Origin: Octopus sinensis
Taxonomy: Eukaryota
Reading direction: 5' to 3'
DNA: 64,000 nt
Assembly (NCBI RefSeq): GCF_006345805.1
Contig: NC_043024.1
Span: 7,812,001 to 7,876,000 of the forward strand
The position numbers and the translations under genes are program-made. Within the stretch, counting starts at the first letter, position 1. Every line of letters begins with the position of its first letter. This document shows positions 1 through 64,000 of the stretch, piece by piece. Below the pieces are notes generated by a model, which saw nothing but the letters and a program-made list of their open reading frames with translations, made no database searches and was not told the DNA's origin.

Positions 1-216
1 TAGTTGAACAAATCGACCCCAGGACTTTGTAAGCCTAGTACTTATACTATTGATCTCTTTTTGCTGAACCACTAAGTTACGGGGATGTAAACACACCAAC
101 ATTGGTTGTCAAGCGATGGTGGGGGGGACACAGAAATACGTACATACATATATATATGTATATATGTGTATGTATATATATATATATGTATATATATGTA
201 TGTATATACATATATA

Positions 217-600
217 GGCGTAGGAGTGGCTGTGTGGTAATTAGCTTGCTGACCAACCACATGGTTCTGGGTTCAGTCCCACTGCGTGGCATCTTGGGCA
301 AGTGTCTTCTACTATAGACTCAGGCCGACCAAAGCCTTGTGAGTGGATTTGGTAGACGGAAACTGAAAGAAGCCCATCGTATGTATGTGTGTGTATATGT
401 TTGTGTGTCTGTGTTTGTCCCCCTAGCATTGCTTGACAACCGATGCTGGTGTGTTTACGTCGCCGTCACTTAGCGGTTCGGCAAAAGAGACCGATAAAAT
501 AAGTACTGGGCTTACAAAGAATAAGTCCCGGGGTCGATTTGTTCGACTAAAGGCGGTGCTCTAGCATGGCCGCAGTCAAATGACTGAAACAAGTAAAAGA
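217..600 (+). mobile_element. tRNA-derived SINE family A (CORE-like body), representative copy
   Basis: Head ggagtggctgtgtggta...gggttcagtccc with A/B-box-like motifs, ttgggcaagtgtctt core, internal (TA/TG)n. Further copies at ~620-780(-), 1250-1560(-), 12275-12445, 20555-20960, 22135-22480, 24010-24365(-), 25130-25380(-), 29630-30370(-), 33770-34140(-), 39660-40050(-), 41337-41710, 46045-46415, 46955-47480(-). Confidence 0.85.
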
Positions 601-854
601 GTAAAGAGTATATGTATACAACGGGCTTCTTTCAGTTTCCAACTACCAAATCCACTCACAAGGCTTTGGTCAGCCTAAGGCTATAGTAGAAGACACTTGC
701 CCAAGGTGCCATGCAGTGGGATTGAATCCAGAACAATGTGGTTGGGAAGCAAGCTTCTTACCACACAGCCACTCTTGCAACTATGTACATTTCTAAAAAA
801 AAATTTTTTTCATTTGAAGTTTATTTCAGTAAATTTTCACTTGAGGTAGTAGTA

Positions 855-904
<50 letters not shown>

Positions 905-2490
905 ATAAATAAATTTATAATGAATAGAAAAGTTATTTGAACATGGACTAGTGGCTGTGACAGACAATAAAATTACTGGAACTTATAAGACTTCCCCATT
1001 AAGACTGACCATGTTATTGAAGCAAGAAGACCAGATACAATTATAGGGGACAAAATAAACAATGTAATATCCATAGATTTTGCAGTTCCTTATAACAAAG
1101 TTCAAACCAAGGAAATCGATAAAAAAACTGAGAAATAGCAGGGTCTAGCCTTAGAGCTGAAGAGACTGGAATACTAAACAATTATTCCTATGGTAATTGG
1201 TGCACTTGGCACAACATCCAAAAAGTTACATAAGAGACTGAAATCGACCTCCAGGACTTATTCTTAGTAAGCCTAGTACTTATTCTATCGGTCTCTTTTG
1301 CCGAACCGCTAGATTACGGGGATGTAAACACACCACCATCGGTTGTCAAGCGATGTTGGGGGGACAAACACAGACACACAAACATACATATACATAAACA
1401 TATATACGACGGGCTTCTTTCAGTTCCCGTCCACCAAATCCACTCACAAGGCTTTGGTCGGCCTCAGGCTATAGTAGAAGACACTTGCCCAAGGTGCCAA
1501 TCAGTGGGACTGAACCTGGAACCATGTGATTCGTAAGCAAGGTACTTACCACACAGCCATTTGCAAAAAAAATAAAATCTGCGCTCGTGCCTACGTGCAT
1601 AACTACAGTTTGGGGCTCTGTTTATTTTATACATAAGTTCCTGAGAAATGCTTACTTCTTGATGGAATATTACAGAGAAACTTCTTTAAGTGTGTTGATT
1701 ACGAGTTTTGATAAAAATGAACGTTTTGGTTTCAGAAAAAAATGAATGTTTCTAACCATTCTTACCTGCCGACTTGGCTTCTGTCATTAAAACGCATACT
1801 TTTTAATAATATTTTACAGAATTACGTTTTTGAGAGCGAAGATTATATAATGGTGACGTTTCGGTTACAGAAAACTAAAGAAGAGAATGAAATATTTTAA
1901 AGTCTCGGAAAATGGTTCGGGGCTGGATGGAAGGACGATTCGAAACCCCTCTAAAAAATAAATAGGTTTCTTTTGAGGTTTTTGGGGGGGCTTTTTTTCT
2001 TCTAAATTTTATCAACAAATTTGTAATCTTCACCGTCGCAACTCGGAAAATAATCGGGGCTGGATGGAAGGACGATTCGAAACCCCTCTAAAGAAATAAA
2101 TGGATTTCTTTTGGGGTTTCTTCTAAATTTTATCAACAAAATTGTAATCTTCACCGTCGCAAAGATATCTTTGCAAAGTTTCATCTAAAATATGTATTTT
2201 TAGAAAATTATTAGGAAATTCATTTAAAAATATGGGCGATCCTTCGGTATAGGTACAGTAAGTGGCTTTGTTTACATTTCTGAAGATAACAGAAACCCTT
2301 TTTCTCCTAACCCTAACCCTAACACAAACCCTACCCCCCCCCCATATATATAAAAAAAATATTCTTGAAATGTATCCGATACTTCTGGTACCTATACCGA
2401 AGTTACGTCAAAATATGTAATTTTGGAAAATTATCAAACTTTAAACTATGATATTTAAAAAGTACCATTATTTACATTAAGAGTCAATCT

Positions 2491-2522
<32 letters not shown>

Positions 2523-3329
2523 CACATACATATATATATATACACATACATATATATATATACACATACATATATATATATATACACATACATATATATA
2601 TATATACACATACATATATATATATATACGAATTTCTACAGGTATTCCCCCAACACCCAAGCGATTTTGTTGCCTCATAACTTCTAGAAAAAAAGGATAT
2701 TTTTTAATGAAATTTTCTACAGATATGCTTCAGATGGTGTAGATTCTGACTATATCAAAATTTGTGAAAAATGTTGGATCTTTTCACTTTGACCGGCAGA
2801 TTTTTAAAATAATTTCTATGTAACTAAAAAATGTTAAACTTCGTATACTGGTAGAATGTGTTTATAAAAGGGATCTTTTCCTTTTGACGGCCAGATTTCA
2901 ACACAATTTCTAGTTAACTAAACACTTTTAGTGAACTAGAAATTGTGTTGAAATCTGGCCTTCAAAAGGAAAATATCCTATAAAAGATCTAAAAAGTTTT
3001 CCGATTGTAGGGTGAGGAGTTTTAAAAATTTCACACGAGTCGGTTTTGTTTCCTCATAACTTGGTTAAAAATAGGTAATTTTTTAATTAAATTTTCTGTA
3101 ATTACCTTTCAGAGTGTGTAGATTACTATTATATCGAATTTAATATGAAAAAATAATTTGGTGGGGGTCGTACACTCACATAGAGACACAGGCCACAAAA
3201 TGAAACTTGGAATTTCGAAAAAAATTGAGATGTATGTCAGTATGCATGTGTGCATATTCACTATTTTCCCTTTCTCTCCAGATTTCGATATAATCGTAAT
3301 TTGCACCGAGAGGGTATGGATGGAGTGGG

Positions 3330-4700
3330 GTTCAGAGTTCAAATTACTTACCTTCTTCCTTTTTCTTTCCGCCTACCACTTTCCATGCTTCTTCTGGTAG
3401 TTTCTCCTCCTCATTATCATTATCTCTGCAGGTTCCTCTGCTTTTTTTTTTAACTGTTCTTCCAATTTTTTCTCGGACGGTGAAGGGCAGTCCACTCTGA
3501 TGTGGCCCTTTAGACCACGTTTGTAGTATCTTGAGACACTGCCCTTCATCTTGACCCTCATCTCTGCTATCTTTTTTTCAAGGTTTCCGCTTATTCCTGC
3601 ACTGTCGTCTCGAGTGTCTTTCCCCTTTGGGCCCATGCAGCCATTTCATCTTTCATTATTATATAATATTCATACTCGAGTTCAAATTCCGCCGAGGTCG
3701 ACTTTGCCTTTCATCCTTTCGGGGTCGATAAATTAAGTACCAGTTGCGCACTGGGGTCGATGTAATCGACTTAATCCGTTTGTCTGTCCTTGTTTGTCCC
3801 CTCTGTGTTTAGCCCCTTGTGGGCAGTAAAGAAATAAGAATATTTAGCATGCCGGACGAAATGGTTAGCGGTATTTCCCCCGTCGCTTCGTTCTGAGTTC
3901 AAATTCCGCCGAGGTCGACTTTGCCTTTCATCCTGTCGAGGTCGATAAATTAAGTACCAGTTGCGCACTGGAGTCGATGTAATCGACTTAATCCGTTTGT
4001 CTGTCCTTGTTTGTCCCCTCTGTGTTCAACCCCTTGTGGGTAGTAAAGAAATATATATAATATTCATACTCATTCGTTTTATGTTTATATTGTCCCCACT
4101 GTGGTGTTGTGTCTGTCCTCGTAGTGTCCCCTCTGTGTTAATGGCCTCAGTGCCAAAATAAAGAAAGTGAGTGTCTTTCCCCTTCACATCTCGCATCTGA
4201 TTCCCGTGGCCTGGAGCACTCTATATCGTCCTCACTTCCTTTGGGGGCCGCCGCCACTACCCAGGCCACGTCTATTTCGAGTGGATTACCTTCAATTTTA
4301 ATCCTAATTGCCCTTCTGTCCATATAAGCCGACAACAACACCACTTCGTCCTTTATTGTCTTTGCGTTTTGTTCTTTTGCGAACCTCACCTCAACTGTAC
4401 CAAATTTCGTTCCTCTCCTTACAAAGACTATATCCTGCCACATGGGCCTTAGTGCTTTTTCCTATTTGGCTTATATTTTTATTTTCAATCCTGCCTGCTT
4501 TCGTTGAGAATATTTTGTATGTAATTTTCTTTCTGATACCTTCCAATATTTCCTTTGGGAGGAAACAACTCTACGTTGTACCCCTATCTACAGGTCAAAT
4601 TTTTAAAATAACTGATTCTCTTGATGTCAATCTCCTATTCCTTCTGTCTTATCACTTCGAAGTTTTTGGGGGTTTTTTTCAACTTTCTTAATTATTTCAT
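3330..4700 (-). mobile_element. Decayed non-LTR retrotransposon ORF1 (gag-like) remnant, split by two SINE-B copies (~3676-4050)
   Basis: ORF pieces MWQDIVFVRRGTKFGTVEVRF... and ...YYKRGLKGHIRVDCP (degenerate CCHC zinc knuckle). Confidence 0.5.
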
Positions 4701-4837
4701 CCATTTTTCCGACTGCTCTAAGCAGTTCTTCTGACAATGATAGTTCAGACCTACTAAGGTCTGAAAAAAAAAACATGGACTTCTTTTTCTCCATAGCTAA
4801 TTCTCCTCAAAAGAGGAGATAAAGCAAAAATTGCTGA

Positions 4838-5393
4838 TCTTTTCGATTTGAACGGCAGTTTTTTCTAGCGGTGTCATATGAAATTGTCACCCATAATTAT
4901 GACCCTAGTATCGATCTATTATGACCCTAGTATCAATCTATTTTAGGGTTAGGGTGGGGGTGGAGGTATCTTTTTTTCTTCAGAATTGTAAATAAACCCA
5001 ATCTGTTTCTTAAACGAGGGACATATTCATACGGCACAGAATGTTTTCACCTCCAATAGACGTCAGTGATTGGTTGAAATTGCAGAAATTGAAGAAAAAA
5101 AACAACAAATATCTTACAAACTATAGAATTTTTTCAATAAAGCCAAGAGAAAAAGATGTTTTATAAACACATTCTACCAGTATACGAAGTTTAAAAGTGT
5201 TTAGTTACGTGGAAATTGTTTTAAAAAACTGTCGTTCAAACCGAAAAGATCCGAAAAATGATACCCTTCCCCCACCTCTAACCCTAACCCTAAAACAGAT
5301 TGAAATGCAATAGATCGATACTAGGGTCATAATTATGGGTGACAATTTCATATGACACCGCTAGAAAAAACTGCCGTTCAAACCGAAAGGATC
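4838..5393. mobile_element. MITE-like element family with TIR GGATCTTTTCGGTTTGAACGGCAG and internal (TAACCC)n
   Basis: Inverted termini gatcttttcgatttgaacggcag / ctgtcgttcaaaccgaaaagatcc. Other copies at 22689-23125, 24955-25100, 45016-45449, 45540-45730. Confidence 0.7.
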
Positions 5394-5664
5394 CAATAAT
5401 AATTTTAATTTACAAAAAAGAAAGGTGCAATAATCATTCTTGTATTACTGTAATTATTATTTCAATTTGGCTGCGAATTGACAGTCACTGGAGAGTCAAA
5501 CAGAATGCCTTTCATATTTGTATAAACTCTGTGTTCTGAGTTCAAACCCCGCCAAGGTCAACTTTGCCTTTTATCCTTTCGGGGTTCAGTAAAAACCAAC
5601 CAATTCAAGGAATTACTGTTATGCTCTTATTGCGACTATTCAAAAGCCTTATGGTATTCTTTGT

Positions 5665-5860
5665 TCGGAAGGCGGCGAGCTGGCGGAACCGTTAGCACGG
5701 CGGGCGAAATGCGTAGCCGTATTTCATCTGCTGATACGTTCTGAGTTCAAATTCCGCCGAGGTCGACTTTGCCTTTCATCCTTTCAGGGTCGATAAATTA
5801 AGTACCAGTTACGCACTGGGGTCGATGTAATCGACATAATCCCTTTGTGGGTAATAAAGA
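5665..5860 (+). mobile_element. SINE family B (Deu/Nin-domain-like core), representative copy
   Basis: aggcggcgagctggc head and the conserved core gtcgactttgcctttcatcctttcggggtcgataaattaagtacc. Other copies at ~5885-6300, 11250-11785, 14740-15180, 28078-28380, 37040-37580(-), 37660-37840, 42430-43030. Confidence 0.8.
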
Positions 5861-6845
5861 AAAATATGGTATTCTTTGTTCGCATTAAGGCGGCGACCTG
5901 GCCGAGTCGTTCACGCGTCGGACAAAATGTTTAGTGGAACTTCTGTTGGGTTCCTGTGTTTTGCGTTCAAATCCCGCCGAGGCCAACTTTGCCGTTCATC
6001 CTTTCGGGGTCGATTACATAAAATGTCAGTCACAGACTGGGGATAACGTAATCGACTAACCTCTTCCTCTTAAAATCACTAGACTTGTGCCAAAATTTAA
6101 AGCCATTATCATTAAGGCGGAAAGCGAGCAAAATGGTTGGCGTGTCAAAGTGCTTGGCAGTATTTCATACGACCCATTACGTTCTGAGATCAGCTTTACC
6201 TTCGTCCTTTACGAGTCGATAAAATGAAATAGCAGTCAAGGACTTCAGTCGATTACATCGACTAACTAAAATTACGGGCCTTGTACCAAAATTTGAAACA
6301 ACTGTCTGTTTGAACGCAAAATTTACCAGCGTGACAGACTGGGCCGGATTAAGACCTAGACAGGCCCTAAGCACTTGAGAAATTTTGGTGCCCCCTTATA
6401 TATATTTAATTCAAAATATAAACAATACCATAAAATAAATTCATATTTTTTTCAAAATGAAATAGAACTAACAGTAAGATGGAAAATAATATTTTTATAT
6501 GCGACCAAGTTTATTTATATTTCAAAAGTTTTCTCTGCCTTTTTTAATAGCAAAGTCCTTGGTCAGATCCTCACTACGGTACCATGAACACTTCGAAATT
6601 ATATTTCCAATCATATAAACCATTTTGAATATTATTTTAGTAAATTTAAAGTGATTTCTTTTGAGCCACACATCGTTTACCATTTCTGTAATGCTCTACT
6701 TCCTATGGTGCCCTAAGCACGTTCTTATTTTGCTTTATGGTAAATCCATAAATTTTGGGAATGATCGAAATTAATTGCAAAATCTAGCGATTATTTTCGG
6801 CGATTTTTTTAAGTGATTTTTTTTTTTTTTGATGAATATGATAAT

Positions 6846-7089
6846 AATATGAGGTATACTTGCCATCTCAATATGGCTAACCACTAAGAGTGGGTATTAC
6901 TGTAGCTTGTAGCCCCAGGAGAACGTCGTCTCCAGCTGGCTTTAAGCACACTTTCTGTGCTCTTAAAAAAAATGGCATAGAAAGTGTGCCTAAAGCCAGC
7001 TAGAGACGATGTTCTCCTGGGGCTACAAGCTACAGTAACACCCACCCTTAGTGGTTAGCCATATTGAGATGGCAAGTATACCTCATATT
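6846..7089. repeat. Long inverted repeat (foldback), ~115-bp arms, 14-nt loop
   Basis: 6846-6960 is the reverse complement of 6975-7089 with ~6 mismatches. Confidence 0.9.
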
Positions 7090-7134
7090 GTCGTGCAGTT
7101 ACTGTTTATACCTCATTCAGAGATTTATTATTGC

Positions 7135-7172
<38 letters not shown>

Positions 7173-8680
7173 TAATAATAATAATAATAATAATTCGTTC
7201 GTTTATTGGCCACAAGGGCAAACAAAAATCAATTAAAACATAAAGGGACAAAACACAGGACGAAAGTTACAAAGGGTTTTGTCCGTTTGAAAAAGGTCCG
7301 TGTACAAAAGCAGGATGACAACGAAAAATAAGTAACAATTAAAACTCCCAATAGGGGGAGGCGCTTCGAAAGGTTACTCGTGGAAAAACCCTTAAAAGCC
7401 ACGGGAGCCTGGTCAAAGCGGGGTAGAGAGCCCCTTTCTCCTTTTATATTTCCTTTTTATTATATACAGAGCTCAGGTGCACCACAACTTGTCAGAAAGT
7501 GCATATAAAGTACATGCAGTAATGTAGAAATGTCTGGAAAGCGAACAATGTATGAGTCAGATACATGCTTGCGTGTGCATGGAGGGGAGAAAATCAGGTG
7601 TAGTGTTGGTGAATCTCAGGAAGCATGGAAGTTTTAGAGGATGCAGTGCTCCGACAACTAACAACTGATGCTGGCAGTTTGTTCCATTCTTCAGCAACTC
7701 TTAGCATGAAAAAATGTTTCCGACAGTCATGGGAGCTGTGCTGTTTTCTGACTTTATAAATATGTCCTCGGGTGTTTGACAGGTGGAGTTTGAAAAGGTG
7801 CTCAGAGTTATTATTTGTAAGATGGTTAATCATTTTATGGGTGTCTGCCAAATCAGCTGCCAGACGTCGGAGTTTCAATGTGTCCATGCACAGGGAAGTA
7901 AGGCGTTCAGGATATGGCAAATGCCTGATGGAAGGTATTCTCTTGGTTGCACGTTGCTGAACAGTTTCCAGACGATTAATATTCTGGGCAAGATAGGGGT
8001 TCCAGACCGGTGATACACATTCCATGTCAGGCCGCACCATCGCTATATAAAGCCTCGGATAGATAGCCGGAGAGCGGCTCACAAAGGACTTGGTGAGTGA
8101 TGCCAAGACATACTCAGCCTTCTTGGCAATTTTAGCGATGTGTTTTGTCCAACGCAAATCGCTGTCGACAATAATGCCCAGGTCACGTTCACAAGAAGAC
8201 TTTTTGAGATTAGTGTTGTGGAGGGAGTAAGTAGACGCTGAGTTCTTCCTCCCAAAATGCATGGTGGTACATTTGTCCACAGCCAGTTTGAGTTGCCAGA
8301 GCCATGCTCCACTGCTGCATTGTATCCAGGTCTAATTGCAATAAAGATCTATAGTGTACAGTAGAGGTTCCCAAACTATGAGTCGCGACCCACAGATGGG
8401 TCGCGAACGGAATCTTAGTGGGTCGCAAAAAGTTATAAAATTACGCATTAGCTTTGATTAACTGCTGTCTATCAAGATAGTTCAGTAGAGTTAAGTGGGT
8501 CGTCATAAACTGGTGTGATAAATAGTGGGTCGCGACTCTAAAACGTTTGGGAACCACTGGTGTACAGGATCTGTCCGCTTTATTTCGAGGTACAGCTTGA
8601 TGTCATCTGCATATTTCAGCACTGTGGCATTCTTTAAGTTTGGCATCTATGTCATTAACATATGCAACAATAATCATTAT
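7135..8680 (-). mobile_element. 5'-truncated CR1-clade LINE (RT C-terminus, 3'UTR, (ATT)n tail)
   Basis: VLKYADDIK at ~8600; ORF 7594..8280 carries CERDLGIIVD, VRPxxExxSPVWNP, TRGH and FFxLRVxxxWNKLP motifs; 3'UTR ends in AATAAA plus (ATT)n at 7135-7193. Confidence 0.9.
8362..8559. mobile_element. hAT-type MITE inserted in the CR1 RT
   Basis: TIRs TAGAGGTTCCCAAAC / CAGTGGTTCCCAAAC and a perfect 8-bp TSD GTGTACAG (8354-8361, 8560-8567). Confidence 0.9.
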
Positions 8681-8826
8681 TGGGATATGACTCAGGAGGA
8701 AGTAATTGCTAGAAATTCTCCAAGACAAGTCTGAGATCTGTTTGCAGATCTTCCCATTCGGGGTCACTTGCTTAAAAGCTATATACTAGCTTAAAAGCGG
8801 CTTTTAAGCTAGTATATATATATGTG

Positions 8827-8987
<161 letters not shown>

Positions 8988-9595
8988 AATTTCTGCTGCT
9001 TTTAAATAAAGCATATTACTCTACCCCTGGTATTTGAGTACTCTTTTTTCCACCTTGTTTCACATTTATGTGTTTACTCCGGTATATATATATATATATA
9101 AATATATACATATATATATAATTGTATTTTATATTTCTATTTCCTTGTCTAATTATATTTACAATATATTTTGTATAATGTCTTTGCTGTTATGTAATGG
9201 TGTAATAAAGTATTGATTGGGTATTATCTGATGGTTGATGTTTGATTGATTTAAGTATGTTTCTCCATTTTCTAATTTTGTACATATATATATATATATA
9301 TATAAAGAATTCGAATACCACATGCGTTTAACTCCATTTATTTATTTATAAATTATACAAAATATTTCACGTAAACCCGGAGTTTCTACTTTTAAAAGGA
9401 GTTACACCCTTTTTACTTGTGTAATTTTTTGCTACCCTGATAACTATTTATCTATTGTTTTTTCCATGTTAATTGTTAACAAGGGGGAAATACACACATC
9501 AATATATATATATATATATATATCCTCTATAAATTCCTCTATTTACATAATATCGAGGTCTCTTTCTTCTTTTTTTATCTTACCATATATATATA

Positions 9596-9636
<41 letters not shown>

Positions 9637-9641
<5 letters not shown>

Positions 9642-10016
9642 ATATAAACGGCAGTTTGTCTGTGCGTGTTTCTGTGTGTCTGTTTGCTTGTACCCTCACC
9701 CTGACCACGGCTTTCAACCGATTCTGATGAAACTTGACACACACATAGCCCAATGTCATAATTCAAAACTAACGTAGCGAAAATTTTGAAAAGTTCCCCC
9801 AGTTCTGAAAAAAAATCGATAAATTCGACATGGGGTCGAGAATCAGAAACACAAACCGCAAACTGTCTAGGGGACGCAACTCCACCTTTTTTCACTCTCA
9901 AAAAAATTTACCATCATTTTTTTCCATTTTTTTGCTATTTTTTGGCTATAACTCTCTAAAAATGCTTTATAGTTATTTCCCTTACAAACCTGAGCAACGC
10001 CGGGCGATACTGCTAG
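9637..10016 (+). mobile_element. Non-autonomous Helitron-like element
   Basis: 5' TC..tatataaacggc; 3' GC-rich motif gagcaacgccgggcgatactg followed by CTAG|T. Other copies at 21155-21667(-), ~31460-31855, ~34359-34741, ~38941-39303. Confidence 0.75.
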
Positions 10017-10170
10017 TATATATATATATTGGTAAAAACGGTAAGATAACAAAAGAAAGAAAGAGACCTCGATATTATGGAAATAGAGGAAATTTATCTG
10101 TAAAATAATATGTGACAATTATTCAATAGTTTTATCTTGGCTATTGAATGATTGTCACATATTATTTTAC

Positions 10171-10239
<69 letters not shown>

Positions 10240-10305
10240 GGTCCCGGGTTGAGTCGGGGTTAACCACAGTAAATAAGGTACTCAATACATAGCAGAGTAA
10301 ATAAA

Positions 10306-10409
10306 TTTATTTTATAGAAGGAGCTTCTACAGGACTAGAACTGTTTCATTCAAAAATCTTTTTGAATGAAACAGTTCTAGTCCTGTAGAAGCTCCTTCTA
10401 TAAAATAAA
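10306..10409. repeat. Near-perfect 104-bp palindrome (51-bp arms, 2-nt loop)
   Basis: tttattttatagaaggagcttctacagg...caaaaa-tc-tttttg...cctgtagaagctccttctataaaataaa. Confidence 0.9.
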
Positions 10410-11210
10410 ATATATATATATATATATACATACATGTATGTATAAATATGATGCTGAAGATTCGGAGTCCGTTTTGGAAACGGAGAATCTTCCGGAGGCA
10501 TGAATAATGCTTTTATTTAGCGTAATGTTCTGGTGAAATTGCGAGCTTTTTCCAGACGATGATCTTTTGTCTTGGAATGACGTCTTCGAACTAAGGTTAA
10601 AGAAATCTGGATTTGTTTTTTTCTTTCATTTTGTTTTGCATCCGATGCCACCAAACCACGTGGAGACGGACAGAATTCTTATTCCACAGATTTAAATTCA
10701 TAGAATGGCTTCTGTCGGCGTTTAGCCTTTCTAAGAACGTTTTACTGGCAGGATCAATGAGTCCTACATTTGGGTGAGATTTTAATATTTTCTTTTCTCT
10801 TTTGTTCTTTCTTTTTGCTTTCCTCTGTGATACCCCGATGTGATGAAGGCTGGATTTGGGGTGTGAAGCCCTAGAAAGGTCTGTGATGTTTTGGGGGCGA
10901 TTTCTTTGCGCATGCTGCACCTGGTATTTTACAGGAATCTTTGTAATGCTTTAATGCAAAACGTTATTGTAAGTGTCTCTGAATAATCTCGTTTAAGTTC
11001 CTTGTTTTGTCTGCAAAATATCAATGATTTTAGGATATTTTTGGTGATGGAGGGGAATTTGTGCTATTTCTATAATCTGAAATTAGTTTCTAAAACGTTA
11101 TTTCTGCTGTTAAGTTCTAAATTCTTTAGTGAGTTCTTTGTTTCGAGATTTAAATCTTTACTTTTTCTGTGGTTCCGTTATATCTGTTCTGGTGAAAGTA
11201 CGTCCTCCAT
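10410..11210 (-). mobile_element. Possible decayed Penelope-like element remnant next to the palindrome
   Basis: Fragmented frames weakly resembling a GIY-YIG end (HHIGVS..., RLEKARNFTRTL). Weak, unverified. Confidence 0.3.
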
Positions 11211-12539
11211 TACCTACGTTTTATTTCAATTTCCGTATTTCGTCCGTCTTAACGTTCTGAGTTCAAATTCCGCCGAGGTCGACTTTGCCTTTCATCCTTT
11301 CGGGGTCGATAAATTAAGTACCAGTTTCGCACTGGGGCCGACGTAATTGACTTAATCCCTTTGTCTGTCCTTGTTTGTCCCCTCTATGTTTAGCCCCTTG
11401 TGGGTAGTAAAGAAATAGGTATTTCGTCTGCCGTTACGTTCTGAGTTCAAATTCCGCCGAGGTCAACTTTGCCTTTCATCCTTTCGGGGTCGATAAATTA
11501 AGTACCAGTTTCGCACTGGGGCCGATGTAATCGACTTAATCCCTTTGTCTGTCCTTGTTTGTCCCCTCTATGTTTAGCCCCTTGTGGGTAGTAAAGAAAT
11601 AGGTATTTCGTCTGCCGTTACGTTCTGAGTTCAAATTCCGCCGAGGTCGACTTTGCCTTTCATCCTTTCGGGGTCGATAAATTAAGTACCAGTTTCGCAC
11701 TGGGGCCGATGTAATCGACTTAATCCCTTTGTCTGTCCTTGTTTGTCCCCTCTATGTTTAGCCCCTTGTGGGCAATAAAGAAATGTGTGTGTGTCGAAAC
11801 TACACATAACATACAGTGTTACTCACCGAGCAGATCATGTCTATTTTGATAATAGTTATTATTATTATTATCTGGTTTCCTACGTGCAATGCTGATCGCC
11901 CTATTCCATTGATTTACATTTGTTATTGAATAGTTTCATTTATTAAATGCTCTCGTTTTAATAGCAAACATTTTAACAGAAGACACAGTACCTAATCGTA
12001 TATTAACAAAAGCGATCGTGACTAAAAACAAAATCCAATCTGAACCAACGAAGGAAAAGTATTTCGTGGTCGCCTGACCTACAAGAAATGCAATGAGGTA
12101 GCCTGGGGTGTACAGACAGCACAGGGCGGCCATTTTATATACGTATCTTTGCCATAGTTGAGAGAGTATGATACATTTAAGGAAGGCTTATGGCCAATCC
12201 GGTTACTGCACAAACATTATGTTTTACGCTACTGAAAAAAAAAATGTCGATAAATCTCTCTCAAATTACAACCTATGCCTGGTGTGGCTATGTGGTAAGA
12301 AGCTTGCCTCCCAACCACTTAGTTCCAAGCTCAGTCCCGCTGTGTGACACCTTGGGCAAGTGGGTTTTTTTTTTTTTTCTATTGCCCGGGCCGACCAGTC
12401 TTGTGAATGGATTTGGTAGACGGAAACTGAAAGAAACCTGCCGTGTGTTTATTTCTGTGGGCGATGTGAAAACTGGGGATTGACGAATGGTTAATAAGGG
12501 CTGTACAGGCCCTATACAGAGATGCTGTCAGTAGGGTTA

Positions 12540-13612
12540 GGATTTGAAATGTGTATAGTGAAGAATTTCGGGTAGAAGTAGGGGCCCACCAAGGATCAAC
12601 CTTCAGCCCCCTCTTATTCATCATAGTCCTCCAGGCAATAACAGTGGAATTCAAGACAGGTTGCCCCTGGGAACTCCTCTATGCTGATGATCTGGCCCTC
12701 ATAACAGAATCACTACCAGAACTAGAGAAGAAATTTCAGGTTTGGAAGCAAGGTTTAGAATCAAAGGGCCTTAGAGTCAATGTTGCAAAGATCAAAGTTC
12801 TTGTAAGTAGGAAGGCAAACACATCACACACCCCTTCAGGTAGGTGGCCCTGCTCAATCTGTAGAAAAGGTATAGGTAGAAACTCCATAGGATGTACCCA
12901 GTGTAAGCTATGGACACATAAGAGGTGCAGCAACATCAAAGAAAGATTAACTGGGAAGATAGCTTTCACGTGCAGCAGATGCACAGGGGCAATAAAATCA
13001 CAGATGCTCAGAAAACAAACTCCATCACATGCCAGGGGAAGAAACTAGAAGTAGTTGATAGCTTCCGCTACCTAGGTAACCAAGTCTGTAGTGGGGGGGG
13101 GGATGCTCAGAGAGTGTTACCACTAGAATAAGAATAGTCTGGGCAAAGTTCAGAAAGCTTCTATCCCTGCTGGTGACAAAGGGTCTCTCGCTCAGAGTGA
13201 AAGGTAGATTGTATGATGCATGTATGCGAACTGCCATGCTTCACAGCAGTGAAACATGGGCTGCGACTGCGGAGGACACACGTAGGCTCGATAGAAATGA
13301 AGCTAGCATGATCCGCTGGATGTGTAGTGTCAGTGTGCACACACGACAGAATATAAGCACCTTGAGAGAAATGCTAGACATAAGAAGCATTGGATGTAGT
13401 GTGCAAGAGAGACGTTTACATTGGTATGGTCATGTACTGCAGATGGACAAGGAGAGCTGTGTGAAGAAGTGCCACTTCCAAACAGTGGAAGCAATCCAAG
13501 GTAGAGGTAGACCCAGGAAGACATGGGATGAGGTGGTGAAGCATGACCTTCAAATGTTGGGCCCCACAGAGACAATGACAAAAAACCGAGACCTCTGGAT
13601 GCTAAAAGATTA
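12540..13612 (+). mobile_element. RTE-clade LINE fragment (RT and C-terminal region)
   Basis: VGAHQGSTFSPLLF, ELLYADDLAL, LYDACMRTAMLHSSETW, WYGHVLQM and RGRPRKTW motifs; frameshifted. Confidence 0.9.
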
Positions 13613-14093
13613 ACTTAGCTATCACCGTGATCACCGTGACCGACCAGGCTATCAGATGTTGCTACACATCGCTGGTCACAATGCGCTTCGCATTGTTTTA
13701 GCCTTCGAATGACGCCACCCCACTGGCTAAGCGAGCAGGCCAACAGAAGAAAGTGTGATAGAATGTTGTGGCAAAAGAGTACAGCAGGGATCGCCACCAC
13801 CTCCTGCCGGAGCCTCGTGGAGCTTTTAGGTGTTTTCGTTCAATAAACACTCACAATGCCCGGTCTGGGAATTGAAACCGTGATCCTACAACCACGAGTC
13901 TGCTACCCTAACAACTGGGCCATTGCACCTCCGGCTTAGCTATACCTGGTCCCAAATATTCTACCTGTTTTAGATTCAACCTAGTTAGATCTGGTGTGAG
14001 ACACTTAACCTGCAATGTCATTCTAAAACTAAATAATTACATAATTGAAATCTCAAAGCTACAAGATAATGCATGATTAATTCAAAGCAATCA

Positions 14094-14480
14094 TCATCAT
14101 TTAGCATCCGCTTTCCATGCTAGCATGGGTTGGATGGTTCAACTGGGGTCTGGGAAGCCAGAAGGCTGCACCAGGCCCAGTCTGATTTGGCAATGTTTCT
14201 ACGGCTGGATGCCTTTCCTAACGCTAACCACTCCATGAGTGTAGTGGGTGCTTTTTACATGCCACCGGCACAGATGCCAGGGGTGACTGGCAGTGGCCAC
14301 AATCGGTTGGTGCTTTTTACGTGCCACCGGCACAGAAGCCAGTCAAGGCGGCGCTGGCATCGGCCACGTTCGGATGGTGCTTTTTACGTGCCACCAGCAC
14401 AGGTATCACAACTACAATTTCCATTTGATATTTATTTTGATGTTGATGTTCTTGACTGAATAGGTCTCCTCAAGCACACA
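14094..14480 (+). mobile_element. Family D non-autonomous element with (CAT)n terminus and ~60-bp internal subrepeats, representative copy
   Basis: catcatcatttagcatccgctttccatgctagcatgggttgg... plus ggtgctttttacgtgccacc subrepeats. Other copies at 25680-27200 (3 tandem, opposite orientation), 28890-29390, 47155-47350, 48090-48520, 49520-49650. Confidence 0.7.
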
Positions 14481-15309
14481 ATGTGAGTAAAAAAGCATTA
14501 CTTTTGATAGAATAATCTGAATGCTAAAGGGTTAAATTTAGTGGAGGCACTGAAAGAAAGAATATGATTGTAGGGTATATTGGGATGGGGGAAAATGATG
14601 GGGAGGTTGCAGAGTGTTGACAAAGAATGTAGACAGACTGGGCCCAGAAGGTTAGAAACTGACAGCCTGACAGGTAGACAGATTGATTGATAGGTATATA
14701 GGTAGGTAGGCAAGTGGTTGGAAAGATAGCTAAATGGTTAAGGCGGTGAGCTGGCAGAATTGTTAACACGCCAGGCGAAATGCTTAGCGGTATTTCATCT
14801 GCTGTTACTACGTTCTGAGTTCAAATTATGCCGAGGTCGACTTTGCCTTTCATCCTTTCGGGGTTGATAAATTAAGTACCAGTTATGCACTGGGGTTGAT
14901 GTAATCAACTTAATCCCTTTGTCTGTCCTTATTTGTCCCCTCTGTGTTTAGCCCCTTCTGGGTAGTAAAGAAATAAGAAACATTAGCACGCTGGGTGAAA
15001 TGCTTAGCGGTATTTCGTCTGCCAATACTACGTTCTGAGTTCAAATTCTGCCAAGGTCGACTTTGCCTTTCATCCTTTCGGGGTTACACATTGGGGTCGA
15101 CGTAATTGACTTAATCCCTTTGTCTGCCTTTGTTTGCCCCACTATGTTTAGCCCCTTGTGGGTAGTAAAGAAATAAGACAGCTAAATGGTTGGATAGGTA
15201 GGTAAACAGATAGTTAAGATACATAGATAGACAGACAGGTGTGTTTTAATTAAATGCTGTTTCTGTTGCATACACTGTGTTTTTATTCAACCAAGGAAGC
15301 TTTTCCCAG

Positions 15310-15393
15310 ATAGATAGATAGGTAGGTAGGTAGGTAGGTTGGTAGGTAGGTAGATAGGTAGATAGATAGATAGATAGATAGATATAGATAGAT

Positions 15394-15437
<44 letters not shown>

Positions 15438-15575
15438 GTAGATAGGTGGGTAGATAGATAGATAGATAGATAGATAGGTAGATAGGTGGTAGATAGATAG
15501 ATAGATAGAGATAGATAGTAAGATAGATAGATAGATAGATAGATATAGATAGACAGACAGACAGATGGATAGATA
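15310..15575. repeat. (TAGA/TAGG)n tetranucleotide microsatellite
   Basis: Direct inspection. Confidence 0.95.
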
Positions 15576-15979
15576 GGAGGAGAGAAAGATGATGTTGAAA
15601 TCATACGAGGGGGAAACAAAAACGAGGCAACAGTGGGGAGAGATAGACAGAAAGAAACGTATAGTCTTGAAGGGACTTGATGAGAGAAAACCAGAGAAAC
15701 CACACCTATCACCATGGACAGCAGTACCACCACCACCACAACCAACACCACCATCATAGCCACCACTTCTCCAGTCACCATGGCCAGCAGCTGCACCACG
15801 ACGAACCACTACAATGTGCTTCAAAGAAAGCAGCCTGTGCCTGCAACCAAATTGCCCTCAAATTCCACCCTGTACTTTTATTAAGCACAGTCTTAGATAC
15901 GTTTATCCCTGTGACAAGATGTCTAAGATGTCATTCAGGAATGGTAACATGTCTTTGGGTTACATCACAGAAGCTTTGA

Positions 15980-16266
15980 TAATTACCGTGATGGTGGAGG
16001 TGGTGGTGATGGTGTAAGGTAGTGGTGGTGATGAGGTGGGTAATAGTTGTGGTGGTAGTAGTGACTGTAGTGTTGATGTAGTTGTGGTGGTGGTGGTGGT
16101 GGTGGTGGTGGTTGTAGCAGGTTTTGTGATGGTGATTGATGTGGTAGTTGTCGTGGTGGTGGTGGTGGTTGTTGTGGTAGTGGTGAATGCAGTTGTTGCA
16201 ACAACTGGTGATTGATGGTGTCGGTGGATGTTGTAGTACTGGTGGTAGTGGAGTGGTGGGGTGGAT

Positions 16267-16297
<31 letters not shown>

Positions 16298-16870
16298 GGT
16301 GGTAGTAGTAGTAGATGCACTTGTGTAATGGTGACTGGTTGTTTTTTTTTATTCATAGATGTGGTGGTGGTGGTCATGATAGGGTGATGACTGAAACAGG
16401 TGATGTGGTTGTAGTAGTGGAAGTGGTGATGGCTTTAACAATAGTGGGAGGTGGTGCTGCTCATGGTAACGGTAGCAATAGAAGCAGTAATAGTAGTTTT
16501 GACGGTAGTGGTTGTGGTAGCTGTGATTGTCGTGATGGTGGTGGTAGTGGTAGTGGTGGTGGTGGTGGTGGTGGTAATGGTGGTGATGGTGCTGGTGATG
16601 GTGGTGGTAGTGGTGGTGCTGGTGCTGGTGGTGCTGGTGGTGGTGGTAGTGGTGGTGGTGGTGGTAGTAGTGGTGGTGGTTGTGATGGTGCTGGTGGTAG
16701 TGGTGGTGATGGTGGTGGTAGTGGCAGTGGTGGAAGTGGTGGTGGTGGTGCTGCTGGTGCTGGTGCTGGTGCTGGTGGTGGTAGTGCCGGTAATGGTAGC
16801 AATACTAGTGATGGTGGTTGTAGTGGTGATTGGTGGTAGTGGTGGTGGTGGCAGTGGTGGTGGTGGTTAT
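15980..16870. repeat. Degenerate (GGT/AGT/GCT)n trinucleotide tract
   Basis: Direct inspection; source of the poly-Gly/Val/Pro ORFs. Confidence 0.85.
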
Positions 16871-17115
16871 GACCAAAGACAGATGCTATGAGGGTATAAA
16901 AAGATGCAAACAGGGACACGACTGGTGACACTTTAAAATGAAGAGTAAGACCCCTACCACAAAAGGACCAGCTCTGTCGTTAGGTAAGTTATTGTTGTTG
17001 CTGTTGTTGTTTTGCTCTAGCTCAGCCCTGATCCAACAAACATATGAACAAAGATATTCCATCAATGACCCTCCCACCTTTTTCACTTCATTTTCTCACT
17101 AAAGACTGAGGATGC

Positions 17116-20100
17116 GATTTGAGGGAGAATTGGCTGCTATTTTGAGGTTCCTACCTTGGCTCGTACTTACAAAGCAGAAGCTGTGATTTAAGGGAGAATT
17201 GGCTGTTATTTTGGGGTTCCTATCTTGGCTCGTACTTACAAAGCAGAAGCTGTGATTTGAGGGAGAATTGGCTGCTGTTTTGGGGTCCCTACCTTGGCTC
17301 ATACTTACAAAGCAGAAGCTGTGATTTGAGGGAGAATTGGCTGCTATTTTGGGGTCCCTACCTTGGCTCGTACTTACAAAGCAGAAGCTGTGATTTGAGG
17401 GAGAATTGGCTGCTGTTTTGGGGTCCCTACCTTGGCTCATACTTACAAAGCAGGCTGTGATTTGAGGGAGAATTGGCTGCTATTTTGGGGTCCCTACCTT
17501 GGCTCGTACTTACAAAGCAGAAGCTGTGTGATTTGAGGGAGAATTGGCTGTTATTTTGGGGTTCCTATCTTGGCTCGTACTTACAAAGCAGAAGCTGTGA
17601 TTTGAGGAGAATTGGCTGCTGTTTTGGGGTCCCTACCTTGGCTCGTACTTACAAAGCAGAAGCTGTGATTTGAGGGAGATTGGCTGCTATTTTGGGGTTC
17701 CTACCTTGGCTCGTACTTACAAAGCAGAAGCTGTGATTTGAGGGAGAATTGGCTGCTATTTTGGGGTCCCTACCTTGGCTCGTACTTACAAAGCAGAAGC
17801 TGTGATTTGAGGGAGAATTGGCTGCTGTTTTGGGGTCCCTACCTTGGCTCGTACTTACAAAGCAGAAGCTGTGATTTGAGGGAGAATTGGCTGTTATTTT
17901 GGGGTTCCTACCTTGGCTCGTACTTACAAAGCAGGCTGTGATTTGAGGGAGAATTGGCTGCTATTTTGGGGTCCCTACCTTGGCTCATACTTACAAAGCA
18001 GAAGCTGTGATTTGAGGGAGAATTGGCTGCTATTTTGGGGTCCCTACCTTGGCTCGTACTTACAAAGCAGAAGCTGTGATTTGAGGGAGAATTGGCTGTT
18101 ATTTTGGGGTTCCTACCTTGGCTCGTACTTACAAAGCAAGCTGTGATTTGAGGGAGAATTGGCTGCTATTTTGGGGTCCCTACCTTGGCTCATACTTACA
18201 AAGCAGAAGCTGTGATTTGAGGAGAATTGGCTGCTATTTTGGGGTCCCTACCTTGGCTCGTACTTACAAGCAGAAGCTGTGATTTAAGGGAGATTGGCTG
18301 CTATTTTGGGCCCTACCTTGGCTCGTACTTACAAAGCAGAAGCTGTGATTTGAGGGAGAATTGGCTGCTGTTTTGGGGTTCCTACCTTGGCTCATTCTTA
18401 CAAAGCAAAGCTGCTGTGATTTGAGGGAGAATTGGCTGCTATTTTGGGGGTTCCTCCTTGGCTCGTACTACAAAGCAGAAGCTGTGATTTGAGGGAGAAT
18501 TGGCTGCTATTTTGGGGTCCCTACCTTGGCTCATTCTTACAAAGAAGAAGCTGTGATTTGAGGGAGAATTGGCTGCTATTTTGGGGTTCCTACCTTGGCT
18601 TGTACTTACAAAGCAGAAGCTGTGATTTGAGGGAGAATTGGCTGTTATTTTGGGGTTCCTACCTTGGCTCGTTCTTACAAAGAAGAAGCTGTGATTTGAG
18701 GGAGAATTGGCTGCTATTTTGGGGTTCCTACCTTGGCTCGTTCTTACAAAGCAGAAGCTGTGATTTGAGGGAGAATTGGCTGTTATTTTGGGGTTCCTAC
18801 CTTGGCTCGTTCTTACAAAGCAGAAGCTGTGATTTGAGGGAGAATTGGCTGCTATTTTGGGGTTCCTACCTTGGCTCGTTCTTACAAAGCAGAAGCTGTG
18901 ATTTGAGGGAGAATTGGCTGCTATTTTGGGGTTCCTACCTTGGCTTGTACTTACAAAGCAGAAGCTGTGATTTGAGGGAGAATTGGCTGTTATTTTGGGG
19001 TTCCTACCTTGGCTCGTTCTTACAAAGAAGAAGCTGTGATTTGAGGGAGAATTGGCTGCTATTTTGGGGTTCCTACCTTGGCTCGTTCTTACAAAGCAGA
19101 AGCTGTGATTTGAGGGAGAATTGGCTGCTATTTTGGGGTTCCTACCTTGGCTTGTACTTACAAAGAAGAAGCTGTGATTTGAGGGAGAATTGGCTGTTAT
19201 TTTGGGGTTCCTACCTTGGCTTGTACTTACAAAGAAGAAGCTGTGATTTGAGGGAGAATTGGCTGCTATTTTGGGGTTCCTACCTTGGCTTGTACTTACA
19301 AAGCAGAAGCTGTGATTTGAGGGAGAATTGGCTGCTATTTTGGGGTTCCTACCTTGGCTCGTTCTTACAAAGCAGAAGCTGTGATTTGAGGGAGAATTGG
19401 CTGCTATTTTGGGGTCCCTACCTTGGCTCGTTTTACAAAGCAGAAGCTGTGATTTGAGGGAGAATTGGCTGCTATTTTGGGGTTCCTACCTTGGCTCGTT
19501 CTTACAAAGCAGAAGCTGTGATTTGAGGGAGAATTGGCTGCTGTTTTGGGGTTCCTACCTTGGCTTGTACTTACAAAGCAGAAGCTGTGATTTGAGGGAG
19601 AATTGGCTGCTGTTTTGGGGTTCCTACCTTGGCTCGTTCTTACAAAGCAGAAGCTGTGATTTGAGGGAGAATTGGCTGCTATTTTGGGGTTCCTACCTTG
19701 GCTTGTACTTACAAAGCAGAAGCTGTGATTTGAGGGAGAATTGGCTGCTGTTTTGGGGTTCCTACCTTGGCTCGTTCTTACAAAGCAGAAGCTGTGATTT
19801 GAGGGAGAATTGGCTGCTATTTTGGGGTTCCTACCTTGGCTTGTACTTACAAAGCAGAAGCTGTGATTTGAGGGAGAATTGGCTGCTGTTTTGGGGTTCC
19901 TACCTTGGCTCGTTCTTACAAAGCAGAAGCTGTGATTTGAGGGAGAATTGGCTGCTGTTTTGGGGTTCCTACCTTGGCTCGTTCTTACAAAGAAGAAGCT
20001 GTGATTTGAGGAGAATTTGCCTGCTGTTTTGGGGTTCCTACCTTGGCTTGTACTTACAAAGCAGAAGCTGTGATTTGAGGGAGAATTGGCTGCTATTTTG

Positions 20101-20547
20101 GGGTCCTACCTTGGCTTGTACTTACAAAGCAGAAGCTATGATTTGAGGGAGAATTGGCTGCTATTTTGGGGTTCCTACCTTGGCTTGTACTTACAAAGCA
20201 GAAGCTGTGATTTGAGGGAGAATTGGCTGCTGTTTTGGGGTTCCTACCTTGGCTCGTTCTTACAAAGCAGAAGCTGTGATTTGAGGGAGAATTGGCTGCT
20301 ATTTTGGGGTTCCTACCTTGGCTTGTACTTACAAAGCAGAAGCTGTGATTTGAGGGAGAATTGGCTGCTGTTTTGGGGTTCCTACCTTGGCTCGTTCTTA
20401 CAAAGCAGAAGCTGTGATTTGAGGGAGAATTGGCTGCTGTTTTGGGGTTCCTACCTTGGCTCGTACTTACAAAGCAGAAGCTATGATTTGAGGGAGAATT
20501 GGCTGCTGTTTTGGGTCCCTACTTTGGCTCGTACTTACGAAGCAGAA
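17116..20547. repeat. Minisatellite, ~50 tandem copies of a 69-bp unit
   Basis: Unit gatttgagggagaattggctgctattttggggttcctaccttggctcgttcttacaaagcagaagctgt, with no unique spacers. Confidence 0.97.
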
Positions 20548-23510
20548 TATATATATAGGCACAAGAGTGGCTGTGTGGTAAGTAGCTTGTCTACCAACCA
20601 CATGGTTCCGGGTTCAGTCCCACTACGTGGCACCTTGGGCAAGTGTCTTCTACTATAGCCTCGGGCCGACCAAAGCTTTGTGAGTGGATTTGGCAGACGG
20701 AAACTGAAAGAAGCCTGTCGTATATATGTATATATATATGTATGTGTGTGTGTTTGTGTTTCTGTGTTTGTCCCCCTAGCATTGCTTGACAACCGATGCT
20801 GGTGTGTTTTTGTCCCCGTTACTTAGCGGTTCGGCAAAAAGAGACCGATAGAATAAGTGCTGGGCTTACAAAAAGAATAAGTCCCGGGGTCGAGTTGCTC
20901 GATTAAAGGCGGTGCTCCAGCATGGCCGCAGTCAAATGACTGAAACAAGTAAAAGAGTAAAAAGAGTAAAGAGTATATATATGTGTGTGTGTGTGTGTGT
21001 GTTGTGTGTGTGTGTGTGTGTGTATGTATAAAATGGGGAAATTGTACAAAATATATAAAGGGATGATAAGTAAAGTACCAGCACAGTTTCAAAATTTGTG
21101 TTGTACCCAATAAAGTCTATTACACATTTCATCTCCTATTCCATTTATACTATACTAGCAGTATCGCCTGGCGTTGCTCGGGTTTGTAAGGGAAATAACT
21201 ATATAAGCATTTTTAGAGAGTTACTTCCCTTATAAATGCCAATTGGGGCTTTCTTAGCCATTTCTGTTTTGGTGTCTTCAAGCCATGAAGTCGTTGTTCT
21301 AAAAGAACGCTGGTCTCCTTGACAACGCTTTACGACGTTGATTTCCTTACACTCCCTTCCCCACAGCTTCACGAGGGAGGGAAGAAGGGGGAGAAGCAAA
21401 CAGGTGCAGGTGTGACCATGGACGCCAACTCCGCCGCCATCGACACACGAAAAATTATGCATTAAAATGGAATAAAAAATGATGGTAAATTATTTTTAAA
21501 ATCGTAGACTCATCGTTGACGCGCGCTAATAGTCAGACGGGCTCGATATGAATCACGACTATAAGATACCCGAATTTGGTTAAACTGCACCGCAAAATGT
21601 GGGAGGAGTTAGGAATCTAAATCGAAGGGGACAGACACTCACACAACTACAGTTTTATATATATAGATATATTTATATGTACGTATGTATGTATGTGTGT
21701 GTGTATAGATATATAATCATTCACCCATGGCAGTGGGTGAATATATTAAGGTCAACTTTTAGTCACTTGTAAGCTTCATCACTAATTCAGTTCTCAACCA
21801 AATTGAATGTTTTTTTTTACCAATGAATGTCCAGTCTTCAGCTACATTTTGAGATAAAATAATTGAAATTTGGTTAAAAAAAAACTGGGAGAGTAAGGCG
21901 AAAAATTGACTTTGAATCAAAATATTTCTGTTATTTTAAAAGAAAATTATAAAGTTAATTGACTTTCAAAGAATGTGCTCGTTGAGAAGAATCTTTTGGT
22001 AGAAACTTCATTAAAAAGTGTTAGCTCCCAAAAAAGGTTGTGTGGCTGTAAGTGATGAAAAAGAATGGTAAGTAACCCTAAAAACTGACTTTGAGTCAAA
22101 ATATCTCACCTGTTGTAAAAGAAAAGTATACATATCCGGGTTCAGTCCCACTGCGTGGCACATTGGGCAAGTGTCTTCTGCTATAACCTCAGGCTGACCA
22201 AAGCCTTGTGAGTGGATTTGGTAGACGGAAACTGAAAGAAGCCCGTCGTATATATGTATATATATATATATGCGTGTGTGTGTTTGTCCCCCTAGCATTG
22301 CTTGACAACCGATGCTGGTGTGTTTATGTCCCCGTCACTTAGCAGTTCGGCAAAAGAGACCGATAGAATAAGTGCTGGGCTTACAAAAAGAATAAGTTCC
22401 GGGGTCGATTTGCTCGACTAAAGGCGGTGCTCCAGCATGGCCGCAGTCAAATGACTGAAACAAGTAAAAGAGTAAAAGAGTAAGAGTATATTAAAAACAT
22501 TAAAATAAAAAATTTCACTCATTAAAAAAGCTAATTATTATTTAATTAGAATATAATATTCTTTTATAATAAAAACTGTTTTAAAATATATTTATTTGTA
22601 ACAGATATGCTGCTGTTTATCCTTTATTTTAAGTTGCAAGCAAAATTTCTAAGTTTGAATAAAATCCGTATTGAAATAATATTTACAGGATCTTTTCAGT
22701 TTGAACGGCAGTTTTAAAAATAATTTCCACGTAACTAAACACTTTTAAACTTCGTATACTGGTAGAATGTGTTTATAAAACATCTTTTTCTCTTGGCTTT
22801 ATATAATAAAATTCAATGGTTTGTAAGATATTTGTTGTTCTTTTTCTTCAATTTCTGCAATTTCAACCAATCAATGATGTCTATTGAGGTAAAAAAAAAA
22901 CATTCTGTGCCGTATGAATATGTCCCTCGTTTGAGAAACGGATTGGGTTTATTTACATTTCTGAAGAAAAAAAGATACCCTTCCCCCCACCCCTAACCCC
23001 AACCCTAACTAACCCTAACCCTAAAACAGATTGAAATGCAATAGATCGATACTAGGGTCGTAATTATGGGTGACAATTTGATATGACACCGCTAGTAAAA
23101 AATGCCGTTCAAACCGAAAAGATCCTATTTACATTAGTATCATTTTTTTCAATTACAAAGGTAATTATAATTAATTATAATAATAGAAGTGTTACCTAGA
23201 AAAACAAATAGTGGACTAGAATGAAAAATGCAGACACAGAATCCTAGAATATTCTTAAGTATTGAACTTTAAAAAGTGTAGAACTAGCAGCAATTTATGT
23301 CTGGAGAAGTACAGGACAAGAAAAAAAAACTTTAAAAATATTACTGCTGAAGTTAGAATTTGCTAAATAAATTTCTGAAATTGTTCGTTAAATAATGTGT
23401 GCACTGTTCTTTTTGTATATTGTTTTGCTTTTTATTGCAAATATTTAAAATGTAAGTTAATATTTTTCATTAAAAAAATTTCTTTGTATTAATCTAAAAT
23501 ATTTCTGTCT

Positions 23511-23759
23511 TATTCTGTTGTGTCTGGAGAGAGTCATTTTCTTTTTGTGCCTTATAATTTAACACACTCACTGGTAAAATTTCCACTTATTTCTTATTTT
23601 TATTTTCCTAAAATTTTCATTGCGTCTTGCAACCTTTTCAATAGACGTAACAAAAATTTTAGAAAAATAAAAATAAGAAATAAGTGGAAATTTTACCGGT
23701 GAGTGTGTTACATTATAAGGCACGAAAAGAAAATGACTCTCCCCAGACAAAACAGAATA
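23511..23759. repeat. Long inverted repeat (foldback), ~115-bp arms
   Basis: Near-identical ORFs on opposite strands (23520+ and 23568-); tattctg..gtctggagagagtcattttc / gaaaatgactctccccagac..cagaata. Confidence 0.9.
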
Positions 23760-26700
23760 TGCTTCAACACACGAACTCATATAAAGAATCTTGCAAACCA
23801 AATTCAAAAACGAAATATTTCTGTCTCATTTTTAGTACTATATTATTTTTTAATTTTACTTTCTTAACAAAACAAATTTATCCAAAAATTTTAAATCACA
23901 GATATTGCTTTATAAAATCAAACTCATGTAATGTGTAATTCAAAAAGTAAAAAATAGTAAAAAAAAATTCTTTCAAGTTTACATTATGAAATAACAGTAT
24001 TTTCTATCTACTCTTTTACTTGTGTCAGTCATTTGACTGTGGCCATGCTGGAGCTCCACCTTTAGTCGAGCAAGCCGACCTCAGGACTTATTCTTTGTAA
24101 GCCTAGTAGTTATTCTATCGGTCTCTCTTTTGCCGAACCACTAAGTTACGGCGACATAAACACACCAGCATCAGTTGTCAAGTGATGTTGGAGGGACAAA
24201 CACAGACACACAAACATATACACACACATATATACGACAGGCTTCTTACAGCTTTCCGTCTACCAAATCCACTCACAAGGCTTTGGTCGACCCGAGGCTA
24301 TAGTAGAAGACACTTGCCCGGAACCATGTTGTTGGTAAACAAGCTACTTACCACACAGCCACTCCTTAGAAAGCTAATAGACAAATTGAGTATAAAATGT
24401 AGAACTGTCTCTCCAGCTTTTTTTAAAAAAAACTTAGGAGTTATAATTGGCAATTTTGCTTAAATTACTATTGTGGGATTTTTTTTTAATATGTAAATTT
24501 GTAATATCAAATTTTTTATGTGTAAACTTGCAGGCAATTAGTCTTTTCGCTAAAATTGGAAATAAGTAGCTTTTTGAGTATCTTAATTTAAACTTTTAAT
24601 TAAAAATATAAAAGGGCATTTATTACTATTTTGGTTTTTAAATTCTAACTTGAGCAGTTAGAACAAATCAACCCTAGGACTTATGGAGGGGCAAACACAC
24701 ACACACACACACACACATATACAATGGGCTTCTTTCAGTTTCTGTCTACCAAATTCACTCACAAGTTATTTTGTTTTTTTTTTCTCTATCATGTACTTTC
24801 CCGGGCTTAATTGTTGCTTGTTCTGTACTTTTCCAGGTTCAATACTTAAGAATATTTTAGGATTCTACCCCTGCATTTTTCATTCTATAATTATAATTAT
24901 TATAATTAATTATAATTACCTTTGTAATTGAAAAAAATGATACTAATGTAAATAGGATCTTTTCGGTTTGAACGGCATTTTTTACTAGCGGTGTCATATG
25001 AAATTGTCACCCATAATTACAACCCTAGTATCGATCTATTGCATTTCAATCTGTTTTAGGGTTAGGGTTAGGGGTGGAGTGAAGGTATCTTTTTTTCTTC
25101 ACACACACACATTGTTTCATTCATTTGACTGCAGCCATGCTGGAGCACCACCTCGAAGGGTTTTTAGTCAAACAAATCAACCCCAGGACGAATGGAGGAA
25201 CAAACACACACATATATATATACGATGGGCTTCTTTCAGTTTCTGTCTACCAAATTCACTCCAAAAACTTTGGTCAGCCTGAAGCTATAGAAGAAAATAC
25301 TTGCCCAGGGTGCCACGCAGTGGGACTGAACCCAGAACCATATGGCTGGAAAGCAAGCTTCTTACCACACAGCCACGCCTCTTATCAATTATTATCAACT
25401 AAATTCATTCCTTTCTTCTTAATTTCTCCTTCTTCATAGTCCTTTACACTAAATGGCTTCTCACTTTGTTAAGAACTTCCTAACAAATAAGTAAAAATAG
25501 GCCTCACTGAAGAAATGACCAGCGACCGAGACCTTTGGAAATATGCTGTACGTGAGAAGACCAGGAAGGTCAAGTGAGCCCTGCCCACTTATGCATGCCT
25601 TTCCTCCCTTGGACACAAAGACCTGTTGAGGCAAGCGAAGTCGATATAGAACCTCATCCGACGACAGGCACCCATGCCAACCCCCTTTGCTTGCGAAGAC
25701 ATGTTGGGGCAAGCGAAATCGAAATCGAATTGAACCAGCCAGGATCCCTGGTCTGGTGGTACGTAAAAAGTACTATCCGACTCGTGGCCGATGCCAGCGC
25801 CAGCCTCGACTGGCCTCCGTGCCGGTGGCACGTAAAATACACCAATCCGACATTGGCCATTGCCAGCCTCGCCTGGCACCTGTGCAGGTGGCACGTAAAA
25901 AGCACCCACTACACTCACGGAGTGGTTGGCGTTAGGAAGGGCATCCAGCTGTAGAAACATTGCCAGATCAGACTGGGCCTGGTGCAGCCTTCTGGTTTCC
26001 CAGATCCCCGGTCGAACCGTCCAACCCATGCTAGCATGGAGAACGGACGTTAAACGACGATGATGATGATGATGATGATTTAATATTCATGGCCTCCATG
26101 CTGTGGGCATGTAACAATCACCATCCGATCGTTGCCGATCGCCAGCCTCATCTGGCTCCTGTGTCGGTGGCACATAAAAAACACCATCCGAGCGTGGTCG
26201 TCTGCTAGCCTTGTCTGGCACCTGTGTCAGTGGCACATAAAAACACCATCCGAGCGTGGCCGTTCGCCAGCCTCGTCTGGCACCTGTGTCGGTGGCACAT
26301 AAAAACACCATCCGAGTGTGGCCGTTCGCCAGCCTCGTCTGGCACCTGTGTCGGTGGCACATAAAAACACCATCCGAGCGTGGCCGTTCGCTAGCCTCGT
26401 CTGGCACCTGTGTCGGTGGCACATAAAATCACCCACTACACTCTCGGAGTGGTTGGCGTTAGGAAGGGCATCCAGCTGTAGAAACACTGCCAGATAAGAC
26501 TGGAGTCTGGTGCAGCCTTCTGGCTTCCCAGATCCCCGGTCGAACCGTCCAACCCATGCTAGCATGGAGAACGGACGTTAAACGACGATGATGATGATGA
26601 TGATGATTTAATATTCATGGCCTCCATGCTGTGGGCACGTAACAATCACCATCCAATCGTGGCCGATCGCCAGCCTCATCTGGCTCCTGTGTCGGTGGCA

Positions 26701-27268
26701 CATAAAAAACACCATCCGAGCGTGGTCGTCTGCTAGCCTCGTCTGGCACCTGTGTCGGTGGCACATAAAAACACCATCCGAGCGTGGCCGATCGCCAGCC
26801 TCGTCTGGCACCTGTGTCGGTGGCACATAAAAACACCATCCGAGCGTGGCCGTTGCCAGCCTCGTCTGGCACCTGTGTCGGTGGCACATAAAAACACCAT
26901 CCGAGCGTGGCCGTTCGCCAGCCTCGTCTGGCACCTGTGTCGGTGGCACATAAAAACACCATCCGAGCGTGGCCGTTGCCAGCCTCGCCTGGCACCTGTG
27001 CAGGTGGCACGTAAAAAGCACCCACTACACTCACGGAGTGGTTGGCGTTAGGAAGGGCATCCAGCTGTAGAAACATTGCCAGATAAGACTGGAGTCTGGT
27101 GCAGCCTTCTGGCTTCCCAGATCCCCGGTCGAAACGTCCAACCCATGCTGGCATGGAGAACGGACCTTAAACGACGATGATGATGATGATGATGATTTAA
27201 TATTCGGATTATCCTGGTAATACCAGCACCAACCTTTTCTTTATTTCTCTTTTTTTATATCCCCAGAC

Positions 27269-27340
27269 ATGGCACTGAGATCAATATTGGTGACTCTATT
27301 TTTTGCCTACACCTTCTTTGATTATACAGAATCAACTTCG
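27269..27340 (+). CDS. Coding exon 1: signal peptide MALRSILVTLFFAYTFFDYTESTS
   Basis: Acceptor ttttttatatccccag at 27266, then AC ATG (so a 5'UTR exon lies further upstream). Donor TCG|gtaaat, phase 0. Basic-hydrophobic-small residue pattern. Confidence 0.85.
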
Positions 27341-27674
27341 GTAAATATATTGATTTTTTTTATTTTGTCGTTTGTTTTTTTTAATGTTATTTGTTGTAGT
27401 ATTTTGTTATGCCTTTTAAAATCTGTGATTTGAAAAGGTAATATAAAAGGAGAAAGGGGCTCTCCCGTTGGCTTTTATGGGTCTTTTCCACCAGGAACCT
27501 TTCGTAACGCCTCCTCCTATTGAAAGTTTTTCGTTGTTATATTTTCGTTGTTAAACTGCTTTTTACTCGTTTTTTTTCACAAACGGACAAAACCCCTTGT
27601 AACCTTTCGTCCTGTTTTTGTCCCTTTATGTAATAATTGATTTTTGTCAGCCCTTGTGGCCAATAAAAGAATGA

Positions 27675-27724
<50 letters not shown>

Positions 27725-27896
27725 TATTATTATTATTATCTTTATCATTATCATCATCATCATCATCATTATTATTATTATCATTATTATTATTGTTATT
27801 ATTATTATTATTATTACTATTATTATTATTATCTTTATCATCATCATTATTATTATTATCATTATTATTATTATCATTATCATCATCATCATCATT

Positions 27897-27989
<93 letters not shown>

Positions 27990-28035
27990 GTTATTATTAT
28001 CATTATTATTATTATCATCATCATCATCATCATCA

Positions 28036-28077
<42 letters not shown>

Positions 28078-28371
28078 CCTTTCAGGGTCGATGAATTAAG
28101 TACCAGTAAAATACTAGGGTTGATGTTATCAATTATCCCCATCCCTTAAATTTCAGGCCTTGTGCCTATAGTAGAAAGGATTGTTGTTGCTGTTGCTGCT
28201 GCTGTTGTTGTTATTGTTGCATCGAGGTTGATTTTGCCTTTCATCCTTTCAGGGTTGAATAAATAAATACCAGTGAAGTATTGAGGGGCGAGGACGGGGT
28301 CAATGTGGTCGACTTCCCCCTCCCCTCAAAAACTGCTGGCCCAGTGCCAAAAATTTGAAAACCCAATTATG

Positions 28372-28426
<55 letters not shown>

Positions 28427-30177
28427 TTTGTTCTTGCTGTTGTCGCACGCAGGCAAAATCTGGTGTTACCTGCCAATTCAAGGTCTTCCCCAACAACCCA
28501 AATCTCTATTATGAGATAGTATATAGTGGTGGCTACTTGGTGAGACAGTGTCACTTTGGCAGTAAGTTTAGTGTGTCAAGATGTTCCTGCTCCAATAAAA
28601 CCGACACAAAAGCAAAGGGTAAGTCACAGACCTGAGGAATTTTTACCTTAACCCTTAAGTGTTTAAACTGGTCGTATCCAGCCCAAATATTCTAAATGTT
28701 TTATATTCACACTGGCGATATCTAGCCTCTCACACCTAACCTACAATGTAATGCTAAAAATAAACAATTCACGTCATTGAAACCTCAAAGCTGTAAGATA
28801 ATGCATGATTAATTCAAAACAATTTGAGTGAAAAAGTATTACATTTAACCGAGTAATCTGAACACTAAAGTGTTAAGTCGTTTAGCATTCAGAACGTGGC
28901 CGATGCCAGTGCCGCCTAGACTGGCTTCCGTGCTGGTGGTATGTAAAATGCACCATCTGAATCGTGGCTAATGCCAGCGCCACCTTCACTGGCTTCCATG
29001 CTGGTGGCACGTAAAAAGCACCATCCGAATCGTGGCTGATGTCAGCGCCGTCTTGACTGGCTTCCGTGCCGGTGGCACATAAAAAGCACCATCCAAATCG
29101 TGGCCGATACCAGCGCCACCTTGACTGGCTTCCGTGCCGGTGGCACGTAAAATGCACCAATCCAATCGTGGCCGTTGCCAGCCTCGTCTGGCACCTGTGC
29201 TGGTGGCATGTAAAAGGCACCCACTACACTCACGGAGTGGTTGGCGTTAGGAAGGGCATCAAGCTGTAGAAACACTGCAAGATCAGACTGGAGCCTGGTG
29301 CAGCCTCCTGGCTTCCCAGATCCCCGGTCGAACTGTCGAACCCATGATAGCATGGAAACCGGACGTTAAACGATGATGATGATGATTACTTTGTTGAATG
29401 TGATTCTTGTATATTCACATTGTTTTTAATTAATTATGCATTATCTCATAGCTTTCATCATCATCATCATCATCGTTTAACGTCCACTTTCCATGCCAGC
29501 ATGGGTTGGACGATTTTGACTGAGGCCCTTGGTTTGGTGATAAAAGGCTTTCATTTTAAGGTGATCCAAGTTAAAACCTTCCTTCAAGGTTTTATGTAAA
29601 TTTATGGGCCAAACAACTTAATAATCTCTCTTTACTCTTTTACTTGTTTCAGTCATTTGAGTGTGCCCATACTGGAGCACTGCCATTAGTCGAGCAAATC
29701 AGCCCCAGGACTTATTCTTTGTAAGCCTAGTACTTATTCTATCGGTCTCTATTGCCGAACCGCTAAGTTACGGGGACGTAAACACACCAGCATCGGTTGT
29801 CAAGCAATGATGAGGGGACAAACATAGACACACAAACATACACACACACACGTATATATATATATATATATATTTTAATTGATTTGCTTTTCGCGGGAAG
29901 GAAGTTTTCTTCGAAGTATACGTCTCGCTTTTATCCTTCGAAACGTTTAGTAGATGAAACCTTAGCGACTGAAGAAGGGGATTTTTCGTTGTGCTTATTG
30001 TCCTGTATCTCTCCTTTTTTTTTGCTTGTCTTGTTCCTTGGTTTGTGTCTATGTGTTTCGTCTCTCTATGTGTTCGACGTCTTTTTGGTGTCCTGTACAC
30101 ATATATGCGTGTATATGTACATGTAGAGGTATGTACGTACATATATGTTTATATATATGCATATGTTCTATTTTATT

Positions 30178-30212
<35 letters not shown>

Positions 30213-32464
30213 GACGGGCTTCTTTCAGTTTCCATCTACCAAATCCACTCACAAGGCTTTGGTCAGCCCGAGGCTATAATAGAAGACACTTGCCCAAGAT
30301 TCCACGCAGTGGGACTGAACCCGGAACCATGTGGTTCGTAAGCAAGCTACTTACCACACAGCCACTCCTACACCTGTTAATATTGTTAATGTTTGGACAA
30401 TAATTAAACATAAAATTCTGATGGAAGATTTTAATTTAGACCGCTTTAAGACAGCTTCTTTCACAGAACTAGAAATGGTCTTGAGTGGATAGGTATCAAA
30501 AGGGCTTAAAATTACCCCACCGTTATAAGATACTCCCCATAAATGTAATAACAATAATATTTGTACAACTTCACATGACTGTCTTGTTGGAACACTGAAT
30601 GATGTGTTATCATCCTTGAGAGATCCTTTAATAGAGGCACTCAAACGCAGTATTTGGTGTTCTCACTAGACATCCATATTAACCCTTTCGTTACCAACCC
30701 GGCTGAAACCGGCCCAGGCTCTTTAGTATAAATGTCTTGTTTTCATAATTTCTGAATTAAAATCTTCCACCAAACCTTAGTCACAATTAATGTTCCTAAC
30801 ACTAGCTTAATGATAACTAAATTATTTTACTAAATTCTTTATTATATTTAAAGTAATTGAAAGAAACACAGAGCATCTCAACAGAAATATGGTAACAAAA
30901 GGGTTAATAAATGATCAATTTAACCCTTTTGATACTAACCCGGCTGAAACTGGCTCTGGCTCTGTAGTACAAATGTCTTGTTTTCATAAGTTTTGAATTA
31001 AATTCTTCCACCAAACCTTAGTCACAATTTATGTTCCTAACACTAGCTTAATGATAACTAGGTTATTTTACTAAATTCTTTGTTATATTTAACCGTTTCG
31101 TTACCAACCCGGCTGAAACCAGCTCTGGCTCTGTAGTACAAATGTCTTGCTTTTTTTAATTAAAATCTTACACCAAACCTTAGTCACAATTTATGTTCCT
31201 AACACTAGCCGAATGATAACTAAGTTATTTTACTAAATTCTTTGTGATATTTAAAGTAATTGAAAGAAACACAGAGCATCTCAAAATAAATACAGTAACG
31301 AAAGGGTTAATGATAACGATGTTATTTTACTAAATTATTTGTTATATTTGAAATAATTGGAAGAAACACAGAGCATTTCAAAATAAATATGGTAATGAAA
31401 GGGTTAAGTCAGATATGAAGATTACTTTTTAGTACTAATACTGCTCTGTCTTAAATAATTAATATATAAAAGTGAAGTTGTGTGTCTGTCTCCTACGATT
31501 TAGATTCCTAACTACTCCCACATTTTGCGGTGCAGTTTAACCAAAACCGGTTATCTTATAGTCGTGATTCATATTGAGCCCTTCTGGGTATTAGCGCGCG
31601 TCTACGATGAGTCTACAATTTAAAAAAATTTACCATAATAATTTTTTTCCATTTTAATGCATTTTTTTCGCTATTATATAAGGGAAGTAACTCTCTAAAA
31701 ATGTCTACAATGAGTCAACGATTTTTAAAAGAATTTACCATTATTTTTTTCCATTTTTAATGCATTTTTTTGCTATTTTTTGGCTATAACTCTCTAAAAA
31801 TGGTTATATAGTTATTTCCCTTACAAACCCGAGCAACGCCAGGCGATACTGCTAGTAAATAATATTTGTACCTTTATTTTGAAACTAATCAAAAGCAGTT
31901 CTTGTTTTAACAGATGGTTCAGCCAAAAAGAAGATGAAAGGTGCCCAAAAGACAAGTAAATCAGGTTTGGGTTCAAATAAAGCTACACAACACATATTAA
32001 AGACTAAGATCACGATAAAGAAATTTCCGAATCTCCCTCCAGTCACGAGTACCCCAACTGCGAGTACAACAACAAGACGTGGAGGAAAGTTGAAAAAATT
32101 TGCTACCAAGTTGACCCAGATACAATCGGTTGTCCTCACACTAAGTAAGAGCGCCAACAAAAGTGCAGCAGCAACCAACAGCAGCAAGCGTGAACATGGT
32201 AGCCGTGCAGCAATCGCGGAGAAGACAAAGAGTGGTCAAGGCACTCGCACGGCCGAGTTGGCTGCAGAAGTACTTCAGTCACCGAATAACAAGTCTGGGT
32301 TGGTGGTGCTGGACGCAGATACGAGTGCGAGTAGAGAGCGCAGCGCAGAGGCGTCGTCTGCGTCGAATGAATCCGATACAAGTCTGTCAGCATCCGAGGA
32401 AGAAGAGCCTGCGAGCAAAGTTGTGACCACTAAGGCTCCAATTTCAATAAATAAAAGTAAGTTA

Positions 32465-32505
<41 letters not shown>

Positions 32506-33001
32506 CATCATCATCATCATCATCATCATCTTCTTCATCATCATCATCATCACCATGGTCGTCGTCATCATCATCATCATCATCATCACACCATCGTCGT
32601 CATCATCATCATCATCATCAAAACCATCATCATCATTGTCGTCATCATCATCATCATCGTCATCATCATCATCACCATCGTCAACGTCGTCGTCATCGTC
32701 ATCGTCATCATCATCATCATCGTCATCATCATCATCATCATCATCATCATCACCACCATCGTTGTCATCATCATCATCATCATCATCAAAACCATCATCA
32801 TCATTGTCGTCGTCATCACCATCATCATCATCATCACCATCATCAACGTCGTCGTCATCGTCGTCATCATCATCATCATCATCATCATCACCACCATCGT
32901 TGTCATCATCATCATCATCATCATCAAAACCATCATCGTCATCGTCGTCGTCATCACCATCATCATCATCATCACCATCGTCAACGTCGTCGTCATCATG
33001 G

Positions 33002-33036
<35 letters not shown>

Positions 33037-33185
33037 GTCGTCATCATCATCATCATCATCAAAACCATCGTCATCATCGTCGTCGTCGTCATCGTCATCA
33101 TCATCATCATCGTCAACATCGTCGTCATCATCATCATCATCATCGTCATCATCATCATCATCATCATCATCATCACCATCATCAA

Positions 33186-33255
<70 letters not shown>

Positions 33256-33364
33256 GTCATCATCATCATCACCATCGTCAACGTCGTCGTCATCGTCGTC
33301 GTCGTCGTCATCATCATCATCAAAACCATCGTCATCATCGTCGTCGTCATCATCATCATCATTG

Positions 33365-33400
<36 letters not shown>

Positions 33401-33726
33401 CCATCGTCATCGTCGTCGTCGTCGTCATCATCATCATCACCACCACCACCACCACCACCACCACTTTTCCTTGCTTGAATGTTGGACTGAATTTATTGAG
33501 GCAGGGCTTTCTATGGTCAGATGCCATTCCTGTTGCTAAAACTCACATGTTTCCAAGCAAGTTGTTATTTTCCTTGTGACCAATCATTTCTTGCAGAATA
33601 TTGGAAAGGAACGACACTGCTTGTATAACAGTGACACTCATTTACAAATATCATGTGATATTAACACAAGGAGACACAAGCATACGTACCATCACACACA
33701 TACACACACACACATATATACATACA

Positions 33727-33757
<31 letters not shown>

Positions 33758-36360
33758 CTTTCTCTCTCTTTTCCTTGTTTCAGTCATTTGACTGCGGCCA
33801 TGCTGGAGCACCGCCTTTAATCGAGCAACTCGACCCCGGGAATTATTCTTTTGTAAGCCTAGTACTTATTCTATCGGTCTCTTTTGCCGATCCACTAAGT
33901 AACGGGGACGTAAACACACCAGCATCGGTTATCAAGCAATGCTAGGGGGACAAACACACACACACACACATATATATAAACATATATACGACGGGCTTCT
34001 TTCAGTTTCCGTCTACCAAATCCACTCACAAGGCACTTGCCCAAGGTGCCACACAGTGGGACTAAACCCGGAACCATGTGGTTGGTAAGTCCCGGGGTCA
34101 AGTTGCTCGATTAAAGGCGGTGCTCCAGCATGGCCGCAGTCAAATGACTGAAACAAGTAAAAGAGAGAGAGTAATAGTGCAAATAACATGCAAAGTGCAC
34201 GTAGTCTACTAACATCACCAACACCACTAAAGCCTCATCTTTAGTACTTATACTTTTTGTTCTCTTTTTGCTGAACCACTAAGTTACGGGGATGTAAACA
34301 CACCAACATTGGTTGTCAAGCGATGGTGGGGGACACAGAAATCTATACATACATATATCTCTCTATATATAAACGGCAGTTTGTCTGTCTGCGTGTCTGT
34401 GTGTCTGTTTGGTTGTACCCTCACCCTGACCACGGCTTTCAACCGATTCTGATGAAACTTGACACACACATAGCCCAATGTCCTAATTCAAAACTGACGC
34501 AGCGAAAATTTTGAAAAGTTCCCCCAGTTCTGAAAAAAATCGATAAATTCGACATGGGGTCGAGAATCAGAAACACAAACCACAGACTGTCTAGGGGACG
34601 CAACTCGACCTTTTTAACTCTCAAAAAAATTTACCATCATTTTTTTTTCCATTTTTTTGCTAGTTTTTGGCTATAACTCTCTAAAAATGCTTTATAGTTA
34701 TTTCCCTTACAAACCCGAGCAACGCCGGGCGATACTGCTAGTATATATATATAAGCCTCATCCTCATCCACTCATCACTACCACCACACCGATACCACAC
34801 CCTCCATCACAACCAACACCACCACCACCAACACTACCGCTAACATGGACGTAAATTTATCTCATGGTCTCTTTCTCTCTTCTGTTTTTGTGTTGACCAG
34901 CGTGTGCCCTAAATGCCAATGCTGAGAACCCCACCAAATATTACGAGCTGGTTCCTGGACATGGTTATTACATTAGGGATTGCGCTGAGGGATCGGCTTT
35001 CAGCCCGATAGCCTGTGGCTGTACTATTCATGCTAAGAAAGGTAAATGACCAATTTGTTTACTGGTGTGCTTCTGTGTCTGTGTCTGTGTGTGTGCGTGC
35101 AGATGTGTGTGAGTGCACTTCTGTGTGCACTTCAAACAGAAATTTACACATGCATACATATACGCATGGATGGATGGAAGCACTCCATCGGTTACGACGA
35201 CGAGGGTTCCGGTTGATCCGAATCAACGGCACAGCCTGCTCGTGAAATTAACGTGTAAGTGGCTGAGCACTCCACAGACACGTGTACCCTTAACGTGTTC
35301 TCGGGGATATTCAGCGTGACACAGAGAGTGCAAGGCCGGCCCTTTGAAATACAGGTACAACAGAAAGAGGAAGTAGAGTGAGAGAAAGTTGTGGTGAAAG
35401 AGTACAGCAGGGATCACCACCATCCCCTGCAGGAGCACTCCATCGGTTACGACGACGAGGGTTCCGGTTGATCCGAATCAACGGCACAGCCTGCTCGTGA
35501 AATTAACGTGTAAGTGGCTGAGCACTCCACAGACACGTGTACCCTTAACGTAGTTCTCGGGGATATTCAGCGTGACACAGAGAGTGACAAGGCCGGCCCT
35601 TTGAAATACAGGTACAACAGAAAGAGGAAGTAAGAGTGAGAGAAAGTTGTGGTGAAAGAGTACAGCAGGGATCACCACCATCCCCTGCAGGAGCACTCCA
35701 TCGGTTACGACGACGAGGGTTCCGGTTGATCCGAATCAACGGCACAGCCTGCTCGTGAAATTAACGTGTAAGTGGCTGAGCACTCCACAGATACGTGCAC
35801 CCTTAATGTAGTTCTCGGGATATTCAGCGTGACACAGAGATGACAAGGCCGGCCCTTTGAAATACAGGTACAACAGAAACAGGAAGTAAGAGTGAGAGAA
35901 GTTGTGGCGAAAGAGTACAGCAGGGATCACCACCATCCCCTGCCGGAGCCTCGTGGAGCTTTTAGGTGTTTTCGCTCAATAAACACTCACAACGCCCGGT
36001 CTGGGAATCGAAACCGCGATCCTATGACCGCGAGTCCGCTGCCCTAACCACTGGGCCATTGCGCCTCCTAACATATACGCATACATACACACTCACAGAG
36101 GCATGTTTCTGTATGTGATTATTGTGTTTAAACATTTATATAAACGAACATAAGCATGCATACATGTGTGTGTGTGCATACATATATACATATATCCAAT
36201 ATATATATTACATATATATATATATATATACATACTATAGTTATATGCATATGTAGCATGTATGTATGTATGTATGTATGTATGTATGTATGTATGTATG
36301 TGTGTATGTGTGTATGTATGTATGTATGTGTGTGTGTATCTATGTGTGTATGTATACATG

Positions 36361-36394
<34 letters not shown>

Positions 36395-36570
36395 TGTATG
36401 TATGTATATATATGTATGTATGTATATATGTATGTATGTATGTGTGTATGTATGTACGTATGTATGTATGCATACATGTATGTATGTATGTATGTATGTA
36501 TGTATGTGTGTATGTATGTGTGTATGTATGTATGTATGTGTGTGTGTATCTATGTGTGTATGTATACATG

Positions 36571-36604
<34 letters not shown>

Positions 36605-37840
36605 TGTATGTATGTATATGTATATATATGTATGTATGTATATATGTATGTATGTATGTGTGTATGTATGCATGTATGTATGCATGCATGTATGTATGTA
36701 TGTATGCATACATGATGTACGTACATACATACATTTTGGCTTGATTGAGTTAGTTAGTTGCTATTCTCAGTTTTATTTGCAGGGTTTTATATTTGTTTTT
36801 TTTTTGTTTGTATTCTTTTTAATTGGATATGTTTGTTTTTGTTGTTGGTGTAGAAAAAGAGGACAAACCTGAGAGCAAAGAAATGTGGAAGAAACCCCTA
36901 AAGGAAGAACTAGCAACTATAATGCAACCCCCAACCATACTGCCTACAGAAGCTGCTAAAAAATCGGTAAATATATATACAGGCCAGCTCCTGTCAAACT
37001 GGACAACCCATACCTATTTCTTTACTACCCACAAGGGGCTAAACATAGAGGGGACAAACAGGGACAGAGAAATGAATTAAGTCGATTACATCGACCCCAG
37101 TGCGTAACTGGTACTTAATTTATCGACCCGGAAAGGATGAAAGGCAAAGTCGACCTCAGCAGAATTTGAACTCAGAACGTAGTGGCAGACGAAATACCTA
37201 TTTCTTTACTGCCCACAAGGGGCTAAACACAGAGGGGACAAACAAGGACAGACAAACGGATTAAGTCGATTACATTGACCCCAGTGTGTAACTGGTACTT
37301 AATTTATTGACCCCGAAAGGATGAAAGGCAAAGTCGACCTCGGCAGAATTTGAACTCAGAACGTAGCGGCGGACGAAATACCTATTTCTTTACTACCCAC
37401 AAGGGGCTAAACATAGAGGGGACAAACAAGGACAGACAAACGGATTAAGTCGATTACATTGATCCAGTGCGTAACTGGTACTTAATTTATTGACCCCGAA
37501 AGGATGAAAGGCAAAGTCGACCTCGGCGGAATTTGAACTCAGAACGTAACGGCTATGCATTTTGCCCGGCGTGCTAACATTTCTACCAGCTCGTCGCCAT
37601 AACCCGTACCTGCATGGAAGCTGGACATTAAACAATGATGATGATGCAGTTGTTGTTGTTATTAAGGCAATGAGCTGGCAAAATGCTTAGCAATGTCTTG
37701 TCCATCCTCACATTCTGAGGTCAACTTTGCCTTTCATACTTTCGGGGTCAATAAATTAAATACCAGTGAAACATTGGGATTGATGTAATTAACTGGTCCC
37801 CTCCCCAAAAATTTCAGCCCTTGTGCCTATAGTAGAAAGG

Positions 37841-37874
<34 letters not shown>

Positions 37875-39860
37875 GTTTGACTTTTGCTTTACATTTGCTC
37901 AAGTTGGCTCCAAGTCTCACCCAGAGACCTCAAGAGACAACAAGTTGGAAGTTCGTATTGGTGTTATGCCTAGGGTGCCATATATTTGGTTTTGTACATA
38001 GTGTTGTTCTAGAGAATGTTTAAGAAACCATAAGAAAATTATGTTTGTTTTAAAACTTGAGATTACATAGAAAGTATTTTGCATAGGATATGAGCAGTTC
38101 CCATGAGCACTATCTTTTGAATTTCAACCATTTTGGGGTTTCCTGGCTCTGTAGTACAAATGTCTTGTTTTCAAAAGTTCTGAATTAAAATCTTCCACTA
38201 AACCTTAGTCACAATTTATGTTCCTAACACTAGCTGAATGGTAACTAAGTTATTTTACTAAATTCTTTGTTATATTTAAAATTAATTAAAAGAAACACAG
38301 AGCATCTCAATAGAATATGGTAACAAAAGGGTTAACAATGATTAATTTAACCCTTTTGATACCAACCTGTTGAAACAGCCTCTGGCTCTGAGTACAAATG
38401 TCTTGTTTCCATAAGTTTTCAATTCAAATCTTCCACAAACCTTAGTCACAATTTATGTTCCTAACACTAGCTGAATGATAACTAAGTTATTTTACTAAAT
38501 TCTTTGTTATATTTAAAATTAATTAAAAGAAACACAGAGCATCTCAATAGAAATATGGTAACAAAAGGGTTAACAAATGATTAATTTAACCCTTTTGATA
38601 CCAACCTGGTTGAAACAGCCTCTGGCTCTGAGTACAAATGTCTTGTTTCCATAAGTTTTCAATTCAAATCTTCCACCAAACCTTAGTCACAATTTATGTT
38701 CCTAACACTAGCTGAATGATAACTAAGTTATTTTACTAAATTCTTTGTTATATTTAAAATTAATTAAAAGAAACACAGAGCATCTCAATAGAAATATGGT
38801 AACGAAAGGGTTAAGTATATTTTTAATGTTAGTTCTAACTCTTTTTCTTAAATTAATTAATAATACCAAACAAAACAAAATAAAGCTGCCTGACAATATT
38901 GTGAAAATCTAAGATGTTCAGAATGTGAAGAGGAAAATAATCTCTCTCTATATAAACGGCAGTTTGTCTGTGTGTCTGTTAGGTTGTACCCTCACCCTGA
39001 CCACGGCTTTCAACCGATTCTGATGAAACTTGACACACACATAGCCCAATGTCATAATTCAAAACTAACGCAGCGAAAATTTTGAAAAGTTCCCCCAGTT
39101 CTGAAATAAAATCAATAAATTCGACATGGGGTCGACAATCAGAAACACAAACCACAGATGGTCTAGGGGACGCAACTCGACCTTTTTAACCATCAAAAAA
39201 AATTTACCATAATTTTTTTTGGTATTTTTTGGCTATAACTCTCTAAAAATGCTTTATAGTTATTTCCCTTACAAACCCAAGCAACGCCAGGCGATACTGC
39301 TAGTATAATGATAAATGTTCGAAGAAACCAATAAATTAATAGTTTCTTGTCTTTTTCTTGCAGTACGTCTATATACCAGTGTGTCAGCGGAGCTCCTGTG
39401 TTGATGATCCCACAAAATACTTCGAACAAGTACCAGGCCATGGCTTCTATTTAAGATCGTGTCCAAAGGGCACAGCTTTCAACCCCATTCACTGTCAATG
39501 TTCAATACACTATGGAAACTGTAAGGGATATAATTTTTTTTTTTTTTTTTTACTATTTTAATGTTATTTTATTTTAGTTATTTTTCACTTGTCTCTTGTT
39601 TGTTTCAGTCATTGGCCATGCTGGAACACTCTTTACTCTTTTACTTGTTTCAGTCTTTACTCTTTACTCTTTTACTTGACTGCGGCCATGCTGGAGCACC
39701 GCCTTTTAATCGAGCAACTCGACCCCGGGACTTATTCTTTTGTAAGCCCAGTACTTATTCTATCGGTCTCTTTTGCCTAACCGCTAAGTAGCGGGGACAT
39801 AAACACACCAGCATCGGTTGTCAAGCAATGCTAGGGGGACAAACACAAACACACACATGC

Positions 39861-39894
<34 letters not shown>

Positions 39895-41713
39895 GACGGG
39901 CTTCTTTTCAGTTTCCGTCTACCAAATCCACTCACAAGGCTTTGGTCAGCCCGAGGCTATAGTAGAAGACACTTGCCCAAAGTGCCACGCAGTGGGACTG
40001 AACCCAGAACCATGTGGTTGGTAAGCAAGCTACTTACCACACAGCTACTCCTTCACATTACTATGAAAGTTTAAAAAGATTTTTTTTTAAAATTTAAATT
40101 GAAATAAATTGATTCCAGATTCCAGGAAGCTATCAACTACTTCTAGTTTTTCTCCCTGAAATGTGGCAGAAGTTGTTCTCTGCACATTTTCAGTGTTTAT
40201 TGCTCTTGAGCATCTGCCACATACAAAAACTATCTTCCCAGTTAGCTTTCCTTTGATATTGCTGCACCTCTTTTGTGTCCATAGCTTACACTGGGTACAT
40301 CTTAAGTTAAGTTAAGTTAATTTTTTGGCTCAAAAAGCAAAAAGCAAGGCCATGTAGGGGGACATGGAGTTATGTACAGGGAGGATGTTCATGCAAAGAG
40401 TTCAGGCCATTTCTGGTCAAGAGAGACTTTGAACCGAGCAGTCATGGTTCAAAAAGCAAAAAGCAAGGCCATGTAGGGGGACAGGGAGTTATGTACAGGG
40501 AGGATGTTCATGCAAAGAGTTCAGGCCATTTCTGGTCAAGAGAGACTTTGAACCGAGCAGTCATGGTTCAAAAAGCAAAAAGCAAGGCCATGTAGGGGGA
40601 CATGGAGTTATGTACAGGGAGGATGTTCATGCAAAGAGTTCAGGCCATTTCTGGTCAAGAGAAACTTTGAATCGAGCGGTCATCGGCATCTTCACTATCT
40701 CGTCCAGCAGCTTATTCCACGGATCCGCAACCTGGACGGAGAAAGCCCTTCTCCTTCGATTGAGATGAAACCGTCGCAGATAGAGCTAATAGAGTTTCTA
40801 CCTACACCTATTCTACAGATCGATATTGAATGAAGGCATGTAGCTTAGCGGTTAGGGTACTCAGCTCATGAGTTTAAGGTCATGAGTTTGAATCCTAGCA
40901 GAATGTCGTCCTTGAGAAAGACACTAAATTTTACATTGCTCCAGTCCATTCAGCTGGCAAAAATGAGTATCATCTGTTTAGCAAAGGGCCAACCTTGGAA
41001 CATATTTTGTATCATACTGAACCACCCTGAGAACTATGTTAAAATTAAGCATGTTAGCAGGGTGCTGACACACTTGCATGTTAATTTCACAAGCAGGCTC
41101 TTGTACTGACTGGATCAACCCAAACACTCGTCATAACCGACAGAGTGCCTTCATATACAATGAGCTGATAAGAGAAGAGAATAAGCATATATTCTCCACC
41201 GTTGCAATTTCTGGATTCTCAGAACAGTGGTGAACCACTGTTTTTCTCAATAGTTCTGCACCAGGCAAAAAGCTTTCTGTGAGCTTGGTTTGATATTTTG
41301 AATCCCTATTCTTGTTGTATGTGTGTGTGTTTGTGTAGGAGTGGCTGTGTGATAAGTAGCTTGTTTACCAACCACATGGTTCCAGGTTCAGTCCCACTGC
41401 ATGGCACTGTGGGCAAGTGTCTTCTATTATAGCCTCGGGAGGCCAAAGCCTTGTGAGTGGATTTCGGAGACGGAAACTGAAAGAAGCCCGTCGTATGTAT
41501 GTATGTGTGTGTGTATATGTTTGTGTGTCTGTGTTTGTCCCCCCAAAATCTCTTGACAACCGATGCTGGTGTGTTTACATCGCCATAACATAGTAGACCG
41601 ATAGAATAAGTACTAGGCTTACAAAGAATAAGTCGTGGGGTCAATTTGCTCGACTAAAGGTGGTGCTCCAGCATGGCCACAGTCAAATGACTGAAACAAG
41701 TAAAAGAGTAAAA

Positions 41714-41744
<31 letters not shown>

Positions 41745-44542
41745 CTCACACACACATATGAGGGAGTGCTGAAAAGATCCTGGCAGAAGACCTGGTTTGA
41801 GGGCCAACCTTCTGAGTTCTTTTAGAGGGTTTAGAAAAACTGAAGGACCGCTGCAATAAGTGTGTGAATCTTAGAGGGGAATATGTTGAATAAAATCTTA
41901 ATTAACTGATCCTCCTGTATTTTCTTTTACCCAAAGCCAGGAGCTTTTCAGCACCCCCTCATATATGTGTATGTATGTGTGTGTATGGAAGGCTTCAGTA
42001 CAGTTTCCATCTGCCAAATTCACTCACACGTCATTGGTCAGCTTGGAGCTGCAACAGAAGGCATTGCTAAATGTTTTCATTTCTATCCCTGTCTCTCAGC
42101 ACTGATTTTATAATACTTCCGTATTTCAGCTGGTCGAGTGATTTTCAAATTCCGAAACAACGAAGAGGAGGCGGAGGCGGAGGAGAGTAAGAGAAACGAT
42201 GAAGAAAATGATCAAGTGGCTGACGATAATGAGGATAACGCAGGAGAAGAAGAAGAAGAGGAGGAAGAAGAAGAAGAAAGGGAACCAGTAGAAGAAGAGG
42301 AAGGAGAGAGTAAGAAAACCAATGTGGGATCACTGTTGTTAAATTTACTTTCAGCTGCAGAGGTACGTATACATACATTCATATATATATATTTGTGTGT
42401 GCGTGTATATGTGTGTAAATACATATATAAAGGCGGCGAGCTGGCAGAATCGTTAGCACGCCAGGCGAAATGCGTAGCCGTATTTCGTCTGCCGTTACGT
42501 TCAGAGTTCAAATTCCGCCGAGGTCGACTTTGCCTTTCATCCTTTCGGGGTCGATAAATTAAGTACCAGTTACGCACTGAGGTCGATGTAATTGACTTAA
42601 TCCCTTTGTCTGTCCTTGTTTGTCCCCTCTGTGTTTAGACCCTTGTGGGTAGTAAAGAAATAGGTATTTCGTCTGCCATTACCTTCTGAGTTCAAATTCC
42701 GCCGAGGTCGACTTTGCCTTTCATCCTTTCGGGGTCGATAAATTAAGTACCAGTTACGCACTGGGGTTGATGTAATTGACTTAATCCCTTTGTCTGTCCT
42801 TGTTTGTCCTCTCTGTGTTTAGACCCTTGTGGGTAGTAAAGAAATAGGTATTTCGTCTGCCATTACGTTCTGAGTTCAAATTCCACCGAGGTCGACTTTG
42901 CCTTTCATCCTTTCGGGGTCGATAAATTAAGTACCAGTTAAGCACTGGGGTCGATGTAATTGACTTAATCCCTTTGTCTGTCCTTGTTTGTCCCCTCTAT
43001 GTTTAGTCCCTTGTGGGTAGTAAAGAAATAAATATATACATGTGGATTGTTGGCAATTTTTTTTCTCCTCCGTCTTCCTTTTCTCTTGGTCTTTCCACTG
43101 TCTCCTGTTCCTGAAGAAGAGATTTGCTTGAAATGTTAAACAACCTTTCTTTCCTTCCCTGAGCATCTTTTAATACTTTGCATGTACCACGTCCTTGTGT
43201 TTTTTCTGAGGTCGTCAGAGACGGCAGTGAGAATAAGTGATGTGAAAGACAGTGGTGATTGAGGTGGAGGGGAAGGCAACAAAGTCAAAGGTATTGATGG
43301 TGGTGGTGTCAGAAGTCTGAATGATGTGTGTATGGCAGATGTGGTGGTATTAAGAAAATGAATTCAGCGTTCAGTCCCTCATTCTCTCTCTCTTATTATT
43401 ACTCCTACTGCCACCATCAACACTACTACTTTTAATAAAAAACATCATCAACAGTAGAAGTGTCATTGAATAGTCAGAGAGGGGGTCAAAGTGTGACACA
43501 CTGACACAAAAATTAGCTTTTGCATTTATTATATTAGATGGGTGTGTTTGTGTATACGTATGTGTGGCGGCACAATGGCCCAGTGGTTAGGGCAGCGGAC
43601 TCGCGGTAATAGGATCGCGGTTTCGATTTCCAGACTGGGCGTTGTGAGTGTTTATTGAGCGAAAACACCTAAAGCTCCACGAGGCTCCGGCAGGGGATGG
43701 TGGTGATCCCTGCTGTACTCTTTCACCACAACTTTCTCTCACTCTTACTTCCTGTTTCTGTTGTACCTGTATTTCAAAGGGCCGGCCTTGTCACATTCTG
43801 TGTGTCACGCTGAATATCCCCGAGAACTACGTTGAGGGTACACGTGTCTGTGGAGTGCTCAGCCACTTACACGTTAATTTCACGAGCAGGCTGTTCCGTT
43901 GATTCGGATCAACCGGAACCCTCGTCGTCATAACCGACGGAGTGCTTCAAAAAAATGTGTGTATGTAGGTATGTATATGTGTGTGTGTATGTTTGTGTAT
44001 ATAATATATATATATATGTGTGTGTATGTATATTATATATATATATATATATGTATGTATATATGTGGAGGCACGTGGTTTAGTGGTTTCGATTCCTGGA
44101 CCGGGCAATGCGTTTGCGTCCATGAGCAAAACACTTCATTTCACGTTGCTCCAGTCCACTCAGCTGGCAAAAATGAGTAACGCTGCTATGGACTAGCGTC
44201 CCATCCAGCTGGGGAACACATATGCCATTGAAACCAAGAAACCAGGCCCATGAGCCTGGCTAGGCTTTAAAAAGGGGGCATTTATTACTTATTTTTATAT
44301 ATATATGTATGTGTGTGTATATTACATATATATATATATATATATCTGCGTGTGTACCTTTGGCGATTTTGTTTCCTCCGTCTTCCCTTCTTTGGATCTT
44401 TCCTTTTCCTATATTTCTGACGAAGAGCTCCGCTCAAAACGTTAAGCCCTCCTTCTTTCCTGAGCATCCAATAATACTATACTTGTTCCACATCCTCACA
44501 TTGTTGTGTTTTCTCTTTGTGTTTCCATGTTTGGATTAACTT

Positions 44543-44574
<32 letters not shown>

Positions 44575-47500
44575 TATGATTGGCTTATAAATTCACATAT
44601 TTTGAAAAGAAACACGAAAAGGTTATATATTTCTTATTTGTTCTCTTCCAGAGAAAATATGGCAGTTTGTGCAACCTGCAGACTTTCCTAGGTGATTCTA
44701 CCAAATATTACAATCCGATTGCTCGTGTTGGACATAGAGTACTGCACTGTGCCAAAGGCCTGGTATTCAAGTTTGAATACTGCAGATGCGTACGCAAAAA
44801 AGTTACGAGTAAGTGTACTGTATTTTTGCTGTTGTTAGTAACTCTAGGCTGTTTTTTTCTTTCTTTTAAATTTTCAAATCATTCAGGGTTGAGGCATGTT
44901 ACAGCATTGTCACTGGGTTACGGGATTTTGTCCTCCAGTTAAATTGGGTCTGAGCCAAAGATTCTGAAATCAAATGCTGATAGCTAATCAAGGAAGTGAT
45001 TTTATTAATATTAATGGATCTTTTCGGTTTGAACGGCAGTTTTTAACATAATTTCTAGGTAACTAAAAAAATTTTAAACTTCGTATACTGGTAGAATGTG
45101 TTTATAAAACATCTTTTTCTCTTGGCTTTATTGAGAAAATTCTATAGTTTGTGAGATGTTTGTTTTTTTCTTCAATTTCTGCAATTTCAACTAATCACTG
45201 ACGTCTATTGAGGTAAAAAAAACATTGTGCCGTATGAATATGTCCCTGATTTAAGAAACAGATTGGTTTATTTACATTTATGAAGAAAAAAAGATACCCT
45301 TCCCCCTACCCCTAAAATAGATTGAAATGCAATAGATCAAATATTACAATCCGATTGCTCGTGTTGGACATAGAGTACTGCATATAATTATGGGTGACAA
45401 TTTCACATGACACCGCTAGAAAAAACTGCTGTTCAAACCGAAAAGATCCATCTCCTCTTTTGAGGAGAATTAGCTTCTTCAATTTCTGCAATTTCAACCA
45501 ATCAATGACATCCATTGAAGTAAAAAAACATTCTGTGCTGTATGAACATGTCCCTCGTTTAAGAAAGAGATTGGGTTTATTTACATTTGTGAAGAAAAAA
45601 AAAAAAGATACCTTTCCCCTAACCCTAAAATAGATTGAAATGCAATAGATCGATACTAGGGTCATAATTATGGGTGACAATTTCATATGACACCGCTAGA
45701 AAAAACCTCTGTTCAAACCAAAAACATCCATATTAATTTTTAATCCTATTTTTGACTGTGTGTGTATGGAGGATATCAAACTTTAATCACAACAGTTCTA
45801 TATTTAAGAGATGAGGAATTATGTACACTATTTACATTTGACGGACATTTCACCTCATCTTGTTTTTTTGTTAACACGTTTCAGCTGATATACGCTCCAG
45901 CTTTCATGAAGGCCGGAAGGTCTATCAGCCGAAACGTTGTGTTAACAACAAACAAGATGAGGACAAATATCCGTCAAATGTAAATAATGTATTTAAACAC
46001 GACATTTGTTTCCACACCACAAACCAGCTTTAATTTGTTGAGTTTAGGAGTGGCTGTGTGGTATGTAGCTTGCTAACCAACCACATGGTTCTGGGTTCAG
46101 TCCCACTGCGTGGCATCTTGGGCGTCTTCTGCTATAGCCCCCGGCCGACCAATGCCTTGTGAGTGGATTTGGTAGACAGAAACTGGAAGAAGCCTGTCGT
46201 ATATATGTATGCGTGTGTGTGTTTGTGTGTCTGTCCCCCTAGTATTGCTTGACAACCAATGCTGGTGTGTTTACATCCCCGTCACTTAGCAGTTCGGCAA
46301 AAGAGATCGATGGAATAAGTACTGGGCTTACAAAGAATAAGCCCCGGGGTTGATTTGCTCGACTAAAGGCGGTGCTCCAGCATGGCTGCAGTCAAATGAC
46401 TGAAACAAGTAAAAGAGTATACCATTATACAAGATTACTGTTGAAAAGCATTCCGCTATACAGTAATTCTAAAGAACGATCTTGTATTAAGGTATATGAA
46501 TATAAAACTCAGAAACTTAAACCTGGTGAGTGGCTCAGAAAAAGATGTGATCTATTAAAGCCTGGTATCCTCCATCATGTTCTATCATTCTTATAATATA
46601 TATATATGTGGAGGCGCAATGGCCCAGTGGTTAGGGCAGCGGACTCGCGGTTTCGATTCCCAGACCGGGCGTTGTGAGTGTTTATTGAGCGAAAACACCT
46701 AAAGCTCCACGAGGCTCTGGCAGGGGGTGGTGGCAATCCCTGCTGTACTCTTTCGCCACAACTCTCTCTCACTCTTTCTTTTGTTGGCCTGCTCGCTTAG
46801 CCAGTGGGGTGGCATCATTTGAAGGCTAAAACAATGCTAACGTATTGTCACCAGCGATGTGTAACATCTGATGGCCTGGTCGGTCACGTGATAATATATA
46901 TACAGTATATGTATACACACACACATATATGTAAGTGTGTATATACTCTCAGTCTTTTACTCGTTTCAATCATTTGACTTTGGCCATGCTGGAGCAACGC
47001 TTTTAGTCGAGGAAATCGACCCCAGGACTTATTCTTTGTAAGCCTAGTCCTTATTCTATTGGTCGCTTTTGCTGAACCGCTAATGTTACGGTGACATAAA
47101 CACACCAGCATCGGTTTATCAAGCAATGTTGGGGGGACAAACATATATATATCTGCTCTGGCCCCTGTGCCGGTGGCACGTAACAAACACCCGCTACACT
47201 CACGGAGTGGTTCGCATTAGGAAGGGCATCCAGCTGTAGAAACAATCCCAGATCAGACTGGAGCATGGTGCAGCCTTCTGGCTTCCCAGACCCCGGTCGA
47301 ACCGTCCAACCCATGCCAACATGGAAAACGGACGTTAAATGATAATGATGAATGAATGATGAATAATGACAAACTTCTTTCAGTTTCCATCTACCAAATC
47401 CACTCACAAGGCTTTGGTTGGCCCGAGGCTATAGTACAAGACACTTGCCCAAGGTGCCACGCCGTGGGACTGAACCCGGAACCATGTGGTTGGTAAACAA

Positions 47501-47786
47501 GCTACTTACCACAAAGCCACATACATATGGATCTTATGATGATGATTTGGAAGTTATTTGGTTGCTAATTCTAGCAGTTTTAACAATTACATAAATACTC
47601 CCTCCTCACTCCACGACATACCAGAATAGAAAATGAGAAGTGTCAACATTCAATAAATCTAAGTAGATTATGTTAATGTATGATATAATATTTCAATGTT
47701 GAATATTTCATTAAAAGCTACACATTTTTTTTGTTTTCATGCGAACAGTTCACTGGAAGAAAATCCTACCATACATTTATATCTAA
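27269..47786 (+). CDS. Spliced gene, join(27269..27340,28453..28618,31914..32456,34901..35041,36854..36966,39364..39520,42130..42362,44652..44808,47749..47786): 539-aa secreted protein with four 4-Cys chitin-binding type-2 (ChtBD2/PIF-like)-like modules and charged low-complexity linkers
   Basis: Manual exon chaining. All 8 introns are GT-AG with polypyrimidine tracts; intron phases 0,1,1,1,0,1,0,1 are all compatible. Exon lengths 72+166+543+141+113+157+233+157+38=1620 nt with no internal stop. N-terminal hydrophobic signal peptide, four aligned Cys modules, AATAAA 147 nt after the stop. The domain family is assigned from motif resemblance, not a search. Confidence 0.88.
27420..28077 (+). mobile_element. 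CR1 3'UTR copy whose tail runs into a ~400-bp (ATT/CAT)n microsatellite
   Basis: 27420-27670 is the reverse-complement homolog of 7200-7460; AATAAA followed by the (ATT)n/(CAT)n expansion. Confidence 0.75.
28453..28618 (+). CDS. Coding exon 2: Cys module 1 (AKSGVTCQFKVFPNNPNLYYEIVYSGGYLVRQCHFGSKFSVSRCSCSNKTDTKAK)
   Basis: cgcag| acceptor, G|gtaagt donor, phase 0-1, open frame, aligns with modules 2-4. Confidence 0.9.
30683..31403. mobile_element. Cluster of piggyBac-like MITEs (TTAA target sites, CCCTTT(C/T)G TIR), tandem and nested
   Basis: ttaa|ccctttcgttacc ... ggtaacaaaaggg|ttaa (30683-30903), further units at 30924-31403. Related copies at 38150-38815 (3 tandem), 48632-49508 (longer) and 62678-62888. 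Confidence 0.8.
31914..32456 (+). CDS. Coding exon 3: 181-codon linker, Lys-rich N-half and Ser/Glu-rich C-half
   Basis: ttgttttaacag| acceptor, AAA A|gtaagt donor, phase 1-1. Matches the unique part of ORF 31934..33478. Confidence 0.88.
32462..33465. repeat. (CA)n followed by a ~1-kb degenerate (CAT/CGT)n tract in intron 3
   Basis: Begins immediately after the exon-3 donor. Confidence 0.95.
34901..35041 (+). CDS. Coding exon 4: Cys module 2 (TCALNANAENPTKYYELVPGHGYYIRDCAEGSAFSPIACGCTIHAKK)
   Basis: Pyrimidine tract plus gaccag| acceptor, G|gtaaat donor, phase 1-1, 141 nt. Confidence 0.9.
35180..36068 (-). mobile_element. tRNA-derived SINE family C with a triplicated ~255-bp 3' segment
   Basis: Head (minus strand) ggaggcgcaatggcccagtggttagggcagcggactcgcgg at ~36068; three tandem units start ~35185, ~35445, ~35696. 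Single copies at 13615-13932(-), 43567-43948(+), 46610-46890(+). Confidence 0.85.
36165..36730. repeat. (TATG)n/(TG)n microsatellite in intron 4
   Basis: Direct inspection. Confidence 0.95.
36854..36966 (+). CDS. Coding exon 5: linker EKEDKPESKEMWKKPLKEELATIMQPPTILPTEAAKKS
   Basis: gttggtgtag| acceptor, TCG|gtaaat donor, phase 1-0 bridging exons 4 and 6. Confidence 0.8.
39364..39520 (+). CDS. Coding exon 6: Cys module 3 (YVYIPVCQRSSCVDDPTKYFEQVPGHGFYLRSCPKGTAFNPIHCQCSIHYGN)
   Basis: ctttttcttgcag| acceptor, T|gtaagg donor, phase 0-1, 157 nt. Confidence 0.9.
40300..40790 (-). mobile_element. CR1-clade LINE 3' end with (TTAAC)n tail and a triplicated 119-bp terminal segment
   Basis: Minus-strand translation LYLRRFHLNRRRRAFSVQVADPWNKL; units start at 40331, 40450 and 40569. 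Confidence 0.85.
42130..42362 (+). CDS. Coding exon 7: highly acidic linker with a run of 10 Glu
   Basis: tatttcag| acceptor, GAG|gtacgt donor, phase 1-0. Matches ORF 42138..42557 up to SAAE. Confidence 0.88.
44652..44808 (+). CDS. Coding exon 8: Cys module 4 (RKYGSLCNLQTFLGDSTKYYNPIARVGHRVLHCAKGLVFKFEYCRCVRKKVT)
   Basis: ttctcttccag| acceptor, A|gtaagt donor, phase 0-1, 157 nt (same length as exon 6). Confidence 0.9.
45829..45986. repeat. Palindromic element (~75-bp arms) in intron 8, resembling a head-to-head Penelope-like terminus
   Basis: tatttacatttgacgg...tcatga...ccgtcaaatgtaaata; contains cagccgaaacgt. Confidence 0.75.
47749..47786 (+). CDS. Probable terminal coding exon: (I)HWKKILPYIYI*
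   Basis: T-tract plus gcgaacag| acceptor, phase 1 compatible, TAA at 47784-47786, unique 3'UTR-like sequence followed by AATAAA. Confidence 0.7.
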
Positions 47787-47932
47787 GATGACAAACCGAA
47801 AACAAATATTCTACAGTCTCTTCAATTGGTATTCCACCATATAAGGGATATGTGAAGACATTGACCATCTCTGCCATGTAAGGAAATGTCTGACGAGAAC
47901 TGATGTTCGTCGATGAAATATGAATTTACAAA

Positions 47933-47938
47933 AATAAA
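47933..47938 (+). terminator. Polyadenylation signal AATAAA of the Cys-module gene
   Basis: First AATAAA downstream of the predicted stop; followed by T/GT-rich sequence at ~47960-48020. Confidence 0.6.
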
Positions 47939-50084
47939 ATCTTAAATGAAGTCCTGACAGGTTTTTGCTTTGTTCATTTGTTTAAATGTCAGCAATGTGT
48001 GTGTGTGTTTTGTTGTGTGAATGTACGAGGGGTTACTGAAAAGTTCCTGGCTTTGAGGATAAGTTAATTATGATTTTATTTAACATATTGGTGGCACGTA
48101 AAAGCACCATCCATTCATGTCCGTTGCCAGCCTCCTCACCTGGCCCCCGTGCCGGTGACACGTAAAAGCACCATCCGTTCATGGCCGTTTGCCAGCTCTG
48201 TCTGGTCCCATGTCAGTGGCACGTAAAAGCACCATCCGTTCGTGTTCTTTGCCAGCCTCGCCTGGCCCCCGTGCCGGTGACACGTAAAAGCACCGTCCGT
48301 TCGTGGCCGTTTGCCAGCTCTGTCTGGCACCTGTGCAGGTGGCATGTAGAAAGCACCCACTACACTCATGGAGTGGTTGGCGTTAGGAAGGGCATCCAGC
48401 CGTAGAAACACTGCCAGATCTGACTGGGCCTGACGAAGCCTTCCAGCTTCACAGACCCCAGTTGAACCGTCCAACCCATGCTAGCATGGAAAGCGGACGC
48501 TAAATGATGATGATGATGATATTCCCCTCTCAGATTCACAAACTTAGTGCAGCAGCCCTTCAGTTTTTCTAACTCCTGTAAAGGAACTCGGAAGGTTGGG
48601 CATCCAACCAGACTTTTTGTGATACCTTTAACCCTTTCGTTACTATATTCCTAACCAAAATACACCCCTCATGAGTTTCAATTAAATTCTAAAAGAATCA
48701 TGAATTTAGGCTGTTTCATTAAATAACAGTAACTTTTTTACTTAACATATTAATGTGATATTTGGAACATAATTAAAGAAAGGGTTCTTAATCAATTCTA
48801 TTGCATAACTTTTGTCTCAAAGTGACTTTAATTACAGGTAAATTGAGCAAAAGGTAAAAATATTAAAATTTTGTTTAAACAGAAAATGAATCATCAGCTA
48901 ATATTCAAATGGGCATGCAACAAAATTTTCATCAAAAAGAATTGTGCACATCACTAGATCATCAGTTGAATTTAATGCACTACAGGTGTACCATAAAGGT
49001 GGAATAAACTGAAATACTGGAATCCACCGCAAGTTTGACCGAACTAAAGAAATCGGTCAAAAAATAATATACGGCCCTGGTTATGGTATGGAAGTGATAA
49101 ATTCCAGACCACATCGCTGCTTTCGGTTAACGGATAAAGAAATATTCCATTCGTTATTGTACACCACGTGCTTTAAGACCTCATTCATTCCTTTTCACGA
49201 TATCTCCCTATTTTCCGTTGAAAAAGCTTTAAATTCGGAATCAATGCTTGATAACATGAAACTCCTATCCATTTTCAAAGTTGAAAAATCGATGCCGAAA
49301 AAAATCTCCCAAAATTCACTGAGTTGAGATATCACTTGAAGCAATGTCGGATACTATAACTTAACTATTTACAATGTGAAATCACATGTTTTAACGAATG
49401 TACCAACGAGATTTGGGTTCAAATTTACATTTAAATAACAATAGGTTCTCTCGGCCGGGATGGTATTATGAACCAAAAAACTTTTCGGCCAGGTTAGTAA
49501 TGAAAGGGTTAAAGCCAGGATTGGATTATAGGGCGACCTGCTGTGCTTGAGGAGACCTATTGAGTCAAGTACATCAAAATAAAAATCAAATGGAAATTGT
49601 AGTTGTGATACCCGTGCCGGTGGCACATAAAAAGAACCATCCGAATGTGGCCAGATCAACATTTCATGTTAATTTGTTTTCCAAACACCAGCTTAACATC
49701 AAATATATTTTACTAAACTCTTCGTTTCAAAATTAATGAAGATAGAAATAGTGCATTCAAACAGAAATATGCTAACAAAAGGTATAAAAAATATACCATA
49801 ATACTTAGCATGTCAATCTGGAGAAGGCCCCTGACATTCTGTAGGCTGGTAGTCCATGAAAAGGAAAAAACATCAAAGTGTAACTGAATGAATGAGAACT
49901 AAGAAAGCCATGGACAGAGGTAGTAATGAGTCCATCATGGAATTGAATATGCAGGTAGGGGATCAAGTCAGGGCTCCAATTTATAGCCCTTTAGGCTAGA
50001 AAGCATTTAAGACTAACTGTCCATCAGCTCTCCTGTATACCGATGATTTATGTTCATGGTATAATCTTGTTCAGATATAAACGG

Positions 50085-50370
50085 AAAGTGAAACCTCTCA
50101 AAAGAGCTGTTCTTCACTCCTGCTCCAGAGCGTCGGCTGCGGGGTCACTCCAAAAAGCTCTATCTGCGACGATTTCATCTCAATCGAAGGAGAGGGGCTT
50201 TCTCTGTCAGGGTTGCGGATCCGTGGAATAAGCTGCCGGACGAGATAGTGAAGATGCCGACGACGACTCAGTTCAAAGTGTCTCTTGACCAGAAATGACC
50301 TGAACTCTTTGCATGAACACCCTCCCTGTCCCCCTACATGGCCTTGCTTTTTGAGCCAAAAAATTAACAT
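50085..50370 (+). mobile_element. CR1-clade LINE 3' end, same family as 40300-40790
   Basis: RLRGHSKKLYLRRFHLNRRRGAFSVRVADPWNKLPDEIVK, followed by the same 3'UTR and ttaac tail. Confidence 0.85.
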
Positions 50371-50658
50371 AAATTCCCAAAACCTCAAATTCCCTGAAAC
50401 GAAGGTCAAACTGCTACCACCAAATAACCCAATATGTAAGAGGTAGTAGAAACTCTGTACTATACACCATATACAAACTATGATCAGATCCATAATTCCA
50501 TATCTCTCTTGCCAAGCTTGCACACGTATGGTGTTCTATAAGTTTGCTGTCTGTTAAACGTTCCCCCCCCACATCCTTTGTGAGGTTTAGACACTAGCTT
50601 TCTTGCATCCTTACAATCGAATCAAAAACAAAAACAAGTTCAAAAATTTCATTTTTGC

Positions 50659-50664
50659 TTTATT
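50659..50664 (-). terminator. Polyadenylation signal (AATAAA on minus strand) of the minus-strand gene
   Basis: tttatt on the plus strand, ~90 nt past the predicted TGA. Confidence 0.55.
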
Positions 50665-50754
50665 TATAAAAATATATTTTCATCTGATATCCACTTCATA
50701 GAAGTTTAAATATACTTTCTGCCCATTTCATGGAAATGTAAATACATTTTCATT

Positions 50755-50860
50755 TCAAAATATTGCATCCACTTCACAGAAGTATAAACACACAGGTTCA
50801 TCATCCAAGTGACTCACTATCTCAACTCGGCGTTCCTCTTCATACCTTCGCTGGATCAAA
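50755..50860 (-). CDS. Terminal coding exon of an unidentified minus-strand gene: (S)LIQRRYEEERRVEIVSHLDDEPVCLYFCEVDAIF*
   Basis: Strong acceptor ttttttttttttttcttcttttacaag|, open phase-2 frame with protein-like composition, AATAAA ~90 nt after the stop. Confidence 0.65.
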
Positions 50861-51150
50861 CTTGTAAAAGAAGAAAAAAAAAAAAATGAATTTCTAATAA
50901 TAATAAATTACAGTTTTAAAAAGATATTTATCAGTACAAAACACTGGATTATGTGGCCTAGTCACAGAAAGAAACTGATAATTGAGAATTACTAATAACT
51001 CTACATTGGAGAGGTAATCAGAATCTACACAGATAACACAATCTTTACTGTTTACTAACTGATGTAGTTACAAGAATTATCACTCACAAAATACTATAGT
51101 TATTTAGTATTATAAAGGACAGCATTTAGAAAGATTAAGGATATAATTAC

Positions 51151-51188
51151 CTTCTCAAGTCAGAATCCAATAAAAAAAGCGGATGGCG
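51151..51188 (-). CDS. 38-nt internal exon RHPLFLLDSDLR(S) of the minus-strand gene
   Basis: Pyrimidine-rich tract plus tgtgtag| acceptor, AAG|gtaatt donor. The only open frame ends in phase 2, matching the terminal exon. Confidence 0.55.
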
Positions 51189-51260
51189 CTACACAGGATG
51201 CTTTTTATAGGAGGGGAGGGGGAGAGAGAGGTGGGTGGAGAGTCCAGTATATAAAACCAC

Positions 51261-51288
51261 CTTTCTATTTTCAGCAAACTGAAATAAT
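51261..51288 (-). CDS. Candidate 28-nt exon (x)LFQFAENRK of the minus-strand gene
   Basis: Strong acceptor ttttctttttccctccag|, weak donor AAG|gtggtt. In frame with the 38-nt exon across a 72-nt intron. Confidence 0.4.
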
Positions 51289-54200
51289 CTGGAGGGAAAA
51301 AGAAAATATTATCATAACAGGTCCTTTACCAGGAATAACAGTTGTACATCTAAATACAGAACATAATAGGGAAAAAAACATGGCCAAAAAATGGCTTATA
51401 TACAAATAACAAATTTTGAAAATAAAAATTCATACGGGTAAATGGATTATAGTAAAGGCAGTGAAGTATCTACTTCATAGCTATTTGAATACAAGGTTAT
51501 TTCAATATAGTGGATACAAAGTAAATCTTAAAATGTTATGATTTTGTTTATGATCCTCATAAAATGAGTGGTTATATTTCCATTATATTTGCATAACAAG
51601 AGCAATATGCATTTCTTTTTCAACAAAATGTTAATTATGGTTAAGATATCTGGACAAAGAGGCCAATATCATGAGTAATATTTTAAATAGTGACAGGATA
51701 TTTTTTTTTAAAAAGTGTTTTCCCCCTTAAAAAAAAAATTATATATATATAGAGCACTGAAAAATTAGGGATATTGATAAGAGGTAAAATGTCATGGGAA
51801 GGGAAAACTTATGTTGACAATAATATACAGTAACCAGGATACAAGGTTTTTTCTTTTTGTTTTGTTTCTTCTAATTTTCACAGAACATGAACAAAGACAA
51901 ATGTACAGAATATTATTTCTTGATCAAAACGCATACTTATATTCCAAATATCTCTGCCACAAACCCAGCATTAAAGCAGCCATTACTGACAAAATTTGAA
52001 AGGAATTATTTTTTAAAATCTCATATCAGCAAATGTTTACTGTTTATAGTTTTTGTTCCTCCTTTAATGTACATTATATATATATATATATATAAAATAG
52101 GTGCCTACTGAGGCATAAATTCCTATTATAAAAATACTACGGTGAAATGGATTCAGGTGAAACAGTGGGTAGGAGCAAGAATGAGAATGCAATTCTTTCA
52201 GAATGTCAATGAGAACAAGAATGTTTTTCTACAATTATTTCATCCAGTTTATTTTACTTATAGGATTTATTTAATTTTAAAAAATGTTTTTAATCAACAA
52301 AGTATCATAGCCTTACTGTTGCAGTTATATATAACATCAAGAATGCTGCTTTGCGCCAAGAGAAAAAATATTTTTAAAAATAAAATAAAAGAAAAAAAAG
52401 CACAATTCAACACCAGGATGCTAACATTATTAGCAACAGTAAAAAGTGACAACGATAAACTGTTTTGTAATTACAAAAATAAGTTTACTTTCAGCAGCTT
52501 ACTCTCAATAGCTCTATGTAATTGCAGACCAAGCCCATACAAAATGATTTACTATTAACTTTATCAGCTGTTCTTTTGTAAATAGTAGACAGGTTACGCT
52601 TCTCAAAATTTAATGAACTTCAAAGCTTTCGACCATCAAAGCTGGTCAGTCCATACGAATACCATATACCTTTCTTAATCACGCTGCTTCCTAAAGCACT
52701 GTCTCTACAGTCCTTTCTAGAAAGGACGGACACACACACACGCTGAACACTGAAGAAAACCAGTTCTGTTAAGTTTGTCTTAGTGCCAAATACTTGCTCC
52801 ACAGATTCATACAGAATTATAATCACTCAAATAACTGAAAACTTCATTTACATTCAACATCTGTGATTCATGGGCGCCATGAGACATAGATACCAACAGA
52901 AATCTCTCAAACCACTTAACATTCATACCTAACATATAGATAAGCACAAGGAAAGATCCACAACACATTGCTGGTAGAAATTTTATCAATTATAGAGAAT
53001 GAAAAGGTGGCTTCAGTAAGAATGGAGGAACAAAACTAGGTTCAATATATTTGATATTTCAGTCAAGGAATATTATTTACTTGTCCAACTGAGTATATTT
53101 GTGCCATACTTCAATAATAATTTTATGCTATCACTGGTGGTTATGTTGTCTAGGCCAAAGTACTGGATGCTATCTCCATCATAGATAGGGGTGGGGGAAT
53201 TTGAGACTAACTGGATGTAATTAACCAGGGACTAGTTTAGCCAATATCAGTGTTAGTTTGAAGCAGATTTTGACAAAGAGGTGGTCAAACGTTATTAATG
53301 CGACCTGAGATTAAACAGGGTAAGGTATGATATTGTAGCAGTCTAAAGCTAATGGTAGTGAACTACATCAGGACACAGCAGTTCCTTCATTTCACCATCT
53401 CATCGTAGAAATATGCTGCTGTAGCTTTTGAGGCGTTGTTATAATGGCAAGGAAAGTGGAATTGTCTTTAGCAACTAACAAGTATGCCCTACATGTCTTG
53501 GGTAAGGCACAGAATAGTTTGTTGTGGAAGGGTCAGGAGTTCTTAAGCAGGTGTGGCCTAATTCACAATAGATTTGTAGAATTTGTATTCAAAATGGCTC
53601 TAAATTCTGTATGCTTTGGTGTTTTATACCCTCGCTCTTCTCATTGTACTGCTAGCAAAAAAAGGTGATGTTTGTTATAGTTAACAACACATGGTTTATG
53701 CAAGACTAGATGCCAAGATCAACTCCTTACACCCCCTCGAAATATGCTATCTTAAACAAGAGGATATATTGGTAGCAGAGCTCCGGATACACAATGTCTA
53801 AAAATGAGATAGTGACACTTTCTCTATTAATCCTAACTATAGACTAAAGGCCCTCCCCTATATCCACTACCATAAGCAACAGCATTCAGCTTTCTTCAAT
53901 GGTTTCTCTGCGAACATATTTTAGCTTAAAAAATTTTTTTTTAAGTAATTAAATTGTACAGACTACATACAGCTTCTGTTAAAAGATACAGTACACAACT
54001 ATATATATATGTGGAATATCTTTGCCAGTCCAACAGGCATTTCAAGACCAGATAATATCGACATTTCTGGGCTCATGGCAAACATGCAAATATTAAACTA
54101 AGCGTGAAGTAAAACTGATAGAAAAGTCCAAATAAGTTGATGTAATTCAAAGACAAACTAGGATCAAAGTTACGAGAGCTTAATATCACAAAAATGGCTA

Positions 54201-56599
54201 AAATAGTGTCATTAAAATGAAACTGACGAAAAGGATATCTGCAGATGAAGTAAACTTCACATAACACACACTTCTGTCACATATGCACAAGCTGAATTCA
54301 CCATATTACACACAACCTAACACCTGTAGTTAAATCACTTTATGTCTATATTTACCTGAAAAAGAAAAAAACATGCCTAACCCCAATTACATACCAAAAC
54401 ACATTTCTCAGGGTAGATCTCATCAATACAGAGCCTATTGAGAAATAAGCATAGTGGTCACATACATATAGACTATATATATATAAGTGATCAAATTTTA
54501 ACATGTTAAAATGTTCTAAACATCACGTGAACCTATTTTAATGTACAAACTATAAAAAAAGCAATAATTTGTTAAATAATGTAGTTAATTTTCATTAAAG
54601 ATTTTTAATGAAAAAAAAAAAAAAGATATTTCATTCAAAATCAAATGTGCAGCAAAGGATGAAATTGTTACCTTAAGTAATTGTAGCTTGTACCCCCCAG
54701 CCAGTAACACATTTGAGAGAAGAGAGTATTTTGAGGTGAGGGGGAAATAGAAACAAAAAGCAGATAGAATTCATACGCAGTAAATAATAATAATAATAAT
54801 TTTAAAAAATCAATAAACATCACTTAAAACACCCTAAAACTCATCTGAATAGGTGTGCAACATATTTGAAGAGGACCAGCACAAGTTATGAGCCTGTAGC
54901 CCACTCATGACAGACTTAGATCAAGGATTTAAATAAAGCAAAAATTTTCCCCACTTGAAGAAACCATATTCAAACAGTTGATTGGTTTGGAAGTTATTAA
55001 TCCACAATCTCTATAAGATATTTAATAAATAATTGAAGTTTCTAGTAAGTGCATTTTATCTTCAAACTAATGGTGTGTATGTCTGTATGTGTTGTCTTTG
55101 ATTGTGCTCAACACACACACACAAAAAAAAAATGTTACAATCACCAGAAAAAACGAAATTTGTGATTGATATTTTTTTTATTAGTTCAACAGAATTAAGG
55201 GTGTTAAGAGAGAACCAGAAGTGAAACATGCAGTGGAATATATAACCTACCTATAAAAGCTGTGATGTATAAGTGGACAGGTAGGCAAACTCTAGGGTAA
55301 ATCACATCATCAAGGTCAGCTGGCAAATGCTGAAACAAGAAATAGAAAACCTCTCCAACCCACAGTTAAAAGTCCTATTAAAAAGGATATGAACCATAAA
55401 AAGGCTCATCTAAGTATATAAAAACTGAAGCACATACACAGCAGTATACAACTGAAATGTATGGACCTCCTGTTATTTTACCGGCCTTGCAGTAAAATTT
55501 ACTATGCCCAGTCATTTGTGAGTTTCAGCAAATATTACAAGACATTAAATCAAATATCTGTTGAATATATTTGCTTTTAAAACTACATAGTAATAATAAT
55601 AAAAAAAAGCACTAAAATTTTAAAATAACTCTTCTACAGACCTAGGTACCATTCTAGTACTACAATTAAAAAAAAAAATTCAGTTTAGCTCCCTCAATAT
55701 TTCCTACAATAAATGCTATATTTTATAACAGAACCTAACTAAACTTACAAAGCAAGATCTATTGGACAATGATAGAGCCAACTAAGAGTTCGGTATGTCA
55801 CTACTACATAGACAAACATTAAGCTAATAGCAATAACCACTGTACCAAGAATATATGGAAAATTTACTATTTTAGTAAATTATATATCAGCAGACTATAT
55901 ATGTGCATACTAATACATAAATCTCCCATTTATCTCAAATATTTTTCAATAAACAATTTCATGATCGCATACCTTCTCTATGATTTACACTGCTGTACAC
56001 ACATTCCCCATTAATCAAGACTTACAAATTATTACTCATAGATGAAGAGTACAAAAAGTATTGTAACTTTGGAATTTGCTTGTTGAGCCCATTTAATTCA
56101 TGTAATAATTATCATACTAACTAAAACATCTTAATTTTATAATTATTACTGAATATTTAAAAAAGTGAGAATTAGAAATATTCTGATTTTGCTATACTTA
56201 GGTTTCCCCACAGTACCTTTGCAGTATTACATATTTTAATATATTTACAGTCCTCCAGCACACTTAAAGCTGGAATCATCTACAAGGATTACTTTATTCC
56301 TGTCCTGAAAATGGACGGTAAGTAAAATGTAAATGTGAAAGGTGTTGGTGGTGGACTGGTCAAGAAGATTAGGAAAGAAAATATCTTAGAATCTAAATTG
56401 AAAATTCTTAAGAAACGACCAGGGCAAATGACTGCTTTCACCAATCATCACAAACTTACTTTCATGATGGCCACCATGAAAAAGGGAAAATACTAAATTA
56501 TGAAGCATTCCACTTCCTTAACCCTGAAATAGTTACCAACCCTACTGCGATATAGAATGTTAGTGAGCATTATGGCTGATGACATGTATGACTAATGCT

Positions 56600-57110
56600 C
56601 TCATTCAAAAGTTCCATCTTATTTGAAGACTTCAAGATGAGAGATAAGTGATGCTGTCCCAGAATTTATAGCTAGCAATAGCTGGTTCAACTATTTTGAA
56701 AGGTAGTAAAATACACAGCTCTTACAGAAAACAAGACACACCAAGCACTGATAAACAGTACCCAAACATTCTAAAAGGAAGCTATGCATAAGATAAGATA
56801 TACTCATACACAGGATTTCAATATGGATGAAACCACCTTTTCTGGTGGTAATGCTGATCGAAAGATGAAACCTGTCTTCGAAAATCCCAGAGTATTTACA
56901 GGATTTGTGGATGCAGATTTGACATTTGCAATCCAACAGAATGGGACTGGACAACTCAGACTATCTCTAAAGATTGATTCTTCAATTATATTTTTGTTCC
57001 ATTGGAATGACACACCTGGTCAACTCACAGATCAGAGGGTAATGTATATATTTAAAACAATTTTTGATGTGCTTTCAGACAAATGGTTCATGCAGTGCTT
57101 AATGATGTGA
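56600..57110 (+). mobile_element. Old Tigger/pogo-like DDE transposase relic
   Basis: Degenerate motifs in the expected order: ASNSWFNYFER, QDFNMDETTF, ENPRVFTG, LFHWNDTPGQLTDQRVMYIFK (cf. Tigger FLPPNTTSLxQPxDQGVIxxFK). Confidence 0.6.
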
Positions 57111-59144
57111 AACCTTTTGAAACGAGTTCAAAAACAAAAATGCAATTGACATTTCTAAATGAAACAAATTAAAGAGCTTAACACGAAAGGCATGTGTGGA
57201 AATCAAGGCCAGCATGTGTGATTTACTTTTACTTTATCCATCATGTTGTGCACAATGGGTTCAGAAAATCATGGACTTTGCCCATCAAGCGAGCTTTTGA
57301 AGCAACCAGGGAAGGCGATAATGAATAGATTCGCATGTTCATTAAGAGGATAATGGTTATAAAGCATTACCATTGCTGAAGAAAAAATAACCACTCACAA
57401 CTCAAAATTACTTCTGATATTGTGTCCTCCTTCAACCAAGGCTTACAGATCTTTGTTAACAATGAACTAAAAGATTGTAGTATTGCATGACTACTAAAAT
57501 TACTTGAACTCATAAGAAATATACTGAGCAAATATTTTACCCAAGTCAATATTAGCCACATATCTACAGGCTAATTTTGAAATGTAGATCTAGTTGCACT
57601 GCCATTTTGCAGAAGTCTGACCCTATTTTCAAAAAGATGTCTTTTGCCTGATGAGGCAGAATTTCCAAGCAATACAGGGGATCCCTAGTTGTTCAGGTGT
57701 TGTATATTTAGGCTTGGATTGGAAACAAGGACTTTGAAGAGAATGTATTTCAATTTTTAAAGTACAAGTCAACAGGACAATTTACAAGTGTTTTCCAGGA
57801 ACAGAATTCACTTATGTGGGGGGAATGGGTGTACAAGTGAGTGGTCTCGTTTTAAAGTATGTTCCACAATACACAAGTAAACCCCATGAAAAATATAAAG
57901 AGCAAGAATTCATTCAACCAACATTCTAGATATTGCCATTGTGGGTCATCCTAAAATTTTCAAGCCGAATAGACCCAATCCCGTTATAAATTTAAATAGG
58001 TCATTCTTTTTGAGAACAATACAGTCTTGCCCCAATTTCCATATATACCCAAAGTAACCACACATGTAAACAATGAATCGACACATTGGCAACAACAGTT
58101 CATTTTTTTTTACATTCTGAACTTTCGATTTAATTTTCTATCTACAGAAATTTTAAAAAAATTAAAAAACCGTGATCCAACAACTTAAGACCCAAAATGT
58201 CCAAATAACTTTTCAAAAATTTGAAACACTAAAACTGCAGTGGGTTTTTTTTATTCTTTACTTTTCACGTTTTCCGTCTGGTTACATCCACTCCAATAGA
58301 AGGAAACTACAAGGAGGCTGAAGAGTTAAATTTTAACATAGCTGAATGTATGCAATTTAAAATAACTGCTTCACATTTTAAAACCATTTAAATTTTGAAA
58401 TTATAAAACTGCAGTGATTAAGATTGAAAATGAATTATTACAATCTCAAGAGTTCAAACCCTGTTACAACCATCGTATTTCACTCCTAAACAAAAGCAAA
58501 TTCTTTATAATACTTCTAGATAGAGAAGTATGCTATTCTTCATTTGGTAGTCATTAAGAGGCATCCAGCTATAAAATCCTTGCACATCAATTGATAAGTA
58601 AATATTCAAATATTCCAATCCATGCTGATTTTGAAAAAGAAAAGGGATGTGAAACTAAAATAGAATAACATTGATAATAAAGCCAACACTATATTGTTAA
58701 ATATTAATTGGTTTTTAACTGCCAAATGTCCATAAAATCCTATGAGAACATTATCCAGGCATAATGATCCAGATTTGTTTTATTGGTTAGTATAAGAAGC
58801 AGTGTAGCTTTCCATATTTTTAATCCCATTGTTATATCAGATCAGATAAAAGGTAAGGTTAATTTGATTAAGTGTTAAGAGGTTCATGAACAGGGATGAG
58901 AGGTGCAGTTCAGACAAAACAAGGTTGGGATAAACTGATAGAGGTAAGAGATGAGGACAGACAACTAACTAGTTCAGAATAGAAGAGACTAATAATACTA
59001 TAAAGAGAGTAGACATTTGTTTGTATTGTAGAAGTTATGTTTTCTAAAACATTAATATGCATAGTAAAGTACACAACCCCAGATGGGCACGAACATATTA
59101 CACCGTAGCGCTTATTTGATTCACAAATCATGTCGGCATCCTTT

Positions 59145-59187
<43 letters not shown>

Positions 59188-62100
59188 TTTTTTTAAATCA
59201 TGGTCAACATCAAAAATAATATATTGCACTTAGAGGATTTGAATACTGTTCAAAGACGAAGTAGTCAATTATCTTTGACATGGGTATGAGTGTGTTTTGC
59301 AGTGCTGTTGTCATGTCCCTAGTACAGAATGTGTATTTCTATAAGGATGCTATAGCTAATCGGAAGGATTGCATTATGGATGAGGCTTGTATAGGAGAAT
59401 AGTATCGTAGCAGGTTATCAAGGAAGGAAGAAACTCGGGATTTTAATTAGGTACAAGACATGTTTGTATGGGAAAATAAAAATGATTAACTGCAAAGCAT
59501 ACATTATTTTACTAATATGAGAGATAAAAAGCAAGGATAACTAGCGAGATTAAACTCAATGACATGGTTTAGCTACCTGTCAATTCAGACCCAGTACATC
59601 TACTATCAAAGGACATTTTCGTTCTTCAGAGTTAGTTTTATCTATAACTATATTACCAGACATTCTTCTCTATGAGTAGATATGAAATTCGGGGGCTATT
59701 TCTAGCAAGTCAGATAAAACTTTTCTCATTAGCTCCATCAGAAAGATCAATGACATGGGATGGGGAGAGGGGACAATATTTGTATGGAAAAGATCAAAGC
59801 AAGATCCAAAACTAGCCAGTTAGAGTAGTGAATTGAGAATTTAAGATACCCAAGTATGATAGAAAAATAGGTACAATCTCTTCCACAGAAAAATGGAATA
59901 AAGAGAAGTAGCTTAAAATGGTTATAAAGTCAGTATCAGTTCAACTGACAAAGATGTTTTATGGTCATTGCAAAAGAATTCTATTTAAATTGCTTATTAA
60001 CTTGGACACACATGTAGTATAGGCCCATATAAATTTATAAACCATGTAAGTTATATGTAGCAAAATAACCAAACAAAATCATTTTTCAAGAAATTGAGAC
60101 TCATTTATTGAGTGTAATTCATTATCAAAGAGGTCAGTGAAGTTATAGGCAATTAGATTATACTCCTATCAGTATTTATTAACATGCAATAATGAGCAGC
60201 AATGTATGTACTTAGGATTTGAACTTAAGAAACAAGACACCAAATTGAGTTATGTATATTGTATTTGATCACAAATTTAAACATTTTATCCCAAACATGT
60301 CCTGCTGAAAATTTGGGGGAATATGATGGAAATTTTACAGGAATATCTCTGGATAGAATGAAATTTTTAAAAAAGAATCATACAGAATTCAACATATGTA
60401 AATCTGAGGTATGGATGTGTTTGATGTTTGATTAAGAAAAACTTGCTTCAGAGATTTTACTTTAAAAAAAAAAGAAAAGAAAAAAATGAGGAAAACCTTG
60501 ATTCAGAAAGAACAAACTATAAAACTGGAGATTCAGTATAATTTGATTCTTTTTAAAATGGGAGGAAAAAGTTTTGTTTTAATTGTATACAAATCAAAAT
60601 ATTGTAAATCTTCATAATCCTATTTGCAACGGTTGGAATTCATATAGATTTCAGTGGATGATAAAAAGGGACAAAAATGTGATTCTTTTAAAAGGGAATG
60701 TTATAAAAAAATATATATTGTTTAGTGGGAAAATATACATACCTGAAAAGTAATAAGACAAAATATGTCAGGTGTGCAGGGAATATTCAGTTCAATTACA
60801 TGTACACTGCTTGAAAACCTTTGTAGGATGGAATCCCAATGTGGCTAGGTCCAAAACAGCAGGAGAGTTCGTTATATTACAAATGTTTTCATTTGGCTCA
60901 GGCTGTAGTAAGCATTCTGGAAGTTCATCTAGAAACAAGGCTGTACAAAAGGGATTCGCACACTTGTTACAAATACCCCATTATACATCATATGCTTTTG
61001 GAGAAAACCGCCTCCATTGCTATGGTCTGGTTATTTAACATGGAGATTCCAGCTTCATTAACATTAGTAAAAAGCATTCAGCAAAAATTTTTTATAAAAA
61101 TAAAACAAAAGACCTAGCTAGCCCTTTCATATAGAACAATAAGAAATTTGATTTGTAAGCTAACTAAATTGTAATGATGTGGAATATGAATACAGAATGA
61201 TGTACAAAATTACCTATCAGTCCATTTCTAGAAACTTACACTATCATTGGTTCATTGTTTAAGCATATTTCACTTTCTCATTTTCTGTTTTATCCCTTTA
61301 ATACCAACTTACCCAAGAATGACCATACTTAAAATGAAACCATTATATCATGGGTGATAATGAGACTCCAACTGGTTAACAGTATTTACTATATAAAACC
61401 AGCTGGTCAATGCCGAAAATATTAACTAGTTGATCAACACACAACACTGTGTGTACACGTATACATATATGTATATCAAACCATCTGGTCTATACCATTG
61501 TAGAAATATTACTAAAACCCCTCAAATTAAGTAAATCATTAGATAATAATCCCATTAAAAACAGCCACAAATAGTTAAACAAGTAAACAATATTTCCCTC
61601 TTTTAACTAAACAAATTTTAATTAAATTTTTCAGGGAAATGAAAGTAAAATAAAGAAAACTGATGTGATCCATCTTGGACCAGAGTCATTGGGTGACAGT
61701 CAAAAAGTTGAATAAAATGTAGACCTATATACTAAACATCATAGTCACAATAACAGAGCCAGCAAGATTTTACCGACTCCAGTAATGGTACACCTTCTGC
61801 CAGTTGTGGAATTTCAGCAAGAGTCACGGTCATTAAAATTTGTACTGACTCAAACATAAAATACATAATCCGTAATAAAACGGCTAGTTTTACTAACTGC
61901 ATCAACTCCAATTAAAGGTTAACTGTAATGATAGCACATAACAGCTAATTCCACAAACTCGATTATTTTTCAGCATTAAAAAAAAAAATTAAAAATTAAA
62001 AAAAAAAAATTTAAGGTCTTCAATTAAGGAGGATCTGATAGAAGCAATTCTGTAAGAACAATATGTTAGTAAACTTCTGGATTAGATTTTTGATTTAACC

Positions 62101-64000
62101 CTTTTACTATAGGGTTTCTTTAATAAATATCACAGGTATAAACCTTTTTAATAACTTGTTATATAATGTCGATTTTATAAAGTGAAATAAATGTTTGTTA
62201 CAATGACAGAGCATTAACTATTTTGAGACCAACCCACCCATCCAGAACCAACTCTGGTTCAAAGTAATCTAAATTAAAACATTAAAATTTCATGTTAATT
62301 TGCATTATCAAACACCAGCTTAATGGCCAAGTTGCTTTAGTAAATTCATAATTTTCGAACTCAACAGAAATATGGTAGCAAAAGTGTTAGCATATTTCTA
62401 TTGAAATACACTGCGATTGTTTCATTTAATTTTGAAATTAATGAAGAATTTGCTTAAGTAATTTGGTCGTTATCAAGCTGATATTTAGAAAATAAATTAG
62501 CATGGAATTTTGATGGAAAGTTTTAAATTTAGAACACTTTACAAGTTGATGTTTGTATCAGATACCAGAGGCTCCGAAGTAGATTTTTAAGAACTAAAAA
62601 GTAACTTGATTCCACATAGATTGTGAGCTTTCAAGCGATAAGAAATACAAATACAGGAGTTGGAATTGAAAGTTTAACCCTTTAGCATTCAGATTACTAT
62701 CAAGCATAATGCTTAATTATTTTCATTTTTTCAGTTAATCATGCATTGCCTCATAGCTTTTCAATTTCAATAATGCAATCATTTATTGGTAGAATGATTA
62801 GAGAATGTATGAGACCATATCTGGCCAATTTGAACAAAATACAGGTAGATTAGTTGTGCTGGATATGGCTATTTTAAATGCTAAAAGGTTAACATTTCCA
62901 CGAGTCTAAGATAAACCAAAAATTCTTGCCCACGTTAGCTAAAAGTTTGATAATTTTAACAATAATTAAATAATTTCAGATGAATCAAATTTCTCATGAA
63001 AGGTTAACTGCTTTATATAATTCAAGGGTACCATGAGAACAAGAGATATGATCCCTTACTAGGGTTCACTTTCAGGTGCCAAATAGATTACAATTTTCAG
63101 AACTGCAAAGTAACAGAACACGTTCCACTGCAGTTGGTCAAAGAAGATAAAAATTGGTGGATACTCAGCCAATAGTGAGACAGACACTTCTGGAATGAAA
63201 ATATACTTCTTTATTGAGTATAACTTAACTATACCTTAATGTATTTAGATGAATGCATGAAAAGGTAAGTAAAAATAAATTTAAGGAGTACAATAAATCC
63301 TTTATTCTGGTATTTAGAGTCTCCCCCTTTCCTTTATAATCACAAAGAAAGTTGTGAAGACTTGCTAGTTTATCACATTTTAGTGAAACACTGACAGCAA
63401 TGGGTGTACATTCATTTCAAGCAAACTAAATTATTTCATAGAAGTGAAAGAAATGTACACTTTAGCATTTCACAAAAGTACGTTGAATAATCTGTTCAGT
63501 TGCATCAAGTTCACTACTGCATTTGTGGTCTGCTCAATGATTCTCAAAAGGCAAAATTGAAGTAACTGGTAACACAATGTATGCAGAGCAGTGAAAGTCA
63601 TAATTAGAGCTGGTAATTTATTTAAAAGCTACAAACACACAGACACACACACTCAAGATTAGAATTTTTTTAGACTATTCACCTCATCTTTACAAACAAT
63701 TTTGTATTCAAACTAAATCTTAATTAGTTTGATCATCAATGCCAGCCGTTGTTCCTGGACAATTACAGAGGACAAGATAAGCTAAGATCTAGTCTTGTAC
63801 TGTGTACACATCCACAACAGGCATCCAATGATTGAATAGTATATGGGTATGTTAAACATCTCAAAGATGAGATTAATAGTCCAAAACAATAAAACTACTT
63901 CCTTAACATCTCAGACATTTAATCATATATACAAACTGTTTATCAGTCTTGCTCTAAAGAAACTATAGCACTCATTGACATGTGGTTGTGAAACTTTCCT

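Follow-up and report, generated by a model that had tools for sequence, protein, structure and literature searches.

The window analysed here, a stretch of 64,000 nucleotides of the Octopus sinensis genome (NC_043024.1), carries on its forward strand nine exons with GT-AG borders that run from 27269 to 47786 and join into a coding sequence of 1620 nt. The encoded protein of 539 amino acids, which ends in RKKVTIHWKKILPYIYI, is identical over its full length (100% identity) to XP_036370423.1, that is, to isoform X2 of LOC118768312, which bears the RefSeq label "uncharacterized protein". The features of the locus, in window coordinates, are as follows.

16895..16902, + strand: TATA-like box TATAAAAA, about 36 nt 5' of the isoform X1 start codon; putative promoter element, from reading the sequence
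16938..16983, + strand: alternative first coding exon, used by isoform X1: MKSKTPTTKGPALSL and base 1 of an Asp codon (RefSeq XP_036370422.1)
27269..27340, + strand: exon 1 of isoform X2, start codon and putative signal peptide MALRSILVTLFFAYTFFDYTESTS (exon chain)
28453..28618, + strand: exon 2, module 1, core 28471-28590 (regular expression and exon chain)
31914..32456, + strand: exon 3, linker 1, Lys-rich in its first half and Ser/Thr/Glu-rich in its second (exon chain, composition)
34901..35041, + strand: exon 4, module 2, core 34903-35022 (regular expression and exon chain)
36854..36966, + strand: exon 5, linker 2, mixed K/E/P (exon chain, composition)
39364..39520, + strand: exon 6, module 3, core 39382-39501, with an extra fifth Cys (regular expression and exon chain)
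42130..42362, + strand: exon 7, linker 3, ending in the conserved SLLLNLLSAAE (exon chain, composition)
44652..44808, + strand: exon 8, module 4, core 44670-44789, basic (regular expression and exon chain)
47749..47786, + strand: exon 9, basic-aromatic tail IHWKKILPYIYI and TAA stop codon, the latter at 47784-47786 (exon chain)
47933..47938, + strand: AATAAA, candidate polyadenylation signal 147 nt past the stop codon (sequence only)

An earlier note on this DNA had arrived at the same nine exons and 539 residues, in exact agreement with RefSeq, and had called the gene invisible, which is an overstatement given that RefSeq already held the identical model, albeit as an uncharacterised protein. 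The boundaries it gave, 27269 to 47786, are right for the exons of isoform X2, where the start codon sits in a good Kozak context (GACATGG), but coding begins earlier in isoform X1, whose first exon (also present in the O. vulgaris model CAI9741649.1) is followed by a GT donor at 16984-16985 and joins an acceptor 2 nt before 27269.

Four of the exons each contribute one small cysteine-rich module. A six-frame regular-expression search of the window for C-x25-C-x2-G-x2-F-x4-C-x-C returned exactly four matches, all on the + strand, compared to a mean of 0.0 matches in 100 block-shuffled windows, and the motif [PS]-[TN]-[KL]-Y-[YF] recurs at equal offset in every module (PNLYY, PTKYY, PTKYF and STKYY in modules 1 to 4). 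Both regularities are as the note had described them; its characterisation of the modules as having four cysteines needs qualifying for module 3, which fits the pattern exactly but carries one Cys beyond it. The linkers look disordered, judging by composition, and have the charges previously ascribed to them: the first half of linker 1, which is 27% Ser+Thr overall, contains 19 K/R residues versus a single D/E, linker 2 is mixed (K+R 21%, D+E 21%, P 13%), and Asp+Glu account for 41% of linker 3, in a protein with an overall pI of 8.7. About six N-x-S/T sequons had been reported around linker 1, and six is indeed the count (residues 72, 161, 168, 205, 231 and 259), with four encoded by exon 3 and a fifth straddling the exon 3/4 junction. 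The product is likely secreted, as the note also held, because the protein's sole hydrophobic stretch is at its N-terminus (residues 1-17) and homologues begin with clear, typical signal peptides.

Might the chain be an artefact of gene prediction, or a pseudogene in decay, either joined fortuitously or with the truncated O. vulgaris form as its true product? CAI9741649.1 is indeed shorter and lacks a signal peptide, and its use of a donor at 42309 shifts the frame of exon 8, with the loss of modules 1 and 4; moreover, no transcript assembly or transcript-derived ORF on record encodes the exact 539-residue protein. Yet all four modules are intact in O. sinensis, where module 4 stays in frame only with the exon 7 donor at 42363, and their pattern is absent from shuffled sequence. 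In O. bimaculoides, eight of the nine exons were located (the orthologous site of exon 6 is an assembly gap), and Ka/Ks is 0.31 overall and 0.21 for the modules (exon 2, 0.08; exon 3, 0.29; exon 4, 0.14). Amino acid sequence is identical between the two species in exon 1 of isoform X2 (24/24) and in the exon 9 tail (12/12), with 84% identity for exon 5 and 83% for exon 8. The exon 7 junction and the SLLLNLLSAAE motif are kept in XP_052833104.1, and the exon 7-8 and 8-9 junctions recur in the O. bimaculoides RefSeq model. We consider an artefact or pseudogene very improbable: LOC118768312 is a real, conserved octopus gene under purifying selection, so that agreement with RefSeq and evolutionary constraint both bear out the original gene model.

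What are the modules? The C-x2-G-x2-F segment had been said to recall ChtBD2/CBM14. Searching with the Pfam CBM_14 profile, as the note had proposed, does yield a match, but a weak one (14.7 bits versus a gathering threshold of 22.1; E=0.036 for module 3 in exon 6), whereas the closest multi-module relative (P0004) passes with 48.4 bits. A profile-profile comparison by hhalign of 83 four-Cys modules with 16 canonical CBM14 domains gave a probability of 96% (E=4.9e-9) compared to 0.3% for an EGF control, bearing in mind that the canonical set was taken from the module profile's own matches, which favours similarity. AlphaFold2 models of module 1 (pLDDT 78) and module 3 (pLDDT 86) likewise show a CBM14 fold, and the first 9 and 14 consecutive Foldseek matches of the two models are all of that fold, including CHIT1, Avr4 with chitin hexamer, tachycitin, Der p 23, Blo t 12 and EHEP. 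On these profile and structure predictions, the modules are a reduced, four-Cys form of the CBM14/peritrophin-A fold.

Relative to canonical members of that family (PF01607; CHIT1, tachycitin, Avr4), the octopus modules keep the C-x2-G-x2-F segment and, between their second and fourth Cys, the canonical X12 spacing of C4 and C5. Canonical domains have six Cys; C2, C3 and C6 are missing here, so that two of the three canonical disulfides (C1-C3 and C2-C6) are lost and only C4-C5 is able to persist. The first Cys would then pair with the third, and the second with the fourth as the equivalent of C4-C5. The additional Cys at C5-2 has a parallel of sorts in CHIT1, where a CxCC motif close to C5 likewise contains extra Cys, but the modules have no conserved Trp at C5+2.

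How might such a protein work? We give somewhat better than even chances to the view that LOC118768312 encodes a secreted extracellular-matrix protein of ~57 kDa whose four CBM14-derived modules bridge polysaccharide fibres, most probably of chitin; ligand, cross-linking mechanism and tissue are all matters that we infer. In this model, the four small modules, each from its own exon, would be knotted by disulfides and joined by long low-complexity linkers of opposing charge (basic and Ser/Thr-rich with sequons, then mixed, then very acidic). Each module would hold a fibre via conserved hairpin aromatics, four modules per chain would make for multivalent bridges between fibres, and the charged linkers would set spacing, retain water and ions, and perhaps attract one another.

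CHIT1 depends for chitin binding on a Trp at C5+2 of the canonical numbering (PMC4844120), a position that is aromatic in just 6 of 82 four-Cys modules. Aromatics are instead found on the central hairpin, with Tyr at C4-14 in 53/82 and Trp at C4-5 in 46/82. Two proteins of CBM14 fold, EHEP and Der p 23, do not bind chitin, and the residues that contact chitin vary within CBM14 (PMC10619976). Given the missing Trp, the single canonical disulfide that is possible and these two non-binders, chitin cross-linking by the octopus protein is our best guess and not a result. The modules might instead have kept the fold and switched ligand, whether to polyphenols, to a different glycan or to a protein, a scenario with some appeal given that the model of higher confidence (module 3) has Aplysia EHEP as its top Foldseek match (29% identity, rmsd 1.2 A, 41 columns). 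We nevertheless regard it as unlikely: EHEP domains have six Cys where the octopus modules are reduced, aromatics conserved on the hairpin are suited to stacking against a glycan, and the module's constant neighbour in Pif-like proteins is a canonical chitin-binding domain, as would be expected if both served one matrix.

The four-Cys module is widespread in molluscs. An HMM built from the four octopus modules matched 51 proteins at E<=0.001, with CBM_14 in 29, VWA in 5 and Laminin_G_3 in 5 (Pfam). The note had likened the modules to reduced ones in molluscan PIF-like proteins, and rightly so: bivalve and gastropod "PIF-like" proteins carry the module once, between canonical CBM_14 and LamG, as seen in Mytilus, Haliotis, Sinanodonta and Solemya, and the one in a Mytilus 'protein PIF-like' shares 45-48% identity with modules 1-3 of the octopus protein. 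A Sepia esculenta protein combines the module with a weak, sub-threshold Laminin_G_3 match. That the Pif literature names this module type 'CB-like domain' (PMC11291548) makes "possibly an uncharacterised family" too strong a phrase. The statement that VWA and LamG are lacking, on the other hand, holds for the protein and the entire 64 kb window, which contains no VWA, canonical CBM_14 or LamG exons, including downstream exons that might have turned this into an ordinary Pif-like gene.

This kinship raises the prospect, put forward in the note, of a mineral-templating or hard-tissue matrix protein (beak, radula, stylet, statolith, sucker lining); much as in Pif, the acidic linker would capture Ca2+ and start or direct the growth of mineral on a scaffold of chitin. 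The module is common to Pif-like and LamG3/Pif-like shell-matrix proteins, and proteomics has detected the latter in the eggcase of Argonauta and the shell of Nautilus (bioRxiv 10.1101/2021.07.10.451900); linker 3 is strongly acidic, and the Asp/Ser/Glu-rich linkers of cuttlefish relatives typify acidic matrix proteins. However, octopuses lack a mineralised shell, the protein has neither the VWA nor the LamG of Pif and related proteins and is not acidic as a whole, and the linkers of octopus paralogues and of mussel and scallop 'mucin-5AC-like' relatives are mucin-like rather than acidic. We judge a mineral role distinctly unlikely.

Pif-type proteins (Pif, BMSP, LamG3/Pif-like) are secreted molluscan matrix proteins, as the octopus product is predicted to be, and their 'CB-like' domain (Mytilus edulis XP_071145361.1) follows the same pattern, C-x24/25-C-x2-G-x2-[FY]-x4-C-x-C. 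They carry a single copy of it, or two in some cases, plus some combination of VWA, canonical CBM_14 and Laminin_G_3, whereas the octopus protein has four, none of those domains, and long charge-segregated linkers. Cuttlefish, octopus, mussel and scallop also have proteins with the module in tandem: Sepia pharaonis CAE1286147.1 and CAE1286153.1, O. bimaculoides LOC106876448, O. sinensis LOC115217256, O. vulgaris CAI9729694.1, and 'mucin-5AC-like' proteins of Mytilus and Mizuhopecten. These have 4 to 19 copies on low-complexity linkers (rich in Asp, Ser and Glu for cuttlefish, and in Pro, Glu and Thr for the one O. bimaculoides paralogue read) and a signal peptide in all five sequences read; we found no experimental studies on them in the literature. 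The decapod genes checked are intronless, at least two of them adjacent, in contrast to the one module per exon of LOC118768312. Aplysia kurodai EHEP (PDB 8IN3, 8IN6) is also molluscan, secreted and built of CBM14-fold domains only, namely three peritrophin-A domains, but these have six Cys each and form a compact triangle without long charged linkers, and their ligand is phlorotannin, not chitin (PMC10619976).

Finally, the octopus protein shares features with peritrophins and intestinal mucins. Its Ser/Thr-rich linker 1 bears N-glycosylation sequons, as do the linkers of peritrophins and intestinal mucins. Insect peritrophins and invertebrate intestinal mucins combine a signal peptide with tandem peritrophin-A domains and mucin linkers, an arrangement that the octopus protein mirrors with its tandem CBM14-type modules and low-complexity linkers. 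It could accordingly be imagined to act in the manner of peritrophins or mucins, as a barrier on soft epithelia that are mucous or lined with chitin (gut cuticle, oesophagus, skin, egg envelope), cross-linking chitin and mucus for protection with no part in hard tissue, and both the composition and sequons of linker 1 and the automatic 'mucin-5AC-like' naming of relatives fit that idea. AeIMUC1 is one such intestinal mucin, mentioned in PMC10619976. But only one linker is mucin-like, two of the three being polyampholyte or acidic, the modules are of the reduced four-Cys type, and the doubts about chitin binding apply here just as they do to our preferred explanation; we consider a purely soft-tissue barrier improbable. 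What the insect proteins and the octopus protein share is an architecture that, in both cases, suggests multivalent cross-linking.

Searching all six frames of the window with the regular expression C-x25-C-x2-G-x2-F-x4-C-x-C, we find exactly four matches, all on the plus strand, and none in 100 block-shuffled windows. The sequence that surrounds them is AT-rich and contains many repeats. The four 4-Cys module cores, each located in a different exon of LOC118768312 and separated by linkers 1 to 3 (exons 3, 5 and 7), are:

28471-28590, plus strand, core of module 1 (exon 2)
34903-35022, plus strand, core of module 2 (exon 4)
39382-39501, plus strand, core of module 3 (exon 6)
44670-44789, plus strand, core of module 4 (exon 8)

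Rebuilt from open frames and splice sites, the nine-exon chain proposed in the earlier note holds throughout (all junctions GT-AG, 1620 nt, 539 aa), and what that note had said about motifs, sequons and composition was correct in every case on recheck. The gene it took to be invisible nevertheless has a RefSeq model already: XP_036370423.1, "uncharacterized protein LOC118768312 isoform X2", matches all 539 residues at 100% identity. This exact match puts the window on Octopus sinensis chromosome record CM016886.1 (assembly GCA_006345805.1). Isoform X1 (555 aa) additionally carries MKSKTPTTKGPALSL, encoded by an exon at 16938-16983 that lies 36 nt downstream of a TATA-like box and whose splice partner is an acceptor 2 nt ahead of the ATG at 27269. 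The locus therefore starts ~10 kb ahead of 27269, the start given in the earlier note. The start codon is in good Kozak context and an AATAAA lies 147 nt past the stop; transcript assemblies on record contain no exact ORF for the protein.

Exon 7, which encodes the acidic linker 3, has three candidate donors, of which 42363 (GTACGT) alone preserves the frame of module 4 and yields 539 aa. The two others are strong-looking phase-1 GTAAGA sites at 42187 and 42310. Use of 42310 shifts the frame of exon 8 and leads to the shortened O. vulgaris model CAI9741649.1 (406 aa), which differs from the RefSeq one and has neither module 1 nor module 4; genuine alternative splicing could account for it, or a mistake in annotation.

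Is the predicted protein under selection? Introns align at 80-90% between O. sinensis and O. bimaculoides, so that exon-versus-intron conservation is unusable as coding evidence and we relied on Ka/Ks instead. O. bimaculoides has eight of the nine exons, in order; the remaining one (exon 6, module 3) falls into a 629-N assembly gap (8628-9256 of L019, the orthologous locus on CM046627.1), which is why the orthologue is split into two RefSeq models, one of 400 aa and the other LOC106882050 (148 aa). Ka/Ks is 0.31 overall, 0.36 for linkers and 0.21 for modules, with module 1 (0.08) and module 2 (0.14) lower still, and there are no amino-acid changes in the putative signal-peptide exon (0/24) or the tail (0/12). 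O. bimaculoides XP_052833104.1 has the same junctions between exons 7 and 8 and between exons 8 and 9. Selection and the conservation of junctions across species argue strongly against the gene model being an annotation artefact, a reading that we regard as barely credible.

Several repeats lie in and around the gene. The first intron of isoform X1 contains a 69-bp satellite (17116-20547, ~50 tandem copies, 94% matches) that makes long spurious ORFs (SRSCDLRENWLLFWGSYLG...). Long (ATT)n and (ATC)n microsatellites adjoin exons: one (27675-28077) stops ~375 bp ahead of the exon 2 acceptor, the other (32504-33439) begins ~50 bp past the exon 3 donor, and since the exon-3 frame stays open through it to 33478, a misleading 514-aa ORF results. 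Upstream of the gene, ORFs at 7594-8280 (minus strand) and 12551-13613 (plus strand) resemble fragments of a retrotransposon reverse transcriptase, with YADD at ~12.7 kb. A perfect 45-bp copy of exon-8 sequence (44702-44746, encoding KYYNPIARVGHRVLH) sits in intron 8 at 45338-45382, ~590 bp downstream of the original; together with the four modules it is all that sensitive tblastn detects when extra modules or paralogues are sought in the window. An Rfam scan of the window returned nothing. The introns also hold many dispersed SINE-like copies, a 184-bp unit whose intron 5 and intron 7 copies point in opposite directions, and tandem duplications of two to three copies with units of 119-258 bp:

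35179-35949, intron tandem duplication
37010-37553, intron tandem duplication
38143-38814, intron tandem duplication
40326-40683, intron tandem duplication
42480-43030, intron tandem duplication

Are the modules related to CBM14, as the earlier note had surmised? Pfam by itself does not say so: CBM_14 (PF01607) has a gathering threshold of 22.1 bits, which neither the whole protein (14.7 bits, E=0.034) nor module 3 by itself (14.6 bits) reaches, the match covering the C-x2-G-x2-F stretch of module 3, and modules 1, 2 and 4 are not matched. Searching PDB sequences with the module profile likewise gave nothing meaningful. The kinship is nonetheless supported by profile-profile alignment and by predicted fold. 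When 83 4-Cys modules are aligned with 16 canonical CBM14 domains using hhalign, the probability is 96% (E=4.9e-9, 34 columns), compared with 0.3% for the same module profile against EGF domains of the same proteins; note that the 16 domains, although Pfam-verified, were drawn from the module search's own matches, which biases the comparison toward similarity.

Canonical CBM14 domains follow C1-X15-C2-X5-C3-X9-C4-X12-C5-X5-9-C6, with disulfides C1-C3, C2-C6 and C4-C5 (PMC10619976). Each octopus module has four Cys in a shared pattern rather than these six. To judge by the X12 spacing, the hhalign alignment and the published work on CHIT1 and EHEP (PMC4844120, PMC10619976), the second and fourth Cys correspond to C4 and C5: they have exactly the C4-X12-C5 spacing, and hhalign pairs them in this way. 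P-T-K-Y-Y-E-L stands where the canonical dC-x-k-Y-x-q-C would provide C2 and C3, C6 is missing, and the third Cys (C5-2) is extra. With C2, C3 and C6 absent, C4-C5 is the sole disulfide that can be canonical; the first and third Cys would presumably form the other. Module 3 has a fifth Cys (Cys357, 39397-39399, CQRSSCVDD), present also in the O. vulgaris model, which leaves the mature protein with an odd total of 17 and possibly, therefore, with a free thiol or an intermolecular disulfide.

AF2 models of module 1 (4-sequence alignment, pLDDT 78) and module 3 (model 2; 66-sequence alignment, pLDDT 86) both consist of a hairpin and a two-stranded sheet. The CBM14 fold is a distorted beta-sandwich of a three-stranded and a two-stranded sheet, and the modelled octopus modules are predicted to adopt it. 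In Foldseek searches of the PDB, the top 9 matches of module 1 and the top 14 of module 3 all have the CBM14 fold, with TM scores of 0.6-0.7 normalised to the query and probabilities of 0.9-1.0 for most; other folds reach probabilities of at most 0.2. E-values are merely 0.04-1 because the domain is so small. Overall, we consider module identity and fold well supported.

In an index of 5.8 billion proteins, word-filtered searches recover the protein alone when the full sequence is used, low-complexity words taking up the candidate list, and nothing with the module alignment or the exon 4-7 stretch. An exhaustive HMM search with the four octopus modules finds 51 proteins at E<=0.001, among which Pfam recognises CBM_14 in 29, VWA in 5 and Laminin_G_3 in 5. 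The best matches are tandem arrays of the 4-Cys module:

Proteins with tandem arrays of the 4-Cys module
Sepia pharaonis CAE1286147.1, 8 modules
Sepia pharaonis CAE1286153.1, 4 modules
P0004 (unnamed), 700 aa, 8 modules, the closest relative
P0005 (unnamed), 700 aa, 11 modules
O. vulgaris protein, 19 modules
O. bimaculoides LOC106876448
O. sinensis LOC115217256
Mytilus and Mizuhopecten "mucin-5AC-like" proteins

P0004 clears the CBM_14 threshold, with 48.4 bits summed across its 8 modules. Both P0004 (10001-12109 of its locus, L018) and CAE1286153.1 are uninterrupted ORFs and hence intronless, unlike LOC118768312 with its one module per exon. In S. pharaonis, two called genes lie 1 kb apart (10001-11155 and 12101-13386 of locus L020). 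For the cuttlefish relatives, the transcripts derive from RNA-seq of whole Sepia esculenta larvae and are uninformative on tissue, and P0005 shares an RNA-seq run with a 90%-cluster-mate of the Sepia protein.

The same module occurs in one or two copies in bivalve and gastropod Pif-like proteins (Mytilus, Haliotis, Sinanodonta, Solemya), which in Mytilus bear the name "protein PIF-like". In the Mytilus edulis protein, the features are:

33-197, VWA
277-327, canonical CBM_14
~391-434, 4-Cys module

Octopus modules 1-3 share 45-48% identity with the Mytilus module, which is as near to them as they are to one another and has the same Cys spacing, bearing out the kinship to reduced modules of PIF-like proteins that the earlier note had pointed to. 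Its counterpart in the Pif/BMSP literature is the "CB-like domain" (PMC11291548). In some relatives, the Solemya and Sinanodonta proteins among them, the 4-Cys module is followed by LamG, and a Sepia esculenta protein combines two modules with a weak Laminin_G_3 match (E=6e-5, under the Pfam cut-off). By proteomics, LamG3/Pif-like proteins have been found in the Argonauta eggcase and the Nautilus shell (bioRxiv 10.1101/2021.07.10.451900).

Could LOC118768312 be an ordinary Pif-like gene with exons overlooked? Pfam finds no VWA in the protein, and neither Pfam nor tblastn finds a canonical six-Cys CBM_14 domain; LamG is absent from the protein and from the 16 kb downstream. When Pif-like proteins are compared by tblastn with both strands of the 64 kb window, the four modules alone are matched, with no exon for VWA, canonical CBM_14 or LamG, and we therefore reject the idea that exons for VWA or LamG have gone unseen. 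The LamG exons further downstream that the earlier note named as a possible refutation of its reading are thus absent from the window. O. bimaculoides retains the stop codon and the tail, which bears on the absence of a C-terminal LamG.

Because the gene model was already in RefSeq and the module type had already been noticed in Pif proteins ("CB-like", PMC11291548), nothing here is categorically new, and the suggestion of an uncharacterised family goes too far. A full-text literature search on locus and accession names found no paper. Three features appear undescribed: the stand-alone tandem arrays of the reduced module, in shelled as well as shell-less cephalopods, the particular correspondence of its Cys to the canonical set with loss of the canonical Trp, and the block-polyampholyte linkers of LOC118768312.

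What might the protein do? In its mature form it has ~515 aa, 56.8 kDa and a pI of 8.7; residues 1-17 of the precursor are the sole hydrophobic segment. Charge is segregated, with +16 in linker 1, -24 in linker 3 and +11 in module 4 plus tail. After the last Cys, modules 2 (CTIHAKK, residues 302-307) and 3 (CSIHY, residues 392-396) share a T/S-I-H motif, which VTIHWKK repeats after module 4 (residues 526-533, spanning the exon 8/9 junction):

~35023-35040, plus strand, motif after module 2
~39502-39516, plus strand, motif after module 3
~44802-44808 and ~47749-47765, plus strand, motif after module 4

The tail, conserved in full, may represent a displaced form of the segment that follows the modules. 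We infer that the product is a secreted matrix protein, and it is by inference, too, that we speak of its ligand, tissue and any mineral role. Most likely, the four reduced-CBM14 modules would bind chitin or a related glycan multivalently, with the charged and presumably partly glycosylated linkers spacing and hydrating the network. A hard-tissue or mineral-templating role, which the Pif kinship might bring to mind, strikes us as decidedly improbable. A peritrophin-like role in soft epithelium is unlikely. A peritrophin or intestinal-mucin-like architecture combines a signal peptide, tandem chitin-binding-type domains and mucin-like linkers; here there are an N-terminal hydrophobic segment and tandem modules, and linker 1 alone is Ser/Thr-rich with sequons, linkers 2 and 3 being charged. 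Only tentatively do we propose a broader scenario, itself rather unlikely, in which the 4-Cys "Pif CB-like" module is a mollusc-wide domain family of its own, without a Pfam model, that cephalopods expanded into stand-alone tandem proteins. On this view LOC118768312 would belong to the family as a block polyampholyte, its linkers of opposite charge causing it to self-associate or coacervate on a scaffold of chitin, and a shell-less octopus would have in it a Pif-derived route to non-mineralised chitinous tissue.

For now, the gene is uncharacterised and looks like an ordinary matrix gene, of moderate interest to those who study molluscan matrices. Should the 4-Cys module prove to be a functional glycan binder, it would explain a domain known in the Pif/BMSP literature merely as "CB-like", imply that molluscs with and without shells use it alone, in tandem arrays, and tie shell-matrix proteins to unmineralised chitinous octopus tissues (beak, radula, stylets, gut/sucker linings). 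It would then also provide a small four-Cys chitin-binding scaffold with charged spacers as a candidate biomaterial block.

Chitin binding by CHIT1 requires Trp465 at C5+2 (PMC4844120), and in Avr4 the C-terminal subdomain supplies the contacts, namely Trp100, Asp102 and Tyr103 (PMC6128652). At C5+2, octopus modules 1-4 have N, I, I and R in place of the conserved surface Trp, and an aromatic occupies this site in just 6 of the 82 modules of the family. The family instead conserves a Tyr at C4-14 (53/82) and an aromatic at C4-5 (Trp in 46/82), and likewise keeps Arg at C4-2 and Gly-Thr-x-Phe after C4; these residues lie on the central hairpin and are candidate ligand contacts. EHEP and Der p 23 have the same fold yet do not bind chitin (PMC10619976), so that the fold is no proof of chitin binding. 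We nonetheless hold it doubtful that the modules have changed their ligand, and prefer chitin or a related glycan. Should they not bind chitin, this would be another case of a CBM14 fold reused for a different ligand, as in EHEP, the best structural match of the module 3 model.
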